Positions 1-64,000 of a stretch of DNA of 64,000 nucleotides are shown here, one piece after another. Within the stretch, counting starts at the first letter, position 1; each line of letters opens with the position of its first letter. A model generated the notes under the pieces. It did no database searches. It worked only from the letters and a program-made list of their open reading frames with translations, and was not told where the DNA came from. A program made the position numbers and the translations under genes. Origin of the DNA: a virus; the IMG/VR virus record IMGVR_UViG_3300045988_076504, positions 32,001-96,000 of that record; one strand, 5' to 3'.

Positions 1-114
1 ACAATATCCGGACAAGATCAACCAATAAAACAACTGTCCAGATCTGATTACAAATACTGTTATAGATCGTATTAGAAATTAGATCAGACATCATTTAAAT
101 TCACAATATCATGA
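1..114 (+). CDS. 3' end of an upstream late gene (partial at window edge)
   Basis: Frame 1 is open from nt 1, with one in-frame TAG at 73. TGA at 112-114 overlaps the next ATG (ATGA at 111-114). Confidence 0.35.
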
Positions 115-332
115 AATACTTAGAAGACGATATAAAATTCTTTTCGAGAGTTGTCTCAGGTTCACAAGACGGAGTAATTGCAAGCGCGGAACAGATAAAG
201 GATTACGATTGGAAAGGCGGAGAATTTTAGAATAATATAAATAGCTAGCTGTATTAGGAGATTGCAAAATTAAAAGAACTTGGTTTTGATATGACCCCTA
301 TAACAGAACAAGAAATATTAGAAGGATTATGA
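111..332 (+). CDS. Small hypothetical late protein (73 aa if TAG is sense)
   Basis: ATG at 111. In-frame TAGs at 228, 246 and 255. TGA at 330-332 overlaps the next ATG at 329 (ATGA). N-terminus MKYLEDDIK weakly resembles the fibre N-termini downstream. Confidence 0.45.
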
Positions 333-1426
333 AATTTTTAGATTTAAACGGTTTAAATACCCTTAAAAGTTATATAAAGAATACCTACGCTAAAAAGCCA
401 ACAATTATAACGCTGTCACAAATCGATACTTGTGGATATGAAAGTGCTTGGGATCTTGCTCAAGCTGCTAAAAATTCAGAAACAGGTTTAGTGTTCTATG
501 TTAGCGATATGTATTCTACACTTTATGTATTTGGTGAAAATCCTATACATGGCTGTGTACAAGTACTAGTTGGCAATTGTGTGATGGACACAAGCGATTC
601 CTCTATCAGTGTAGCACACAAAGATGGAATTTCTGCAACATATGTCAGAACATATCTTCACAAACCTGCCGCAATATATAATAAAGATGCAGGTTTTGAT
701 AGTACAACACAAGAATGGTCAGCGTGGATCATTAGAGAAACAAACGTTGCTACGAAAACCGGAACTGTCGCTAATAATATTAACGCAATTAAACAATCTC
801 TTGGTGATTTGTTATCGGTCGGTGTTGGAACAAATGTTGACAAAAATAAGCTTACACTCGGCTCGATGTATACAGGAGGCCTTTTAAAAGCACCCGGTAC
901 ATTAATCGATAAAGAAATTCCAGAAGCAAGTCAGACATGTAACGGTCTGATGTCAGTTGCTGATAAAATCAAACTTGACGGTTTGAGTGATGGTGGTAGC
1001 AGCACTGTAACAGATCCTACAAGCGTTGCAAAGATTGTAAGGTTTGACAGTGTTGTTACAGGAGATGTTACTATCGCAGCAGGATCTATAACAAGCGATA
1101 ATTGTGTTTTAGTATATCTTAAAGATAAGAACATATTTGCAATAAAAGATTAGGATAACGATACATATTATAATAACGGAGGTATTATCTTAAACGACAA
1201 TCCTGGAGTATGGGTATCGTCAGATAATTTCTCAGGACTTATTCCAAATTTTGAAGCAGGGTATAAAGCGATTCCGAATGCTATTTATGTCGACAAAGAT
1301 TATAAAATGTATGTTGGCGGTGTTATAAATAATTTGAAAGGTGGTGGTAAGTTCTGCCAGGCACTTAACGTAATAAACGTAATGAACATCCCAATAGATG
1401 AAATAAATACAACAGAAACTGAATAA
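329..1426 (+). CDS. Tail-fibre-like protein, paralog 1
   Basis: Track ORF 329-1153 continues in frame through TAG at 1151 to TAA at 1424. N-terminus is MKFLDLNGLNTLKSYIKN, and an internal NGLMSVADKIKLDGL motif is shared with the 2291 fibre. Confidence 0.7.
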
Positions 1427-1439
1427 TTAAAGATTAAAT

Positions 1440-2276
1440 ATGGCAAAATATTTAGATAGTGCTGGTCTTAGCACACTTGTGGGACAAATAAAAGAAAAAT
1501 ATTATCCAAAGACCAGCGGAAATAGTGATAGAAGTGATATTAATGCAATACTTAACGGGGATAAACCATTAGTTGCTCCACAACTTGTTACAAACGGATG
1601 GACTGTCACTAAGGTTGGCGGAAGTGCAGATACTACAGCTTATTCTGGAACTACCATTACTGTACCAACAGGATCATCAGTACAATATACAGGTACTTGG
1701 AAATGGACAACAACTGTAGGATATAAAGACCCTGAAACTGTCAGTGGTGCGTGGGGTTCTACTAAACCAGCATCCGGTACTGCAAGTAGTGTGTGTGCAG
1801 TACAAAGTAAAACTTCAACCACAGTAACTGATGCAACTATAGCACAAGTAACATTGACTGCTGCAAAAAAAGGATTGATGTTAAGCGGTCAGAAAGTAGT
1901 AAAAGCAAGTGGTAATGATAACACAAGTGCTTCTGCGATAGTTAAGTTTAGAGAGTGTGTTTATTGTGGAGCTGTTACATCTGCAACGCCTGATGGCAGT
2001 ACAATTGCAGCATTGGCAAATCCATTGTTGTTGGGTTCAAGACAAGCAACTATCACAGCAAATACAGATTCAAGCCACTACTATTGTTATGCATATCCAA
2101 CAAGTTTCGGCGAGCTTATTTCAATCATAGCAGATGGCGCAGATCCTATTAAAGATAACTTCAGAGCTGTGCAAACAGTAAATGTGAAAAACAAAGCAGG
2201 ACTTACAAAAGACTATTATGTATATGTAAGTGTTAATAAGGGTGCGTTTTCAAACAACTCACTCGCATTTAGATAA
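1440..2276 (+). CDS. Tail-fibre-like protein, paralog 2
   Basis: Intact ORF ending in TAA. N-terminus MAKYLDSAGLSTLVGQIKEKY matches the shared fibre anchor motif. Confidence 0.75.
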   Translation: MAKYLDSAGLSTLVGQIKEKYYPKTSGNSDRSDINAILNGDKPLVAPQLVTNGWTVTKVGGSADTTAYSGTTITVPTGSSVQYTGTWKWTTTVGYKDPETVSGAWGSTKPASGTASSVCAVQSKTSTTVTDATIAQVTLTAAKKGLMLSGQKVVKASGNDNTSASAIVKFRECVYCGAVTSATPDGSTIAALANPLLLGSRQATITANTDSSHYYCYAYPTSFGELISIIADGADPIKDNFRAVQTVNVKNKAGLTKDYYVYVSVNKGAFSNNSLAFR

Positions 2277-2290
2277 TTGGAGGATTAAAT

Positions 2291-4339
2291 ATGGCAAAAT
2301 TAGGACAAATTAAATCCGGAACAATGCGAGTTGGTAATACCACCGCATCCGGTTATGGTATTGTATATGCAGATGAGATTATAGGTCACAGAAGAGTAAA
2401 CACGTATGCTGACTTAGCAAATATTCCAGATTGGTCTTTGTATAATAAAGCAGGAGGTGAAACAACGTCTGCGGCTATAGGACAGTTATGGTATGTTACT
2501 ACTGGAGACACTTCTGGTCATTCTGCCGGTTTGTATCAGCTTACAGCTTGGTCAAACAATATAAAAACTTGGACGTTCTTTAAAAATGGAGCAAATGCAT
2601 CCAATACAACCTATACATTTGCAAATGGATCGAACGGTACGTTCACTGTAACGCCATCTGGAGGTTCTGCTCAAACGGTATCTATTGGTAAACCATCTAC
2701 TGCTGGAACAGCGGATCATGCAAAAACCGCAGATTCTGCTACAAAGGCTAATAGCGCTACATCAGCAACAAATGCTGGTCATGCTGCTAGCGCTGATAGT
2801 GCTACTAGTGCTACAAAAGCTACAAATGATGCAAACGGTAACAATATTGCAGGTACATATTTGACAAAAAATACAGCTTCTACTACATACGCAACAAAAA
2901 GCGAAATTTCAGCTCTTACATCTGCTTTGGTATATAGAGGTACTGTTGATGCTAAATACGCACTCCCTACAAAAAATGTAAAAATTGGAGATGTATATGT
3001 AGTTGCTGCAACTGGTACGTTTGCCGGTCAGACATGTGAACCTGGAGATATGATTATAGCTCAAACTGCAAGCAATGCTGAAGGTACACCAGCACCTACA
3101 TGGACTGTAGTGCAGACTAACATCAACGGTGCTGTAACGACTACTGAAAATCTTACTGCAAGCAGGTTGGTTGTTGGTAATAGTAATAAAAGTATAAGAG
3201 TTGCAACTGGTTCAGGTCTTGTTAAATTGACAGAAGGTGTTGTTAGTTACGATAACAATACATATTTAACAACAAGTAGTGCATCTAATACTTATGCTAC
3301 AAAAACTGCTCTTGATGGTAAAGTTGATAAGGTATCTGGTAAAGGATTAAGTACAAATGATTTTACTACTGCCGATAAAACTAAACTCGATGATCTTGGA
3401 TTGTCTGGGAATTCTTTTAATGATACATCTACTAATACTAAAGGTTTAACACTCAACTTAGTTGGTACCGACAGCAGTTACAATATACCAATTGTTAAAC
3501 CAAGCACTGATGCTTCGACTTACGGTCTTATGAGTGGTACTGACAAGAAGAAACTTGACAACATCGCAGAAGGTGCTAATAAGTATAGTCTTCCAACTGC
3601 CGCTAACGGTACACTTGGTGGTATCGCACTTGGATATGCAGAAACAGGTAGAAATTATGCTGTAAAATTAGACAGTAATAAAGCTTATGTTCATGTACCT
3701 TGGACAGATACTAATACTACTTATCCTTTAGCTTCTACATCCGCTAATGGTTTGATGTCTAGTACAGACAAAAACAAATTAAATGCTATACAAACTCCAG
3801 CAACTATAACAACATCATAGTTAGATTTGTGTGGGTATACCAATGCTGAATCTCTAGTTAACGCTGTAGCTAACCAAAAAGACGGGCTTTCTTATTTCGT
3901 AACCGATCAGAACGCAATTGTAACATTGCAAACAGACAACGGAAAGCATGCTATAATCCAAACGATAAGAACAGCTACTGAATTAAATGATTTGTGGGAA
4001 TTTGCCACAGGCACAACGTCGTCTCATACAGATGGAGTTCTTTTTACATACTAGAGATTCTATCCAATAGGTGGAACTTACTCTACTGATACCCGCAATA
4101 AGTGGACAAAGTGGGCTATAATAGACGTAGATACAATGTACACTACAAACAGGTCAAATATGAATAGTGTTTACAAATAGCTGGGTAAACAACTACTTAG
4201 TAATTTGAGCGTGGATACGAATGGAAAAATCACATTCAGTTCTACTTATTCCGGAACAAGTACAGCAGGAATCAAATCACAATCTAAAGATATATTAACA
4301 CCTATACTAAAATCGGAAATTACTACATTATTTAATTGA
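2291..4339 (+). CDS. Tail fibre with Ser/Ala/Thr-rich repeat stalk
   Basis: ORFs 2291-3820 and 3827-4054 plus downstream sequence share frame 2. They are joined by TAGs at 3818, 4052 and 4178, and TGA is at 4337. The stalk has SATxA-type repeats, and there are three GL(S/M)xxDxxKLDxx repeats. Confidence 0.75.
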
Positions 4340-4345
4340 TAAAAT

Positions 4346-4993
4346 ATGGCACAATATTTAGATTTAAACGGATTGCGTACGGTTGTAGACAATATAAAAA
4401 ACATTAAATCCCCTGTTTGTTTACCTACTTACGATAGGCGTTCCTCCTTATCATCCACAGCAACTGTGAAAAATGAAACTGCCTCCTCATATACACTTAT
4501 TATGTATGATACGAGGAGCTTGAGGTTTTTAGCATTGTCGAATGGAGCATTTTACACCAGGTGGGATTCTAATTCGAAACATTTGAGTTACGATTGTTAT
4601 GGAACACCATTGGACACTGGTGTACAACCTAAATTTGGATATTTATATGCAAATGTATTTGATAATACATTATAGTTAGGTGGAACAAATGGACAACTTA
4701 AAAATGTGGCAAATTATACAGCCCCAACAACATGGACTACTGTAACAACGTCTCCTATAAGTGGTGGGGATACAATTACAAAAATGGAAAAAAGCGATAC
4801 TGGAAATGGTACATATTTGTGGAGAATAACTGTAAAAAATCCAAATGCGGACGCTTGTGACTTTCTCGTATAGGATGCTGCCGGCAATAATTTCATACAG
4901 TATGGTATATATTTAGAAGGTAAGCAGTCTGGTACGTTTACAATAGAATTACCAAAAACAACTCCAAATGACCGTTTTTACGTCACAACATAA
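4346..4993 (+). CDS. Tail-fibre-like protein, paralog 3
   Basis: N-terminus MAQYLDLNGLRTVVDNIKNI. In-frame TAGs at 4673 and 4871. TAA at 4991. Confidence 0.65.
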
Positions 4994-5050
4994 TATATTT
5001 TAACATATTTTATCAAAAAATTGTACATTGATGCAACCATAAACGCATAA

Positions 5051-5140
5051 ATTTCCGTTATGGAAATATCAGCGGTAGCACTTAGCTACCAGATTTATAG
5101 GTGTGCGAACACCTGTAAATCCCTATAACTTGCAAGTTAT
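5051..5140 (+). other. Cluster of four consecutive stem-loops in a 285-nt intergenic gap
   Basis: ATTTCC-GTTAT-GGAAAT (5051-5067). GGTAGC-ACTTA-GCTACC (5074-5090). AGGTGT-GCGA-ACACCT (5099-5114, GNRA loop, extendable to about 9 bp). 16-nt palindrome ATAACTTGCAAGTTAT (5125-5140). Confidence 0.5.
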
Positions 5141-5276
5141 TTTATGAAGGTTCATAGCCATTTTTTAATTAATCCTTTTATTTCTTTTAACTACGGAAGA
5201 TAAAATAACTGAGAAGGTTTATTGTTACGATCATCCGAGCGCATACAATAACCACGACGCTCTTGCTATAGCAGCT

Positions 5277-6026
5277 ATGGCAGGACGCAATAATGAAGAT
5301 CCGTTGGCAATGGCATCTATGATGAATAACAACTAGTGGATGAACAATCCTTTTATCTATTTGGTATTCCTCATGATGTTCGGTAATGGAGGTTTCTGGG
5401 GTAACCGTAATGGTCTCCAAGGAGCTGAAATTCAAGGACAGCTTGATTCTCTGCGTAATCAGATGGCAGATAACCAGAATAGCAACTTAATTATGGGAGC
5501 TATTCAAGGTAATAACTGTGATCTGAAAGCTCTTGCTTCAAATCTTAACTGTGATTTCAACCAGTTACAAAACTCTGTTTGTGCGGTACGTTCCGCAATT
5601 GAACAGGTTGGTGGAAAGATCGGTTATAGCGCAGAACGAGTAATCAATGCAGCTAACTTAGGTGATATGAATATAATTCAGCAACTTAAGGACTGCTGCT
5701 GCCAGACCCAACAGAACATTATCAAGATGGGTTATGAGCAGTAGCTCGCAACATGTAATCAGACTAACACTTTGCAGAATGCAATCCAGTATGTGGCAAC
5801 AGGCGTTGAACGAGGATTCGCTGCATCAAGTTTCCAGAACGCACAAGATAAATGTGATATAATCCGTTCTAGCCAGGATAATACTCAACGTATCATAGAT
5901 ACATTGAATAATCACTGGCAGTGTGATTTACAATAGAGGTATAATGATGCAAGACTAGAGCTCAGTCAGCAGAAACAGAATGCTACGTTAATCGCAGCTC
6001 TGAAACCTGCTGCAGCTGCTGCATAA
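5277..6026 (+). CDS. Hypothetical Gln/Asn/Cys-rich protein with hydrophobic N-terminal segment
   Basis: 5277 is the first in-frame ATG after a TAA at 5166. TAGs at 5334, 5742 and 5934. TAA at 6024. Has a FIYLVFLMMFGNGGFWG hydrophobic stretch and an Ala-rich C-terminus. Confidence 0.6.
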
Positions 6027-6038
6027 AATGGTTAATAG

Positions 6039-6080
6039 AAGGGAGAGGGACAATATCCCTTTCCCTTTTTTGTTTTATTT
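6039..6080 (+). terminator. Rho-independent terminator
   Basis: About 10-bp stem AGGGAGAGGG / CCCTTTCCCT (one G-U pair) with loop ACAATAT, followed by TTTTTTGTTTTATTT. It lies immediately after the TAA at 6024. Confidence 0.75.
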
Positions 6081-6093
6081 AAATTTACAAACT

Positions 6094-6579
6094 ATGTTGT
6101 TTAAAGATTTGAATCCAAATTATCCGATATTTATCTTCAATAAAACAGATATTACTGTACAGGAAGGTAAAGTTATAAACAAAGGTCTTCCGCATTTTGA
6201 TATGTTGCATAACACTACTTCTGCGATGGTTACAGATATAACTATCAAAGCTGGAGATGTTACAAAAACATATACATTTAAAGACGATACTGAAATAGGG
6301 TATGCTGAAAACCTTGTAATATCTCCAAATAGAGATGCTATATTACGTGAGGTAGAATCTATCAAAGATCAATCTGAACAAGTTCTTAACCAAATTGATC
6401 TACATAAAGCAACAGTAGAAAAATGTAACAAAGTATTGTCCGAGTTTAATCCGGTGTTTAAAGAGAAGAAAGAAACAGAACAACGTTTCTCAAAACTTGA
6501 ATCTTCTGTTGAAGATATTAAAACAATGATTTCAAATCTTTCAAACACTATAAACAATAATAACAATGGACAAGTCTAA
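6094..6579 (+). CDS. Hypothetical protein
   Basis: Start moved to ATG 6094 (MLFKDLNPNY), because the track start at 6028 lies inside the terminator hairpin. Ends in TAA. No TAG. Confidence 0.7.
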   Translation: MLFKDLNPNYPIFIFNKTDITVQEGKVINKGLPHFDMLHNTTSAMVTDITIKAGDVTKTYTFKDDTEIGYAENLVISPNRDAILREVESIKDQSEQVLNQIDLHKATVEKCNKVLSEFNPVFKEKKETEQRFSKLESSVEDIKTMISNLSNTINNNNNGQV

Positions 6580-7063
6580 AATGAAAATGCACATAGACAG
6601 AATATCTTCTTTAATGGAAGAGCATAGTGATTCTGAAGTAAAGTGCGCAATAGTAAAAACGATCATGTCTTATCTATCAAAATGTGATGATAATACAATA
6701 AATGAGTTGTTAGATTGTACTGAAGGTTTATGTAATTATAATAACTTCTTAACGCAAAAGGAAGCATATGAAATACTAAACAAGTTTAAAAACTCGAATG
6801 GTAGTTCTGGTGCCCCTTTAAACATGTCAATACTTGAAACGCTTAAAGATGAAAACAAGTGCATAGACGATGCTCCAAATTATAATAAATGGGCATTATA
6901 TGTCACAATGTGCAAGTTTGCATCGGATCAAGGAGAGGTTATTTCTAAACTTGTGAACAATGATCATAATGCTTATATTAGTGCTTGTTATGATATGTCT
7001 GTTGCTCAGCTTAAAGATGCTGACAGACCGAGATGGGTAAGACAATACTTTAATTTATTTTAA
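6566..7063 (+). CDS. Hypothetical protein
   Basis: Intact 165-aa ORF overlapping the preceding stop by 14 nt. Ends in TAA. Confidence 0.7.
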   Translation: MDKSKMKMHIDRISSLMEEHSDSEVKCAIVKTIMSYLSKCDDNTINELLDCTEGLCNYNNFLTQKEAYEILNKFKNSNGSSGAPLNMSILETLKDENKCIDDAPNYNKWALYVTMCKFASDQGEVISKLVNNDHNAYISACYDMSVAQLKDADRPRWVRQYFNLF

Positions 7064-7065
7064 AT

Positions 7066-9945
7066 ATGAAAATTCAAAAGAAGCAAGAAATTGAATTCTT
7101 TGGTACCAAAACAGGCAATGCTAATTCTATCGCTTTAGGCTACGCAACTGAGACTAAGAACTTCGGGGAAGTTGCTGTAGGTGTAATGAATAAGTCTACC
7201 GCTGCTAAAGATCCAAATAGCCCAAAAGGCGTTTGCGCTGATTCTGATGCCACTTTGTTCTCTGTTGGATGTGGTGGAAGCGGGGAACGAAAGAACGCGT
7301 TAGAAGTAAAAGGAGACGGCTCTGTGTTGATTTCTGGAGAGAATGGTGATATAAATGTTGCCGATAAAATTAAGCAGGCTCTCGATACAGATGCAAGCAT
7401 TGAACTTGTTAAATCTACAGAGAGTGATCTCCAGTATACACTTATGGTTAACAACGAGTCACGTGGAAGCATAAATATTCCAAAAGATCAATTCTTGAAG
7501 AATGTAACGTATGATACTGAAGCTAAACAGCTTGTATTTACGTTTGTAACACTTGATGAGGAAGAGCATGTAGAGAAAATATCTATCAACGATCTGAAAG
7601 ATGTCTATACAGCTGGTGATGGTATTAACATAGATAATAATGTAATATCTGCTGATTTTAGTTCTGTCATGACAGCTATATCTGATGAAAAGACTTAGAG
7701 GGAAACGACTGATAACGAAATAAAGTCTACATTAGATACTAAAGCTGATTTAAATAATGCCATAACTTATCGTTCAGATAATATAAGTGGATTATTTAAC
7801 AACGATGGAAACAAACAAGAATCTTATGGTTATCGTTGTGTGGATATAGGTTTTAATAATGTAAGAAACTTTAGCAATACTTGCATTTCTATAGGTAGCG
7901 ATAACAACCAACTTGAAAGAGGCGATAACACTATTTGTATGGGTACATCAAACACTTTTAACTATGGTAGTGTTTGTGTTGGAGACAATATAAAATCCAG
8001 ATATACTAATTCTATATATATTGGAAGTGGAATAACCACAAAACAAGACACCTTTGGTTCACTTAACACTATAATTGGCAGTTATGACGGTTTAAATGTT
8101 GCTTGTACACCGATTGGATTTATTAGCGTTGGGTTCGGACCTCGTGCCGACAAAGACGGAAAAGTACTTTATCAAATCGGAGCTCATCATGCTACAGATT
8201 ATAACAAAGATAATTATAATCTAGAAGAAACCCTTACTTCTGATTACGATCATAAAAAGTATATTTATGGTATTGGTGGTTATGATGGTACAGACCCTGT
8301 AACAACTAAAGCTAAATCTCTTCAAGAAGTCTTAGATACTAAAGCTAACAAAACAGATGTAAATAGTCGTTTAGATGATTTACAAAACCGTTGTTTTAAG
8401 TTTGGAATTGATGGTAGCATAGCAGCTCCATATAAAGGAATACCTACAGATGATTCAAAACTAAAGATTAAAACATTAAAGGATAATCAAGAATATACTT
8501 ATGTTAACGTAAGTGGTATTTTAGAGCCTGGAGACCCAGCTTATAATTGTATATATGATAAAACTCTCGATAAAACCATTAATATTATAACTAGTGATGA
8601 CTTTATTCCAACAAATAAAGAAGGTGATTTTTTTAAAACATCTGAATCTCTTGATTTAACTCACACATTTTATCTTGATAATGAAAAGACAGGTATTGTT
8701 GATAATCTTACTCAACTTACCATTGAAGAAACTAATGTTTTTGTAAATTTTCCGTATGTGGAAATTAATGATAATCTTAATGACAGTGAAGTACCACAAT
8801 ACATATATGATGCAACTGATAATAAATGGATAGAAGTTGTTGATACATTTTATACCAGTTCGTATGTTGGTTTTAATACAGAAGAACCATTAGATTTGAC
8901 ACATGAATTTTATAATAATGTTATAGGAAATTGGACAAGCGTTGGAGAACACTCTACAGCATTAGGTTGTTATGCGTATTCAGGTGGAAACGAATCTATA
9001 GCATTAGGATGTTTTACAACAGTAAACGGCAATGGTTCTACATGTTTAGGATATAATTCACAAGTAGATGGAGACGAATCTATTGTATTAGGATATAATT
9101 CATCATCAAAGGCGAGTTATAATGTAGTATTAGGACGAAAAATAAAATCTTACGCAGGTGCGTCTAATAGTGTAGCAATAGGAACTGGTCTAACTGTAAA
9201 TGGAAATCATGCTATCGGGATAGGAGATGGAATAGATTTAAATAATGATAGGAGTATAGCAATAGGAGATGTTAGCTATGTATCTGTTGGAGCTATAGCT
9301 ATTGGTAATAATAATAATGCAACAGGAGACACGTCTATAGCTATTGGAGATACCACTCGCTCAAAGGGTAACTATTCTACATGTATTGGTTATCGTGCAA
9401 ATGCAACCGGTCTTAATTCTTCAGCTTTAGGTGCTTATTCAAGTACTGGTGGAGATTATGCTATAGCTCTTGGTAAAAACATGTCAAATACTAAATCAAT
9501 ATTTGGTGTTGGTTTTAATGGTGTGAATGGTATCGATATGGATAGAGATAATTATGGTCTTTATCTTAAAGGTTTTGGTGGTTATGATGGAACTAATCTT
9601 GTAGTACCGAGTGGAAATACTGAAACTCTCAATCCTGGTATTAAAAGTGTTCAGCAAATAATTAATGAAAAAGCTGATGCTTCTGCTTATTATACTAAGA
9701 CTGAAATAGATGGTAAGGGTTATCTTACAGCTCACCAATCATTGGATGATTATGCTAAGAAAACTGAAATACCTAATGTTAGTACCAAAGCCGATCTCGT
9801 TGATGGTAAATTAAAAGCAGAACAATTACCTAAGCTCGATAATATTGCGGAAGCCACCACAACAGAAGACATGATAACCAAATTCAACGATTTACTTGCC
9901 GATTTGAAAGCTAAAGGTTATATGACTGCCGACATAACAACATAA
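7066..9945 (+). CDS. Large tail fibre/spike with YadA-head-like (Hep_Hag-type) repeats
   Basis: ORFs 7066-7698 and 7840-9945 are both frame 1, joined through a single TAG at 7696 (checked codon by codon). Has repeated SxAxG / SIAIGD / NATGxxSxAxG units like trimeric autotransporter head repeats. TAA at 9943. Confidence 0.75.
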
Positions 9946-9952
9946 TCATTTT

Positions 9953-10384
9953 ATGACATTTAATATTAATAATACCACTATCAAAGGGATATGTAATTTC
10001 GAAGGATTAGTACTTACCGCATATAAATGTCCAGCTGGAGTTTGGACAATTGGATATGGACATACTAAAGGAGTTAAAAAAGGACAAAAGATAACAAGAG
10101 AACAAGCTGTAGAATATTTAAAATAGGACGTTCAGCCTATTGTAAGCTACTTAAATAAGCTTGGCGTGTGCAAGACACAAGGTTAGTTCGGAGCTTTAGT
10201 TAGTTTTATATTCAATTTAGGCGTTGGTAATTTTTAGAAATCGACACTATTTAAATATATTAAACAAGGTAAATCTGACGACATGATATGTAATTAGTTC
10301 ATGCGTTGGACAAAAGGTGGCGGTAAAGTACTACCAGGATTAGTAAAACGAAGATAGTGGGAGTGTAACATGTGGAGAAGCTAA
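9953..10384 (+). CDS. Endolysin, GH24 (T4/P22-type) lysozyme
   Basis: Invisible in the standard-code track. With TAG as sense it reads MTFNINNTTIKGICNFEGLVLTAYKCPAGVWTIGYGHT...Q-FGALVSFIFNLG...GLVKRR-Q-WE. Shows the E-8aa-C/D-5aa-T catalytic spacing. Five in-frame TAGs, including 10124 and 10184. TAA at 10382. Confidence 0.9.
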
Positions 10385-10385
10385 T

Positions 10386-10901
10386 ATGAATAACATACTT
10401 ACTTAGATTGGATATATGTTCAATTCTATATGTGGACAAAGCCAATGGGCTAAGTTATGGCTTGGAGCGAGTGCGTTGCTCACAGCATACGTTGTCCCTA
10501 TAGTAGGATTATTAGTCGCTTGTTTTGCATTTACTACCGTAGATATGATCTATGGTATAAAAGTAGCAAAAAAGCTAGGACAAAAAATCACTAGTAAGAA
10601 AAATTGGCGTGGTACACTCTAGAAAATAAAGGATGAATTCACCATTATATTATTAGCACATTTGTTGGAATACGTTGTGCTAAACGATCAGATACCATTT
10701 GTACTAACAGGCGGCACTACAGTTATAATATGTTTAACTGAATTATGGTCTATTCTTGAGAATTTACATACATTGGATCCAAACGGTCCGTGGAGATCTT
10801 TAGGTATGTTTTTAAAGAAAAAAGGTGGTGAATATACAGGGATTGAAATTAATAATAAAAACGATGATACAAGCGATAATAACGTGGTTATTAAACCATA
10901 A
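10386..10901 (+). CDS. Holin (phage_holin_4-like, three hydrophobic segments)
   Basis: ORFs 10416-10622 and 10662-10901 share frame 0, joined by TAG at 10620. The ATG at 10386 is followed by TAG at 10404. Motifs: VDMIYGIKVAKKLGQKITSKK ... ELWSILENL. The start could instead be 10416. Confidence 0.7.
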
Positions 10902-11508
10902 AAGAATCGCTGTAGAAGCCTTTTTAAGCCTTTGTGTGACATTATCTGTTTTGTATGGAATAACTATACATAAACAGAATTAGAAGCTTACAGAGAGCTT
11001 AGAAATAGCTCAGAATAACATTGAAGCCTATTAGGGGTTGTTAAACAACTCTTAGTAGGCTTGTAATGTTTTATAGCTAGACATGTCTAAACTAAAAGAA
11101 TCTAACGATAAATTAATACAACAAATAGACAGTGTTCGTAAAGAAAATAAAATTTCTTCAAAAGGTTTAACTACAGCAGCAACCCAAACGTAGGTTTTAA
11201 ACGTTAATAGTAGTAAGGGGGTAGGGGGTTAGGTTATAGTTACTAAAGATACTATATATACAGATAGTATTAAATATAACGACTTAACCAATGTATATTA
11301 TAGTATAAGTAAAGACAGTATTTCTATAAGATTAGATGTACGTAATACTTAGTATCTATACATATATAAGAAAAAAGAATATAAAAATAAGAAAAACTTC
11401 TTTAAACGTTTGTTTACATTAGATTTCAAAAAGGTTACTAAGTACAAGTACAAAATAGTAAATACTAACGAATTACTTAAAGGGGAAGATATAAGAATTA
11501 TAGAATAA
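10864..11508 (+). CDS. Spanin-like protein (N-terminal TM plus coiled coil)
   Basis: ATG at 10864 overlaps the holin 3' end. Frame 1 was verified codon by codon to TAA at 11506. Eight in-frame TAGs at 10981, 11032, 11053, 11056, 11074, 11191, 11230 and 11350. TM segment IAVEAFLSLCVTLSVLYGITI is followed by heptad-like KLKESNDKLIQQIDSVRKEN. Confidence 0.55.
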
Positions 11509-11515
11509 CAATAAT

Positions 11516-12199
11516 ATGAAATTATTTACATTACGTAGTATAGTAGATGATGTTCTACTAATGATTAGAAATAATAATGTAAGTGAAAGTGAAGACTTCT
11601 CAAGAGCTTAGATAGCTCTATGGGTGTTAGCATATAAAGCTGCAATTCTTAAACGAAAACAAGAGAAAGATAAAGAAGCTGGAAAGAGCGATGAGGATGA
11701 AGATGACGATATAACGAAAACAATAGGTCCTGTCGAACTTGTAGACGAAGAGTCTTTAGACGGTACCTGTTTATATAGAAAAAGAACAAAGGATAAACTT
11801 CCAGAATTGTCAGGATCTAGCGATTGCAGTATTATAAGTGTACAGGACCAAGAAGGATGTCCGATACAAAAAATGAATGAGAAACGCAGACATTTTCACT
11901 TCTTTAGAAAATATACATTTGGAGAATTAGCATGGTGGTATGAAGACGAATACGTCTATTTAGAAGGTCTTACGGATCTAAATAGGTTACGTTATATATG
12001 GATCAGCGGAGTGTTTACAGGAGCTGATTCTAATGTAGACGAAGATGATGTAAAAATACCAGGGTGGATGATACCAGATATAAAACAAATGATTATTAAG
12101 AACGAGCTCGGGTTTATATTACAAATGCCTAGTGACGATGATAACAACAGTACTATAGCGAGTGTAAAGCCAAGAGGTCCTCAGCAAGATGAAAAATAA
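11516..12199 (+). CDS. Uncharacterised virion/structural protein
   Basis: ATG at 11516 is in frame with ORF 11624-12199 through TAG at 11609. Ends in TAA. Has an acidic central region. Confidence 0.6.
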
Positions 12200-12641
12200 A
12201 AAATCATACACTACAAAAGATATGTATAAAGCATATCATAAAATCAACAAAGAAGTACCATACGTTCGTTTTAAGCGCATTTTAGATAAATGTAATAAGA
12301 TTATCCTAGATGCGCTTTTAATGCGTTCAGAACTAATTAAAATGCCTTCTGGGTTAGGTTATATTTGTATATGTAAATATAAACCCAAGACATATACAGC
12401 TAAAAGTTTATCTGTAGATTATAAAGCATCTAAAGAATGTAACAAACGTATATATCACTTAAATGAACATTCCGATGGTTATAAATATCGTCTATTTTGG
12501 TCTAAGCAACCTAGAATTTTTCCAGATATATATAAATACAATTTAAGTCTTGTACGAACAAATAAACGAGCGTTGGCACAATTAATATTTAACAATCACG
12601 ACTATATAAATATAGATGATATACAAATATACAAAATGTGA
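12189..12641 (+). CDS. Small basic hypothetical protein (possibly HU/IHF-like as in crAss structural blocks)
   Basis: Intact 150-aa ORF overlapping the previous stop. Ends in TGA. The functional guess comes only from position and basic composition. Confidence 0.55.
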   Translation: MKNKKSYTTKDMYKAYHKINKEVPYVRFKRILDKCNKIILDALLMRSELIKMPSGLGYICICKYKPKTYTAKSLSVDYKASKECNKRIYHLNEHSDGYKYRLFWSKQPRIFPDIYKYNLSLVRTNKRALAQLIFNNHDYINIDDIQIYKM

Positions 12642-12660
12642 ATCTGTTATTGCAAAAATA

Positions 12661-13476
12661 ATGGCAGATTCTGACATGTCGGAAAAAAATATGAGAGTGA
12701 CCGACATTAGAGAATGGATATTTGAAGCTATCGAACACATAGGAGCTCCGATGTAGTATATACAAAAAGAGTCTGGTCAAGATGATTGCCCTGTATTTGA
12801 AATACATGAAAATCAAATACCAATACCAGACGATTTACATACATTAAATGGAGTTGCATATTCAAATAATCCAGACGGTCCTTGGATACCAGTCAGATCT
12901 GAAACAGCTACATTCAAAGGACCTAAAAGACACTCGCACCCGCATCACGAACCAGAGCAACCAATGAGGTACAAATTACCTACAACGCAAGCTCAATTTT
13001 ATGGTAACAATCTTACCAAATATGTCACAGACAGAATCCCAAATGAGGAGAATGATGTTACGATGTTTACAAAACCTGGATGGATTGTATTTAATAAACC
13101 GAAGGGATATGTAAAATTGTCATATAAAGCAATCGCAACTGATGAGCGAGGTTATCCATTAATACCAGATTTAGCATCGTATCAAGAAGCTGTATATTGG
13201 TATGTAATGTGGAAATTATCATTTAACAAATATTTAAAAGGAGAGCTTGGTGGAAGTGTACGTAATTCCCAACAGGTTTACTTTTATTTACAACAACAAT
13301 GGAATTTCTTTAGAAATTGTGCATATGCTGAAGCAATGATACCAACAGAAACAGACATGCGTTCTATCAAAAACGAATGGAATAAATTAATACCAGATTG
13401 GGACAGCGATGATAATTTCTTCAGCAGTGTCGGAAAGAGACAATTAAATTATAACGATTATTATTATGGATACTAA
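12661..13476 (+). CDS. Putative tail adaptor / tubular-protein-A-like protein
   Basis: ATG at 12661 is in frame with ORF 12964-13476 through TAG at 12754. Ends in TAA. The functional call is a weak resemblance plus synteny with the next gene. Confidence 0.5.
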
Positions 13477-16400
13477 TCAAAACAACACCTCAATTAATGT
13501 ATTCAACAAGGGTATGAATACAGATGCTTCATATTCTAATATACAAGAAGGTCAGTATTTATACGCTGAGAATCTTAGAAATTATATGCTAAATGGAGAC
13601 GCTGACGGCTTTAATACAAACCAATATGGATCTATACAGCCAATAGAGGGGTGTGACTGGGACAAACTTAATATTAAGCTTATTGATTTTGACGGAAACC
13701 CATTTCATATAGATTCTATTTTAGCTGCGGATACAATACGTAATATTGGTATTATAATAGTTAAAGGTTATGTAGAAGATGAAAATTCAGAACAGTAGTT
13801 AGAGCAATGGGCTGTTGCGCGTGCAACATTATCTGATGAAAAAATACTGGAAGACATTAAAATAATATACTTGTCTGGAACTGGTGTTAAAAATTAGTTA
13901 GACGGGGAAAAGGTGAGTATTGTATTAAAATACGAAACCGAAGAAAATATAAAACTGTATATCGCAGACGGTAAGCATTTCATGCTCGTATTGAATGTTG
14001 CTGAAGGCAATGATGGTCACAATGAAAAAATATCTGGGGATTTATCAAAAATAGAAAATATACAATGTGTATTTTTAAATCCTATAAAGTTTTTAGGTCT
14101 TACTACAGGAAATCTTACAGCAGGCGTTGTCCAATATGCTTATAGACTATATGATCAAAACGGATCTGCAAGTCCAATGTCTTGTATTACAAACACAATA
14201 CAGCTGGTACAAAATGAAGAAAACAGCGCTTCTAAAATAACAAAAGGTGGAAGTAAGGGTAAGTATATAGGATGTGGTGTAAAATTACAAATAAAATTAG
14301 AAAAGGAAGAAAACGCAGCATATAATCATATAGAAATATATAGAATATATTATGAAGAAGGAGGACAACTTCCGAAAGTTGGCGTAATATATAATAAAAA
14401 AATACCACAACTCGATACTTTAGACTATACTGATTTTGGTCAGGGATATTTGTCAGAAATAACAGTAGACGAATTTAACAACATATCTGGAATACATATC
14501 ATTCCGAAAGTATTGGAATCTAAAAACGGACGATTATTTGCAGCAAACATTAAAGATTCAGCATCATCACTAAACGATATTGCAAATCACTTTGACGCTA
14601 GAGCATTTAGGTTCAATAGGTAGAATAAAACAGTATATTCACAGTACTCCGATCAAAACACTACGTATTCAAAAACAAGAGAAGATATAGATAAAGAGTC
14701 TTATTATGATAGTAAAAATGATACGTCTGATTATTTTAACGAATACAACGATGTAACAAAAACTTTTAATATCGAAGATGATGTATGTAGACTTGGAGAA
14801 CTTACGGAAGATGGAACTGGTGCATATTACGGAGGATACGGTAAAAATATAAAGTGGAGGTTTGTAATAACAGAATTAGTTGGAGATTATTCTAATGTAG
14901 GAAACCCACATGGAACGCGTTAGACAGATCCAGAATTTTTATATGAAAACGTCGGAGCTGTCGGAAATACGTTGATAACAAATTATGAGGAAAGTAGTGA
15001 TGGAGTAAAACCGTTATCATATGACAACAAACTGAAATACGGGTATGTTATATAGAACCTCGAAACTGGTGATAATTCTATGGAATTGTAGGACGAGATT
15101 GATTATACAGATTTGTTTGAATCTTCAAATAAAACATGCACATATTCCAACTCATGTATATCTTATGGATTTAGATCTTTAAAAAGAGACGAACTGTATA
15201 GGTTTGGTATAGTATTGTATAACAAAAGAAACGAAGCTACGCCTGTTATGTGGATCGGTGATGTTAGAACACCTCCGTGTAATGAAAAATGTTTTGACAC
15301 ATATGAATCGAATGTACATAATACAAGTCTTGTTGTGAGACCTTTGGGTATTGAATTTAAAGTAGATCTAACAGATATAAATAAGTACATAGCTAAGAAC
15401 GATGAATACAACGAATCGGATCAAATAGTAGCGTATGAAATAGTACGTTGTTACAGATCGTCCAAAGATGTTTAGAATATAGCGCAAGGTGTATTATCAA
15501 GACCTGTAAGGAAAACAAAAAATGAGTACGCGGCAAATGTTAAGATAGATCCTGTGTATACACCAACAGGTATACTTACAACACAATCGTATTGGAATGG
15601 GGAATCCTGGGTATCACATAATGGATGTCTTAAAAACGTGTGGGACGCTGGTAAGCTAAATGATGCAAATGGATATGAAGCAGATAATTTCGACAACCGT
15701 ACATTGTTTTAGTTTATATGTCCAGAGGCTTGTTACAACGGAGATTACATGAAAAGCGTAATAGACAATACTAATTTGTCAATATAGCCGTTTTTTTATA
15801 TATTCGGTCAAGGTAAAGGTAAAACACATGCGTTAGATACTTGTAACGAGCTCATAACTGTTAGTGCCGACAAATAGGAGCGTCCGAAAATAAAAGATCA
15901 TATATTATTACAATCTTATTATTATACAAGTACAGCGTGGTCAAACAATCAACAACCACTACCTCCGTATGCTACATCTTTTGACATTGTAGATAAAGAG
16001 TCTATCAATATAAATGGAGCTGTTATTAAGCTAGATAGAAATCCGTATGTAGATTACGGGGTTGATTTAAAGACAGACCAATGGGATTATTTACCTGTAG
16101 ATCAGTTTGTATTACGCTCATATGAATCTGGATTTATAGACGATCCTATAAAACTTGTATTGTTTGCTCCGAGTGGAGAATCTAAACAAACATAGGAAAA
16201 GTACCCGAAATTAAAAGATAATCAACTGTTCTTCATATATGATTCTTACGGAAGAACAGCTATTAATTATTTTGAAAACAAAGCGTGTACAAGGAACGGT
16301 CAAGATCTTATCGTTGGTGGCGGATTATACAATAATCCTGATATTAAGAATTATGGTTTTAGAAGGTCTGTAGACAGTTATGAATATCTTACTTATAAAA

Positions 16401-18670
16401 CGCCAGAAAGACATTACAAAGGCGCTGCAAATGTCGGATCTCTTGGTATAATAGCAACACCTTCATATAAAAATTATATAAACTGTGTACAATATTGTTA
16501 CGGGTATTCTAAACTATACGAAAAGACACCATTCCTATATACAAGAGCGTACAGTAATTCAAATGAAACTACCAAATTATTTGGTGACGCAAATATTGTA
16601 AATTCATATAATATAAAAGGAACTGAGAAGTATAATGTTAAGGATGCAATTATAACAAACGCTCTCGGATGGGATGATATTTTTTCAGCAGACACTCAGA
16701 ACGGAGCAACTTCATGGTCGTATAAATATAATGATTACGTACAACCAATAGGTATATCGACATATTGTAATATTATAATGGGAGGAAAATATGGCGAATC
16801 TAAATATTTGACCAAAGACAAAGAGCAAGGGTTATTCAATAGCGAAGGAAAAACAAAAATATCATATGGAGACATGCCATCTGGATTAGTAGGTACTGCA
16901 GGAAATAGCATATTGATAAATCTGGAAAGCGACAATAATATATTATATAAGAATGTAGCTACTGATAGAATATTAAAGCATTCTAATCAAATGACATCGT
17001 TAAGCGATTATGAATTATGGTACAGCTACATATATGAACATCCAGCTACAGAGCAAAAAACTTTATATTCTACAACGTTTCCAAATGAGGTTACAGTAGA
17101 CGAGGCTATAAGCGAAGCTTCTAGAGACAAATCTTGTATATACGACAAGGTAGTACGTAAAGAAGAAGGAGAATAGGATTTGACTAGCTTTATTTATAGA
17201 TCTAGTATTGCTGGAACATATCTTTGTAACTTGAAGCAGAACACCGTTCCGTATAATGGTTATCAATACACTTCCAGATTAACAAATACGTATGTAAGTT
17301 GTGGAAATTATTATAAGTATAATCCGAATAAAAAGAAGATCGTATTTAACGGAGATTGTTATATTCAACCTTTTGAGTATGTGAGTGCTCATAAATATTA
17401 CTATAAAGATGTTGCCAGTCCTGTAACAACGTGTCTTATATACACATTCCCCGTGGAAACAAGTATAAACATGATAACATCGTACGGTAATGAATTTTCA
17501 AAGAATCTCGACAGTGAAGGATTGTGTACAAATTTACAACAACAACCATCAAATGTGAACGACATTTATGCGTAGGATGATCCTGAATATGTATACAATA
17601 CTGCGTATTCTCAACAATCAAATGCTCAAACACACGAGGTTATAGATATTAGCGATGATAGCAATACCTTATCTTGTGTAGATTATAGATGTTACTATTC
17701 AGAATTAAAATCGAATAACGAAAATATTGATAGTTGGCAAGTATTTAAACCTGCTAATTTTTTAGATGTTGACGATAGATACGGAGAAATAACCCATCTT
17801 AGAACATTTAACAATATATTAATGTTTTGGCAAGAGCACGCAACTGGACAGTTTAGTGTAAACGAGCGCAGTCAAATAAGCGATGATTCTGGAAAACCTA
17901 TAGTTCTTGGTGTTGGAGATGTATTGAGTAGATACGATTATATTGATTATACAACAGGTATGCATAAAGAACAATATTGCGATACGTGTTCTAATACATC
18001 TTTATATTGGTTTGATTCGCACAACAGTGAAATAAAAACATTATCTGGTAACGGGGTTGTACAACTAAATAAAACACACAACACGTAGAACATTATGCAC
18101 GAATATTCTGGAATATCTGCACCAGTTATGTTCTATGATAAAAAATATAACGAGGTTGTTTCTAAAGTATTACACGGAGATCCTGATAAATCTATCGCAT
18201 ATAATGAAATGATACAAGCATTTACATCTGTATACGATTTGGATTTCGAAAATCATCTCACGTTCGATAATAATATTTATTTGTTAAATCCATCGAAAGA
18301 AGGAAAATTAAACATCGGACATTGGAATAATGGAACTCAAAACGTTAATACAAAATTAAAATATGTTGTGAATGCTAATCCTGGAATAACCAAAGTATTT
18401 GATAATTAGGAAATCGTTACAGAACAATATAAAAACACCAATATTGAAGATTTTAAGTTTACGTGGTATACAGAAATATCCGGAGATACTACTTATGAAC
18501 AACCAAAGATAACAAACAGAGAAGGAAATTATAGATATTCGTTGCCGAGAGTTGGTTAGAATGCGGTCTATGGAAACAGATTGCGTGGAAAATACATGAT
18601 TGGCGAAATAGATAATATAATAACACCTATATCTTATATAATTACTAAATTTAGAAAATCATGTAGTTAA
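13466..18670 (+). CDS. Large tail protein (tubular-B/nozzle-like), about 1734 codons
   Basis: Seven track ORFs (13466, 13913, 15113, 16778, 17180, 17822, 18095) are all in frame 2. The gaps I read contain only TAG stops. TAA at 18668. N-terminus NVFNKGMNTDASYSNIQEGQYLYAENLRN resembles podovirus tubular protein B. Confidence 0.7.
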
Positions 18671-20721
18671 CAAATTATAAATATATAAAGAATCAAAAAC
18701 CGAGATATGGCGATGGCAAGTGGGATTGGAATGATTGGTATAATGATACGAAAGGTATTATATCTTTTAATCAACCGAGCGGAAATAAACATCTAACATG
18801 GGGTAACGTACCTGGTCTTGAGAGTGTTATTCGAAGCGATATACAAACAGCTAGTCCAAATCAATTAAATAATATGGTTAACAAACCAGAACATTCGGAA
18901 ATAAAACCAGGTTCTGAAAACGGAGGTTCATCTAAAGGCGTATCATCAACAGGATTATCTTGGGATCCTACATCAGCATTAATGTCTACAGCTAATTTTG
19001 TTGGTGATGTGTTTAGCGCATATAATAGACCTGTTGCAAACGCATCCGAACTTGCTTCTCAAGCTGGTACATCTTATGGAAATGTAGGAGGAGTACAATA
19101 TCAAAGACAGAATGCTGTTGACGTTGATCAGGCTGTATAGAATGCTAAAGAATAGGGGAACCAAGGAACAATGTCAACAGCTATGAGTGGTTTAAGTGCA
19201 GGAGCTGCTATAGGTTCTATAGGCGGACCACTCGGCGCAGGAATAGGTGCTGTTGTTGGAGGACTTGGTGGACTTTTATTTGGAAATAGCGCAAAACGTA
19301 GAGCTATGAAACGAGCACAACGTCAAGGTGAATTAGCACAAAGAATGGCTGTAAATACTAATATATTTAACAGAGCACAAGCTCAGTCAGATTTGATGAA
19401 ACAGCAATATATGTAGAAATACGGAAATACTCAAGGTGGTATACTGTATGCTAATAAAGGAAAAGATATACCGATGTATAATAGTGGTAAAGATAAAGTA
19501 TGGTCTCCTGACGGATATGTTTCTGGATTACACAATTCTTATGTAGGTAAAGGCGAAGTGATAGCCAACTTTAGCAGCGGCAAAGCTTCTGTAATCACAA
19601 AAGGTAAGGTTGGAGTTGATAATCAGAAATCATCGGTTAGTGAAAATGACGATAATGTAATACTCGGCAATGATGTTGATTTTACAACAGGAAGGACATT
19701 CGCAGAACAAGGTAGACCATATGCAGACAAATTACATTTCATAAACCAATCTGAAAAGAAGGTTGGAAAATACGGGAAATTGAGTTCTTTGAGTAAGAAT
19801 ACTCAAGATCTTTATAACAAACAAATAGGTTCTACTAAACAACAATTACTTGATGGTTTGAAAGATATTTCAGATAGACAAGCAGAACAACATAATTATG
19901 AGAACAACATGAAACAATATGCACATTTTGCGAATGGCAAATCTTCTGTATTCTATAATAAATGGTTACCATATATGCAAATGGCAGTACCTAGTCTAAC
20001 AGGTATTGCTGATGGAATCGGTAGATACATAAACGCTAACAAATAGAATATTGAAAATAGTGATACGTATTATAGAAATCCGTATGCACAACGTGCTCTA
20101 CAAGGTCTTGCAGGACTAAGATATGATGTAGATCCGGAGTTAAGACAATATGTGAATCAACAAGCTTATAATAAGTATGCAATAGATCAGCAAGGTGGTT
20201 TGACAGCTGGGCAGAAATATATAGCGAAGAATAGCTTGTATAATGATTATATAAATAATGTAGCTAAATTGTATGCAAACGCTAACAATATAAATAATCA
20301 ATACAAGGCACAGTATTATGATCAGCTTATGAAAGCTGGAGAAGCTGAAAGATCTGCTTTGACTGCAGCTAGACGTTACGATGCTGATATTTATGCTAAA
20401 GCTAGAGCTGCACAACTTAATATGGCAAATCAAGCACGTAAGGATGCACTTGAAAATCTTTATAGAATGGATAAGAGATTTGCAGATTATAAGATGTGGA
20501 AAGACACAAATAGGATTTACGAGCAGGATGTGGCTAATAAGAAACAAGATGTGCAAAATAGTTTTGATATAGCTAAAGAAACTGCTGCAAGTAATGAAAG
20601 AATCGCAAGAATGATGAATAATTCCAATCGTGTCGTTACAAATCCTATGTTTTATAGATTTACGCCAAGTAGTCTTTTTGATCAGTTAAACTTTAATTAT
20701 TCAAATTTCACGAAACGATGA
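18661..20721 (+). CDS. Internal virion/ejection-type protein with Gly-rich hydrophobic segment
   Basis: ORFs 18874, 19171, 19474 and 20152 are all in frame 1, joined by TAGs at 19138, about 19150, 19414 and 20044. TGA at 20719. Segment GLSAGAAIGSIGGPLGAGIGAVVGGLGGLLFG. The start is uncertain: ATG 18661 is followed immediately by a TAG, and the next ATG is 18874. Confidence 0.55.
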
Positions 20722-22442
20722 TATATAGATATGACCAACCTGTAGATATGCCAATTCCAGAACTGTATGATACCGGTTTAATGTAGGCATACACACAGGC
20801 GATAAGAGAGCAATTTGAAAAAGGAGAAAAGCGTTTAGATGAGTTTGCATCAAAGTATGGAAACTTCACATCTCCTTTTGCTAAAGATATACAAGATTGG
20901 GACAGATTGACAATGGGTCGAATAAATAATATTTATAATGACCTTGTATCCAGAGGCATAGATCCATTGCGTAGCAGAGAAGGTTAGATGCTAATGGCAT
21001 AGGCTATTAGACAAACACCTGTTGGTAAATTAAATCAATTAAGGCAGTCTGCTGCAATAGGTGAACAATATCTCAAAGCCAAAGGAGATTTACAAGCGAA
21101 GGGTTTGTATAGCCAGGAGATGGAAGATTACTTTTTAAAACATCCTTTTAGTCAATGGAGTACTTCTGAAAACGGATTGTTTAATAGAACATCTCCTTTG
21201 CAATATAAGGATATACATGATATCACTGATGATTGGTTTAAGCATTCTGAGAAAAAATTTGATGAGAAATTAACAAAGCAGAAAGCGGACGGTTATGATT
21301 ATTATACCGTTTCTGAAGATGATATACATGGTATTATAAACAGTAATATTAATGACTTTCTGGATAGCGATTACGGTCGTTATTATTATTAGAAAGAAAA
21401 GAATTTGGTTTAGCGTCTAAATCCTACAGCCACACAAGATTAGATAGAAAATATGGCGATGTAGAAGTTCAGAGAAGATATTGTCAATAGAAACAGTGAT
21501 TATCTAAGAAACGAACGTAAAGTCAACGAATATGCTAAATTGGATTATGAGGATAAACTCGAACGTAGTAGAAAAGAGTGGGAGTGGGCAAACAAACCGT
21601 CTGGAAAATCTGGCGGTCCTCAGGAAACATAGAACTATCATCAGAACATGTTGTTAAACGGTTTGTATAATTTATCAGGCAATACAGATTTTCTTGATCC
21701 TGGTGTTTCAAGCAAAACCAAAACAACTATTGCATCTAAAGCTATTTCTTATTTGAAAGACGCTGTAAAAGGGTTTGATACAAATCCAAAGGAGAGACTA
21801 AAACAGATAATAAAATACACAACAATATAGGGGTCTGAAGAAAAACCTTCTTTTATAGGCGAGAAATTTAACCATAAAGCAGGAAAGTCGTATGGTAATT
21901 GGATGATCGGAAACAAAAAGGTCGAAGGCTTGACATTATCTCAAAACGAATTGAACACTTTAATCAGTGATATAAATTGGGGTGCGATGACAGTAAACAG
22001 TAATATTAAACAGTCACATGCGTTACATAACAACATAGCAAACCTTTCCAAAAAAACTATTTCATACGAAGTTACTGATAAAAATAATAAATCAAAGAAA
22101 GTAACAAAAACAAAACCTAAATACAGATTTATTCTTATTCCGGATACATACAACAATGTCGCAACAACAATAGATAAAAACGGAGCTGCTGTACAAGCTA
22201 ATCGTGGAACGCTGTATGCTGTAAATACAGATGATAACTCAAAACAAATAAATCTCGGTAAAACATTCATACCGTTTAATAAAACAGATCCTGTGACTAC
22301 AGATGGAAAAGCTAAAACTAACGAAATTACAACAGCATCCGGATATAGAACAAGAACAGATCAACAAGAAAATAGTGTACGTAAAGTATTAGGTATGAAA
22401 AATACCGATAAGGGTGCTAATACGGGAGATTATGATTATTGA
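20718..22442 (+). CDS. Hypothetical virion protein
   Basis: ATG at 20718 overlaps TGA at 20719 (ATGA). ORFs 21105, 21648 and 21903 are all in frame 0, joined only by TAGs. TGA at 22440. Confidence 0.6.
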
Positions 22443-22444
22443 TT

Positions 22445-25400
22445 ATGGGAGATATTAGAAAATTAAGAGCCATCTCCGCAAATGTGAGACGGCAAGAAGA
22501 ATATCAGCAGCGATTGAGGAATGAAGAGCGTGAGAAAAAACGCAAAGAAGAACTTCTTCGTCAACGTGAAAAGGAATATTAGGAAGCTTTAAAAAAGAGA
22601 AAACAGGCTGAAGAAGCCGACGCACTTATACGAAAACATAAGGAGGAAAATAATTATAAGCCTGTTGATTCTCTAATAACAAAATCCGAAGAGCCTCAAA
22701 AACAAGATTCTGCCGATATAATAAGACCTGTAACTAAACCTCAACCGAGTATATATAAAAGTCCTTTTAGAGAAGATACAATATTTGGAGCAGATGGTAA
22801 ATTAAACAAGTACGATTGGACAAAGTCTGAAAAGGCTATGAAATATACTCCAATGGTACAAAAAATGGTAGATAAATATAAGCAGGATGAGAGTGACAAG
22901 CGTTTGAGATATGCCACAACTCCTGCTCGTATTGCTAACATGATGGCAGATCAAGCTGATTTGGAAGAAGCTCTTGCAGCGATGGGTGCTCAAAATGATG
23001 CGAATACCATGGCAATGAAAGAGGAGCTTAAAAAGATCAAAAACGACATTCAAAAGGAAGTAGATTGGTATACTGCAACAACACCTCGTAGTAATTAGAG
23101 TGATATTAGAACAGATAGTTCGCGACTTATTTCTTATTTTGATGCTGGTGGTATAGGAGAAGCTTCTGTAGATATAAATCATGCGTTAAAACAGCAACAA
23201 CAAGCTAAAAAGCTCGGTCTTATTAATGACGGTCAGTCTTTGCTGGCTGACGCGTATCACACGTTCATGATTTCTAAAAACGAAGTTCAACGACAAACAT
23301 CACAAGGTAAAATTAATACTCTATAGCAACAGTTAAATATGGCGAACCCTCAGGGTCTGGACGAGTATCAAGACATATGTGAACAATATATACAATTAAA
23401 TCAATGGTTGAACAGTGTTAAAAGAAGATATACTAGCGGACAAGGAATTACACCAGAAGAGAAAAGACAATGGGATCCTGTACAGAAAAAGATCAACGAG
23501 TTAAATAGCAAGAAAGAACAATATGAAAATATGTTTAATAATCTTGCTACTTTTGAAAATCAAACAACTGTTGGAGATTGGGTGTCAAATTCACAAAAAT
23601 ACTTAAACAAACTCAATTTGGATTTTGGTACTGGTGTTGGAGGATCTTTGAAAGGATATGGTGAAAATATAACCGGTTTTTAGAAAGCATTGGCCAATAG
23701 AGATCAAAAAGCTGTAAATTTTTATAAAAACAAGTTAAAAGGTATATTTAAGAATTTCTCTGCAAAAGGTGAAGAAATGAAAAAACTTTGGTAGAGAGAT
23801 TATGATATAGATACTGCAGATTTAAATCGTTGGACATCGGACTACAAAGTATCTGAATATTTCAAACAAAAAGAACAAGAAGCTAATGATTTAGCATGGT
23901 ATAATCCTAAAAAACTATGGATGGCTCCGTCTTTGTTAGGATCGTCTATGTCTTCTCCGGAAAAAACATTAATGTCCGTGGGAGCCGGATTGATAGCTCT
24001 CATGGGTTCGATATTAGCTCCTGAGACAGGAGGTGCTTCTATAGCACTTACAGCAGGAGCCGTATCATTCTTAAGCAGTATGGCAGCAGGAGCTGATGAG
24101 AACTTTGCAAATGTCGCAGATGCTACAAACGAAATAGCCAAGAAAGATTTAGCTAAAAAAGGTCAGATGGATAAATTTTTAGCTGATGCCAGACAAGTTC
24201 TTGGTTATAATACAACAGAAGAGGACGCGTTACAAGCATTTTATCTCGGCAAATATGTTCCGAATGACTTTAAGATACGTCAGACTTTGTTAGATGCTAC
24301 GGCAGGTTCTGCAAAGCAGTATTATCAAGGTATGGGTGTAAATACATGGGATTCTCTTGTAGATGCTATTGTTACATGTATGCCTACTGGTGGTATTGCA
24401 AAAGGATCTAAAGTTGGGTTCTTAACAGATAAAATCGCAAGTAAAGCGGATAGAAAGTTGTTGAAAGCTCAGCTTTCTAAATATATGAAAGCAAACAATG
24501 TATCTCTCAAAGAAGCTATCAAGGCTTTCAATGAAAGCGGTGCTAGTAGAACAACAATATAGAACGCCATAAATGATTTACGACAAGCTGTCAATGCTCC
24601 TGCTAATTATCTAAGAACGCTATCTAAAGACGTTGTAGAGAAAATGGGACTCCCTGTATTGCAACAAAAAGCAAATGCGTTGTTAGACAAAGGTCTCGCT
24701 AAAATGGCAGAAAGATCTTTAAGACATACAGCTAATGTTACAGACATGCTTGCAGCTGTTCCAGAAAGAGTTTTGAAGTATAGAAAAAACTTAAGACTTG
24801 CTGGTAAACTAGCAAAAGATCTAGGATGGCGTACAGCAGCGTCTATGTATTCTGAAGGTGCAGAAGAAGGTATTCAGCAATTGCAACAATATCAACGTAT
24901 GGAAGAAAGGTCGAATGCGTATTTCAATGTATTAGAACAACTTCCTCTTACGATAATTGATGGAGCTAAATTATGGAGTACGTTCTTATTTAAGAATCCA
25001 GAGAACCTTACAGCGCAAGAAAGAGATATAGTACAACAGATGCATGGTGGTATATTGGGAGCTTTGTTACAAGGTGGACCGATGATTGCAGCACAAGGAG
25101 TTGGTGGTACGTATAAGCAATACAAGCTTGATCAGATTATAATGAATAACCTTTTAGCAGACAATATAGCAACAAATGACTATCTTGATAAAGCTAGGAT
25201 TTTGTCGCAAGAGCTTGGAAAAGGGAATTATAAGAACATTATAGAAACTCTGAATCAATACGATGAGTTAACTACAAATATGCGAAATCGTCATAAAGAC
25301 GATCCTAATTGGGCGCTTCCTCAAAATCATATAAGCAATCTCCATAAACTTTTAAATGTTGTTGCAAATTTGCAACAAAACGAAGAGGTTAAAAAAATAA

Positions 25401-28400
25401 AGAATTCTATTTTTAATTATGAAGATGATACGAAAGGCGTTATAAGAAAAACCGCAAAAGGTATATGGGATAATACATTTAATAGAAAAGATGCAAAACG
25501 CAGAAGCCAACTTAGAGACGATTATAATACATATATAGGTATCTTAGCAACGAGGTTGAACGAGATAAATGATTCCAAACAGTTCTTGGACGAAAAGACA
25601 AGAGATCTTATTTCTGCAAGATTTAATCAAGGTACATTTGAAGACTATGTGAACAACAATCAAGCTAATCCTCTTGTAGCGGAACTATCTACAAAAATTG
25701 AAAAAGATGAACACGGATATCATTTGGCTGACGCATATAAAGATAACCAAGATCTACAAGAGAAGTTTAAATTGCTACAAGAAAATTATTAGACTCACAA
25801 TTCGAATGCAGAAGTACTCCATAGTCTTATAGGTTAGATGCAGACGATGCAGCTTTTACAAGACATGGAGAAGATTAAACAACTCCCAGGAGGAACCACA
25901 CTGTCATCTAGAGCTAAGTTTGAAGTTGATCGTACTAAAAAACGACTTCGTGAGTTACATGGCGATAATATAAAGCTTGATACAGAAGAAGATGTTAAGA
26001 ACTTTGCAGCATCACAAGGCTATAATATAGACGACGATTATGTGGATGCATTAAGACAGGTATCTGATGCTAGAATGCAAGTGAACTTCAATACGGAAAT
26101 GTTCAACAGGCTCATTACAAATACGAAAGACGCTGTAAAAGCTGTCAAATCATTTAAAGAGAATCGTAAAGCCGATGAGGAGTTAAGATAGAGTATTGAA
26201 GATGATTTCTACAACAATGAAATAGATCGTCAAAAGTTCGAAGCGTCGGAAATAAACGATGATAACAATACATTTACAAAAGACGGTAAAACGTATGTTG
26301 TACGTGATGATTCTGATGGTGTACGTAGAGTATACGAATACGACTCTGAAAACGACAAGCTTGTTCCTACAAATAAATAGTTCAATAAACGAGAGTGGTA
26401 CGATAGTAGATAGTAGTTTGATGCTGAAACAGCAGACCATGAAAAACTCAGAGCTAAATATGACGATTATAAAAGCTTGCTCGATAAAGATGTAAATGAT
26501 CTGACGGATCAAGAGAAAGAAAGACTTGAAACATACAAAGGTATGTTAGATAAGTTTAATCGTTTTGATGATTCTGAGCAAGCAAGAAATAAGTATTTAG
26601 AAGATGCTTCTAAGACTCCAGGATTAAAAACAGATTATACAGAAACCTTTAGAAATTTATCAGAGTACGCTAGCGAAAAAGGATATACTCAAGATCAATT
26701 TGATAGCCTTGTAAACGAATTAGCAAAAACATCAAACGATGGTTATAGAACCAGAGAATAGAAAATACGCAAATGGGTTGAAGATGGTAGAGATGTCGAA
26801 TATTCTTATACAGGAGATTCTTATTTTATTGGAAGCGATCATGTGTCAAAAGAAGCTTATGATTATGCTAAATGGTTGCAAAAACGTAACGAAAATCAAG
26901 ATGACGTTGTAGAAGATGACGAAGTTTTGGTAGAGCCTCCAATTGTTCCAGAGACTCGACCAGAAGATGAAGATAACTAGAGAAAAGCTTATCAAAAGCC
27001 AGAAACTACGTTTACGCATAATGGAAAGCCTATCACCTTGCAACAAGCTTAGGTTTTAACACAACTGCAGCCGTATCTAGCATCTGATGAAAAATATCAT
27101 TATGAATGGCGTACTAGTGAAAACTATTTTATAGAAGAGAATGGTAAAATTGTAATGTACAATCGTCTACATAGTTTGTTAGATCCGTATATTGCAGATG
27201 AGCCAGAAAAAACAGAATCTATAAAAGAAAATACAAGAATATTACAAGCCGCAAGAGACAAATGGAAAACCGCTATTGACAATAACGAATCTTCTGACCG
27301 AATTAAAGAGTTAAGAAAAGAGTATGTTTCATTAATCGAACAAATGCGTGACGATTATAACGAAATAGTTATGCTCAAATATAGTCAGAATGAATCAGAT
27401 GTTAAAAGATTCTATTTAAATTTTGATGGATATTTTCAAAATGACGACATTCTTATAAGCGATGATGCTGTAAACGCAATGGCTACCATGCTTGCTCGTA
27501 AAGATAACAATTTGTTCGAAGTTGGATCTACCACAGTATCTGGTACAATTGTAGACGAAATAGCAAGATCTGTATTCGCACATTCTCGTGTGGACAATAT
27601 TCCAAGATTTAAAATGAGCGATGAAACATTTTCTAAACTCGTTAAAGATCTAGAGAAAGAAAGAGATCGCTGGGAATCACTTGGTTATACTATTGTAACA
27701 GAAGGATTGTGTTTCCATGGTGAAATCCAAGACAAAGATGGTAATATAGTCCGAGTTGCTGGAGAAACAGACATGTTAGCAATAGCTCCAGACGGGTCTA
27801 TTACAATCGTAGATTATAAAACGTCTAAGAAATCATGGGAAACTAAACAACGTCCTACAGGTGTACAAAGTACCGAAAGTGTTATAGACGCATTGGATTG
27901 GCAATATAGCAAACGCTATGCTTTTGGTAAACGACAACGTTCTACAGCAAGAGTATTCTATACAAATCAATTGAACGCATACAGGCAAATGATAACAAAC
28001 TGTACTGGATTGTCTGTTGCAAATCTTCAACTGATGGGATTTTAGACAGATATTGAAGAAAGTAATGATAGAATATTGTTAAACAAAATAAAATCTATTA
28101 GCGAACCTACAATTGTAGATATTGCTGTATTAGATCCTGTATTGAGTGAACATTCTTATATAGAACAACGTAGTGTAATAGAAGAAAGAATAAAGGAAAC
28201 TAAAGAGCGTACAAAAACCGCATTTAAAGAATATACCGATAAGTTTGCTGCTGTTGGAGAATTGATGCAAGACGTTCAAGATCCTAAATTACAAGCTTTG
28301 TATAAATATGCGAAAGAACAGATTGATAAGATTGGAGACATTGATCAGATCAACGACTTGGACAGATTAAACTAGCTTTATAATTGGATCAATAATAGCA

Positions 28401-31400
28401 TGTCCAGTTTACGTAATTTGGAAGCGGAAGCTCAACAAGCATTGAATGCTCAATCAGAAGATGCGTCTAGAAACGAAGGTGTTACACCTAACAGCAAAAA
28501 ATTCAATGCTCCACACAGAGTGTATAGTGATGAAGAGTTGAAACATTATAATCACACAGCACAGGATCCTAAATTCTTAAACGCCCAATAGAAGAAAGAA
28601 TTACAAACGTTCAAAGATTGGACAACACGACCAGATTTCGCATAGAATGTTCAGTTTGAAATAGATTTCGATGCGTCCGGGTTTATACATGGAGTACCTA
28701 CAGCGGGTACCAGATTAAAATTCAAATCTATAAGTTATAACGGTGTTAAATTATCACCATCCGTTGTGCAGAATATTTCATTTATGTGGTCTGTTGATCA
28801 AGACGCATCATCATTACGCCAGCGTCTTATACAATGTTTTAATGACAATTATGACGATATCAAATCTGGCAAAAAGAAAATCATATTAAAGAACGTACAA
28901 AGAACAAACGGTAAATTACTATTCGGTGATACTTCTAAAAATGTACAAGAAGCGTTGGAATTGTCAGACGAACAAGTTTCAAATTTGTTAAATTATGATA
29001 GCGATGCTGTACTATTAATATCGGATAGTGCTGGTATTGTACGTAGATTGGATAGTGAAGATAAGAAAGCCGGGTCTGGAACCGCTGAGCGTATTTCTAA
29101 AAAAGAAGAAAATAGAAACCGTCCTGGTATTGTATACATACAAAAGTAGCTGCATTATGCTGAAGATGAAGGATCTGGAAATAAACCACACACAGCTTTA
29201 ATTCCGCTCACGCCTGCTAAAATGTCATCTGGTGCAGTAGATCTCATAATAGATATTCTTACAAACACCGGTAAATCCAAAAATATGTCTGCAAAAGACA
29301 ACAACGGAAATTCAATACCGGGACCTATAAATAGATCATTACTGTTACACTACTTAATCCGTTTTGGAGGTGGTGCTGAAGCTATGATGAATAGTTTCCA
29401 ATTCAATTATGAAAGTAATGGTCAAAACGGTTTGGACTACAGTAAAGTATTCATAAGTACAGATAGAGGTTAGACAAAAACAACTTATAACTTAAAAGAC
29501 ATACAAGATGTATAGAAATTAAGAGAGTGGTTGTTAAATAATGCATATTTGAATGTACAAAATATATCTTTGATTCGAGATAATGTAGCAACATCTAAGG
29601 ACGGTATTTTTGCAGGAGTAAAAGAATGGTTTGATAATCATCCTGATGTAGAATCTATATCATACTCTGACGAATTTGTAATAACGAGAGATGATGTAAA
29701 TTCTAATATCGGAGGAATACAATGGATGATTAAAAACAACTGGTTGCAATCTCAGTATACTGGTATTACGGACGCTATTGTATCTGCTAATGATTTTGAC
29801 ATAATAGATCAAGTTCAAAACGCTCCAGAAAATATTTAGAAACAGCAAGATGATTTTGATCGAGCTGTGGAAGAGCAACTAGGACCGATTCCGGACGGTG
29901 TAAACGATAACAACGATCAAAACACAACAAACGATGCTCCGATCTCTTTTGATGACTGTGATAACGCTTGGGGAAACATAATAGATCCTAGCGCGACACT
30001 ATTCATGAGAAACCCAGAACATCCAAAACGACCGATAACAGAAAAACGTCAAATGGACAAAGCTATTCAAGATGTCAAAAGGATGTGTGGAGATACAGTT
30101 CTCATAGAAACGTTGGACAGTGTTCAAATGGCTGAAAGATTTGGAGATGCTGTTGGAGCATGTACTCAAGCAAGTATTGTGTTATCGTACGGTGCGGAAA
30201 ACGGAGTTCAATACCACGAAGCATTTCACAGAGTTGTAGAATTAGCAATGCCAAAAGATGAGCGAGACAAATTGTATAATCTGTACAAGACTAAATACGC
30301 TAAGAATACAAACCTTAAAGATAAGGATGTTGCTGAAGATTTAGCCGATATGTATTTTGATTACAGTAAGAATGTATGGCACCCGAGAAATAAGTTGTTT
30401 GCAAAACTATTCTCGAAAATATATAATTATATAAATGCTTTATTGACAACAAAAAGTTTTAAATTTGCAGCAACGTTTGTTAGAATTGATTACGGTAAAT
30501 ATGCTAAGAATGAAATAACAAAAGAAAATCAAGACCGTTTTACAAAAGAATTCCACAATGTACTGAAAATGACATTGAAAGATTCTACTGGTAAGGAGCA
30601 TGTATTTAATAATGTATATACACAAACACAACTAAAAGACGCTGTTGATGTATTGTTACCTTTAATAATCAAATCTCAAGGTATCGATATTCTTGGTTCT
30701 AACGCAGATACTCTAAAAACAGATAAAAAATCTTTGCTTGCAGAAGGTTCTAAATTCGCACAAATATATAGACAGTTAACGTGTGGTGATGCTACTGAAT
30801 TATAGTTAAATCAAGCTGTTGCGGAAGGTAAGTTGTCTCCACTAACAAGAAATAATGCATTAGCTTTACGAGAAGTGTTTGACAACTGGTCTCTTGTACA
30901 ACCGATGTTGGAAGACAAATTACGTGCCGTCGGACTTCGTTCGAAACTTGGAGATGTCAATCAGATAAGTGCAGATGTAACTAGTCATACAGACGATGCC
31001 TTTTATTCTCATTCTATGAGTGACGATATAGGTTCTGCGATGCTTTATTTACTTAGTACTATACCAAATCAAAGGTATGTTACACAAGAAGATGTGGCTT
31101 CTGGCTTAGCTAAAAACATGTATGCTACAGATAAAAATGGAAATATTATAATGGAGAATGGTAAACCGAAACGCGCTACTATTCCAGCAATACGTAATAG
31201 TTTCGGAATGACTTCGTATCTTCCATTTAAAGCTGTACACCAAAGAATGTTAACAGAATTGCACGATGTAAAAGATGTTCGTGATTTGGTAGAAAAACTT
31301 AAGAAGTTAGGAGAAGTAGATTACTTATTTAACACTCTTGCACAGTATCTCGAAAGATTTAGATACTTGTCATATATAAGGTTTTCAGATAAAGAGAAAT

Positions 31401-34400
31401 TTGGCGAATATGTAGGATTCCCTGTCGTGATGTATAAAAACGCAATAGTCGATCCGTCATATTATATTGCAGATACATCTATTCGTAATGAAGATACAAT
31501 GTATCCTAAACAAATACGCCTCGTTAAGGATTTAAAGGACAAAAAGGGCAATCTCATATGTAAGGCTGGTGATATATTACAAGGAGCTGCTATATTGTAG
31601 GATCAAGATAAACAAACATTAACAACGTTGTTTTATCAGTCTATAAAATCACAGAAGATGAATTTCAACTTCTTCAACATTAGAAATTCTAAAGGTGAGA
31701 ATGGAAGATATGAATATTCATATTAGCCTACAAATACAGACAGATCAATATCTCAGTTGCCTATAGGGTGGTTTGATAATATTAGAATAGGTCTTACAGG
31801 TTTGTATAACAAAGATGGTTCTGTTAATAAGTCTAACAAATCATTTGAAACGACAAGGCAATTCTTGATGTCCATAAGAAACCAGCTTATTAATAATTCT
31901 GGATAGGTATAGATTGGTGATAAGATATATAAAATGAGCGACGCCGCTGATTTCGATCATGTTGTTTCTGCTACTGTACAATCTTTAAATAATGTTGGCA
32001 TAATGGTAAATAAAGCAACATGGTACAACATGTTGCATCGATTAAATCCGAACGAAACCGATTACACAATATCGTTTAGAGAGATCATGACAGCAAGTAA
32101 CGAAAAAGGTCTTAGTATCGCGCCATTTATAGAAAAAGGTGGAGTATTAGATAAATTACAAAAAGCTGTTGATTCTGGCGATTTGAATATGTTTACACAA
32201 GACGTTGCACAAACTGGAAAGAGAGGTGGTTATTCTGGAGCATATTTATACGCTAGAAATAATTTTGTTAGAAGACTTGCTGAAGAAACCGGTGTATATC
32301 GGTCAGCAACATCTGAAATAATGACAATTGGAGCAGGAGATACTAAATTGTATATGTATGCTCAAAACAATACCGCATCTGATGTTACTGACGATTTGAA
32401 TTCATCTCTTAACGAAGACGGTACGGTTAGAGAAGGATCTATTTTGAGCGATATGTAGAATGTAGAATATGTAGTTTATCATGACGACCGTGGCGGTATA
32501 CATGGATCTGTAATAGCAAAGGCTTTATTAGATCCTAATTTTAATAGAAATCATAACAGACTCGAAGTTATTACAGAAGCCGGTTCTAAACAAAGATTTG
32601 GACCAAGAGATAGCGTAAAGTTTGCAGAAATGGAAAAACGAACAGATTATCTTTCTCGTATTCAAAAAATAACAGACGGTCTTATCATATTCCCAACATT
32701 GTCTGATAAATCCACATATATGACAATAAAAGGTTTTGATAAACAGTACAGACTTCCAGGATTTAATTACGACTAGAATATTACAGAAACAAGTTCTACT
32801 GCAGATTTAAATAATTTCGGGAAACTTCCGTTCATAAATAAAAACAACGGTGCTCTTATATTTGATGCTGCTGATAAATACAACAATTATTCTCAAAACG
32901 AAGTGATCGACCAGTTTATAGAGTATTATGAAGCAGAACATCGTAATGTGTTAAAAACGTTAAATGAACTTGGATTTGGTCCGGACAAAAGTAAAAAATT
33001 ACCTAAAGAATAGCTGGTTAAGAACTATCATACCGGTAGTATGAACGGTGCGAGATATACTTCTATTTCTGGAATATATGATGAAAATGGTAATTTTATA
33101 TCATTTAATTTTAAAACCGATTCCGAAGATAAAGGTGTTATTGAATGCAACAAGATTGCAGAAACAGAATTCTTTAGTAAGCCGATAGAAGAAAAAAGAG
33201 CGATTGTTGCTAGAATATTAAAACACAGACTTGATGACGAATTACGCGGTTTGGTTGATGCCGGAATTATACAAAAGCAAAATAATGACAATTCTTCTCG
33301 GAAGAATGCAGATTATAATAATTATAAAAACGTGTTTTTATCGAATAGTGTGATAACACAACTAAAATAGGCGTATTCGTTAAATGAAAACTTTAAGAAA
33401 GCTGCGCCTGGATCATTAAATACTGAAAGTTTAGCTGTAGTAGCGTATGTATACGATATTATGTGTAAACATCTGATGTGTATAGAAGAAACACGTAGAT
33501 TCTATACAGGTATGCCCCAGTTCTTTAAAACAAGTTTCGGAGAAGATGGTCGTTTAACTGTTTTTGGAAATGATGAAACAAAACGTTACGGTGGTGTCGG
33601 ATCTACTGGTGTAAACAATAGAGAAGATATTCCGGGAATGAACGATGATTATCGTGTAGCTGAAATAAATGATTGGGAAACACCGTCTCCGGTTTTAGAT
33701 TCTTTAGGAACGTTGTTTAAGATTGGAGAATATAGAGAGGCAGTCGCTAATATAAGATTGCGAGAGCTTGGAGAAAATGCAAACGAAATTTAGAAATATG
33801 CTTTGTATGATTCTGTAAATTAGATGGACGAAGATGCAATGCGAGAAGTACTAGATGAAGCAGGCGTATTAAAAATGCTGGATAAAAAGATAGAAAAAGA
33901 AGCAAAGGCTTTCTCTAATGTGAATGTAGCTGATGGTACGGCATTCATTAGTGACAAGATGTGCGAAAATCTTTTGAAACAGCGTGGCGCATTTACAAAA
34001 GCTGTTGAAAATGCATTTAAAATACTGCGTAGTGATTCTGACGATTATCTGAAATTGTCCCAGTCATATAAAATTATACACAACGCTATGATCTCTACAT
34101 AGAAATATTCAGCGTTTGGTTATAGAATGGAGAATGGTACACCTGTACATTATTATAATAAATATGCATTATTTCCGGTCTTTAAAGGAATATCGTACGG
34201 CTTTATGAAGAATCTGTATGAAAAAATGAATGACGCTGAGAATGGAGTAGATGTTGTATTGTTTACATCTGCTGTTAAAGCAGGATCTCGTGGAGCACAG
34301 CGTTTTGATCCGAACATATCTCAAGAAGAAATTAAAAATTTCTCGTTTAAGGGTCATATATATAAGTAGAAATACAAACATATGCGTAGACAGTTGAACA

Positions 34401-35236
34401 CTGATCCTAGAACAGACGAAATAATGTCTGCTGGTACACAGGCGTTAAAAGTTGTATTATCTACATTACGAGACGGATAGACATACAATATACTTGGACC
34501 AGACGGTTAGATACACGAAGCCACATCTTCCGAAGTTAGAGATCGTGTAATGGAATTACTCAATAAGATTGCTGATTCAGGGTGGAATAAGTTGTAGGAT
34601 CAATTCTTCACAAACGGCAACCTTGATTATTCAAAACTACAAGACTTCTTAATTCATGAGTTACTTGGAAGAGATGCTGATCAAAATATACTCGATGCTT
34701 TGTAGCTCAATGAAAACAAAGATGGCTTCATAGTAGATTTAAATAGTGTTTCTAACATGACTTGGGTTGAAAGTATTTTGACGTCCAAAGTAAACAAAGA
34801 TGTTATTGATTTACAACTTAAGGGAAACGCATTCTATCAGAGATCTGTATTTGGTATGGATAGTCCTTATATCGCAATGAGCGACGATGAAGTGTCCAAC
34901 GAAATAAATGGAGGAAAACCATTACAAATGATCAATGAAGAAGGTAGTATGGATGCTGTGGTATCTATAGATTATTTTATGGATATTATTCCAAAAGAAT
35001 ACAAATACAATTTTAATAAAGCTAAGCAGTGGCTTATAGATAATGGTATTATATCCGGTGTAAAAACTGGAGAAATAGCATGGAGCAATGCAGAAGCAAA
35101 CACCATGTCGTATCGTATTCCTACACAGGCTGCATCTTCAATCGGCGCATTACGATTTGTAGATGTGTTACCTATTGTCAGAGACACTATTGTACTGCCT
35201 AAAGAATTTACAGCTTAGACTGGTTCTGACTTCGAT
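22445..35236 (+). CDS. Giant virion protein, exon 1 (includes PD-(D/E)XK nuclease-like and HExxH segments; ends in ...TGSDFD)
   Basis: Twenty track ORFs from 22838 to 34757 are all in frame 2. Every junction I checked is TAG (about 40 in-frame TAGs by manual count). ATG at 22445. Exon 1 ends at U35236, the 5' splice site. Confidence 0.75.
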
Positions 35237-36162
35237 AAACATCAATGTCGAAATAAAAGTATGTGAATTGCTGGGAAATCCCTATGGGACAATCAGCAGC
35301 CTAGCCCTACGAAAGGGAAGGTTCAACGACTAATAGTATATTATATAATAATTCCTCATAAATTGAAGAAAGAAATGAAAAAGATTTTAAAAAATAGATT
35401 AAATGAAAATGGTAGAAATCTCCTAATTGCCGCTGCACTTGGAGATGGATGTATAAGTAAACAAGGATAGATGTTAATAAATCATTCTTGGAAGCAATAC
35501 GAATATTGTAAATGGAAACGAGAACTTTTAAAAAAGAACGGAATAAAAGTAGGTGTTTTACAACGTTTTGAAGGTTCAAATGGATATTTAAAACACACAA
35601 TACAATATAGATTTTGCATTGGTATTACACCATTTAACAAAGTTCTAAGACGTATTATGTACAATGAACACGGTAAACATTATTCTCGTAAATTATTAAA
35701 CAGACTAAGTCAACAAGGTCTTGCCTTGTGGTTTATGGACGACGGTGCAATATTACGTAGAAAATATAAAGGTAAATATTGCGGGTTCTATTTAAGAATA
35801 TCTACATATTGTACATCACAAGAAGCTGATGATATTATTAAATATTTTGTTGAAGAATGGGATATACACCCTACCAAAGTACATGAAAATAAAATAAAAC
35901 ATTATGATGCTTATACTATCAATTTTGGAGCAAAAGAAGGTAAGAAGTTAATAGATATAATTAAGCCTTATATGTGTCCAAGTATGATGTATAAAGTGTT
36001 ATATGATATCGAAGAATTAAAATCTTATTATGATATACAAGATGTGAGGGAAGTTCTCACAGAAAGTACATTAGAGTCTGATAGACTACTAATGGAAGCG
36101 CATACTACATCGAAAGATGTAAAGATATAGTCTAATCTTCGTAGCAATACGAAGTATAAATG
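35237..36162 (+). mobile_element. Group I intron (926 nt) carrying a LAGLIDADG homing endonuclease ORF
   Basis: P1: exon TTCGAU (35231-35236) pairs with GUCGAA (35247-35252), with a U-G pair at the splice site. P10: AUCAAU (35241-35246) pairs with exon 2 AUUGAU (36163-36168). Terminal G at 36162. GNRA hairpins CCC-UACGAAA-GGG and CUUCGUA-GCAA-UACGAAG. Splicing restores the frame and gives ...GSDFD|IDKLYM... Confidence 0.85.
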
Positions 36163-36163
36163 A
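35375..36163 (+). CDS. LAGLIDADG homing endonuclease (double-motif)
   Basis: ATG at 35375. Motif 1 is LLIAAALGDGCI and motif 2 is LALWFMDDGAIL. The in-frame TAG at 35468 separates motif 1 from the rest, so it must be read as sense. The TAG at 36128 is also read through, and TGA at 36161-36163 straddles the 3' splice site. Confidence 0.85.
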
Positions 36164-39100
36164 TTGATAAGTTATATATGTCTACACTTCATTATGATGT
36201 AGAGTCTGTTGACAACGATTATATCGATAAAAAAGGATAGATACACAGAAGAAAGACATATAACGCTAAATCTTACAATTTATCAGATGTTACAAACAAT
36301 AACACAAACGAGTTGTTGCGCATATATTTGTCTTTGTTAAAAGATACCGGATAGTACAAAGATGGAAAGATTGTAGGTGGAAGATACGGACACGTATTAA
36401 GAAGATCTATTGATAGTGATACGGATTTGATAAAAGAGGTTCTTTCAGAAATAGAAAGTAGTATAGAACAAAAAGCATACGAACCGTATCAATTTGAAAG
36501 TATGTCGTTTTAGGTTAATACCAGATCTGCATTTGCAACCGGTAAAACTGGTATCGGACCATTTGCGCTGAATAACAACAGTCAAATTCTTACACAAATA
36601 TATGGCATCAAGTTTATAAACGATGGTGGTATATTAAGTTCTTTCGGAGCTTTATCATTAGATAGGACTTCGGACGTTGATGGAAAATCTATATTATCTT
36701 GGATTTCTGGTATGATTAATGCTCACGTAGACGTTGCGAAAGACCCGTATATATTGAGATTAAATATCAATAAAGACACATATAATCTTGCAGCATTGTT
36801 ATTACGTTTAGGATTTGGAAGACACGCTCTTTATTTCTTAAACAATCCTGTAATGAGAGAGCTTTCTGCTATACGAAATGAGCAGGACGGATAGATTGTA
36901 AACGACCCTGGAAAAACTCCAACACAGCGTAAAGAAAAAGCTGAGAATGAATACATTAAAGATGTATTCGGTAGTAATAGTGTGGCATTCTCATACGTAA
37001 ATGCAAAACCAGATGAAAAAGATGATATTGCTAAACGAGCTTTTAAAACGATTGTACAGATATTTGGAAATCCTTTTAAAGAACATAAAGATACTACAAT
37101 ATTACAAAGTATTTGTTAGAGTTTGTATGGAGAAAATGGTGAGAAAAAGGTAACAGATCTGTCAAAGGACAAGATATATAAGTTGGAAGATGGTACAAAA
37201 TTATCACCATTTGAAGTTCAACAATATGTATATATAGCATCTAAAGAATTTGAATCTTACGCTTAGGGTTTGTCAGACTTAGTACAATATACTAAAATCG
37301 ACACAAAGAAACAAGGTATAAATTATACAGAACAGTAGAAGTATTTGCAAGGTTATGAGAAACTTTACAATAGCGGAATGTTTAATTCAAATCTGAAACA
37401 ATTGTTGAACGATTCTTATATACATACAAAAACAATATACGGTACTTCATTCTTACCTAGAGTATTAGGCGGACAAATGATCCATATGTCATATCAATTC
37501 CAAGCTGAAACAGAATCGATTTTGGATAAAATTAACAACCATTCTAAAAATTCTAGAGAAGCTGTACAAAAAGCAATGCTGTGTTATATTAAACAAAAAG
37601 CTTTCAATAAGGCGTTTAAAGATTATGTTGATAAATATAACGAGCAAAATAATACAGACTACACAATAGAGAAATATTGGGAACATTTAATAAAAGGAAA
37701 CGATACTTTATCTAATCGTATTTAGAAGCTACAGAGATGGATATAGGCTGATAATAAAGGACTGCTAAAAGAATTCGGTTAGAATGGTGTTATAACAAAT
37801 GCGATACTTAAGAACTTATATCCGGTACCGTACATATCTCAATATGGGCAAGATCACTTTGATATTATCACTTTAGGAAATAATAGCGAAGATGAAAAAT
37901 CTATAAGTAATGATTATATATATTCATGGGAACAGATGTTAAATTATACAAATAGTGAACGTCTGGGATTACAGAAATATATTAGAGATTTAGCTAACGA
38001 TCTTGCTATATACGCATTTATGACATCTGCAGACAGTAAAGGATTTACAAAATTCTTTAAATACGCGCCACTTCAATGGAGAAAAGAGTTTGGATATTGT
38101 GATAATATTGCGGAAGCAAACAAAGAATATCAAGAAGGTGGTCTCACATTAACTACAGACAATGTTAGCGAATACGGTATCGATTTCGATGATTTTATAT
38201 AGAATTTCTATTACGACAACAATATATTACCGGAAACGTCTTTAACTGATCGTAATGGTCGCCAACAAATGGTTACTTCAGCATTTACATATAACACTCT
38301 TGACGAATACGGTAATCCTACATTACGTACAGAACCTAAAAATATAATAGGTCTTAACATGCGTGGTAATAAATATGCACAAAGTATTAGTAAAAACAAA
38401 GACGGATACTTCCCAGAATATATAAAAACACGTAGAAACGGAACACGATATAACGATAACGATCAATTCCTATTGTATAAACTCGTAGATGTCGGAATTG
38501 TAAAGAATGGAAATGTCGAATTAGAATATCCAATATATCAAATTATAAACGCCAAAGGTTTACAAATGCAAATTGGTTCACAAACATATCAATTCTATTC
38601 TTGTGGAATGAATGATAATTACGAGCGTTCTCAATTTACCACGAAAGATAAATCTGGAAATAGGGTAAAGCCAACCATGGAGCAAGTGCAAGAGTCTTAT
38701 AATAACCGCAAAGCTGCTTTATAGAAATACATCAATGAGAATAATTATTCTATACTTGATGCGGTTAAGAAAGCAGGACTCGTTAGTAAGAATGATATAT
38801 TTGGAGGACAGTTATCTAGTATACAAGAAGCGGCATATAGCGGTATAGGTTCAAATAAGAATACTGTGAATGTTAACTTCGGAGCAAGCGATAATCCACA
38901 TTTGTCTAATTTTGCAAAACGTCCTATTTCTGATATATTTGACGTAGTTGAAAGTTTTATTAATTCTCCAGAGTTTTATAAAATAAAATCTACGGTTAAA
39001 CATAAGGCAGACACTGTAGAAAATGCGTTCTAGGCGTTAAAAGTGTTGTATTCTGATTTGAATGATAATGATAAGGTGGTTAAATTTAATCATATTATAT

Positions 39101-39465
39101 CACTACCGTCTGCAAAACAAGCTAGAGCGGAAGGTAGATCGTTACCTATTAGTAGTACAAAACTTAAAATGTGGGACGATATAAGTACTGATGTATTACA
39201 GTCTTTGATGAGGGCTTCTTTTGAGCAGAATGAAGACGCAGCGCAAGCATTGGTTGATACTGGTGATAAAATAATAACACATGATAACGCAAAAGGTGAA
39301 TCTTTAGATGATAGATTTGCTCCAGCATTGACTCAGATACGCCAAGAGTTAATAGATGGAGGACATGCTCCAAACACTGTAAAACAACAATAGTCTTTGA
39401 AAGATTATCCCGCTAACGAGGCTCTTGATGAATTAGCAGATCAAATAGACGAACAATGTAAATAA
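36163..39465 (+). CDS. Giant virion protein, exon 2 (RNAP-like region continues; C-terminal NADAR domain)
   Basis: Starts IDKLYMSTLHYD. ORFs 36712, 37345, 37936, 38269 and 39043 are all in frame 1, joined by TAGs (about 14). A genuine TAA is at 39463-39465. Exons 1 and 2 together give about 5364 codons. Confidence 0.75.
38860..39393 (+). other. NADAR (YbiA/DUF1768-like) domain at the C-terminus of the giant protein
   Basis: PHLSNFAKRPI, VENAF-(TAG)-ALK and WDDISTDVLQSLMRASFEQNEDAAQALVDTGDKIITH parallel my recollection of E. coli YbiA: FSNFAAWPI, EHYFQAQK, WESVKEQVMRKALRAKFEQHAELRALLLATAPAKLVEH. Confidence 0.75.
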
Positions 39466-39474
39466 CAAATCATT

Positions 39475-42400
39475 ATGGTATGTTTAATTAAAAGTAAATA
39501 TAAAGAAGAATTAGATTTATACACATAGTTGCTAGGCTCTGAAAAACGAGCCTACGCGATTTTGTGTTGTAATAACGGATATACTCTAGACAAGACTAAA
39601 GATGGAAAACCATCTAAATTGTATAATGATTTGTTAGAGTATTATAAAGGAGATGTAACAAAAGCTGTGCAAAAGAAAGCATAGCTTTTTACATCTGAAT
39701 TTACAAAAGATTACGGTCAATGGTACCAAGACGGATATGAAATATCTGACGAATATAAAGATGTATTTGATGAGAATGGAGAACCGCTGCTTAACGGCAC
39801 ACATTTTGGTACAGCAGATAATAAGATATTACTCGGCGGGCAGAAAAAATTTGCATCAATAGAAGAGGAGGAACAATATATATTAGAGCACGCTACACGT
39901 GATGAAAATGGAAAACTATTGGCACCTAATGGCAAACCTTCAAATCTTACAGAAAAACAATACGCTCAAGTGAGAACTAAAGCCTTTAAAGAGTGGTTTG
40001 GTGATTGGGAGAATGATCCAGAGAGTGCTTCTAAGGTAATAGATGAAAATGGAGAACCTTTGGTTGTTTATCATAATACACCATTTAAATTCAATGGTAT
40101 ATTTGATATGGATCATGTTTCAAGAATTATGCCGTAGATGTCAGAGCCATTTGGTCATGTAAGGACTAAAGAAACCGCCAATACTATAAAAGGTTCACAA
40201 TACGCTCTTTTCCTCAATTTAAAAAATCCATTAGAAACTCCTGATTTTGTCCACGAATCTGTAAGTTCCATGTTATCCGAGCTGTATAAACAAGGTATCA
40301 TTTCTAGAGAAAAATATTCTTCTCTCAGAGGAATATCTAATTCAGAATTAAGAAATTTGATGCTTTCTTTGGGATATGATGGTACAAAATATGAAAATAA
40401 AGCAGAAAGAGGCGGGATTTCTTATAGTTTTATAACACCTAATCAAATTAAATCAGCAACAGACAACGTAGGTACATTCTCTAAAACTAACGATAATATA
40501 TACAAAAGACGTGGTGAAAAGAGAGACAACCATATGTACAACAGGGAGCGTGCTGTAAAATATATTAAGGATCAAGGATACACAATAGACAATCTGGTTC
40601 ATGACACATATGAGACAAGATTTGAAGTCACATTAAAAGCTAAAACTAAAGAAGACGTTTGGAGATCGTATATAAAGAATATGGATCCTGCGTTAAAGGT
40701 TAAATATGCAGGAGTACGTATTGGTAAGAAAGACCCTAGACTTGAAGTTTAGATTAAAACCAAAGAAAGTGAGTCACTAACTAATCTAAATCAGTTTCTT
40801 GATAAAAAATCTTTAAATACTGCGCAAGATCTTTTACAATATATTATAAAACAAACTAAAGACGAGAATAATCAGAATTTTTCTTTCATCCGTGCTGTAT
40901 TAAAAGATATTAATAAAACTGTTCCCGAATTATTTAGTAATATCAATGTCAAAGTAATTGCCGATAACAATGGTAATTATTCTGCGAAATATGACAATAA
41001 TACAAAAACTATAATTATAAATAGTGCAAGATCGTTCGGCAACGAAAATAATTTCAACGATGAGTTAATACAGACATTGACTCATGAAATGATACATGCT
41101 GTTACGGTGGAAGCGTTATAGAGATCTAAACAATTGCGTGAAAGAGCTGAAAGATTATTATCAGAGCTCAAAAAACAATTTAACAATGATCCAGATATTC
41201 AAGGTATACAGGATGTGTACGAAATGGTTGCCGAATTAAGTAACGATGAATTTATCAAAAAATTGTAGTAGATACAATATTCTACTGATGAAACATGGTT
41301 TGATAAGATAAGAAGATTTATATCTACTGTTATTCGTCACTATCTACGTAAAATAGGGCTACAATATAAAAATACCGCATATTCAGAACTCGCTAATATT
41401 TTTGTACAATCTGCGTACGGTAAGAAAACCGGTTTATAGATGTCTGAAAACATAGATGAAAAGACGGTTTTTAATAGAAACTCTAAAAAACGCATACAAG
41501 AAGCTAAAAAGAAAGTAAAAGCTAAACTGAAGGAAGGTATACATATTGTCGGAACACGTGATTCTACATAGAAGCTTATAGACAAGTTGTCGCAGGATAT
41601 AATATTAGGAACACGTAGTAAAAATAAAGCATATTCTTCTAAAAGAAACAGTAGTGTATCTTACGGAAATGAAAGGTAGATTGCCAGAAACCAAGAAGCT
41701 GTAAATTTTGTAGACGAGCAAGCTAAAACTATAAACGAAGCTATAGCTGAGCGTGATGCAGAAAAACAATTAACCGAACAAGCAAAACTTATACTCGATT
41801 TTATAGATCACGCTGATTCTGATATAAATGAAGTACTACAAATGCTTAAAAACGCATAGGATAACGACTACGATTTAATATATTATAATGTCGACCAATT
41901 TGGAAATAGATTGTATCAAGATCCGTCTGGCAATTCTATAACAGCTCAAACTGCAGGAAATAATACTATAGCCAAGTAGTTTTCATTCGATGATATACAA
42001 TATATGACAACCGATATTTTAGGTTATTATCAAAAACTTCTAAGCGACATTGACAATATGTTATTGTAGGTACCAGTTGGCAAAAATGCAATTGTTGATG
42101 AAATTCGCGATCTTATGCAATCATTAAGACTACACGATCAACTTCGAGCTGCATCTAATATGAAACGACAAGCGCAAGAGAAAATGCTTGATTTTTATAT
42201 AGATCAACGTATAAATCAACAAGAATCATCAGAACTTACTGATGAAATGAAACAGAGGTTGTCTATCAACATGAAAAAATGGGTAAAATCCCAATATGAT
42301 TTTGGAGATGTTGGAAGTTTCGCTGTATGGACGCAACTCATATCTGATTCAAAAAGTCCTATTGTGAGAATGATGGCAGATGAAATCTATACAATGAATC

Positions 42401-45400
42401 AAGAAATAGATAGTGCTATTGTTCCGAGGGGTGAAGAATTAGAAAAAGCTTTAAAAGAAGCCGAAAACGAAATGTCTATTTTAGGAAATCATAATCCAGT
42501 CAACGTAATGACGATGTTGATGCAAAAGGATAGACGTGGTTATTACAACGGAGATTTTGTACAACCTATTAACAGAAGACAATATTTTCAAGATCTTGAA
42601 GATTTTAAAACTGCGTTGTTGTTTGGAAAGGGAGGGTTGCAAGACTAGTTAAAGAAAAAGATCAGCAATGACTTTGAATTAGAACTAGACGAATATGGAG
42701 AACCTGCAATACCAACAGGTGTTGAGTTTGATGATATATACAAAGACTACAAACGTAAGATGGAAACGTTTATATGTGATCATGCTAACAGACGTTTTAC
42801 GAAAGAGTATTATTTGTCTCGCATAGACACATTGTCTCCAACTACTATTCGTGTATTAGATCAATTTAGTAGGAAAATTAGTAATTTGAAAAATTCTGCA
42901 ACGGTTGATGGTAAATTCAGACCAGACCTGCTAAGTTCTAAACAGCGTGCAGAATTAGCACAGCTTTAGAAAGATAGACAGGAATTAAGTAACCCGTATG
43001 ATCAGTTTGGAGAATTAAAAGATCCGGATTTTATTGAAGGAATCGTAGCTAAGGAATTAAATGACTGGCAGGACGTAATAAATGGAGAGATAAAATATAA
43101 AAGCGACGTAGAAGCGTTCAACGAATGTCTTAATAATATACAATCTCAAGCAGAAAAAGATCAATTTAAACGCATGTTTGCATATGTTGGTTTAAATCCT
43201 AACATGTATAACTTTTTAGCAAAATATGAGTATATAGGTCAAAATGATGCTGTTAGACAATTACTTGACGAAATAAGCGAACTACGTAAGAAACTTCGTA
43301 AACTAATCGGAATAAACAAAGATCGTTCGTCATATCTTGGTTATAATTGGGAATAGTTATTCGATATTCGTACAGGAGAGATAAAAAACGAAAAACTTTT
43401 AGCAGAAATACGTAACGTTGATGATTAGTTACAACTTAAATCACAAATGTTGCGTAATATAAGGAAGAGCGACAAAGAAGACGAAGATACATTTGGCGAC
43501 AAATGGCAACTCATTCCAGGCGTTTCGTATGGCAGATTATTTACACAAATGTATTATGGTAGTGTAAATATAGATCCTACTTAGAGTAGTACTCAGACTG
43601 TATATTCTCCAAATAACGACACTGTTTATGAAATCGTACGTAATAATTATATAAATTATCTGACTAGTAATGGAATGTCAATACAAGACGCTACAGATAA
43701 AGCATCTTAGATGTTAACTATAGGTCATAATACACCGTTGTCCATTTTCATGGTGTAGATGCCTAGCAGCAAAACATTTAAATACGAAGATGAAAATGGT
43801 GTCGAGCATAGTGAACCGTCTTTTGTATGGATTCCAAATCAATTATTTAGTAAGGTGGATACTGAAAATTCATCTTCTAGGTTTATAAATAAGCACTTTG
43901 ACGAATCATCCGGAGAAAGTGTACAGCCGAAGGAAGAAGACTATAGAGACGAGCGGTATTACGAAATGATAAAGCATCCAAAACTTAACGATTTATACGA
44001 CAAGCTCGTAAAAGGTATGTAGGATGTTTACAGTATATTGCCGTATTCTGGTAAATACGATATGAGACTTCCACAAATGGGAGCTAACACAGCTGCGATG
44101 TTGACAAGAAATTTATCAAACGATTATGGTTTTCATTTTGCATCAAACCTACGGTCTGTATTTAATAGATTTGCCAACGCTACTGAGATAGATACTGATT
44201 ATTATATTCCAGAATACAATAGACGACCAGATGGCAGTACTATTAAAAACATACCAATTAGGTATATAAACAGAATAGATGATTCTAGAAATATATCTTC
44301 AGACTTAGCTGGTGGTGTCATAGCGATGTTGAAAATGGCTACTAACTATAACGTTAAAAGTAAACATATATCTAAATTTGAATCTATATTAAATTCTATT
44401 AAGGAAAACGATGTTGGAGAATCTAATCAATCTCGTGTAGTAGAAGGAATGCTCGACAGATTAATGTATGAAAATCAAAACAATACAAAGAAAAACAAGG
44501 ATGTTGAAGATATAAGTAAGATTAGACGTATATTCATAGGTGGCCCTAAAACTCTGTTAAAACGTTTAGGAATCGCAAGAGGTGCTTCAACACTTATAAA
44601 CCTTGCAGGTAGAGGTGTATCTATGATAGTTTCATTTTTAGATCCTTTGCTTAGTACGTTTATAGAATCACTTACCGGTAGATATTATGGTGCGCGCGAT
44701 CTTATGTGTGGTGTATTCGATACATGTAGAGAGTTCCCATTAATGCTTGCTAGTATTTCTAGAAGAAAATCTTTTAGTAAAACTATGGCTATTATAGACG
44801 CTCTCGGTATGGAAAAACCTATAGAGCATAGATTTTCTAATATGCATCATTCTTCTATAAGACGACTTCTTTCTGACAATTTAATGATGAAAGGATTTGA
44901 AGTTGGAGATTATACGATAAAAGCTTTTAACGTAAATAGTATATTTAGAACTTATAGAATGTACACCGATAGCAACGGGTAGGTTTCGTTCTTAAATAAA
45001 TACGACTATATACAACATTGTATACAAGACGGGATGTCTAAAAAAGATGCGGTGAAAGCTTACAAAAGTGCAAGAAATGCTCGTTCTTATTTATATGTTA
45101 AAAATGGAAGCTTAGCTTTCAAGAGTGGTATGACAGAAGATCAATTTAGAAAACTTGGAAATGCTGCGAAAAAGATTTCACAGAATATCACACTTATGGC
45201 TAATACTGAAGATAAAACGTGGATGCAAACTAATCCGTGGACAGCTTTCATTACAATGTTGCGTACATTTATGCTTGTAGGATTTGGAGAAAGGTTTAAG
45301 AATTTTAATGATTTTATTGTTGGTACAGACGAACATTACGATCCTACAACCGGAAATGTTATTACTGATATATCTGATAGAAATCTTACGAGTCGTGAAA

Positions 45401-46215
45401 TAAAACAATAGAAAAAATAGCATTATTATAGAGGAGGTTATAATTTTATGACAGGTCACATTGAAAATGGTATATATATGAGTAACCTCAAAGCTCTTAA
45501 AAGATTAGTGTGGGATGCTTAGAAACACAGAATTAGATTCAATCGCTTTTTCTTGAAATATAGTAATATGACACAAGAAGAACTTAAAAAGTCTGACATA
45601 TCTATGGCGGAATTATATTCACTTAAGCGTATATTATTAGAATTGTCTGTCGTTGCAGGTTGTGTTACAATGTCTGTTTTAGTAAATAGACATTGTCAAG
45701 GGTTGGATCCAGATGACGATGATAATTATTGGTGGTTCTTGTTAAATTCAATTTTCATGAGAATTGGTATTGAACGTGTTACAATGTATAATCCTTAGAC
45801 TGTTAGTGATTTGATTACGTCTATAACAACATTAACTAGTGCAACTTCTAAATTATTTGGTGTATTTGATGTACTTGGTGATTTCTTAGGTCTTACAGAT
45901 CACGATCCTAATGAAATCATAACATCGAATAGTGCATATAATGGCTATACACGGTCTTACAGAGCTACAATGAACGCTCTTTCAATTTTCGGTACAGCTG
46001 GTTGGTTTGCAACAATGCCTAAATCATTAGGAGGTGGTGGAGCTAGAGCTCTTGACAAGTCTGCAGGATGGTATGCTAAAACTGCTCCTTGGAGGTTGTT
46101 ATATAAGAATCAAGATGCTGGATATACACCAGTAGAAAAAGATTATAAAGATCCGTCTCTTGCGACAGATGATATTTCAAATTCTGATTTAGCTACAGAC
46201 GACGTTATAGAATAA
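39475..46215 (+). CDS. Polyvalent-type giant virion protein (about 2246 codons): ART-like domain, HExxH zincin motif, C-terminal hydrophobic segments
   Basis: ATG at 39475 follows the TAA at 39463. Ten track ORFs (39919 to 45811) are all in frame 1, and the 40753-42115 gap was verified codon by codon to contain TAG only. About 26 TAGs. TAA at 46213. Motifs: FKEWFGDWE..DENGEPLVVYHNT...GYDGTKY...PNQIKSATDNVGTF, and LTHEMIHAV at 41083-41097. Confidence 0.7.
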
Positions 46216-46252
46216 AAATTTTGGGCGTATTCTCCATAGTCCAATAATGGTT

Positions 46253-46296
46253 AAAAAAAGAGGGTGGTAGTTATTTGCTAACTATCACCCTGTTTT
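46253..46296. terminator. Bidirectional intrinsic terminator at the convergent module junction
   Basis: 12-bp stem AGGGTGGTAGTT (46261-46272) / AACTATCACCCT (46280-46291) with one G-U pair. It is flanked by A8 upstream (a U-tract for the - strand) and GTTTT downstream. It overlaps the last codons of the - strand gene ending at 46271. Confidence 0.7.
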
Positions 46297-46771
46297 CGTA
46301 TATACGATCAAACTCTTCGATAGTTGGAGCATAGTCGTCTTCTGGTACCGACGATCTATCAACTCCAAATATTTGCATAGAAGAATTTAGGAGACGATTG
46401 TTCAGGTCGTCATCATCGAGTCCCCAAAATTGCAAAACACGGGTTGCTCGATTTCCTGTAGGTACTCTTCCTTTAAACAAATATCTTGAAAAGCTATCGA
46501 AAAGTTGAAGTGTATATACCGTATATGGTTTATTGTTTACTCTTATATGTTTTACAGAACGTAGCGATTTTTGTTCTCGGATTTTCATCCATCTAATCTT
46601 ACTTTCTCTTGTATCGACAGTATCATCATACATTAAGAATAAACAATATTCTAAGCTGGGTCTGTTTTGATCGTATATATACGCATCGACAAACCCAGCT
46701 TGTTTTGTAATATCATCCTTAGTTATTGTATCAACCGCGAAAGGAATGATACATTTTATCTGTGTAGACAT
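46271..46771 (-). CDS. Hypothetical protein
   Basis: Intact 166-aa ORF under the standard code. TAA stop. Confidence 0.75.
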   Translation of the reverse strand: MSTQIKCIIPFAVDTITKDDITKQAGFVDAYIYDQNRPSLEYCLFLMYDDTVDTRESKIRWMKIREQKSLRSVKHIRVNNKPYTVYTLQLFDSFSRYLFKGRVPTGNRATRVLQFWGLDDDDLNNRLLNSSMQIFGVDRSSVPEDDYAPTIEEFDRIYENRVIVSK

Positions 46772-46776
46772 AAGAT

Positions 46777-47751
46777 TCAGAGATTCAAATATTCTATACC
46801 GTTGTTTTCATAATAACCGCGAGTATGAGTCCAGTCACCTCTATTTCTATACCATACTATGTCAAACATAGCAGATTCAATGTCATCGAGACGAGATTCA
46901 AGTTGTTCCGGAACAAACTCAAATACCCTCACCTCGTTATCAGACACTGTATCAATAGCAATTATGTAGACCCCAAATGTCCACCCTTTACTATCCTGGT
47001 GTAGTTCGTTTTGTATGTACCATTCTGCTGCCAGTTGATAAAACATAAACTGTCTGAAATAGTCATATTGCTCAACACTTTTTTCAAAATTGTGTATATG
47101 CACAGTTGTTTTTAAATCCATTATTGTACATTCTTTCTTTTCAATATCAAACTTAACACTGTCAAGAAGAGATTTACATTGCACAACACCATTCATAGCT
47201 CTGTATGTCCAGTTTATATGAAATTCATGATGTGCATCAGGATCATCTAACAAAGGTTTTGCTGCCACATGTTTATCTATATTCTGCTTAATAGACCATA
47301 ACAACTTCATATCGTATTGTGTGATATATGTGTGTTCTGTATCTTTAAGGGATTTGATATAAGAATTCAACGTAGAGGCTATTTCCTTTGCTTCTGAGAG
47401 CATTTTAGCTTCAGACTTACCAACTATACTATATACCTTCTTATAAGCATCTAGAAGGGCTAAATCAGGCTCTATTTCAGTAGTGCTGACCAACTCTTGA
47501 CAGAATTTCTCCTGTTGCTGAGATTTAGGTTTCTGCATACCTGAAACTCGATAATGTTTTTTAAACTCGTCTGGTTGCAAAAGCCACATATGAATCATGG
47601 TTCCTTTGCTCATAGCTCGCGATTCTTCGTCTGGAATTTCACCAGACATCTTTTTATAAAAATAGGATGGTCCTCCATAAAGGAGCCATCCTATCGCTGT
47701 ATTGTTTATACGAGATTTATCCTCGTAATAAGGAATTTCAACCGACATCAT
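46777..47751 (-). CDS. PD-(D/E)XK (RecB/Cas4-like) nuclease
   Basis: 324-aa ORF. Has CTIMDLKTT (the D/ExK motif) followed by QYDYFRQFMFYQLAAEWY (QxxxY-like), and GTMIHMWLL upstream. Confidence 0.75.
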   Translation of the reverse strand: MMSVEIPYYEDKSRINNTAIGWLLYGGPSYFYKKMSGEIPDEESRAMSKGTMIHMWLLQPDEFKKHYRVSGMQKPKSQQQEKFCQELVSTTEIEPDLALLDAYKKVYSIVGKSEAKMLSEAKEIASTLNSYIKSLKDTEHTYITQYDMKLLWSIKQNIDKHVAAKPLLDDPDAHHEFHINWTYRAMNGVVQCKSLLDSVKFDIEKKECTIMDLKTTVHIHNFEKSVEQYDYFRQFMFYQLAAEWYIQNELHQDSKGWTFGVYIIAIDTVSDNEVRVFEFVPEQLESRLDDIESAMFDIVWYRNRGDWTHTRGYYENNGIEYLNL

Positions 47752-47980
47752 ATCTCAAATATCCTTTTATTTGTGAACATTTTTCAGAATCCGTATACTC
47801 TGCATTATCTATTATGTCTCTTACTTTTCTGTACAAGTTATGCCATTTATAGTAATGTATAGCTTTGGTTCTTTCTTCTAGCTTATGGTTCAATACTATT
47901 TCAATGATTGTACCAGTCACAACTGACATCAGTATAATACAAGTACAAACAATAATAAGAGTTATTTCTAATTCACTCAT
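47738..47980 (-). CDS. Small membrane protein
   Basis: 80-aa ORF with N-terminal TM segment LIIVCTCIILMSVVTGTII. Its stop overlaps the next gene's start. Confidence 0.6.
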   Translation of the reverse strand: MSELEITLIIVCTCIILMSVVTGTIIEIVLNHKLEERTKAIHYYKWHNLYRKVRDIIDNAEYTDSEKCSQIKGYLRYDVG

Positions 47981-48131
47981 TGCATTCGTCGTATAATAAA
48001 TGATCCAATTCTTGAATTTTACGTATAAGATTCATAGCTGTTTCTGGGTCTCTATTTAATATAGCTGAATAAACCTGTTGTTTAGTGTCATTCAGCTCTT
48101 TCCTTATTCGTCCTTCTTCAAGAATGTCCAT
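47973..48131 (-). CDS. Small hypothetical protein (52 aa)
   Basis: Not in the track because it is under 60 aa. Reads ATG 48131-48129 ... TGA 47975-47973 (MDILEEGRIRKELNDTKQQ...). It is overlap-coupled to both neighbouring genes. Confidence 0.4.
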   Translation of the reverse strand: MDILEEGRIRKELNDTKQQVYSAILNRDPETAMNLIRKIQELDHLLYDECNE

Positions 48132-48504
48132 TGCATTTAATGTCTTTTATCATTTCGTCAACTTGTTTGTGATTTCTCACAAGATAACATCGTTTTTTAC
48201 TTCGATGTTTTTTCAAATAATATTTAAAGAGTTTATATCTTAAAGGAAAAGAATCTCCCATAAGACCTTTACACTCCACAATAAAGTCTTTACCTATAAA
48301 ATCCGGCAAATATGTTATGGGGCGTATTTTTTCTCCTAAATAATCAAATTTTGGTAGTAGTGTAAAATGCTTTGGCTCATATTTAACAGGAATACCTGCT
48401 TCCATAAAAGCTTCATAAGTATAACATTCTAGTTTAGATCTAAAATGTAATCCATACTTATCGACCTTTGTCGCATTTCTCACTCTTCCTTTAGAGGTTC
48501 CCAT
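48118..48504 (-). CDS. DUF1064-like PD-(D/E)XK endonuclease (resolvase-like)
   Basis: FRSKLECYTYEAF ... YLPDFIGKDFIVECKG matches the remembered S-x-x-E ... D-F ... E-x-K pattern of DUF1064 phage nucleases. Confidence 0.65.
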   Translation of the reverse strand: MGTSKGRVRNATKVDKYGLHFRSKLECYTYEAFMEAGIPVKYEPKHFTLLPKFDYLGEKIRPITYLPDFIGKDFIVECKGLMGDSFPLRYKLFKYYLKKHRSKKRCYLVRNHKQVDEMIKDIKCNGHS

Positions 48505-49474
48505 AACGTTGTAATTCTTTATTTAACCATTGTTTTACATCTTCGTAAGAATTATATTCTACCGCATCCGAAATATCTTTTGCTTTAAACTTCTTATTAA
48601 TAAAGAACGCATCAAAATGATATTTTCTACTGTAATCTCTAGCTTTTTTTACTCCTGTAGCATCTCTATCATACAGAATCAATATTGTTTTCCATTTAGT
48701 CTTAAGCTTATCCAATATTTCATCCGGAATAAATGTTGTTTCACTAGACGCAGCAATAGCATCATATCCCATCTCATATAGAGTCATTACATCCTTAAGA
48801 GATTTTGTAATGATGAGAAGATTACCTCCTTCTTGAGGTATTTCAGCAAGCCCCTGAACGTCATAATTTGTCAGATTAGAACGCCATTTAGTATACTTAG
48901 AAGCCAAAGGTCTATAAATCTTAAAATGATCATATACCTTATATGCATACATAGGACAGGTTTCTTTGTAGACTCCTCGGACGGTTCCATTACAAAGAAA
49001 ATACTTAATACTATAAACACGATATCTTTCAAGAGTTTTCAAAGATATATGAAACCTGCTCCAATATTGTAAATCGATGTTACTAAACGGTTGTCTAGCT
49101 ATACCTATTACAGTATTGTGAGCAGGCTCATATGTCTTCTTATAATCAACCCTTTTACTTGTAGGATTCTGCTTTCGTAGAATCCTAAGAAGTTCTTTTT
49201 CTAATTCTTCCTTTGAATGTATATTACAAATAGTTTTTACAAACGTTATTGCATTTCCACCTATTCCATTACCATGGTCTTTAAAAAACAAACGTCCCTC
49301 ATGTCCTACAAAGACTGCAAATGATGGATTTTTATCATCGTTTCGCAAAGGACTATTCATGAGTTTGTTTATTTTAAATTGACCAAGATAATATGAGTAG
49401 ATATCATAATCGTTCAACAGTTCTAATATATCTTGTAGAACTGTGTCCGTAATTGCTTTTTTTGTACTATACAT
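48491..49474 (-). CDS. DNA primase (Toprim domain)
   Basis: 327 aa. Segment LLIITKSLKDVMTLYEMGYDAIAASSETT...ILILYDRDATGVKKA shows a Toprim-like E ... DxD pattern. N-terminal region NPSFAVF..FKDHGNGIGGNAITFV. Confidence 0.8.
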   Translation of the reverse strand: MYSTKKAITDTVLQDILELLNDYDIYSYYLGQFKINKLMNSPLRNDDKNPSFAVFVGHEGRLFFKDHGNGIGGNAITFVKTICNIHSKEELEKELLRILRKQNPTSKRVDYKKTYEPAHNTVIGIARQPFSNIDLQYWSRFHISLKTLERYRVYSIKYFLCNGTVRGVYKETCPMYAYKVYDHFKIYRPLASKYTKWRSNLTNYDVQGLAEIPQEGGNLLIITKSLKDVMTLYEMGYDAIAASSETTFIPDEILDKLKTKWKTILILYDRDATGVKKARDYSRKYHFDAFFINKKFKAKDISDAVEYNSYEDVKQWLNKELQRYGNL

Positions 49475-49530
49475 GACTTAAAAGTTCTTAGTTAGTAGTA
49501 AGAATGAGAGGACTCGAACCTCTTGATTAT

Positions 49531-49602
49531 CCATATTGACAAGATTCGAACTTGCATACGTCAGCTTAATAGCTGATGCCTTACCTGTCGAGCCACAATA
49601 TT
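49531..49602 (-). ncRNA. tRNA-like element with a non-canonical anticodon loop
   Basis: The - strand sequence folds as a 72-nt cloverleaf. Acceptor AATATTG/CAATATG has a 1-72 mismatch. D arm is TG-GCT-CGACAGGTAA-GGC. T arm is GCAAG-TTCGAAT-CTTGT. The anticodon hairpin is TCAGC-TATTAA-GCTGA, giving a 6-nt loop, or an 8-nt loop CTATTAAG if the closing C-G pair opens. No standard 7-nt loop is possible. Confidence 0.4.
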
Positions 49603-49828
49603 GTATATATAAACATTCTTCCCCTGATATAACCACATGCATCAGAACACATCCAAGATACGCTTGGAAACAGGGCTAGACTTACATCGATTAGAAAGCC
49701 TGTGTGTTACGTTGCTCCTCACGTCGACTTTATAGAGCTTCCTATGGAGTGGTAGGAGGTTACGATCCTCCCAAAGTTCATATTTACCACTCTTAGTTGA
49801 CTGGAGTCAACACTCCACCAGATCTGCA

Positions 49829-50443
49829 TTAGAAGGGCAGATCATCCTTTTTCTCTTCTACAATAGTATTGTCCGGGGTACTGTGTACATCATTTTCTGA
49901 TACAGCAAGCGGATCGACAGACTTTTCATCGTCTACCTTGAATTCTGGTCTGACAGTTTTGTCACGACCTGTTAATACTATTTGAGTTTCTTTTACGTCC
50001 ATTGGTTCTACAAATGTACCATATGCTGATACACGAATAAAACCTTTGTTATCGTACGTTGTTTTAAGACGTAGAAGCTTCTTTCCTCCAATAACTGAAT
50101 CAAGCTTAGATTTAACCCAATTTATCATGTCAGAGAATGTATTAAGTTCTACATCTTCGATAGAGTCGAAATAACATTTGAGAATCTGAAGCATTCGTCC
50201 AAACTGCTGATTATCACGACGTTGTAGATCTTCGTCAGTTTTAATCCACTGGTTCTTCTCGTTCTTCCACTCTGTGAGAGAAGCTGTTGCTCCATTAGCA
50301 TCCTCAAATGTTATCTCCAAGTAATCACGACCGGTTGGAGATTTCATGACATTTACTTCTTTAAGAGTTACATTGTCATTAATTCCGGCATTCATATATT
50401 TATTTGATGAACTTTCAAATACGGCTGTTTTAGTACTAAACAT
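49829..50443 (-). CDS. Single-stranded DNA-binding protein
   Basis: 204 aa. The acidic C-terminus ends ...EEKKDDLPF, matching the bacterial SSB tip motif DDDIPF. Sits in the replication module. Confidence 0.65.
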   Translation of the reverse strand: MFSTKTAVFESSSNKYMNAGINDNVTLKEVNVMKSPTGRDYLEITFEDANGATASLTEWKNEKNQWIKTDEDLQRRDNQQFGRMLQILKCYFDSIEDVELNTFSDMINWVKSKLDSVIGGKKLLRLKTTYDNKGFIRVSAYGTFVEPMDVKETQIVLTGRDKTVRPEFKVDDEKSVDPLAVSENDVHSTPDNTIVEEKKDDLPF

Positions 50444-50451
50444 ATCTTCTA

Positions 50452-51201
50452 TTAGTTTTCTGATTTATAAATTCTGTCCCAATAAGTTGTGATAGTTCCA
50501 TCTTCATTACCAGTAGCAATGATGATGTCTTTACCTCTCAAGTGAGGTGCTCTAGCTTCTTTGATGGTTCCATCTCCACCTTTGAAGCTTATATGAGTCT
50601 CGTTACCTTTTCTATAAACATATCCTACAGCATCAGCTTCACCACATACAATAGAACCAAGTTTTCCAACAAGGTCTAGTGCCATTTGACTAAGCTCTTC
50701 GCCATTCTGTTCTATTTGAACATCTTTAACATGTCCAATCAGAACAAACTCGTCACAAAGACTTTTAAACATATCTAAAACTTTGCGTACAGCTTGTCTT
50801 AGATACATATATCCAGAACCGTTTGGCAAAGTGCGTACATCGTCTCCTTTGTAGTTCTTGCCCATTGGTGTTTGGCAATATAAAGTCTTCGCATACGACA
50901 AACACATCTCCTCTAATCGAGTAGCGTTGTCTATAGTAATACGTCTATAAAAATTATGTCCGGCTTCTGAGTTTTTAGCTCGGATAGCTTGTGCAATTTC
51001 TCCTAAATCTTTAACACTTCTAGCTTGTACAGCCATAGCGTCTATAAACTGGGACCCACCTTCCAAATCTATAATTAGATTACTAGAAAGTTGTGCTAAT
51101 GCACTAGTCTTTCCTGCTTTGGGACGACCGTACAAGATTAAAAATTTCGGATTAGTTGAAACTGCTGGTATTGGTTGTGTAGGTAATATTAAACCGCTCA
51201 T
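50452..51201 (-). CDS. AAA_24/Sak4-like RecA-fold ATPase
   Basis: Walker A ILYGRPKAGKTS followed by IIDLEGG. 249 aa, typical of phage AAA_24 ATPases. Confidence 0.75.
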   Translation of the reverse strand: MSGLILPTQPIPAVSTNPKFLILYGRPKAGKTSALAQLSSNLIIDLEGGSQFIDAMAVQARSVKDLGEIAQAIRAKNSEAGHNFYRRITIDNATRLEEMCLSYAKTLYCQTPMGKNYKGDDVRTLPNGSGYMYLRQAVRKVLDMFKSLCDEFVLIGHVKDVQIEQNGEELSQMALDLVGKLGSIVCGEADAVGYVYRKGNETHISFKGGDGTIKEARAPHLRGKDIIIATGNEDGTITTYWDRIYKSEN

Positions 51202-51240
51202 GTATCTATGTATCTTATTTGTTAGTTCGTTTGTTTACAA

Positions 51241-51696
51241 TTACGCTGCATGCTTAATATCGATGTAAATATCGATGATGCGCTTACGAGTATCCTCAGA
51301 AAGAAGATCGTAATAAGCCTTTGTAAAGTTGTTAAGAGGTATCAAATCATAACCGATCTGAATCTCGTCAGAGAACATCTTTACTGGCGTTCCGTCGGAA
51401 AGCTTGAAGTCATAAGAAGGCTTCTCACGCTTGTAATCATAAATAAACTTAATAGCATCGAAAATGTCTCCATAATCGATACTGTCATATGTATACGTTT
51501 TCTTCGGCTTGCGAGCGATATCAATGTTAATATTAATATTCTTTGCACGCTTCGGAGTCTCCTCAAAGTCTGCAAACCATGGATTATTCTTCTTTATATT
51601 AGAAGATATAATGTCACTAAGAATCTCAGAATAAGTGTTACTGGGATTAATATTCATCTTTGCAGTATTGTCGATCTTAAATGTATACTTTTTCAT
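51241..51696 (-). CDS. Hypothetical protein
   Basis: Intact 151-aa ORF with a TAA stop. The overlapping + strand ORF 51250-51720 is judged a shadow. Confidence 0.65.
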   Translation of the reverse strand: MKKYTFKIDNTAKMNINPSNTYSEILSDIISSNIKKNNPWFADFEETPKRAKNININIDIARKPKKTYTYDSIDYGDIFDAIKFIYDYKREKPSYDFKLSDGTPVKMFSDEIQIGYDLIPLNNFTKAYYDLLSEDTRKRIIDIYIDIKHAA

Positions 51697-51716
51697 AATT
51701 TTCAGCCTTTAAATTG

Positions 51717-52667
51717 TTAATTATTATCTGATACAACTTCAGACTCTATTAGGTTGTTAAAAGCAAGGTCGTTTTCAAATTCGAGAATACAAGGTTTACC
51801 GGCATCTCTATTTTTCAAGATGTGAATATAAACCTTGTTACAAGTAGGTAAACGATTGGGACCGTACTCTTGTATACCTAATATCTCAGGTCTGTGTATA
51901 ACAAGCACATAATCAGATGCTTGAAATATTGAATCAGACGATGATAAATCGCTTCTCATCGGATAATGTGAAGCAGGGTTGTTAATCCTTTCAGGCTCTT
52001 CAATTCTTCTATTCATCTGTGATAATTGTATTACAGATGTCAATGGTAGTTTTTTAGTTCTAATAAAAACTTCTTGTAAAGCACTTAAAGTTTCTATAGC
52101 ACTACCAATACGTTTAGTCAACAATGTATGATCGTACATGATCACAAAATGTTTATTTTGACCTTTAACGTATTTATTATAAAAGTATTGAATTGTAGTA
52201 TCTATTTGTTCTGGTGTACCAGGATCATCTACGAAGTAGATAGGGTAATTCCTGATTTGATTGGAAACATTAATGACTTGTTCGAATGTAGTGTCATCAA
52301 GGTCCTCTTGAGAACTATACAAATAAGAAGTCGTTTTCCGTAACTTATTAGAAAGCGTTCTTCCGATCTGCCTAAATCCAACCATCTCTAATGAGAACAC
52401 TAAAACAATGATATTTGCTTTAGGATTAATATCAATTAAATCAGTTGCGATAAGGTTAGCAAATGAACTCTTACCGCTTCCAGAAATACCGGCAATTGTA
52501 TATACACAATTTGGTTCAATACCGCCCATACAACACATATTCAACTTCTTCCATCTTGTAGCCAATGAATTTATATCGTGGTTCTTACGAGCCGTAATAT
52601 AGTTGACAGCTTCATCTGTAACTACAGAAATAGGTCGAATCTTTAGGTTAGAATAATTCTGTTCCAT
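51717..52667 (-). CDS. DnaB-family replicative helicase (C-terminal ATPase domain only)
   Basis: Walker A GISGSGKSS, FSLEM, DHTLL (Walker B region) and LSQMNR (compare the DnaB LSQLNR motif). Confidence 0.85.
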   Translation of the reverse strand: MEQNYSNLKIRPISVVTDEAVNYITARKNHDINSLATRWKKLNMCCMGGIEPNCVYTIAGISGSGKSSFANLIATDLIDINPKANIIVLVFSLEMVGFRQIGRTLSNKLRKTTSYLYSSQEDLDDTTFEQVINVSNQIRNYPIYFVDDPGTPEQIDTTIQYFYNKYVKGQNKHFVIMYDHTLLTKRIGSAIETLSALQEVFIRTKKLPLTSVIQLSQMNRRIEEPERINNPASHYPMRSDLSSSDSIFQASDYVLVIHRPEILGIQEYGPNRLPTCNKVYIHILKNRDAGKPCILEFENDLAFNNLIESEVVSDNN

Positions 52668-53217
52668 AACTATGTTGTATGTTTTGCTCGGTATTGTTCA
52701 TTTCTTCGTCTGAGGCTTCCCATTGTCTATCTTGCAACCACCGCCACATTGTTTTCATATAACCCATACTTCCACTTTTCATCTTTTTATCGATTTCAAA
52801 CTGTAAGCATTTGTTAATATGTTCACACATGGCGTTATTACCTCCCGTAAGTATATTATAAAGGTTGCGACATTTGTTTTTATTTGTCCTTAAGAAAGCT
52901 TTACTTCCGTCAGAACGTAAGACATATATAGGATACATTTCATAAAACAAGTCAAATTGGTCTTTAGGAGGTTCCATAAAGACTTTAAGTTTATGACTTG
53001 CTTCATATAGTATAGATTTACTTCTCTCCATCGAAGTAACCAAACCCTTGTCGATTAAGTATAGTATTTCGTCGTCACGCATAAGGCTGACTAACTTGCG
53101 AACGTCTTGATCATATGTACTTTGATTCTTATTCAATACCATACTAAGGAATACTAACTGATTTAAATTGATTTTTTCTGGAAGTTCCAGAAGTTTAGTA
53201 TCTAATTCCACTATCAT
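52648..53217 (-). CDS. Hypothetical replication-module protein
   Basis: Intact 189-aa ORF between the polymerase and the helicase. Overlaps the helicase start. Confidence 0.65.
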   Translation of the reverse strand: MIVELDTKLLELPEKINLNQLVFLSMVLNKNQSTYDQDVRKLVSLMRDDEILYLIDKGLVTSMERSKSILYEASHKLKVFMEPPKDQFDLFYEMYPIYVLRSDGSKAFLRTNKNKCRNLYNILTGGNNAMCEHINKCLQFEIDKKMKSGSMGYMKTMWRWLQDRQWEASDEEMNNTEQNIQHSYGTELF

Positions 53218-53233
53218 CTCTTATACTCTTTGG

Positions 53234-55141
53234 TTAACAAGATTGGAATAAATCTAGCTGTCTACATTCCAGCTGATTTACTATTTTTCTTGCCTCACTA
53301 ATATAGTAAGGGTAGTTAATTTTTCTTTTTTCCACCGGTTTGTCATCCAGTTTGTTTAGAATTGTAACACCGCTTTTCTTCAACAAGTTCGAATACTTAA
53401 ATGGTGTTTTAGATTCATCAACTGTGTACAGATAACAACCGTCTGTACTGGCATACCAACGATTTATACGTTGAATATATTTATCATTATACTCAACTTT
53501 AAATTTCTTATCAACACGCTGTGACATTAGAAATTTATAAATGTCGGTACAGTTTTTGACAGAATCCTCTATAGGAATGTTGTACACAAAGTAGTTTATA
53601 ACAGATTCTGGGATAATGGTCGGTGCTAACCCTTTACCCAATACAGGCTCTGTTATAAACATACCTTTTTTTTCTATCAGTTTTGGATCTCTAGATTGAG
53701 AGAATCCGTCAATAACACCAAAATAATCATTGACAGCGAACTGATAAAACGCTTCATAGCTATCTGCTTCGAAAGAGAGTTTTGTTAATTGCTCAAGTTT
53801 TGCTACCGATTCCATTATAGCATCTTTGTACGCCTTTTTAGCAATAAACATCACACCGTCTGTGTTTACTTGTACAATCTCACAAGAATGCTCCAGAAGT
53901 ATATCTGCAAGCATTAGTAGAATTAATTGCCCGTTTATTCTAATCTTAAACACACTAAATGGATCGTACATCCAACTAGTCTCTTGCTGCATTTTTCCTG
54001 TGACAGAATTAAGAACAAGCTTTAGCGCTAGATTCTTATGTTTCTGTCCGCTATGCTTGGCTTGTATTCTCTCATGATAAATCTGAGTATATACATCCAG
54101 GCCTGCTTTACCTAAGTGCCTAGGAAACCACCCGTAGCGCACAATGAAGGACGGATACATAGAAGCAACATCAAGGTGCCCTAAGTATTCATCTTCTTTA
54201 GGAACGTATATTCTAGGGTCGTTTAGCGAATGTATTCCGCCAACACCTATCGAATACCGTACATTTGAGACAACAAACTTGTTCTCGTAGTTTTTTTCTC
54301 CAGGCCTTTTTATAGAAGATACTACTTGTTTTTTCATATCTTCAAGGGCTTCCTGGAATTTTGGATTTTTGTATTTTATAAATGGTAATATAACATCTTT
54401 CAAAGGAATGTTGTCCATTGGAGATCGCATTTGTTCTAGTTGTCTTTTGTTTATGTGTAATTCTTCACAAACTTTTTTAGCTAGCAATGTTTCTCCAAAC
54501 TTAACACTATCCATTGAAAGTGCATTAAATCCATATTCTTTCTCTATAAACAATCGTAAATCAATGTCTCCTTTTTCGACTAGCTGTGCAAATAATGCAC
54601 AAGTTGATTCCACATCGTTTATATTGTAACTGATCATTTCGTCAATTTTATCTTTCGGTAAAAATGAATTAAAATCACCATTGTATTCTTGCACGTTGTT
54701 GTACTTCATAGTGATTTGCATGGATTTTAATCCTACTCTGAGCTTAGAACTAAACATCATTGTAAGTAAATCCATAGATTCGAAATAATTAGCGTATTTC
54801 CATCGTTTAATCCTATCGATATTTCCGTCTTCCGATATTATCAACGTTTGTGAAAGATTAAATAGCGATTTTGTTATATCATATATGCTTTTATGCAACA
54901 TAATGTCAACATAATCTATGATATAATTTATAATAACATCATCATAATGTTTGTTATTATAACCACATAAGAGATAGTTTTTATTAGTAAAGAAAGCTAC
55001 TAATTGTTCTATCTGATTTATCCTTTCGGATATTTCAAACTTATATAGTTTCTCGTTATCTGTATCTTTTACAACACAATGAAAAACATTAGGAAAAACT
55101 TCAATATCGTAGATCATAACTGTTTTGTTGTGTATTAGCAT
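53234..55141 (-). CDS. Family B DNA polymerase
   Basis: Exo I YDIEVFPN, Exo II GYNNKHYDD, Exo III YNINDVEST. Polymerase motif A DVASMYPS, motif B KLVLNSVTGK, motif C VNTDGV. Confidence 0.9.
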   Translation of the reverse strand: MLIHNKTVMIYDIEVFPNVFHCVVKDTDNEKLYKFEISERINQIEQLVAFFTNKNYLLCGYNNKHYDDVIINYIIDYVDIMLHKSIYDITKSLFNLSQTLIISEDGNIDRIKRWKYANYFESMDLLTMMFSSKLRVGLKSMQITMKYNNVQEYNGDFNSFLPKDKIDEMISYNINDVESTCALFAQLVEKGDIDLRLFIEKEYGFNALSMDSVKFGETLLAKKVCEELHINKRQLEQMRSPMDNIPLKDVILPFIKYKNPKFQEALEDMKKQVVSSIKRPGEKNYENKFVVSNVRYSIGVGGIHSLNDPRIYVPKEDEYLGHLDVASMYPSFIVRYGWFPRHLGKAGLDVYTQIYHERIQAKHSGQKHKNLALKLVLNSVTGKMQQETSWMYDPFSVFKIRINGQLILLMLADILLEHSCEIVQVNTDGVMFIAKKAYKDAIMESVAKLEQLTKLSFEADSYEAFYQFAVNDYFGVIDGFSQSRDPKLIEKKGMFITEPVLGKGLAPTIIPESVINYFVYNIPIEDSVKNCTDIYKFLMSQRVDKKFKVEYNDKYIQRINRWYASTDGCYLYTVDESKTPFKYSNLLKKSGVTILNKLDDKPVEKRKINYPYYISEARKIVNQLECRQLDLFQSC

Positions 55142-55168
55142 GATTCTATGATTCTTATTAATAATGTT

Positions 55169-55262
55169 CCCTATTCAGGACTTGAACCTGATGTCTATCC
55201 ACCGCGAATAATCAAACAAATACTGATACTAAGTTGCCAAAAAGACTGGTTATAGAATAGGG
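55169..55262 (-). ncRNA. tRNA-like T-arm/acceptor element (not a canonical tRNA)
   Basis: The - strand has TCAGG-TTCAAGT-CCTGA followed by ATAGGG, which pairs with CCCTAT 94 nt upstream. I could not fold the 65 nt in between into D and anticodon arms. Confidence 0.3.
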
Positions 55263-55288
55263 TTCCAACCGCGAGATTGGCTTAGGTG

Positions 55289-56110
55289 TTAGATCCACAT
55301 ACCAACACTGGTACCGTTATGACAAAAGACTTTAAGGCAGATGAGGTCATCACCATGGCGATTTGTAGCTTTCTCTTTTAATTTACTAGCGAGCTCCTTA
55401 ATGCGTTTGTCTTTTGTGGTATAATATGAAGGATGTGAATCTATTATATGTTTAGGGTCGTACATATGACCAAATAGTTTCTCATTTATAACAGTTCCGT
55501 CGTCACTATAAAATCTTACAGTGACTATACAACTGTCTTTCGGAGGATATAATGCTGATAAATCCTCACGTATCATCTCTCGTTTTTTGTCTCTAAGGTC
55601 GAGAAAACCTTGTATCAATGTTCTGGGGAATAAATCCTGTTTCAATTCCTCAAATGTAGGCTTGTGTTTACGTTCCCACCTGTCTACTTTATGATTTTCG
55701 AGCATGTGTAAACGTTCAGCATATCCCAATTTAGTAGGTTTGTTTTTCCAAATAGCTTTGATTTCGTCTTTTGTAAGATTCCAAGGTAATTTAAAATTTA
55801 TATCTTTACGAGGTGTAAATACACCGTTGTTTATTCGAGTATAATCTCTAAATACTTTGTTCTTTGCCAACCTGTATCGTATAAATGCACGTATGGCGGA
55901 TGGTGAATTATTCGGTCGTATCTTCTTCAGATACTGCAATCCGTACTTTTTCAGCAGGTCGTACATACCAAGCCTTTCAACATCTATAACGAGTTTTTTA
56001 GCCCTTTCGGTTTTACAAAAGTTGTCAAATTTATTTACTATTTCTGTATTTTTATTTACTTTATCGAGATTCTTTTCTATTGCTGTTTTCTTTTCTTCTT
56101 TCTTTTTCAT
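55289..56110 (-). CDS. Hypothetical protein
   Basis: Intact 273-aa ORF with a TAA stop. Confidence 0.7.
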   Translation of the reverse strand: MKKKEEKKTAIEKNLDKVNKNTEIVNKFDNFCKTERAKKLVIDVERLGMYDLLKKYGLQYLKKIRPNNSPSAIRAFIRYRLAKNKVFRDYTRINNGVFTPRKDINFKLPWNLTKDEIKAIWKNKPTKLGYAERLHMLENHKVDRWERKHKPTFEELKQDLFPRTLIQGFLDLRDKKREMIREDLSALYPPKDSCIVTVRFYSDDGTVINEKLFGHMYDPKHIIDSHPSYYTTKDKRIKELASKLKEKATNRHGDDLICLKVFCHNGTSVGMWI

Positions 56111-56308
56111 ATTGATTATGCTTTTAAGGGGTTATAAAATTGATTCTAAGGCACTTCTCGTGCGTTCTAACGCATTTTGACGTTCGTTGTGAATAACTTA
56201 TCACAAAATGGTTGAAAGTGCCTTAAAATTGTTTATTTTAAGTGTTGCCATAACAGGACCCGACCCTGTGCATCTTAGTGCTGACCATATTCATAAGGCA
56301 TTTTATTT

Positions 56309-56863
56309 TTATGCTATCTTATAGCGATTTATATCATCTATATCAGATGTCTCAAGCTCTGCAGTATCGTTAAATTTAGCAATATCTGCGTCAAGCTTGT
56401 TTATTTCGAGTTGCAGCTTCTTCTTAATAGAAGCAATCTTCGCTGATGTGAAAATCTCAATCTTTCCTGTACCTTTTATACCAGCTTTAGCCTTAGTAGC
56501 AGGATTAATTGTACTCTTCTTGAGAATCTCCTCCCAATGAGCAAGTTGCTCCTTCTTCTCGCATGCAGCATAAATTGTATAATAATGTGTCTTCTTAGCC
56601 TCTTCAAAATCGAACTTCTTGATACCATTATTAATGGCATTCAACATAAGTTTAATCTTAATGAGAGTATCTGACATTTGTGTAATCTCATTATACAACT
56701 GTGTTAGGTCAAAACCTGAACCCATTCCGGCAGTTTTTGCCTTCTTGCTCATTACGTTCTCTGAACGTATAATACGCCAATATTTGGTTTTAGTCTTACA
56801 AATGTTATCACGAGCAATAATAATATCCTTTGAGCTTAATTTCATTGATTTGTTCTTATTCAT
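56309..56863 (-). CDS. Hypothetical protein
   Basis: Intact 184-aa ORF with a TAA stop. Confidence 0.7.
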   Translation of the reverse strand: MNKNKSMKLSSKDIIIARDNICKTKTKYWRIIRSENVMSKKAKTAGMGSGFDLTQLYNEITQMSDTLIKIKLMLNAINNGIKKFDFEEAKKTHYYTIYAACEKKEQLAHWEEILKKSTINPATKAKAGIKGTGKIEIFTSAKIASIKKKLQLEINKLDADIAKFNDTAELETSDIDDINRYKIA

Positions 56864-56966
56864 ACTAGATTTGATTTAAATTAAACATGTTAATATGAAT
56901 TTGAAAAATCGTTTACCTAGCGCCATGTGTGGACTTGCACCACCTGTTATCTATAATACAACATGG

Positions 56967-56998
56967 CAAAACCCTCACTATTCTCACGAACCGTGAGG
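56967..56998 (-). terminator. Possible intrinsic terminator downstream of tRNA-Leu
   Basis: - strand CCTCAC ... GTGAGG stem, with an alternative CTCAC-GGTTC-GTGAG hairpin, followed by GTTTTG. Confidence 0.4.
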
Positions 56999-57054
56999 TA
57001 AATAAAATAATAAAATGAAAACAAAATTAAAACACTCTTACGATTAAAATTTTG

Positions 57055-57138
57055 TACCTCCAGCGGGACTCGAACCCGCACGTCACATGGGACAACAGAT
57101 TTTAAGTCTGTAGCGGCTGCCAATTACGCCATGAAGGT
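57055..57138 (-). tRNA. tRNA-Leu (anticodon UAA, reads UUA), class II with long variable arm
   Basis: - strand: ACCTTCA TG GCGT-AATTGGCAG-CCGC T ACAGA-CTTAAAA-TCTGT TGTCCCATGTGACGT GCGGG-TTCGAGT-CCCGC TGGAGGT A. The acceptor is 7 bp with one G-U pair. CCA is not encoded. Confidence 0.85.
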
Positions 57139-57233
57139 AACGAAGCTGGGATATTAACATGTCCCAACTTTAAGTGAAATATATAGTAATCAATCAAACT
57201 TGTAATTAAACTCCTGTTTAACCTACAAAGAGA

Positions 57234-57761
57234 CTACTCAAAGAAATCCACACCTTTGACTCCAACTCTGATTTCGCACAGAGGATCGCCTGATCCCGGC
57301 AAGCGTGCGATTTTAATACCATCCTTGGATTCAATCTTAATGTGTTTATCTATTTTATCACTAACAGAGAAACCCGTTGTATTTAACGGGCTTTTGACTC
57401 CATACCTTGCGGCATCAAATAAACGATCTACTACAGTGTCATATTCTTCTCGCATTACAGCATTACGTATTACCTCCTCACTCAAGCCTTTGAGTATCAC
57501 ATCGTTGATATTACGTTCCTGTCCTGCAAGAGCTGCAACTGTTTTAATAGCGAAGTCTGCAAAAGAAATAGTCTTTTCATCTCCTATAAGATGATTCCAC
57601 CAAAGACACCCTGTCTTTCCAAATGTGATAGAACCATCTTCATTAATGGATACGCGACTATATAATTCTTTCTTAGACTCGTCAATCAAATTCCGTCTGA
57701 TTGCCGGATCCAAGAATAGAATTTGTATTTGCAGTTTACTTCTCTGACTAATCTTTTTCAT
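57234..57761 (-). CDS. Hypothetical early protein (terminates with TAG)
   Basis: Intact 175-aa ORF. The stop codon is TAG (+ strand CTA at 57234-57236). Codon usage is GC-richer than most of the window. Confidence 0.75.
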   Translation of the reverse strand: MKKISQRSKLQIQILFLDPAIRRNLIDESKKELYSRVSINEDGSITFGKTGCLWWNHLIGDEKTISFADFAIKTVAALAGQERNINDVILKGLSEEVIRNAVMREEYDTVVDRLFDAARYGVKSPLNTTGFSVSDKIDKHIKIESKDGIKIARLPGSGDPLCEIRVGVKGVDFFE

Positions 57762-58369
57762 TAATCAACAGTTACATTTACATGCACCTCGCTCTTCTTC
57801 TGGTCGAGCTGGCGATAATAATCGTTTACTCCGGATATATTCTTGTCGAATGTATCCTGAATCATCTTACGCATCTTCTCAAGATCCTTCGTGAGCTCGT
57901 CGATACGACGCATCTCAGTGGCGTTAGCAGGATTCAATGCCTCAGCAAGCTTCTTTGCATTTGCAAAATAAGTTACTGTAAAATCCTTCTTGTTAAGAGC
58001 GTCTGTCACAGTGTCTGTAGTGACATCCTTTGTGAACTTCTCACTGTCGATTGGACAACGAACCTCTACAGATTCGCCTGAATCATCGACACGACCCCTG
58101 TTGATAACCACAACATTGGTTCCGTCTACATCCTTATCCAAATCGAGACCGATAATGTCGATAGGTACTATCTTATATCGGAATGGTGTGCGGTTTGTTA
58201 CTAATCCGTGATTCTCATTTGCATCGCGGAGCTTCTTGTTAAAATCAAGGTCACATGGTACCTTAATAGCCTTAAAGATTCGCTTACCGTAAAGCGATCC
58301 AAAATTGCTGATATTTACTCTGTTGTCTTCTACAAGTCTTACATTGATGTTTAATGTTTCGTTATTCAT
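57761..58369 (-). CDS. Hypothetical early protein
   Basis: Intact 202-aa ORF. Its TAA overlaps the downstream ATG by 1 nt. GC-richer codon usage. Confidence 0.75.
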   Translation of the reverse strand: MNNETLNINVRLVEDNRVNISNFGSLYGKRIFKAIKVPCDLDFNKKLRDANENHGLVTNRTPFRYKIVPIDIIGLDLDKDVDGTNVVVINRGRVDDSGESVEVRCPIDSEKFTKDVTTDTVTDALNKKDFTVTYFANAKKLAEALNPANATEMRRIDELTKDLEKMRKMIQDTFDKNISGVNDYYRQLDQKKSEVHVNVTVD

Positions 58370-60370
58370 AATAATTTATCCTTTTTGATATCGTGTTTGA
58401 TTACACCCACGATAAATTATGTAAAAATTCTCCTCTCAGCTCAGAGAAAGCTATAAATGCATCGTTTGATGCTACTCAAGATTTATTTTATACAGTGTCA
58501 AGTTTCTTTATGACCGCTTTATAAGCGTAAGTCACTATATGTGGATTCCAACGATAGGAATAGCTTAGCCTCATATAGATATATACGACAGACCCGGATC
58601 TCTCACGGAAAGCTTTGAATGACCGGTGTACATCATGTACTAAATCTTATAAGTAAAACTAAATTTTTTGAAATAAAGTTTATATTCATCATCCGTCCAA
58701 CGCTCTAATGTTTCTGGAATCGTGGAGGGTTCATTGGCTGAGATGATGAATATTACCCACAAAAATAAAAAGTGAGAATATCTTCCTTGTGCATTTCCTA
58801 AAACTAAGAAAACATTCTCCGATGCTGTACAGTCTTACGATACTGTTTAGGCGCATCTGCCACTATTCTAAGTACTGTGTAGAATAATCAATACACGTTT
58901 CATTATCGAACAGTCTAGCCTTCAGGGGGTATCTACGACTCTACGGCGGTTATTCGATGGAAAACCTTGCTAAAAACCTTCTTCTATTTATAGTGCACGA
59001 ATATTGGGGATTTCAGCCCCGTACATATGTATATGTTATCACCCACATATTATTTTCACGCCCTACAGAGACAGTGTAGACCGTGGTGGGTTAAGTCTCC
59101 CACAGGCATACGCTTTACGCACTGCTAGTATGATTTCTCATTTTAATAATATGCTGCCTACTATATTTTCTGTACTGATTCTACCTTTCGCTTGACGCAT
59201 ACACTTGCGGATGTATACTTTAGGCTGGTTATCATAACGGTTGGCACTCGAACTTTCAGACCTCGTTACTCCTTATTTACAACATAAGTTTTTCACTATC
59301 TGAGGACATCGATTTTTGTTAAACATGTTACTTTAATACTTAATATGTAGTTTTGTTCCTACACCATAATATCAAAATTTTTCATATACATACTTATGCT
59401 CATAATATATGCACTATTATTATGTACAATAACTATCATTGTTCCTTTCGGTTCTTTTTCTCTGTATAGAGAATAATAGATATTATATATTATATATGAA
59501 CATGTGTATATTATTATTTGATATTTTTATTGGCATTGAGGTAATTGATTACAACTGGAATGCTGCTCTTATTTACTCAATGTATGTTTTTAGAAAGCCC
59601 CTCAAAAACATTAAAACGGCTGGTTTGGCTGTCAAGTAGCCACCTATGATGTCATATTTCATATAATACTAAGATTGCTAATGTCTTGTACTATAATCCT
59701 GTCTTCAGTCCTATGAACGCCGACTCTAGAGGCTGTGCAGCTGCCATACGCACCTAGTCATTTTACTTTTATATACCGCATAAACGACCAAAGCCTGGCG
59801 GTCTTATCTCATTATAAGCGAATAGTTTTCTCAGCCTCAACTCTTTACTGCATCCCTGGACCCTTCTTTGGCTCAAAAGGCTGCTGAATCGAACAGCACA
59901 GATTTATCCCTGGACACTACGTTTACTGCGTAGCTTGGTCTAACTGACAATAATATGATCTGACTCACATATTACCTACCAAGTCCTTCTCTATTCTATC
60001 TTATACCCTAATAAAATTTTCATCCCTTCATACACAGTTTGGACCTGTGGAACACTAGATTAAGCAATGATGTATCACATAGAGGTTGGAAGTCTATGTG
60101 TTCAGCACTTGTATACGGTTACCAATGTAATCCACATCAAAATTACAAAGAGTATTAGCTACCGGTTCATTTTGCTCTTCTTGAGACTTACGCGTCTTCC
60201 TAAGTCGTTATTCGCCAGACGGTTCTCAATAACGCTGTTGGGGTTGATACAACGCTCTCCCCACTTACATATTACTTTTCACATAATATGCATTTCATCC
60301 TACCTTTTGAGTTATCTCGCCTTTTGAGAAGGTTAACATATTCTCGGATCAAGTTTATTTCGTACACGAG
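58370..60370. other. 2.0-kb ORF-free, hairpin-dense region (candidate large ncRNA(s) and/or origin/regulatory region)
   Basis: No ORF over 86 aa in any frame, and stops of all three kinds are frequent, so TAG read-through does not rescue it. Examples of structure: a 12-bp helix 58682-58693/58742-58753, 7-bp stems 58864-58870/58880-58886 and 60076-60082/60094-60100, and the repeat ATCCCTGGAC at 59852 and 59906. An AT-rich core lies at about 59300-59560. Confidence 0.6.
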
Positions 60371-60823
60371 CTAATGAGACTCGTTATATGTACTGACGGA
60401 GGTGTCTTCGACTGAATGATCGTAATCATTCTCTCCCGGAGTGAATATCGTTTCGCAGTCTATGTCTTCAGGGCTAGCTTTCCTTACAACATATTTAGCT
60501 TGAGAATCACTGCAGGTTTGCTCCTCACGAACCTTTGATGAAGCAATATACAATATAGGTACATACAACGTATCATGTACTGCATATGGTACTTTCACCA
60601 CTTTTACATTCTCTTTATGGTTGCACACTTGTGATGTTGTCTCAGGATTGACAGGATCACGTTTCATATGACTCAGCTGGAGATCATATGGCAATTGCCC
60701 TATTACAGGCATCACTGGTGCAGCTTGTATAGTTACACCAGGATCTGCTCTATTGTTTATTCCTACTAATAGGCCGTATAGTAGTAACATTGAGCATGAA
60801 ATAATTGTTGTTAACTTTTTCAT
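60371..60823 (-). CDS. Secreted/membrane-anchored hypothetical protein (terminates with TAG)
   Basis: 150 aa. Signal-peptide-like N-terminus MKKLTTIISCSMLLLYGLLVG. The stop codon is TAG (+ strand CTA at 60371-60373). Confidence 0.7.
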   Translation of the reverse strand: MKKLTTIISCSMLLLYGLLVGINNRADPGVTIQAAPVMPVIGQLPYDLQLSHMKRDPVNPETTSQVCNHKENVKVVKVPYAVHDTLYVPILYIASSKVREEQTCSDSQAKYVVRKASPEDIDCETIFTPGENDYDHSVEDTSVSTYNESH

Positions 60824-61179
60824 TTTGATAATGTGTTAAGCGATAGCTTCTTTCTTTTCATGGTCTACTATTACAGTAATACCATTATGTCTAGGTACCA
60901 TCATCGATACGTCAAGATTATGTGTATAACCTCGGGCGTCTAAATTGTTGATGACTTTTCTAAGCTTTTTCTACTACCGATATGAATTTCTGACATTTTG
61001 ATAATGTTTTTAATTGTTTTAGGAGTTGCGAATGCGTCTTCCAAATTTTGGAATTCCACCTTCATCTAGTTCGACATGCAAAAGATTCTTTATAGATGTA
61101 GCTACTCGTCTACAAGAATCTTTTACATCGTCGACAACTAGTTGAATATGTCTTTTTTTACGAATCTTTCGTAACTCCT

Positions 61180-62613
61180 TTATGCGTTTTTTGAGTCTTC
61201 TTTTTTGGCTTCAGCAGCAGCTTTTGCTTCTGCCTCACGCATCTCCTTAATCTCCTCTGTAGTATACGCTACAAGATCGTGGAGATTAATCTCGGCATAG
61301 GTCTCATCCCGGTCAGCTAACGGCTTGAACATGTTACATATAATGCCAGCATGCTGTACAATATTGTAATCCATGTTCTTAAATCCGCCACGAGCAGAGT
61401 TCGGATAATACTGATCCTTAATGCGGCCATAAATCTTAATGGCTCCAGGATCCTTATCCTTGTCCATCTTCTCAATGAGAGAGCTGACGATCTCTGGATC
61501 CGGATTCGTTACATAGCCCAAGATGTCCTTATAGTGCTGGATAGAGTTCTTGTACTTCTCAGCTACATCCTTATAGTCTTTTGCTTTCTTATCAAGAGCG
61601 TCAAGATTCTTTTGCTCGTCAGCAATAGTATTGTTAGCTACAAGATAAATGATCGCCTTAACGGCGTCAGCAATTGACTGTTCGTCCCATACAGGTTGTC
61701 CTGTCTCAGGGTCTGTAAGAGACTTTCTGAGAATACAGAATGAAGAAATCGGACTCTTGTCGAAAGACGCCATGGTGATAAGACCACGTCCGATACCGTG
61801 AAGAAGAAATGTAGGCTTGACGTATGAGAATGCATCCATCAACCACTGGTCAACAGTATAATCGTCATACTTCAGCTTTGCTTCAGCAGAGTTCTCCGCT
61901 TTATCTGCCATTGTCATGCGATAGGTACGCATGAAATCAACAACACTTACAAGTGTGTTCTTGATATTGGTCTTCTTAGGACCGACAATCAACAGATACT
62001 GAAGAGCCTTTTTGAGATCGTCCTCACTCATAGCTGCCACCTTTACAGGGTCAAGCTCTGGCTGCTCGTCCTCAATCGCATGTTCTTCTGCAAGCTTCTC
62101 CTTTGCCGCCTTGGACACCTTTACCTCTTTGCTGTCAACAGTCACATTACCGTTCTCGTCAACCGGCAACGCCTTAACGTTCGGCAATGTGATACCCATA
62201 TCCTTTGCAGCAACAAGAAGCTGAGGATACATTGTATGGTTAAGAACTGCTGAGAAGGTAGAATTACCATATACTGCCTCATCTGCAATTGCTGCGATAA
62301 CGCCGGCTGCAACGATAGCATTCGCTCCCTCTCTTACCTCTAGCGAGAACTTGCGTTCTGCATCTGGGTCTTTGCGAAAGATATCGTCAGCAAGACACAA
62401 CAGATCTACGCGATGATTTGCATCGAGAGACGACTGGGTACCACCTACAAGATTCTTTGCGTTTATCTGTGAAGGATTTACTTGATCCTTCTTAGGAGGT
62501 TCTACTGTTGTCTCGACTGTTTCTACTACAGCTGCTTCTGCTGGAGCTGCTGCTGGTTTATTTACTTTAGTTGTCTTCTTTTGAGTTTTGTTATTTTTAG
62601 TTTTAGCTGCCAT
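61180..62613 (-). CDS. Hypothetical protein with Lys/Ala-rich termini
   Basis: Intact 477-aa ORF with GC-richer, host-like codon usage. N-terminus MAAKTKNNKTQKKTTKVNKPAAAPAEAA and C-terminus EAEAKAAAEAKKEDSKNA. Confidence 0.8.
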   Translation of the reverse strand: MAAKTKNNKTQKKTTKVNKPAAAPAEAAVVETVETTVEPPKKDQVNPSQINAKNLVGGTQSSLDANHRVDLLCLADDIFRKDPDAERKFSLEVREGANAIVAAGVIAAIADEAVYGNSTFSAVLNHTMYPQLLVAAKDMGITLPNVKALPVDENGNVTVDSKEVKVSKAAKEKLAEEHAIEDEQPELDPVKVAAMSEDDLKKALQYLLIVGPKKTNIKNTLVSVVDFMRTYRMTMADKAENSAEAKLKYDDYTVDQWLMDAFSYVKPTFLLHGIGRGLITMASFDKSPISSFCILRKSLTDPETGQPVWDEQSIADAVKAIIYLVANNTIADEQKNLDALDKKAKDYKDVAEKYKNSIQHYKDILGYVTNPDPEIVSSLIEKMDKDKDPGAIKIYGRIKDQYYPNSARGGFKNMDYNIVQHAGIICNMFKPLADRDETYAEINLHDLVAYTTEEIKEMREAEAKAAAEAKKEDSKNA

Positions 62614-62684
62614 AATTTTGATAATTATTTAAAACGTTAATATATGTTAATTTATAGTTGATGGTCTTGGAATCGTTTTGAAAT

Positions 62685-63056
62685 TCAAGACGAGTCAAAA
62701 ATAAATGGAACTAATCCATCACCATAAAGAGGTGAGAAATTTTGTTCACCACTAAGAGTTGTAGATTCGGTGGTACAATAATGTACAACCGGTGTTTCAC
62801 AAGTAGGAACTACTTCTTCGGTGTTACTAGGTAACAGGAATTGAGCAGTGGGCATACTGCTGTTAAGTGTCAGATCCTGTGAAACACATTCTACGTTACT
62901 CTCCTTATTGTTTCCAATATTGGCTGCAATTGTACCGCCAATAAACCCGCTCATCATTGAGATAAGCAGAATCCAGAATAATTTGTTACTCTTGTTGTAT
63001 CGAGCAAGCAAGAATATAACAACTATTCCTACGAAGAATGTTAGAAGATTTAACAT
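62685..63056 (-). CDS. Membrane protein (two predicted TM segments)
   Basis: 123 aa. Segments LLTFFVGIVVIFLLA and LFWILLISMMSGFIGGTIAANIG. Its start overlaps the sigma-factor stop by 7 nt. Confidence 0.7.
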   Translation of the reverse strand: MLNLLTFFVGIVVIFLLARYNKSNKLFWILLISMMSGFIGGTIAANIGNNKESNVECVSQDLTLNSSMPTAQFLLPSNTEEVVPTCETPVVHYCTTESTTLSGEQNFSPLYGDGLVPFIFDSS

Positions 63057-63610
63057 AGTTTCAGTTGTTTTTTTAGGTTATTGCGAACTCTGTGTAGACA
63101 TGACTTTATAGTTCCCACTGGCACATTTATCGCTTTACTTATTTGAGATACTGTCATACCATTTTCATAGTATAGTTTGACAATTCTTTTGCTATGTTCT
63201 GGTAACTGATCGAATATTTCGACCATATTATCGTATGTCAGAGTAGTATTTTCATCTACAGTACTGGTAACATCTGATAATTGTATACCTGATTCCTTGT
63301 CATCTATTGATATTGCTTTGTTTTTCAACGACCGCAAATAATCAATGGCAGTATTTTTTGTCATTATTCTCAACCATCCTCCGAATGAAGAATAGTCTGT
63401 GAATTTCGAGAGTTTTTGATATATTTTCAAGAATACAATGTTCGACAAGTCTTTAGCCTCATCATAATCATTTATATACTGATATAAAAGATTTATTACA
63501 AAATCTTTATATTTATAATATATCAAATTGAATGCCGATTCTTTACCGGCTTTGGCATCTTTGATTATCCCAATTTCTTCTGGAGTAATTTTGGGTGTTT
63601 TCATAATCAA
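63050..63610 (-). CDS. ECF-type sigma-70 family sigma factor
   Basis: Region 2-like: DEAKDLSNIVFLKIYQKL...FGGWLRIMTKNTAIDYLR. Region 4-like: LPEHSKRIVKLYYENGMTVSQISKAINVPVGTIKSCLHRVRNNLKK. Confidence 0.8.
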   Translation of the reverse strand: MIMKTPKITPEEIGIIKDAKAGKESAFNLIYYKYKDFVINLLYQYINDYDEAKDLSNIVFLKIYQKLSKFTDYSSFGGWLRIMTKNTAIDYLRSLKNKAISIDDKESGIQLSDVTSTVDENTTLTYDNMVEIFDQLPEHSKRIVKLYYENGMTVSQISKAINVPVGTIKSCLHRVRNNLKKQLKLC

Positions 63611-63615
63611 ACAAT

Positions 63616-63993
63616 TTAAAAAGGTAACTCACTTAAGACGATATCTGACAATTCTTTGTTGATATTATCTTTTAGATTTGTAAATATTTGCACATTCTCA
63701 ATGTCTGTCAAGTTGTCTACTTTATTCAACATACTTGCAGCTATACGCAATTTTACGCGAGTTGTAGATTCAGAATCTAGACCAAGATTGAGTATAATAT
63801 TTCTATTTACCCAGTTTAACCATTCTTTGAGAGATTTATTTGACAAACATCGTTGTCTACTAAACGGAAAAATGCAGACAGAGCTGTCGTAGATAAAATA
63901 TCTATACGCCCATGCTACTTTACGTACCGTATTATATTTCTCTCTTAATGTGTCTTGGTCTAGATAACGTATGAAAGGACCATCAAACAACAT
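63616..63993 (-). CDS. Hypothetical protein
   Basis: Intact 125-aa ORF with ATG at 63993-63991 and a TAA stop. Confidence 0.6.
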   Translation of the reverse strand: MLFDGPFIRYLDQDTLREKYNTVRKVAWAYRYFIYDSSVCIFPFSRQRCLSNKSLKEWLNWVNRNIILNLGLDSESTTRVKLRIAASMLNKVDNLTDIENVQIFTNLKDNINKELSDIVLSELPF

Positions 63994-64000
63994 AATTCGA

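Follow-up and report, generated by a model that had tools for sequence, protein, structure and literature searches.

Block-wise reading of TAG in a crAss-like gut phage genome, with a large conserved RNA locus in the early block

The stretch of DNA analysed here, called the window below, comprises 64,000 nucleotides of the IMG/VR record IMGVR_UViG_3300045988_076504 (positions 32,001 to 96,000) and consists of two blocks in which the codon TAG is used differently. The late block (1-46215, + strand; structural, lysis and virion-RNAP-like genes) holds 21 ORFs in which TAG apparently stands for glutamine, and the early block (46271-63993, - strand; replication, recombination and transcription) holds 21 ORFs with no internal TAG at all. 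The layout is very probably best explained by a genome that uses codes 11 and 15 in separate blocks, with the late genes dependent on amber suppression.

The genome and its relatives

The window is 64 kb of a crAss-like phage genome of about 100 kb, placed in Crassvirales near Suoliviridae/Oafivirinae by shared core genes and gene order. The genome beyond the window was read from a 100,119-bp Peruvian gut metagenome scaffold to which the window is identical, and the window together with the flanking pieces L350/L353 covers 82.5 of the 100.1 kb of this scaffold. Pfam families Crass_capsid and CrAss ring-protein were found in the flanking late region. The comparison set included Oafivirinae (cr131_1, which is Cacepaovirus, cr130_1, cr272_1/cr273_1, cr7_1 and Bohxovirus) and the unclassified Dulem virus 42. 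The PolA protein is 62-69% identical to that of the nearest Oafivirinae (cr131_1, cr130_1, cr272_1/cr273_1), 55% to that of Bohxovirus and about 51% to that of cr7_1. As in Oafivirinae, the early block is collinear (with cr131_1 in gene order), the late block is TAG-recoded, a gene-free locus of about 2 kb lies between the same two genes, and a permuted tmRNA and a tRNA/hammerhead array are situated upstream in the early block. In contrast to these likenesses, nucleotide identity to the members of the subfamily is just 72-80% approximately and limited to short stretches, which makes this a species or genus different from the named Oafivirinae. Its nearest relatives are found among the IMG/VR contigs; the primase of one of these, 3300045988_082615, is 98% identical.

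TAG as glutamine in the late block

The 21 late ORFs, whose lengths include 4275, 2246 and 1734 aa, are continuous only with TAG as a sense codon. They contain 140 in-frame TAG in 15,182 codons (9.2 per 1000) and end in TAA (15) or TGA (6) and in no other codon. When ORFs of at least 100 aa were collected from the + strand of positions 1-46270, code 11 gave 8,495 aa and TAG as sense 15,508 aa. Reading TGA as sense brought next to no gain (8,639 aa), and reading TAA as sense gave 10,245 aa but swelled the non-coding - strand as well, from 592 to 9,195 aa, so that full-length coding is restored by TAG as sense only.

A TAG of the GH24 endolysin gene aligns to a conserved glutamine in the motif TQNQFDAL. 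Positions of TAG in the window correspond in close relatives to TAG (57), CAA (26) and CAG (7), and in the reverse comparison the TAGs of close relatives face TAG (57), CAA (29) and CAG (25) in the window; the exchange pattern of distant relatives is similar, mainly with CAA and CAG. These alignments indicate that TAG encodes glutamine in the late block.

The density of TAG ranges from 0 to 35 per 1000 codons across the late genes. It is highest in the window in the lysis cassette (9953-11508, + strand), namely 35 per 1000 in the endolysin gene (9953-10384), 12 per 1000 in the holin gene (10386-10901) and 35 per 1000 in the ORF at 10825-11508. The major capsid protein gene (L353 2058-3581) is free of TAG inside the recoded block, here as well as in cr131_1, which suggests that avoidance of TAG also follows something besides being early, probably expression level or decoding efficiency.

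Absence of internal TAG from the early block

In the early block, where ORFs of at least 52 aa were counted, in-frame TAG occurs in none of the 4,716 codons. At the rate of the late block 43.5 would be expected, and the probability of finding none is about 1e-19. In the two off-frames of the same ORFs TAG occurs 116 and 68 times. The ORFs stop at TAA (14), TGA (5) and TAG (2). The first-pass annotation had described the - strand genes as intact under the standard code and proposed a census of TAG per strand module; the counts bear out this description, and they extend to 16 more early genes on the source scaffold beyond the window, where TAG-containing genes were sought and internal TAG was again absent (two of these genes end in TAG). 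As for the gene names, PHROGs supports the exonuclease (46777-47751), the Holliday-junction-resolvase-like nuclease (48118-48504), the primase (48491-49474), the Sak4-like annealing protein (50452-51201), the DnaB-like helicase (51717-52667), the family A DNA polymerase PolA (53234-55141) and the sigma factor (63050-63610), all on the - strand, whereas the SSB named in the first-pass annotation received no support from PHROGs or Pfam.

Among early orthologues from about 55 related loci, 332 alignments with 73,875 codons hold a single TAG, located at an N-terminal edge, and TAG stands at the homologous C-terminus in 11 of 268 orthologues. The same early gene order and TAG-free state are found in all sampled Oafivirinae genera, down to about 35-50% protein identity. 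Such conservation points to long-term selection on the TAG-free state across the subfamily, and the early block can be read under either code, a description that suits it better than standard-code.

The junction of the two blocks

The blocks converge here, with the final ORF of the + strand stopping at 46215 and the facing ORF of the - strand at 46271; the change of code coincides with the change of coding strand at this junction. Between an A-run upstream and a T-run downstream a 13-bp hairpin is found (46261-46291), which could act, owing to these flanks, as a bidirectional terminator, and which overlaps the last codons and 3' end of the - strand ORF 46271-46771. The earlier claim that strand boundary and code boundary are one, near 46.26 kb, is accurate here but does not extend to the other junction of the complete relative cr131_1, where the late strand opens with eight TAG-free genes around the suppressor tRNA and the TAG-rich genes start from 11439. 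It seems that the two boundaries are the same at the convergent junction only, and that the recoded genes of cr131_1 are preceded by a TAG-free leader.

The two TAG stops

Two early genes in the window end in TAG, at exactly the positions given in the first-pass annotation (57234-57236 and 60371-60373, - strand), which took both for real terminators; this view can be kept for one of them. The TAG at 57234-57236 closes a conserved early gene of 175 aa (57234-57761). Its place is held by TAG in the relatives L003, L005 and L006, by a different stop codon in L004 and by a TAG-TGA tandem in cr131_1, and the comparison marks it as a genuine, position-conserved stop. Read-through would add 44 residues up to a TAA at 57102-57104 (43 codons past the TAG; 57102-57233, - strand) and would overlap the gene of tRNA-Leu with anticodon UAA (57054-57138, - strand), in agreement with the more than 30 codons running into this gene that had been predicted. 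The extension measures 4, 5, 31 or 44 codons among close relatives, and neither its sequence nor the downstream frames are conserved.

The TAG at 60371-60373 ends a 150-aa ORF (60371-60823) and is not the ancestral stop. At 60422-60424 (- strand) four relatives have the TAA stop of the gene and the window has TAC; due to this stop loss the ORF is 17 codons longer than its orthologues. The TAG at 60371 is a recent accident after a lineage-specific TAA-to-TAC change and not a maintained feature. At the 5' edge of a large RNA element there is a hairpin with a co-varying stem, and the TAG sits in its conserved loop of 9 nt, UCUCAUUAG. Read-through would add 33 residues before the TAA at 60272-60274, precisely the length estimated earlier. 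Peptide similarity beyond this TAG is only apparent and results from nucleotide conservation of the RNA element, which is blind to reading frame. Conserved extended forms, when sought, were found for neither gene. With the further scaffold included, TAG ends 4 of 37 early genes, and reading on in frame would lengthen these by 6 to 44 codons. In the early genes of cr131_1 TAG occurs only at or near C-termini, twice as a TAG-TAA or TAG-TGA tandem.

Suppressor tRNA and other translation-related RNAs

A tRNA(CUA) was found neither in the window nor elsewhere in the examined 82.5 kb of the 100.1-kb scaffold, and a suppressor of this genome is therefore assumed from synteny. In cr131_1 the tRNA(CUA) lies at 9258-9330 on the late strand, among the eight TAG-free genes, and in Dulem virus 42 it adjoins the dUTPase gene, also on the late strand. 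It is present in 24 of 80 related dUTPase loci, on the late strand in every case.

Beside its protein genes the early strand holds genes for RNAs. It carries an array of tRNAs, a tRNA-like gene and a hammerhead-type ribozyme core (scoring under Rfam's threshold), and a permuted tmRNA, which together make up a cluster of translation-related RNAs. At 49531-49602 (- strand) lies a tRNA-like gene with an abnormal anticodon loop of 6 nt (UAUUAA) or 8 nt (CUAUUAAG). A further pairing that resembles an acceptor/T-arm encloses it, and the tRNA slot that it occupies, upstream of the primase, is variable. The cluster resembles the code-switch accessories of recoded gut phages, in which theta (HDV-like) ribozymes beside suppressor tRNAs (PMC10879173) and release factor and aminoacyl-tRNA synthetase "code change modules" (Borges 2021, 10.1101/2021.08.26.457843) have been described. 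The genome parts examined yielded neither a theta ribozyme nor a release factor or aminoacyl-tRNA synthetase, and unlike the theta-ribozyme accessories the ribozyme core here is of hammerhead type.

A large structured RNA locus

The early block also holds an ORF-free, highly conserved structured-RNA locus of about 1.5 kb (58890-60400, - strand). Covariation is strong, with 29 helices showing it, and the G-U pairs fit the early strand. Conservation extends throughout Oafivirinae, to no fewer than 65 IMG/VR contigs and to several ICTV genera. The conserved 5' hairpin shows UAG in its loop. Covariance models of Rfam (Rfam 15) gave no match at E<=1 in positions 56800-61200 of the window and no consistent match at E<=5 in six divergent homologous loci. 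The locus is like GOLLD and ROOL, which are often phage-borne, in being a long, multi-helix, covarying RNA on a phage, but differs from these and from OLE, HEARO, group I/II introns, RNase P and tmRNA in matching no Rfam family. Known large Rfam RNAs (GOLLD, ROOL, OLE, HEARO and others) are smaller than 1.5 kb or so. It is possible, if somewhat doubtful, that the locus represents a real, functional and previously undescribed class of large RNA (about 1.5 kb) specific to Oafivirinae-like crAss phages. It would be transcribed together with the early genes. Since it shares a block with the permuted tmRNA, tRNAs and ribozyme-like elements, it could help the phage to take over the translation system of the host and, as part of this, to change how UAG is read; the link to recoding is speculation and a direct role in the code switch is considered quite unlikely.

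Proposed explanation and its rivals

According to the explanation preferred here, the early block, being without internal TAG, could be read by the unmodified translation system of the host, and where one of its rare TAG stops occurs RF1 would end translation. Translation of the late block (capsid, tail, virion RNAP-like giants, endolysin and holin) would have to wait for amber suppression. The relatives owe their suppression to a tRNA(CUA) of the phage itself, encoded near the start of the late strand where a short leader is free of TAG, and synteny would put the suppressor tRNA of this genome in the remaining 17.6 kb. With suppression on, the four TAG-ended early genes would gain short C-terminal extensions, which seem to be by-products that the phage tolerates and not functional isoforms, since they are not conserved and in some relatives a second stop follows directly. 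The order in time, early before late, would follow from published proteomics (Peters 2022, PMC9523058), in which two other crAss-like phages showed glutamine at TAG in late proteins and no read-through of early proteins early in infection. The temporal code switch suggested in the first-pass annotation is thus retained as far as a suppression-dependent late block (TAG as glutamine) and a host-readable early block (1 TAG in 73,875 codons) are concerned; its "standard code" label is not, as the early block fits both codes.

It could be argued that efficiency and not timing is decisive: suppression would act throughout infection but slowly or leakily, TAG would be kept where lower or delayed output is tolerable, and the boundary would reflect expression demand. 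The TAG-free major capsid gene within a TAG-rich block, here and in cr131_1, and the wide spread of TAG density among late genes speak for this, nevertheless it is unlikely. In relatives the suppressor tRNA lies on the late strand, downstream of its start, so its presence at time zero is improbable; proteomics of two crAss-like phages revealed no peptides from read-through of TAG in their code-11 region (PMC9523058); and a graded effect would predict a much looser avoidance of TAG than is seen over so many early codons. Still less can be expected of a replication block recently swapped in from a standard-code phage, in which TAG has not yet accumulated. Frequent swapping of DNA polymerase types is reported for crAss-like phages (PMC7886860), but the gene order and TAG-free state shared by all sampled Oafivirinae genera at about 35-50% protein identity make such an origin very unlikely, given that late genes trade TAG with CAA/CAG freely over the same divergence. 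An early state kept while late TAG is exchanged freely is a sign of purifying selection that has been kept up, and not of too little time having passed.

Mutational strand bias, in which CAG would turn into TAG by a C-to-T change commoner on one DNA strand and the difference between blocks would be a neutral by-product of orientation, is suggested by the opposite strands of the blocks and by GC/AT skew changing sign at 46 kb. This candidate was rejected as practically untenable: skews taken along the coding strand agree in sign between the blocks, and the blocks are equal in their frequency of off-frame TAG (late 24.5 and 18.8 per 1000, early 24.6 and 14.4 per 1000), so strand composition is not the cause of the TAG-free state, and TAG is exchanged also with CAA, for which two changes are needed. 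The TAG-ended early genes, 4 of 37 with their open extensions, could also be viewed as programmed, so that in the late phase of infection they give functional proteins with a longer C-terminus, and the authors of Mgcod annotate such cases as isoforms (10.1101/2022.06.29.495998). A programme of this kind is highly improbable in view of the 57234 extension, variable among close relatives, one of which has a non-TAG stop, of the similarity past the 60371 TAG, which belongs to the RNA element and not to a peptide, and of cr131_1, which backs two TAG stops with a directly adjacent second stop.

Relation to published work and significance

Block-wise use of codes 11 and 15, with the code switch at the strand switch and a Sup-tRNA(CUA) encoded where the late strand starts, forms a published model (Yutin 2021, PMC7886860; Borges 2021, 10.1101/2021.08.26.457843; Peters 2022, PMC9523058; Mgcod 2022, 10.1101/2022.06.29.495998). 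The Mgcod preprint (Pfennig et al. 2022) speaks of a "dual-coded / soft switch" early block and annotates genes ending in the reassigned stop as isoforms. From such crAss-like phages (Ivanova 2014 "Phage 2"; Yutin 2021; Borges 2021/22; Mgcod) the present genome does not differ in kind. The use of TAG for glutamine is confined to the late block of structural and lysis genes, replication genes form a "dual-coded" block without in-frame TAG, the code changes with the coding strand, the lysis genes are the most TAG-rich, the Sup-tRNA(CUA) is seen at the 5' end of the recoded strand in relatives of this genome, and genes ending in the reassigned stop allow two possible "isoforms". Specific to this genome are a TAG stop created by a TAA-to-TAC stop loss and the lack of a suppressor tRNA in the examined 82.5 kb. 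As the interpretation matches the published model, the two-code layout and its explanation by a timing switch are to be regarded as already known for crAss-like phages.

The two-code finding illustrates, cleanly and with good controls, a phenomenon that has already been published, and adds very little that is new. It is a reminder that such genomes need block-wise code assignment in annotation: code 15 alone reads early genes of cr131_1 past their TAG stops, and code 11 alone shatters the late genes of Dulem virus 42. For specialists there are small additions, namely that early TAG stops can be conserved in position, sometimes with an adjacent second stop, and that the major capsid gene can stay TAG-free inside a recoded block. 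The RNA locus at 58890-60400, a by-product of this work, could matter more than the two-code finding; of the structured RNAs known in phages, ribosomal ones apart, it would be one of the largest.

Phage identity and relatives

The window is identical base for base to part of scaffold_42 of ENA ERZ5855851, a Peruvian gut metagenome; this scaffold has 100,119 bp, and its genes recur in another assembly, 100,075 bp long. Judged by its DNA polymerase, primase and gene order, the phage can be placed among the crAss-like phages, in Suoliviridae/Oafivirinae. Its PolA is 62-69% identical to those of cr131_1 (NC_055902.1, complete), cr130_1, cr272_1/cr273_1 and Dulem virus 42 (PP511876.1), and the gene order of the early block is collinear with that of cr131_1. 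The closest relatives are IMG/VR contigs, for example 3300045988_082615, where the primase is 98% identical. [quoted passage not shown]

Distribution and meaning of TAG

Read with the standard code, the first 46.2 kb of the + strand fall into short ORFs, whereas with TAG as sense they resolve into 21 contiguous ORFs, including products of 4275, 2246 and 1734 aa. Hardly any ORF is gained with TGA as sense, and the result for TAA is uninformative because ORFs of the non-coding strand lengthen equally. The late ORFs contain 140 in-frame TAG in 15,182 codons, and they end with TAA (15) or TGA (6) and nothing else. The genes of the early block (- strand, 46271-63993) had been described in the first-pass annotation as intact without in-frame TAG, which is borne out: its 21 ORFs hold none in 4,716 codons, the number expected at the late-block rate being 43.5 (P ~1e-19). 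Early genes are not short of the trinucleotide as such, since off-frame TAG is as frequent in them as in late genes. Early ORFs stop at TAA (14), TGA (5) or TAG (2). Both TAG ends were found where they had been reported, at 57234-57236 and 60371-60373, and the read-through products also agree with the earlier description, the first gene gaining 44 residues and entering tRNA-Leu(UAA) (57054-57138, - strand), the second gaining 33. A hairpin of 13 bp with A- and T-runs on either side occupies 46261-46291, where the late and early blocks converge, in keeping with the terminator near 46.26 kb at which strand and code had been said to change together. All gene functions named for the early block were confirmed apart from that of SSB.

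Several lines of evidence point to glutamine as the meaning of the late TAG. The GH24 endolysin has five of them (35 per 1000 codons), one of which stands opposite the invariant Gln in the motif TQNQFDAL and another opposite a Gln present in most solved lysozymes. Late TAG codons of the window, when compared with the orthologues of three close relatives, stand opposite TAG in 57 cases, CAA in 26 and CAG in 7, with each other codon reaching 8 at most; in the reverse direction the relatives' TAG codons face TAG 57, CAA 29 and CAG 25 times, and the ranking is unchanged in more distant relatives. Since TAG to CAA requires two substitutions, the exchange occurs at the amino-acid level. For two other crAss-like phages, proteomics by Peters et al. 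2022 gave TAG as Gln, with no recoding in the code-11 region (PMC9523058).

The TAG-free state of the early block continues on the scaffold past the window end: 16 further early-strand genes there have no internal TAG, and two are TAG-terminated ('...KKP-TAG-T-TAG...' and '...QDGE-TAG' plus 6 codons), which makes 4 TAG-terminated genes among the 37 early genes examined. Among early orthologues from ~55 related loci, 332 alignments covering 73,875 codons yielded one TAG, situated at the N-terminal edge of a single alignment, and 11 of 268 orthologues have TAG at the homologous C-terminus. All TAG codons annotated within the early CDSs of cr131_1 lie at or near the C-terminus, two of them as tandems (TAG-TAA and TAG-TGA). 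Mutation acting differently on the two strands cannot explain a TAG-free early block, as the late and early blocks share the sign of their coding-strand skews and their off-frame TAG frequencies match.

Public records of the relatives are affected by this arrangement. In NC_055902.1 code 15 was evidently used throughout and early CDSs are annotated past real TAG stops, the polymerase through its TAG up to the adjacent TAA, and in PP511876.1 the late genes together with the RNA locus are split into many tiny 'hypothetical proteins'. Annotation with a single code has produced artefacts in both.

The two-code observation of the first-pass annotation is confirmed, but it was already known. In the crAss-like maps of Borges et al. 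2021 replication genes are in standard code and lysis genes are preferentially recoded, and a temporal switch was proposed by the same authors (10.1101/2021.08.26.457843). According to the Mgcod preprint the change of code goes with the change of strand, the early block is dual-coded, genes differing at the stop alone are 'isoforms', and the strand with code 15 has Sup-CTA at its 5' end (10.1101/2022.06.29.495998); a further genus of Crassvirales is described likewise in a 2026 preprint. The temporal interpretation offered for this DNA is supported, but it too has been published. Its refinement, TAG as a real stop, falls under the isoform concept, and the sole addition made here on TAG stops is that one of them is position-conserved.

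Suppressor tRNA and the proposed switch of code

The published code-switch model (Yutin PMC7886860; Borges; Peters; Mgcod) is the best-supported account. Early genes would be read by the host translation system, the late strand would then supply a suppressor tRNA, and only afterwards would the TAG-containing late mRNAs become translatable, the lysis genes being richest in TAG. In cr131_1 an amber-suppressor tRNA(CUA) lies at 9258-9330 of the late strand, among the eight TAG-free genes which open that strand, and the first TAG-containing genes appear at 11439; in Dulem virus 42 the tRNA(CUA) adjoins dUTPase, also on the late strand. In a search anchored on dUTPase, whose best 80 loci represent clades more distant than the window's closest relatives, tRNA(CUA) was found in 24 of 80, on the late strand in 24/24 and ~100 nt upstream of dUTPase in 14. 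The closest-relative contigs were not among the matches listed in a pattern scan for tRNA(CUA). No tRNA(CUA) was found in the window or in the 82.5 kb of its scaffold examined; by synteny a putative one should be located in the remaining 17.6 kb (scaffold positions 84934-100119 and 1-2379), and it is here that the case for this particular genome is weakest.

An odd tRNA-like gene at 49531-49602 (- strand, within 49500-49620; Rfam 36.6 bits, missed by default ARAGORN) was considered as a candidate for the missing suppressor. Its anticodon loop is abnormal, with 6 nt (UAUUAA) or 8 nt (CUAUUAAG), and the gene is enclosed by an additional acceptor-like pairing (AAGAAUG...CAUUCUU) and an additional T-arm. 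Its site upstream of primase is a variable tRNA slot, which in the relatives compared holds Leu-GAG (L020), Lys-UUU (L021) or nothing (L022 and L023), and the gene was rejected as a conserved component.

The major capsid gene is free of TAG inside the TAG-rich block (2058-3581 of L353, the stretch of the scaffold upstream of window position 1; late strand), and so is that of cr131_1 (27379-29758). TAG usage would thus seem to be shaped by decoding efficiency too, and TAG avoidance to track high expression as well, not early timing alone.

Other RNAs of the early strand

The tRNA-Leu(UAA) of the early block fits the role of a phage tRNA supporting late translation, with which the usage of its cognate codon TTA is compatible (29.6 per 1000 codons in late genes, 18.9 in early genes). 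About 1 kb past window position 64000 the early strand encodes a permuted tmRNA (8811-9041 of L350, the adjoining stretch of the scaffold; Rfam RF04321, 57.5 bits, gathering 47), and ARAGORN recognized homologues, likewise permuted, in Dulem virus 42 and cr131_1, whose tag peptides end in ...VDYTHVA. Where a phage suppresses amber codons, a tmRNA of its own could handle ribosomes that have run past the TAG stops of host genes. The same stretch carries on the early strand a three-part RNA array (L350 1980-2890), composed of a hammerhead-type core directly after a TAG-terminated gene (CUGAUGAG...CGAAAC; E=0.003, below the Rfam threshold), a tRNA-Gln(UUG) at 2115-2187, and at 2819-2887 a paralogous tRNA-like gene with an anticodon loop of only 4 nt (CUUA). 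RAGATH-1 hammerheads and tRNAs occupy the equivalent place in relatives.

Large structured RNA and the two early TAG stops

The 2 kb that separate the 60371 gene from the 57761-58369 gene contain no ORF under any code, TGA or TAA as sense included, and ~1.5 kb of this interval (58890-60400, - strand) is a large structured RNA locus, recognized by conservation and covariation. Invariant columns among five close genomes amount to 80-91% in the locus vs 58-79% in the flanking genes, and every Oafivirinae genome examined is collinear with it over ~1.5 kb, even where the adjacent 57234 homologue is only ~35% identical as protein. The ~160-aa opposite-strand ORFs annotated there in cr7_1 and Bohxovirus are spurious, as their tblastn matches switch frames. 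An alignment of 13 genomes folds better on the early strand, with which alone many G-U pairs are compatible, and the consensus comprises 144 pairs in 29 helices with 91.8% of cells paired, whereas slid controls (partners shifted by 1-3 columns) give 36-48%; pairs changed on both sides number 61 vs 14-23. These pairing and covariation values were reached by 0 of 500 shuffles. A broader alignment of the 3' domain, with 22 sequences, had too many gaps to yield a complete consensus structure, yet compensatory changes affect 16 of its 23 predicted pairs.

The two early TAG stops differ in character. Conservation of the 57234 gene reaches as far as cr131_1 and Dulem virus 42 (~35% identity), and its stop falls at the same codon in 4/4 close relatives, three of which have TAG there and one another stop codon. 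The frames beyond it run for 4, 5, 31 or 44 codons without sequence conservation; the extended form is not the conserved one, and this TAG looks like a genuine terminator. The 60371 TAG was reached through stop loss: the TAA which ends the same gene in four relatives reads TAC in the window (60422-60424, - strand), so the ORF, encoding a 150-aa signal-peptide protein, extends 17 codons to the next in-frame stop, and the gained codons derive from conserved RNA sequence. That stop is the UAG of a conserved 9-nt loop, UCUCAUUAG, in a hairpin at the 5' edge of the RNA locus (60335-60366, - strand), the stem of which co-varies among genomes (ACGAG/CUCGU, AUAGG/CCUAU, GUGGG/CCCAU, UAAGG/CCUUA). A peptide following this TAG, 'LIREYV..LKR', is common to cr131_1 gp30 and could be taken for a conserved extended form. 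That reading was rejected: four relatives stop earlier at TAA, another has a frameshift in this stretch, and the similarity to gp30 reflects nucleotide-level conservation of the RNA element.

No Rfam family matches the locus, and no description of a large RNA in crAss-like phages was found in the searchable literature. An 18-mer that serves as its signature was located in 65 contigs of IMG/VR, almost all of them crAss-like in size; among 185,579 species genomes there are 27 matches, only two of them relevant (the ~101-kb contigs of Segatella copri), the others being consistent with chance. It is the RNA locus, and not the two-code finding, that is worth passing on, and it may, as a guess, be linked to translation control.

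What the first reader, a model, noticed from the sequence alone, without database searches (positions are those of the whole stretch)
49475..49828. 354-nt highly structured primase-SSB intergenic region containing nested tRNA-like modules
On the - strand a near-canonical 72-nt cloverleaf (49531-49602) is nested inside a second tRNA-like frame. The outer frame has a perfect 7-bp helix, AAGAATG (49614-49620) with CATTCTT (49500-49506). That helix directly follows a canonical T arm, AGAGG-TTCGAGT-CCTCT.

The inner cloverleaf has an abnormal anticodon hairpin, TCAGC-TATTAA-GCTGA. If the closing C-G pair opens, the 8-nt loop reads CUAUUAAG. This contains both CUA and UUA triplets, though neither is in the canonical 34-36 register.

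Further upstream on the - strand, an 8-bp helix (49747-54/49785-92) encloses a GGAGG-loop-CCTCC hairpin (49755-71). Two more hairpins lie at 49802-17 and 49821-43.

Given the recoding, an unconventional suppressor or a tRNA-mimicking regulator is an attractive possibility. It remains unproven.
Basis: seen in the sequence. Interest (0 to 1): 0.65.

Follow-up and report, generated by a model that had tools for sequence, protein, structure and literature searches.

The report
tRNA-like punctuation before phage primase
The gap before the primase gene of this gut crAss-like phage holds no hidden stop-codon suppressor; it holds tRNA-shaped RNA elements that probably act as cutting signals, plus a conserved 126-base structured RNA with no known relatives.

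Summary
Rfam scores the inner cloverleaf (49531-49602, - strand) as tRNA at 36.6 bits. It is not a suppressor. Its anticodon arm is a 5-6 bp stem with a 4-6 nt loop, the closing pair covaries, and CUA is never in register. Sister phages with the same TAG recoding lack the cloverleaf (L007/L008) or carry a decayed copy without CUA (L005). A more distant relative, cr130_1, has a canonical tRNA(CUA) elsewhere.

The outer frame is what is conserved: a 7-bp acceptor stem plus a T arm, kept through compensatory changes while the interior varies freely. In 37 of 44 distinct related genomes, a tRNA or tRNA-like acceptor/T-arm element ends one nucleotide before the conserved primase leader (3.1 ± 1.5 in shuffles). 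A second such cassette precedes the DNA polymerase gene.

Upstream lies a 126-nt four-helix RNA (49621-49746) supported by covariation. It has no Rfam match and always starts right after a tRNA(-like) 3' end.

The best reading is that these are t-element-like signals for host RNase P and RNase Z. They would punctuate the replication-gene transcript and release the 126-nt RNA. Cleavage is inferred, not shown.

The parts
49821..49843 (-). 7-bp hairpin GATCTGC-CCTTCTAAT-GCAGATC. The stop codon of the upstream 204-aa gene lies in its loop.
   Evidence: Sequence. L006, L008 and L073 have GATCTAC/GTAGATC, a compensatory G-C to A-U change.
49796..49817 (-). Two overlapping alternative hairpins: TGGAGT-GTTG-ACTCCA (49802-49817) and GTTGAC-TCCA-GTCAAC (49796-49811). 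They follow the conserved TGGTGGAG.
   Evidence: Sequence. Variants in L006 and L008 are compatible with the second hairpin. Function unknown.
49747..49792 (-). Minihelix 1, with tRNA acceptor/T-arm geometry: a 7-8 bp helix (G)AGTGGTA/TACCACT(C), a 13-nt 5' linker, and the hairpin GGAGG-ATCGTAA-CCTCC stacked on the 3' strand. It has no D or anticodon arm and no canonical T-loop.
   Evidence: It forms in the MFE fold, z=-2.9. Compensatory changes: AATGGTA/TACCATT in L007/L008/L073 and GGGAG/CTCCC in L006. It sits where relatives have tRNA-Leu(taa) or another tRNA-like frame directly before the module.
49621..49746 (-). Conserved 126-nt structured RNA ('module') with four helices, H1, H3, H4 and H5. 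Invariant single-stranded runs include AACGUAAC, AUGUAAGU and the loop GCAUGUGG. One copy per genome.
   Evidence: Alignment A4 has 16 sequences, 15 of them distinct. 93.8% of cells are paired, against 29-43% for slid partners, and 10 of 26 pairs show compensatory change. Model R1 scores it at 135.6 bits. It finds one copy in each genome that has the module and none in the other relatives searched. There is no Rfam match at E<=10. It is absent from 185,579 bacterial/archaeal species genomes. Relatives L001 and L050 have stops in all six frames across it. U-G wobbles occur on this strand only.
49500..49620 (-). Outer tRNA-like frame: acceptor AAGAATG (49614-49620) / CATTCTT (49500-49506), T arm AGAGG-TTCGAGT-CCTCT (49507-49523), and a 90-nt interior.
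   Evidence: The acceptor and T arm form in the MFE fold of window, L050, L005 and L008. L007/L008 keep AGAATG/CATTCT but carry T stem GAAAG/CTTTC (compensatory) and a 19-nt interior hairpin. The 3' part is 100% identical in L005 and L050, while the interior is only 82% identical in L005. This is one instance of a family-wide element found in 37/44 genomes.
49531..49602 (-). Inner tRNA-derived cloverleaf with an anticodon-less arm (TCAGC-TATTAA-GCTGA, or a 6-bp stem with an AUUA tetraloop) and a 1-72 A·G mismatch.
   Evidence: Rfam tRNA 36.6 bits. ARAGORN finds it only with lowered thresholds, as an 8-nt loop 'atta'. It is present only in window, L050/L061 and L005/L053/L074. In L005 it is not a tRNA hit, and it is absent in L007/L008.
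49475..49499 (-). Position 49499 (A) is in the discriminator position. It is followed by the primase leader CTACTAACTAAGAACTTTTAAGTC, which runs up to the ATG at 49474.
   Evidence: The leader is conserved across relatives. It always begins right after the 3' acceptor strand plus one nucleotide of whatever tRNA or tRNA-like element precedes it.
55142..55262 (-). Second cassette of the same kind, before the DNA polymerase gene (ATG at 55141): CCCTAT (55257-55262), a 65-nt interior, TCAGG-TTCAAGT-CCTGA, ATAGGG (55169-55174), then the leader ACATTATTAATAAGAATCATAGAATC.
   Evidence: Sequence. L074 has CCCTG/CAGGG and the interior is hypervariable. cr130_1 and L058 have GATAGAG...GTGAG-TTCGACT-CTCAC-CTCTATC at the homologous site, followed by a similar leader. 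The gene is a DNA polymerase (PHROG 1252, E=1.5e-136).

Best explanation
The gap is a non-coding 'tRNA slot', probably transcribed with the replication genes on the - strand. It holds three RNA units:
1. A minihelix with acceptor/T-arm geometry (49747-49792).
2. A conserved 126-nt four-helix RNA (49621-49746).
3. A tRNA-like frame (49500-49620). Only its acceptor stem and T arm are under selection, and its interior carries a decaying, anticodon-less tRNA-derived cloverleaf.

Shown: the structures, their covariation, their fixed position relative to the primase leader, and their occurrence across the family.

Inferred: the acceptor/T-arm minihelices act like plant-mitochondrial t-elements. This minihelix is the part of a tRNA recognised by RNase P, RNase Z and the CCA-adding enzyme.
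- Host RNase P would cut at the 5' side of each element.
- RNase Z, or an equivalent 3' activity, would cut after the discriminator.
- These cuts would separate the upstream mRNA, release the 126-nt RNA with defined ends, and give the primase mRNA its fixed short leader. A second cassette would do the same for the DNA polymerase mRNA.

The inner cloverleaf is a passenger in the free interior. It is not a decoder.
For: 1. Family-wide placement. 37 of 44 distinct primase upstream regions have a T-arm hairpin followed directly by a 7-nt strand with an upstream complement, ending one nucleotide before the leader. Shuffles give 3.1 ± 1.5, with a maximum of 7.

2. Identity does not matter. The element can be a true tRNA-Leu(taa) (L002) or tRNA-Lys(ctt) (L061). 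It can be an odd tRNA with A33, or with a 5-nt or an enlarged, irregular anticodon loop (L001, L054, L057, L068). It can be an 11-nt-interior minihelix (L003, L011, L012), a 17-nt-interior element (L022 and others), or the 90-nt nested frame of the window. ARAGORN calls a tRNA abutting the primase leader in only about 10 of these loci.

3. Compensatory change in the outer frame and minihelix 1 within the window's own clade. The interior evolves fast or is replaced.

4. A second cassette before the DNA polymerase gene has fully compensatory acceptor and T stems between genera.

5. The 126-nt module always begins right after the discriminator of tRNA-Leu(taa) (L001, L054, L065, L068, L070) or of a tRNA-like frame (L050, L057, L058, L069; window clade). 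In most genomes a tRNA-like element follows it.

6. No promoter- or terminator-like signal stands out in the gap.

7. G-U wobbles are on the - strand.

8. In the same genome, a mini tRNA-like element directly follows a permuted tmRNA.
Against: - No transcript ends or cleavage data exist. RNase P/Z processing is inferred from shape alone.
- Minihelix 1 lacks the canonical T-loop sequence (AUCGUAA; AUCAUAA in L006).
- About 7 of 44 genomes were not scored as having a frame. Some of these seem only to miss the T-loop pattern of the scan (L015, and the ARAGORN-called tRNA-Val in L004/L020), and L030/L036 have a non-T-loop hairpin there. L042 differs. L065 has no tRNA-like element after the module.
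- The leader in many relatives contains the palindrome AACTTATAAGTT. That could be a DNA operator rather than an RNA feature.
- The scan that found the frames selects for pairing, so its support rests on the shuffle control.
- The function of the 126-nt RNA is unknown.
- Compensatory changes in the inner acceptor and anticodon stems of L005 suggest the interior is not entirely free.
Confidence: 0.55

Rival explanations
1. The inner cloverleaf is an unconventional suppressor, or a quadruplet (AUUA, 8-nt loop) decoder, that supports the phage's TAG recoding.
For: - The window's late genes are TAG-recoded, and no tRNA(CUA) is found in the 64 kb or in a further 17 kb of the same genome.
- ARAGORN with low thresholds models an 8-nt loop.
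- Yutin et al. 2021 note recoded crAss-like genomes with no detectable suppressor (PMC7886860).
Against: - The closing pair covaries (C-G to U-A), so the loop is 6 nt or fewer.
- CUA is out of register and is lost in L005.
- TAG-recoded sister genomes lack the cloverleaf (L008/L055) or have a copy that no longer scores as tRNA (L005/L053).
- cr130_1, L083, L089 and L090 have canonical tRNA(cta) near the dUTPase gene, a region outside the window.
- About 19 kb of the window's own genome could not be inspected.
- There is a 1-72 mismatch and no encoded CCA.
Confidence: 0.03
2. The 126-nt module is a self-cleaving ribozyme that cuts at its own 5' end to mature the 3' end of the preceding tRNA, as theta (HDV-like) ribozymes do in recoded gut phages.
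For: - The module starts immediately after the discriminator of a tRNA or tRNA-like element in all 16 sequences, in three different contexts.
- Many nucleotides in junctions and loops are invariant.
- The same genome has a hammerhead-like core (CUGAUGAG...GACGAAAC) next to tRNA-Gln.
- Theta ribozymes occupy this position in gut phages (PMC10879173).
Against: - No Rfam ribozyme family matches at E<=10.
- Module nt 2-5 vary freely among otherwise identical sequences with no compensating change, which excludes an HDV-like P1 formed from the 5' end.
- No hammerhead core is conserved in the module.
- The module persists in the window clade where the upstream neighbour is only a minihelix, so tRNA maturation cannot be its sole role.
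- Other tRNAs of these phages also encode C after the discriminator, so the module's first C is probably just position 74 of the preceding tRNA-like element.
Confidence: 0.1
3. The tRNA-like elements are not cut off. They stay on the mRNA 5' ends, or accumulate as stable anticodon-less tRNA mimics. In that role they would stabilise the mRNA, tune translation, or act as decoys or sponges for host tRNA-binding enzymes or defence nucleases.
For: - tRNA-like genes with abnormal anticodon loops recur in this clade: the window's inner cloverleaf, the L075 Gln paralogue with a CUUA tetraloop, the 8-nt-loop tRNA in L084-87, and the A33 Lys-like genes.
- The inner stems of L005 are kept by compensatory change.
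Against: - Anticodon nucleases recognise anticodon loops, which these elements lack.
- Interiors range from 11 to 90 nt, which fits a minimal processing handle better than a specific protein decoy.
- There are no expression data.
Confidence: 0.15
4. The gap holds only decaying tRNA genes in a tRNA insertion hot spot, with no function of its own.
For: - Relatives have real tRNAs in the same slot (Gln, Leu, Cys, Val, Lys).
- The inner cloverleaf is degrading in L005.
- Content is mosaic between lineages.
Against: - The acceptor and T arm are kept by compensatory changes while interiors decay.
- Spacing to the leader is fixed in 37/44 genomes, against 3.1 expected.
- There is a homologous cassette at the polymerase gene.
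- The module covaries strongly.
Confidence: 0.1
5. The inverted repeats act at the DNA level, for example as a replication origin or as protein-binding palindromes.
For: - The region sits inside the replication gene block.
- The leader palindrome AACTTATAAGTT occurs in many relatives.
Against: - GC skew turns only at the convergent gene boundary near 46 kb, not here.
- G-U wobble pairs and canonical T-loop sequences (TTCGANT) point to RNA on the - strand.
- The outer 3' half has no match in bacterial genomes, so it is not a copy of a host tRNA 3' end used as an attachment site.
Confidence: 0.04

Closest known systems
t-elements of plant mitochondria (Forner et al. 2007, PMC1920247)
   Same: They are tRNA-like structures with an acceptor stem and T arm that are not functional tRNAs. 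They sit next to protein-coding genes, and RNase P and RNase Z cleavage at them makes mRNA 5' and 3' ends.
   Different: Here the setting is a bacteriophage operon. Interiors range from 11 to 90 nt and can contain a whole cloverleaf. Cleavage has not been shown. The elements are fused at fixed spacing to one conserved leader.
tRNA punctuation and tRNA-mRNA co-transcripts (animal mitochondria; E. coli thrU-tufB operon); from general knowledge
   Same: tRNAs are embedded in polycistronic transcripts, and their excision separates the flanking RNAs.
   Different: In most of these phages the element is not a usable tRNA, so excision would be its only role.
Theta (HDV-like) ribozymes next to phage tRNAs (Kienbeck et al. 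2024, PMC10879173)
   Same: A structured RNA starts at the 3' end of a tRNA in recoded gut phages.
   Different: The 126-nt module has no HDV-like P1 and no Rfam ribozyme match. It is about twice as long, by my recollection that theta ribozymes are roughly 50-60 nt (the text I read calls them only 'minimal'). It follows non-tRNA minihelices as well.
Suppressor tRNA(CUA) of TAG-recoded crAss-like phages (Yutin et al. 2021, PMC7886860)
   Same: The same phage order, the same recoding, and a tRNA-derived sequence.
   Different: The inner cloverleaf has no 7-nt anticodon loop and no CUA at positions 34-36. It is not conserved among recoded sister genomes.
tRNA-like domain of tmRNA
   Same: An acceptor stem plus T arm encloses a large insert in place of the D and anticodon arms.
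   Different: There is no G3-U70, tag reading frame or pseudoknots, and no ARAGORN or Rfam tmRNA hit here. The genome has a real permuted tmRNA elsewhere (L075:7431-7661).
mascRNA/MALAT1 and MHV68 tRNA-like units; P1/P7 C4 RNA precursor (general knowledge; PMC8457004 seen in a search listing only)
   Same: A tRNA-like fold recruits RNase P and RNase Z to define the ends of a neighbouring non-coding RNA.
   Different: Those are eukaryotic or herpesviral systems, or a single P1 antisense RNA. None is a family-wide cassette in front of replication genes.

Membership tests
Canonical tRNA (Rfam RF00005), inner cloverleaf | Scores above the curated family threshold | tested here: met
   36.6 bits against a gathering score of 29.
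Canonical tRNA, inner cloverleaf | 5-bp anticodon stem with a 7-nt loop (U33, purine 37) | tested here: not met
   The loop is 6 nt (UAUUAA), or 4 nt in the MFE fold. The Rfam alignment shows a deletion in the loop. Default ARAGORN rejects it.
Canonical tRNA, inner cloverleaf | Conserved as a tRNA in close relatives | tested here: not met
   L005 (98% primase identity) is not a tRNA hit at E<=0.5. L007/L008 lack it.
Amber suppressor tRNA | CUA at anticodon positions 34-36 | tested here: not met
   CUA appears only if the covarying closing pair opens, and then at positions 32-34. It is absent in L005.
Amber suppressor tRNA | Presence tracks TAG recoding among relatives | tested here: not met
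   L053, L055, L054, L070 and L080 are all TAG-recoded. The cloverleaf is degraded or absent in them. Canonical tRNA(cta) is found elsewhere in cr130_1 and L083.
tmRNA | Detected by ARAGORN or Rfam tmRNA models; tag reading frame | tested here: not met
   No hit in the gap.
t-element-like tRNA mimic (processing signal), outer frame | Acceptor stem stacked on a T arm (about 12 bp) with a T-loop sequence, without a functional anticodon arm | tested here: met
   7 bp plus 5 bp with loop UUCGAGU. It forms in the MFE fold of four homologues.
t-element-like tRNA mimic, outer frame | Pairing kept by compensatory change | tested here: met
   AGAGG/CCTCT against GAAAG/CTTTC, with the acceptor retained. 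About 25 different acceptor sequences occur across the family (hand count from the listing).
t-element-like tRNA mimic, outer frame | Placed at the boundary of a protein-coding transcript | tested here: met
   It ends one nucleotide before the primase leader in 37/44 genomes, against 3.1 in shuffles. A second cassette sits at the polymerase gene.
t-element-like tRNA mimic, outer frame | Cleaved by RNase P (5') and RNase Z (3') | not testable with these tools
   Needs end mapping or enzyme assays.
HDV-like / theta ribozyme, 126-nt module | Nested double pseudoknot with P1 formed by the first 7 nt; matches the HDV family models | tested here: not met
   No Rfam hit at E<=10. Nucleotides 2-5 vary without compensation.
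Any described RNA family (Rfam 15), 126-nt module | Match to a curated covariance model | tested here: not met
   Nothing at E<=10 in 49300-50000.

The most novel reading that the evidence does not exclude
Suoliviridae crAss-like phages may use obligatory, anticodon-less tRNA mimics as a punctuation system for their replication-gene mRNAs (primase and DNA polymerase). In that case the 126-nt RNA excised between two such mimics would be a new functional RNA class: a regulator of replication-gene expression, or a new ribozyme acting at tRNA 3' ends.
Probability: 0.25. Interest if true: 0.75.

Novelty: new variant of a known kind. Interest (0 to 1): 0.55.

Why it matters
crAss-like phages are the most abundant viruses of the human gut, and how they express their genes is largely unknown. 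Three points follow from this locus.

- A conserved tRNA-shaped element fused to the leaders of the primase and DNA polymerase genes would mean these phages use host tRNA-processing enzymes to cut up their replication transcripts. That strategy is known from organelles but, as far as I could find, has not been described for phage operons.
- The result removes a tempting false lead for the open problem of recoded phages that seem to lack a suppressor tRNA.
- It adds a candidate new structured RNA, 126 nt with covariation and no Rfam match. It also shows that tRNA finders miss most of these mimics.

Tried and rejected
- **HDV-like or theta fold for the module.** Rejected: the 5' nucleotides vary without compensation and there is no Rfam hit.
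- **Hammerhead core in helix H5** (CUGAUGC in the window). Not conserved in relatives.
- **A closing helix ACACA/UGUGU around H3-H4.** Broken by variants in L006, L050, L054 and L071.
- **Pseudoknot between the module's 5' end and the H5 loop.** No consistent covariation: L054 and L071 share CAUAU but have different loops.
- **Protein coding.** L001 and L050 have stops in all six frames across the module. ORF 49478-49642 is not conserved.
- **Host origin or attachment site.** Neither the module pattern nor the outer 3' half occurs in 185,579 species genomes.
- **Replication origin.** No skew feature at the locus.
- **Sigma-70 promoters or terminators.** Nothing above background. The two 'terminators' reported are helix H4 and the outer T arm.
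- **Enrichment of the leader motif TAAYTAAGAA in the window.** None: 30 matches against 30.6 expected.
- **More distant copies of the module.** Model R1 found none in about 1 Mb of related loci.
- **Locating the suppressor in the window's own genome (failed).** The look-up by exact protein reached only about 8.6 kb and 8.5 kb beyond the window ends. Two DNA pattern scans and one protein search did not reach the missing ~19 kb.
- **Single-sequence frame scan.** Not specific enough on its own: 6 observed against 3.3 ± 1.8.
Full report
**Context**

The window is a crAss-like phage of the Suoliviridae/Oafivirinae group. The nearest GenBank records are cr130_1, cr131_1, cr272_1 and Bohxovirus, at about 70% DNA identity.

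- Genes at 46271-64000 lie on the - strand and form the replication block: DnaB-like helicase, AAA_24 ATPase, a 204-aa protein, primase and others.
- Genes at 1-46215 on the + strand are late genes read with TAG as a sense codon. Cover by stop-to-stop ORFs of at least 150 aa rises from 58% to 92% when TAG is read through, and a 4276-codon frame appears. TGA read-through changes almost nothing.
- The 'SSB' label of the 204-aa protein could not be confirmed.

**Checking the observation**

- Rfam finds two tRNA-family matches in the window: tRNA-Leu(UAA) at 57054-57138 and the inner cloverleaf at 49531-49602 (36.6 bits, gathering score 29).
- Default ARAGORN sees only the first. With lowered thresholds it models the second as a tRNA of unknown type with an 8-nt loop.
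- The Rfam alignment shows why: the anticodon loop is one nucleotide short, and the 1-72 pair and one D-stem pair are mismatched.
- Thermodynamics alone is unimpressive. The whole gap has z=-1.42. A loose T-arm/acceptor scan finds 3.3 frames per shuffled window. The case has to be made by comparison with relatives.

**The inner cloverleaf is not a suppressor**

Close relatives came from IMG/VR through the primase protein and DNA patterns.

- The cloverleaf occurs only in the window, L050/L061 and L005/L053/L074.
- In L005 (98% primase identity) the closing pair of the anticodon stem changes from C-G to U-A. A second stem pair becomes a wobble. The loop UAUUAA is unchanged, so the closing pair really pairs and CUA is lost.
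- The MFE fold goes further, giving a 6-bp stem with an AUUA tetraloop.
- L005's T arm is damaged and the sequence is no longer a tRNA hit.
- Between window and L005, the inner part is 82% identical. The flanking minihelix and outer T arm are 100% identical.
- L007 and L008 have a 19-nt hairpin in place of the cloverleaf.
- The genomes of L005 and L008 are nevertheless TAG-recoded.
- cr130_1 shares the 126-nt module. It carries a canonical tRNA with anticodon CTA at L081:20369-20442, next to the dUTPase gene. L083, L089 and L090 have one in the same slot.
- That part of the genome is outside the window. In the window's own genome (ENA contig, 100,119 bp) I could inspect only about 17 kb beyond the window. 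I found tRNA-Gln(UUG) there but no tRNA(CUA). About 19 kb remains unseen.

**The outer frame is the conserved object**

- Window and L050 have AAGAATG ... AGAGG-TTCGAGT-CCTCT-CATTCTT. L005 keeps AGAATG/CATTCT.
- L007/L008 keep AGAATG/CATTCT but have T stem GAAAG/CTTTC, loop TTCGATT and a short interior.
- The acceptor and T arm form in the MFE fold of all four versions.

Looking more widely, in each relative that kept it the primase leader (AC..TAACTAAGAACTTWTAAGTC-ATG, or CTAACTTATAAGTT-ATG in more distant relatives) starts one nucleotide after the 3' acceptor strand of some tRNA or tRNA-like element. L007/L008 have a different leader after the same frame. The identity of that element is highly variable:

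- true tRNA-Leu(UAA) in cr131_1 and tRNA-Lys(CUU) in L061;
- odd tRNAs with A33, or with a 5-nt or an enlarged, irregular anticodon loop;
- minihelices with an 11- or 17-nt interior;
- the window's 90-nt nested frame.

A fixed-rule scan finds such a frame in 37 of 44 distinct upstream regions. Shuffles give 3.1 ± 1.5, with a maximum of 7. ARAGORN calls a tRNA abutting the primase leader in only about ten of these loci.

A second cassette of the same design sits before the DNA polymerase gene:

- In the window: 55169-55262 plus a similar leader, with the ATG at 55141.
- Its interior is hypervariable, and its acceptor differs by a compensatory change in L074.
- In cr130_1 and L058, both stems at the homologous site have entirely different, still complementary sequences.

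**The 126-nt module**

Between minihelix 1 and the outer frame lies the best-conserved stretch of the gap, 49621-49746.

- Sixteen sequences (15 distinct) from three sub-lineages align over 133 columns.
- A four-helix model pairs 93.8% of cells, against 29-43% when partners are slid. Ten of 26 pairs show changes on both sides.
- U-G wobbles place the RNA on the - strand.
- A covariance model finds exactly one copy in each genome that has it. It finds none in the other relatives.
- Rfam has nothing at E<=10. The pattern is absent from 185,579 bacterial and archaeal genomes. No reading frame is conserved.
- In all 16 sequences the module begins immediately after the discriminator of tRNA-Leu(UAA), of an AGCTCTG...CAGAGCT frame with a 140-nt interior, or of minihelix 1 in the window's clade.
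- Its nucleotides 2-5 vary freely among otherwise identical sequences. This rules out an HDV-like P1.
- Other tRNAs of these phages also encode C after the discriminator. The module's first C is therefore probably position 74 of the preceding tRNA-like element.

**Minihelix 1**

Minihelix 1 (49747-49792) and the hairpin over the upstream stop codon (49821-49843) are both kept by compensatory changes within the clade.

**Interpretation**

The only feature shared by all the elements in front of the primase and polymerase leaders is the acceptor/T-arm minihelix plus one nucleotide. From established knowledge of tRNA processing, this is the part recognised by RNase P, RNase Z and the CCA-adding enzyme.

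The closest described system is the t-element of plant mitochondria: tRNA-like structures cut by RNase P and RNase Z to make mRNA ends (PMC1920247).

I therefore read the gap as a punctuated precursor. The tRNA mimics are cutting signals, the 126-nt RNA is released between two of them, and the primase mRNA begins at its fixed leader. The inner cloverleaf is a tRNA-derived passenger in an interior that is otherwise free to vary.

The structures, covariation and placement are shown. Cleavage, the enzymes involved and the role of the 126-nt RNA are inferred.

Rivals:
- The module is a new self-cleaving RNA.
- The mimics stay on the mRNA or act as decoys.
- The gap is plain tRNA debris.
- The repeats work at the DNA level.

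**Literature**

- Yutin et al. 2021 describe TAG/TGA recoding and suppressor tRNAs in crAss-like phages. They note genomes without a detectable suppressor (PMC7886860).
- Kienbeck et al. 2024 describe theta ribozymes at tRNA 3' ends in recoded gut phages (PMC10879173).
- Full-text searches found no description of tRNA-like elements fused to replication-gene leaders in Crassvirales.

**Verdict**

The suppressor reading is not supported. The tRNA-mimic reading is supported in the form of a family-wide processing or leader element, alongside a candidate new 126-nt RNA.

Noticed in passing
window 55142-55262 (-): A second tRNA-like frame plus a conserved leader lies directly before the DNA polymerase start codon (55141). 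The acceptor and T arm are kept by compensatory changes in L074, L058 and cr130_1, while the interior is hypervariable.
   Followed up: yes
window 1-46215 (+): The late genes are read with TAG as a sense codon. Long-ORF cover goes from 58% to 92%, with a 4276-codon frame at 22436-35266. The - strand replication genes are not recoded.
   Followed up: yes
L075:7431-7661 (same genome as the window; equivalent to about 64953-65183, just past the window end): A circularly permuted tmRNA gene (Rfam RF04321, 57.5 bits, gathering 47). It is followed at 7709-7763 by a mini tRNA-like element (AGAGAAG, 17 nt, AGGAG-TTCGAAT-CTCCT, CTTCTCT). cr130_1 has an annotated tmRNA with tag DNYNVVDYTHVA.
   Followed up: partly
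L075:1439-1507: A paralogue of the phage tRNA-Gln(UUG) with a good tRNA body (Rfam 56 bits) but only a 4-nt loop (CUUA) where the anticodon loop should be. ARAGORN misses it. It is a second anticodon-less tRNA mimic in the same genome.
   Followed up: partly
L075:601-654: A hammerhead type III-like motif with a complete core (CUGAUGAG ... GACGAAAC). It scores 26.6 bits, below the gathering score, and lies about 80 nt upstream of tRNA-Gln(UUG).
   Followed up: no
window 56978-56992 (-); L075:589, 710, 859, 15622: A repeated hairpin with the conserved loop GGTTYGTGARAATAG, always next to tRNA genes. There are 4 exact copies in 21 kb against 0.1 expected.
   Followed up: partly
L059:1017-1211 and L071: tRNA-Leu(UAA) is interrupted, by my reading of the junction sequence between U34 and A35, by a group I intron (Rfam RF00028, 51.4 bits, run on L059 only) carrying an HNH endonuclease ORF. 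This is the classic tRNA-Leu intron position, here in a crAss-like phage.
   Followed up: partly
L084-L087, about 3296-3368: In the slot where cr130_1 and L083 have tRNA(CTA), these TAG-recoded relatives have a tRNA with an 8-nt anticodon loop UAUAAACG. ARAGORN reports the 4-base anticodon 'taaa'.
   Followed up: no
L057:6601-6679 and L058:7040-7120: An odd tRNA (ARAGORN 'Pro agg') whose enlarged anticodon arm reads CTTTGTC in one phage and ATTTAGT in a near-identical one. This could be a UUG to UUA change.
   Followed up: no
window 58370-60370: About 2 kb inside the - strand gene block has no ORF longer than 86 aa and no Rfam match at E<=1.
   Followed up: partly
L005:2270-2400 and L068: A second conserved GC-rich block (CCTATGGCAGCGGGCTGCGCAGACCTACCGTAAAGACAATGAACCGACGGACGCATAGG) lies just upstream of another odd tRNA. 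It has no Rfam match.
   Followed up: no
window vs L005 and L050 (49500-49828): The content is mosaic. The nested tRNA-like cassette is 96-100% identical between window and L050, yet their 126-nt modules are only 79% identical. This suggests cassette exchange between lineages.
   Followed up: partly

Follow-up and report, generated by a model that had tools for sequence, protein, structure and literature searches.

A conserved 2-kb non-coding locus of delta crAss-like phages: probable source of a large structured RNA with several domains, or of a tight array of such RNAs

Introduction

To our knowledge, very few large structured RNAs are known beyond ribosomal RNA, RNase P RNA, tmRNA and introns. 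OLE, GOLLD, ROOL and raiA each brought an unexpected RNA architecture; GOLLD is about 0.8 kb long and ROOL about 0.6 kb. The phi29 pRNA, 6S-like RNAs, put RNA and anti-defence RNAs measure 70–200 nt and consist of one or two domains.

GOLLD and ROOL are large 'ornate' non-coding RNAs of bacteria and phages, which form homo-oligomeric cages according to cryo-EM (PMC12286853). An annotation anomaly similar to the one discussed here was reported in 2021 in the same phage order, mainly in the Zeta group (PMC7886860, section 10); it concerns regions full of short, non-matching ORFs, for which no RNA interpretation was given.

The window that we analysed is a stretch of 64,000 nucleotides (positions 32,001 to 96,000 of the IMG/VR virus record IMGVR_UViG_3300045988_076504). 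An earlier note, made from the letters alone, pointed to a coding desert between 58370 and 60370, and proposed that it holds one or more large structured non-coding RNAs or, alternatively, a replication origin or an early-promoter hub. We argue that 58374–60357 is probably transcribed from the minus strand into a large non-coding RNA that folds into several domains, or into a few RNAs of this kind, tightly arrayed.

Results

Origin and spread of the locus

The window is part of a crAss-like phage in the former 'delta' group, and its nearest subfamily is Oafivirinae. The delta group is understood here as Darmviridae/Oafivirinae plus Suoliviridae; these phages probably infect Segatella/Prevotella. 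All five delta subfamilies examined have an ORF-free gap of 1.85–2.5 kb at the same syntenic position: it measures 2.0–2.2 kb in five Oafivirinae genera and in Dulem virus 42, about 2.1 kb in Loutivirinae (three genomes), 1.85 kb in Uncouvirinae, 2.08 kb in Bearivirinae and 2.48 kb in Boorivirinae. On one side of this position there is always a small gene that lies downstream of the sigma-factor operon of the phage, and on the other side there are two small genes that lie upstream of the tRNA/DNA-polymerase module. At least 120 IMG/VR contigs carry the locus (among the matches listed, most are about 50–106 kb long), and none of the genomes examined, all from the delta group, lacks the gap. Judging from this comparison of genomes, the locus is a hallmark of delta crAss-like phages. 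In the first 50 kb of crAssphage (Intestiviridae), neither a comparable gap nor a match to the covariance model of the 5' domain (R1, see below) was found. Bacterial homologues were sought by scanning contigs, and the matches were only phage contigs binned into MAGs; two of the bins hint at Segatella copri as the host, and so does a 2026 preprint about a related phage.

A tRNA-Leu gene lies at 57054–57138, 1.2 kb downstream of the element, and the tRNAs of the relatives are in the same position; a Rfam scan of the whole window at the gathering threshold returns two tRNA matches only. The gene upstream of the locus (60371..60823, minus strand, 150 aa) ends with a TAG stop 14 nt before the element, and its product has no match by tblastn in the phage collection. 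The downstream gene (57761..58369, minus strand) encodes a protein of 202 aa whose relatives are 27–45% identical. The AF2 models of a 477-aa neighbour and of this 202-aa protein have a pLDDT of 74 and 73, respectively, and neither significantly matches a PDB fold. Pfam and PHROGs searches with the neighbouring proteins recognise nothing except the sigma factor and the DNA polymerase. The locus had been described as bracketed by TAG-terminated genes; this holds for 60371–60823, which is adjacent, but the other such gene, 57234–57761 (also on the minus strand), is the second one downstream, and the adjacent gene 57761–58369 stops with TAA.

Absence of coding

The longest ORF in 58370–60370 has 86 aa (60067–60327, plus strand), and the next ones 66 and 63 aa. 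The longest stop-free run is 87 codons with the standard code, and 112, 112 or 122 codons when TAG, TGA or TAA, respectively, is read as sense, whereas none of the 2-kb control windows taken from 46 to 58 kb stays below 188 codons. The coding desert of about 2 kb seen earlier, even with TAG as a sense codon, is thus real. The power of the 3-periodicity of conservation is 0.05 in the gap versus 4.95 in the neighbouring CDSs, and a Pfam search with the small ORFs inside the gap gives no matches. An objection that the earlier note had foreseen, a conserved coding gene at this place in related genomes, does not arise: the gaps of the relatives are ORF-free and show no codon periodicity.

It is hardly conceivable, and already largely refuted, that a protein gene is masked here by non-standard decoding, frameshifts or an assembly error. 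TAG is recoded in the late genes of these phages (PMC7886860, section 10) and CDSs are annotated within the gap in some database records, but open runs do not exceed 122 codons under any single reassignment, the longest stop-free run in 85 relatives has a median of 98 codons when the code is standard and of 143 when TAG is sense, the CDS annotated in the gap of cr7_1 has two in-frame stops, and the gap is seen again in independent assemblies. Hidden coding and alternative genetic codes were rejected on account of the short open runs and of the lack of codon periodicity.

Conservation, covariation and strand

The whole conserved non-coding element (58374..60357, about 1.98 kb) is on the minus strand, as are all the features described below, and it is read 5' to 3' from 60357 to 58374. 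Its conserved blocks span it from end to end and have conservation scores of 0.65–0.88, versus 0.40–0.45 for the adjacent CDSs; they are better kept than the flanking proteins, whose counterparts in relatives are at best weakly similar, as given above, or undetectable. It also contains weakly conserved stretches with no consensus structure, especially 59340–59560 and 58425–58525.

RNAalifold failed to give a consensus fold from wide alignments of all lineages, because variable hairpins were misaligned, and an unbiased helix scan of the whole region gave helices at only about twice the level of a parallel-strand null, with many spurious long-range A/U-rich 'helices'. We therefore used covariance-model alignments of three domains, 60357–60204 (model R1), 59908–59750 (R2) and 59060–58885 (R3), which cover about 490 of the approximately 1980 nt. 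Canonical pairing across the three models is 88–94%, versus 22–50% in slid controls, it being understood that such alignments are biased toward the structure of their own model. In domain R, 88.8% of the pairs are canonical (65.8% in shuffled and 36–45% in slid controls) and 28 of the 33 pairs show compensatory changes; in a MAFFT alignment that is not fitted to the model, pairing is 82.9% versus 66.8% after shuffling. The values are 88.4% for domain M (model R2, alignment A7; 77.4% shuffled, 35–48% slid) and 93.5% for domain K (model R3, alignment A10; 86.7% shuffled, 22–50% slid), the latter with six compensatory pairs. None of 500 shuffles matched the observed pairing or covariation score in any of four alignments. 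Alignments of relatives, which the earlier note had called for, reveal compensatory changes above controls in three domains, and further covarying hairpins are found along the whole length of the element. Model R1 matches 100 of the 100 sources searched, and all five subfamilies; models R2 and R3 detected nothing when run on the other subfamilies, so that the 5' domain alone is demonstrably family-wide.

Several features that had been read from the single sequence are indeed there: the 12-bp helix formed by ATATTCATCATC (58682-93) and GATGATGAATAT (58742-53), the helices 58864-70/58880-86 and 60076-82/60094-100, CTACA..TGTAG (at 59063-59079) and GTGGG..CCCAC. The 10-mer ATCCCTGGAC does occur at both 59852 and 59906, but its second copy is limited to the clade of the window, and the repeat is therefore not a family feature. 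The flanks of the gap are not richer in GC than coding DNA, contrary to what had been stated (GC 0.34–0.44, versus 0.31–0.48 in the neighbouring coding DNA). Relative to shuffles, the folding energy has z-scores of −2.6 and +0.5 for the minus strand; for the plus strand they are −1.1 and +1.1. Since the energy of the single sequence barely beats that of shuffles, the 'dense structure' is established only through covariation across relatives.

G.U pairs outnumber A.C in each of the three domains (140:56 in R, 79:10 in M and 77:11 in K), an excess which assigns the RNA to the minus strand, that of the flanking early/middle genes. Among the mismatches of domain R, 85 are G.A/A.G versus five C.U/U.C; the minus strand has the lower-energy fold in 21–28 of about 31 representatives for every segment, and the R1 matches in other subfamilies are all on the gene strand. 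The compensatory changes and the asymmetry between G.U and A.C point to selection on one RNA strand. As far as sequence comparison can tell, the locus is non-coding, conserved and covarying, and its strand is assigned.

Anatomy of the element

The 5' domain R (60204..60357) consists, in model R1, of five helices: P1 (60346-60352/60294-60300), P2 (60329-60332/60320-60323), P4 (60284-60292/60266-60274), P5 (60259-60263/60239-60243) and P6 (60228-60234/60206-60212). Its invariant loops and junctions include GAGAAUAUGU, CAAAAGGUAGGAU, AGAGCGUUGUAUCAA and UGAGAACCGUCUGGYGA. It is followed by the conserved block ACGCGUAAGUCUCAAGAAGAGCAAAAUGAACCG (60121..60200; alignments A1 and A2, helix scan), in which a small CUC/GAG hairpin (60176-60186) swaps to CCC..GGG or CGC..GCG (A1, A2), and a second hairpin covaries (60147-60151/60121-60125, helix scan). 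In the 5-bp hairpin at 60033..60049, five of the five pairs covary according to the helix scan. The sequence GAGAACCGUCUGG is one of the conserved loops of the element.

Domain M (59750..59908; model R2, A7) is a three-way junction followed by a pseudoknot. The junction helix J (59900-59903/59852-59855) carries the hairpin S2 (59877-59880/59862-59865; model R2, A7) and a T-loop-type hairpin, UGCUG-UUCGAUU-CAGCA (59882..59898), with a 5-bp stem and a 7-nt loop; the latter is 100% paired over 32 distinct sequences, with compensatory changes in four of its five pairs, and the sequence of its loop is invariant in most lineages. The H-type pseudoknot (59755..59802) is among the best-conserved blocks (0.79–0.82). 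Its helix Hb pairs ACCGC (59798-59802) with GCGGU (59775-59779), replaced by CUCAC/GUGAG in Loutivirinae-type sequences, and its helix Ha pairs UGGUCGU (59784-59790) with AUGACUA (59755-59761); Ha is 92% paired, with three compensatory pairs and one exchange of G.U to G-C. The third loop of the pseudoknot is A-rich (UAUAUAAAAGUAAA).

The AT-rich central segment (59340..59560), with a GC content of 0.25–0.28, a conservation of 0.18–0.55 and no consensus structure, is a variable spacer or a variable domain. The AT-rich core noticed earlier is confirmed at about 59250–59700, with the same GC content, which is low enough for an unwinding element. It may be that such a core, of about 220–450 bp, belongs to a DNA-level element, either a replication origin (maybe with ColE1-like priming by a transcript or an R-loop) or a packaging or recombination site with hairpins in single-stranded DNA: DNA polymerase, helicase and primase genes lie within a few kb downstream, and hairpins are also possible in ssDNA. 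We consider this improbable, since iterons and repeated boxes are lacking (the short direct repeats present have two copies only), the cumulative GC skew changes monotonically between 54 and 64 kb, the genes of the window switch strand at about 46.2 kb, away from the locus, and no part of the element is less conserved than the AT-rich core. The strong excess of G.U over A.C and the changes from G.U to G-C also argue against a role as DNA, in which G.T pairs are weakly stabilising. The origin or early-promoter hub suggested earlier thus finds little support: there are no iterons, no inflection of the GC skew and no excess of promoter-like sites.

On the 3' side of the central segment, domain L (59190..59335; alignment A8, helix scan) has two conserved single-stranded blocks, AACAUGUUUAACAAAAAU and UCGAGUGCCAACCGU. 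The pairs of its hairpin L1, CUUAU-GUUGUAA-AUAAG (59272-59288), are seen as CG, UA, AU and GC (A8); hairpin L4 (59197-59218) is found as AUACA..UGUAU, AUGGA..UCCAU or UCUAGA..UCUAGA (A8), and the helix scan gives a further helix at 59298-59302/59257-59261. Domain K (58885..59079; model R3, alignment A10) begins with the CUACA hairpin (59063-59079), in which five pairs covary (helix scan). Helix K1, between GUG-GGUGA (59039-59046) and UUCGUGCAC (58993-59000), contains G.U and U.G pairs in about 30 of 35 sequences; K2 pairs 59017-59020 with 59006-59009, and K3 pairs CCGUAGAGUC (58937-58946) with GACUGUUCG (58907-58915), both in model R3.

Farther downstream, the 12-bp helix mentioned above closes a lineage-variable module (58682..58753, 'type A'). 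This helix covaries (CAUCAUC/GAUGAUG, CUGUAUC/GAUACAG, AUCUAC/GUAGAU), and in other lineages a different module, 'type B', takes the same position. The region 58541..58640 includes a hairpin at 58628-58640 (helix scan), the conserved block AAAGCUUUGAAUG (A1) and hairpin B, AAUCC-UACCGUU-GGAUU (58541-58572), for which A1 shows the variants AUUCC/GGAAU, GCAU/AUGC and GAUC/GAUC.

The 3'-terminal conserved element (58374..58417, conservation 0.84) overlaps the ribosome-binding region of the downstream gene. In its inner hairpin, AUCGUG..CACGAU (58392-58414), ATCGTG/CACGAT swaps with ATCGTT/AACGAT; its outer helix of 7 bp, four of which covary, pairs AUUUAUC (58411-58417) with GAUAAAU (58374-58380), the latter being located 5–11 nt before the AUG at 58369. 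By pairing with the ribosome-binding region, this 3'-terminal hairpin would couple the RNA to the translation of 57761–58369, in addition to any other function.

The same observation may be read in another way, namely that the RNA is purely cis-acting: a very long leader, a 3' UTR or a processing hub in an operon transcript, with no function in trans, which times or insulates the expression of the downstream replication module by attenuation/antitermination, RNase processing or translational control of 57761–58369. Both flanking genes run in the direction of the element, which starts 14 nt past the upstream stop; its last conserved helix ends 4 nt short of the downstream start and pairs, with covariation, with the ribosome-binding region. 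The gene of a phage sigma factor, oriented likewise, lies upstream. At the locus, neither a promoter consensus nor an intrinsic terminator was found, and the Bacteroidetes motif TAnnTTTG is not enriched, so that no such signal was found to separate the element from its neighbours. We nevertheless regard a purely cis-acting RNA as unlikely, because known leaders need far less than 2 kb of multi-domain structure in which loops are invariant and a T-loop hairpin and a pseudoknot occur, and because the core is far more conserved than the supposed target genes. Moreover, in Loutivirinae and Boorivirinae, 150–260 nt separate the upstream stop from domain R, which leaves room for a promoter of its own.

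Search among known families

The Rfam check advocated by the earlier note shows that the locus matches no catalogued family: Rfam 15 gives no matches in 57700–61000 at E ≤ 10, nor inside the gaps of five relatives at E ≤ 1. The locus is therefore not GOLLD, ROOL, HEARO, an intron, tmRNA or RNase P RNA. Membership of the GOLLD, ROOL, HEARO or OLE families was rejected in the absence of a match to their covariance models at any threshold used; tmRNA, RNase P RNA and rRNA were rejected since neither a Rfam model nor ARAGORN gave a match, and group I and group II introns on the assumption that release 15 includes both model sets. No description of this RNA was found in the searchable literature.

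Delta crAss-like phages are rich in group I introns (PMC7886860, section 11), two small ORFs tightly bound the element, and T-loops and pseudoknots are known from introns. One could thus imagine a self-splicing intron of very large size and without an ORF, or the degenerate remains of a mobile retroelement, the flanking ORFs being exons or insertion flanks. This is very improbable. Besides the lack of a group I or II match even at E ≤ 10, the upstream ORF has its own stop and the downstream ORF its own AUG and a conserved leader, the annotation of each genome examined gives the two as distinct genes, neither a homing endonuclease nor a reverse transcriptase is present, and the syntenic position is fixed in five subfamilies, unlike that of mobile introns.

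Discussion

The earlier proposal of one or more large structured non-coding RNAs in this phage is supported by synteny, by a non-coding conservation that exceeds that of the flanking genes and by covariation in three domains. The best reading of the locus is that it is a new family-defining RNA, or a tight cluster of RNAs. Its conserved core comprises a five-helix 5' domain, a three-way junction with a T-loop-type hairpin, an H-type pseudoknot and a long-range helix that contains G.U pairs, and it is broken up by lineage-variable peripheral hairpins; large functional RNAs have this architecture. The RNA would act in its folded form during infection, rather than as DNA, either as a stand-alone RNA or as an RNP scaffold or machine, in the way of GOLLD and ROOL.

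More tentatively, and with slightly less than even confidence, we propose that the product of the locus is one RNA molecule of about 2 kb, larger than any structured non-coding RNA seen so far in a bacteriophage, and that this essential, family-defining 'RNA gene' works in infection as an RNA machine or as an assembly, made of RNA only or of RNA and protein; it could for example be a ribozyme, form a cage or scaffold, or serve as a decoy that diverts host machinery. If this is so, the RNA defines a new class beside GOLLD, ROOL and OLE, and a trans-acting RNA machine would open a new field of phage biology. Even as nothing more than a giant leader, it would show a regulatory architecture without precedent. 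The locus would rank among the largest structured RNAs known from viruses of bacteria, it is two to three times bigger than OLE, GOLLD, ROOL and raiA, and it is kept more strictly than the surrounding proteins, in a group which is among the most abundant viruses of the human gut and has almost no molecular biology. Model R1, which finds five subfamilies, provides a marker of the delta group based on both sequence and structure, and the identification of the locus corrects spurious CDS annotations in RefSeq and GenBank.

The likeness to GOLLD and ROOL suggested by the earlier note holds as an analogy, and not as homology. Like them, the locus is phage-borne, large, ornate and multi-domain, has many covarying helices, lies near tRNA genes and has no recognisable associated protein. 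Unlike them, it measures about 2 kb, is restricted to one phage group and has a fixed syntenic position inside an operon; it has no homology to them in sequence or structure, and matches none of their models. With group I and group II introns, which are also common in delta crAss-like genomes, it shares its size class and the organisation of a pseudoknotted multi-domain RNA with a conserved core and a variable periphery, but it interrupts no gene, contains no endonuclease or RT ORF, matches no intron model and does not change position across subfamilies. Unlike the regions of the Zeta group, the delta locus is conserved and structured. Like the phi29 pRNA and the other small phage RNAs, it is a phage-encoded structured RNA that is presumed to work as RNA in infection, but it is ten times larger and unrelated to them in sequence.

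A conserved gap without genes

The stretch 58370–60370 lies between two minus-strand genes, 60371–60823 (upstream, 150 aa) and 57761–58369 (downstream, 202 aa). The earlier note's description of a 2-kb coding desert is borne out: the longest ORF encodes 86 aa and the longest stop-free runs are 112, 112 and 122 codons when TAG, TGA or TAA, respectively, is read as sense, versus at least 188 codons in all 2-kb control windows from neighbouring coding DNA. The individual helices, the repeated 10-mer (59852 and 59906) and the AT-rich core (about 59300–59560) that had been described are all present where they had been placed; the GC content of the flanks is not higher than that of coding DNA, contrary to what had been proposed.

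Searches with blastn against phage genomes match the region in crAss-like phages only. In five genera of Oafivirinae (Chuhaivirus, Cacepaovirus, Burzaovirus, Buhlduvirus and Bohxovirus) and in the unclassified Dulem virus 42, the match lies inside an ORF-free gap of 2.0–2.2 kb whose gene neighbours are identical in kind. With a DNA pattern based on two invariant blocks, at least 120 loci were retrieved from IMG/VR, most of those listed being on contigs of about 50–106 kb; the 85 loci with full flanks form 28 clusters at 92% identity. One divergent subset represents Loutivirinae (cr53_1, cr4_1, cr52_1), where the gap measures about 2.1 kb. In the remaining subfamilies, the slot was located in representatives by walking upstream from the DNA polymerase gene, which gave gaps of 1.85 kb in Uncouvirinae (cr114_1), 2.08 kb in Bearivirinae (cr6_1) and 2.48 kb in Boorivirinae (cr1_1), in the order sigma factor, hypothetical gene, gene of about 460–570 aa, gene of about 130–155 aa, gap, two genes of about 165–190 aa. 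Current NCBI taxonomy assigns Oafivirinae to Darmviridae and places the other four subfamilies in Suoliviridae. Since representatives of all five carry the element, the locus covers the former 'delta' group as a whole; the genome comparison shows a non-coding locus of about 2 kb whose position is fixed across these phages. In the prototypical crAssphage (Intestiviridae), no gap in the early module exceeds about 0.7 kb, and the first 50 kb of the genome give no covariance-model match.

In the annotated genomes of Oafivirinae and Dulem virus 42, the few CDSs placed within the gap are short, non-homologous or interrupted by in-frame stops. Hypothetical proteins are annotated in the element at 4473–4955 of the cr7_1 locus (with two in-frame stops), 4837–5343 of the Bohxovirus sp. 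PV686213.1 locus, 4167–6175 of L007 and 3790–3951 of L142 (loci of other relatives); Dulem virus 42 has eleven tiny CDSs. These are probably annotation artefacts.

In the 31-sequence alignment, blocks of the gap are 65–88% identical to the window versus 40–45% for adjacent coding DNA. The downstream neighbour protein is just 27–45% identical in other genera, and tblastn detects no homologue of the upstream one. Column conservation in the region has no three-base periodicity (relative power 0.05, versus 4.95 in the left-hand CDS), and its small ORFs have no Pfam match. These comparisons show that the element is under stronger purifying selection than the adjoining genes.

In genome collections, the matches are only phage contigs of about 100 kb or shorter that were binned into MAGs. 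Two complete contigs of about 101 kb that carry the element (L131 and L138) are binned in Segatella copri MAGs, which hints that this species is the host. Other copies are binned with Nitrososphaerales, Sphaerochaeta and Bacilli, unrelated taxa, which indicates that mis-binning occurs.

Covarying helices and strand

The dense secondary structure that had been proposed cannot be demonstrated from the window alone, since the single sequence folds little better than its shuffled versions (z-scores of the two halves: −2.6 and +0.5 on the minus strand, −1.1 and +1.1 on the plus strand); it is the compensatory changes across relatives that uphold it. RNAalifold recovers little structure from wide alignments because these misalign the variable hairpins, so helices were assigned by visual inspection of compensatory changes, then tested with three covariance models. 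In all three modelled domains (R, M and K), pairing exceeds that in the shuffled and slid controls.

Domain R (60357–60204, minus strand) consists of helices P1, P2, P4, P5 and P6, and its covariance model, R1, matches in 100 of the 100 sources searched. In the fitted alignment, 88.8% of cells pair (65.8% when shuffled, 36–45% with partners slid), both sides have changed in 28 of 33 pairs, and several pairs show four Watson–Crick types. The seed obtained with MAFFT only gives 82.9% (66.8% shuffled, 35–49% slid), with both sides changed in 26 of the 33; none of 500 shuffles of the seed alignment reaches the observed value. Domain M (59908–59750, minus strand) combines a three-way junction, a hairpin and an H-type pseudoknot. 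The 5-bp stem of the hairpin is 100% paired, with compensatory changes in four of five pairs, and its 7-nt loop, UUCGAUU, fits the T-loop pattern. In the pseudoknot, helix Ha pairs at 92% and shows three compensatory pairs as well as a G.U to G-C exchange; helix Hb is CCGC/GCGG, replaced by CUCAC/GUGAG in Loutivirinae. The helices of domain K (59060–58885, minus strand) are 93.5% paired versus 86.7% shuffled and 22–50% slid, and six of their pairs are compensatory. In about 30 of 35 sequences, G.U and U.G pairs lie side by side in one of the helices.

Covarying minus-strand hairpins are also found at 60147–51/60121–25, 60045–49/60033–37, 59722–25/59707–10, 59639–42/59626–29, 59298–302/59257–61, 59284–88/59272–76, 59214–18/59197–201, 59075–79/59063–67, 58637–40/58628–31 and 58569–72/58541–44. 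The 12-bp helix of the earlier note (58682–93/58742–53) closes a module that is found, and covaries, in about half of the lineages; the others have a different module at the same place. No consensus fold emerged for the AT-rich central 220 nt or for a few further segments, all of which show little conservation. Overall, a conserved core is accompanied by peripheral domains that differ between lineages.

A minus-strand motif, approximately AAUAUGU(G/A)(G/A)GUG, occurs in three or four copies (59036–59056, 60258–60278, 59959–59980, 58750–58763), and AACCGU recurs in several conserved places: the loops of P6 and hairpin B, the domain L block and the 60150 block. Both are possible protein-binding or tertiary-contact motifs.

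An A.C mismatch in a modelled helix would be a G.U pair on the opposite strand, which provides a test of strand. G.U outnumbers A.C by 140 to 56 in domain R, 79 to 10 in M and 77 to 11 in K, an asymmetry that is large and consistent even though fitted alignments somewhat favour the modelled strand. Mismatches are G.A/A.G in 85 cases versus 5 C.U/U.C, 21–28 of about 31 representatives give a more stable fold for the minus strand in each of six segments, and R1 matches in other subfamilies all share the flanking genes' strand. This indicates that the RNA is read from 60357 to 58374, in the same direction as its neighbours. The comparative data show that many helices of the locus are maintained by compensatory change on this strand.

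Ends and genomic context

In the window, domain R starts 14 nt past the stop codon (TAG) of the upstream gene, and at this place Loutivirinae and Boorivirinae contain an extra 150–260 nt; in Loutivirinae (L139 1383–1535, L141 1389–1535), this structured 5' extension of about 150 nt has additional covarying hairpins, including ACAGU..ACUGU versus UGGUU..AACCA with an internal C-GAGA-G tetraloop-like element, and the AT-rich stretch ahead of it could be a promoter. At the element itself, neither a promoter of sigma-70 type nor a Bacteroidetes −7 motif or intrinsic terminator is conspicuous, which argues against the early-promoter hub suggested previously. A replication origin, the other function envisaged, is disfavoured since iterons, a GC-skew inflection and divergent gene orientation were all looked for and not found.

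The 3'-terminal element (58374–58417, minus strand), some 40 nt that rank among the best conserved in the locus, contains covarying hairpins. A highly conserved one, AUCGUG..CACGAU, covaries with AUCGUU..AACGAU and is overlapped by a second helix whose 3' strand lies 5–11 nt before the AUG of 57761–58369. The two helices are mutually exclusive and one sequesters the ribosome-binding region of this gene, which suggests translational coupling; the element looks like a translational switch or operator. The main rival to a stand-alone RNA is that the whole locus would be an extraordinary cis-acting leader or processing hub.

The neighbours offer no hint of function: Pfam and PHROGs recognised only a sigma factor of ECF type, 2.7 kb upstream (63050–63610, minus strand, Sigma70_r2 and r4, same orientation as the element) and the DNA polymerase 3.2 kb downstream. 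The position of the sigma factor is conserved in every delta subfamily examined. No significant PDB match was obtained with AlphaFold models of the neighbours of 477 and 202 aa.

Elsewhere in the window, 49531–49602 (minus strand) is called as a tRNA by Rfam (36.6 bits, E 5e-4) and unreported by ARAGORN; it may be a divergent tRNA, perhaps of suppressor type, and the phage apparently recodes TAG. TAG ends six of eight sampled, mechanically called ORFs among the plus-strand late genes (1–46215), and minus-strand early genes mostly end with TAA, which fits the TAG reassignment limited to late genes described for delta crAss-like phages. The Bohxovirus sp. PV686213.1 locus has a permuted tmRNA (RF04321, 70.6 bits) at 9751–9940 (minus strand), about 4 kb from the element, unannotated in the record stretch examined.

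Nature of the element and comparison with known RNAs

The earlier proposal of one or more large structured non-coding RNAs is supported by the conserved non-coding locus and its compensatory helices. We infer that the element is transcribed and functions during infection as a folded RNA, most likely as a stand-alone large RNA or RNP. The locus may be one RNA, two (5' half 60357–59560, 3' half 59335–58374) or more.

Full-text searches of mostly non-subscription literature gave no description of the element, and none is given in the main comparison of crAss-like genomes, a 2023 review of Crassvirales, a 2026 preprint about a related phage of Segatella copri or a study of UG/Abi reverse transcriptases; Yutin et al. 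remark only on regions without recognisable proteins, chiefly in the Zeta group (PMC7886860). We rate it as a putative large structured phage RNA, unusually large and homologous to no known family.

Neither in the window nor in five relatives does the element match an Rfam 15 family, even at permissive thresholds, so membership of GOLLD, ROOL, HEARO or OLE, some of which had been suggested, is ruled out, as are tmRNA, RNase P RNA and rRNA; neither does it match a group I or II intron, and it interrupts no gene. The stand-alone RNA that we favour would thus share no homology, by Rfam, with GOLLD and ROOL, which it resembles loosely, as a large ornate phage RNA.
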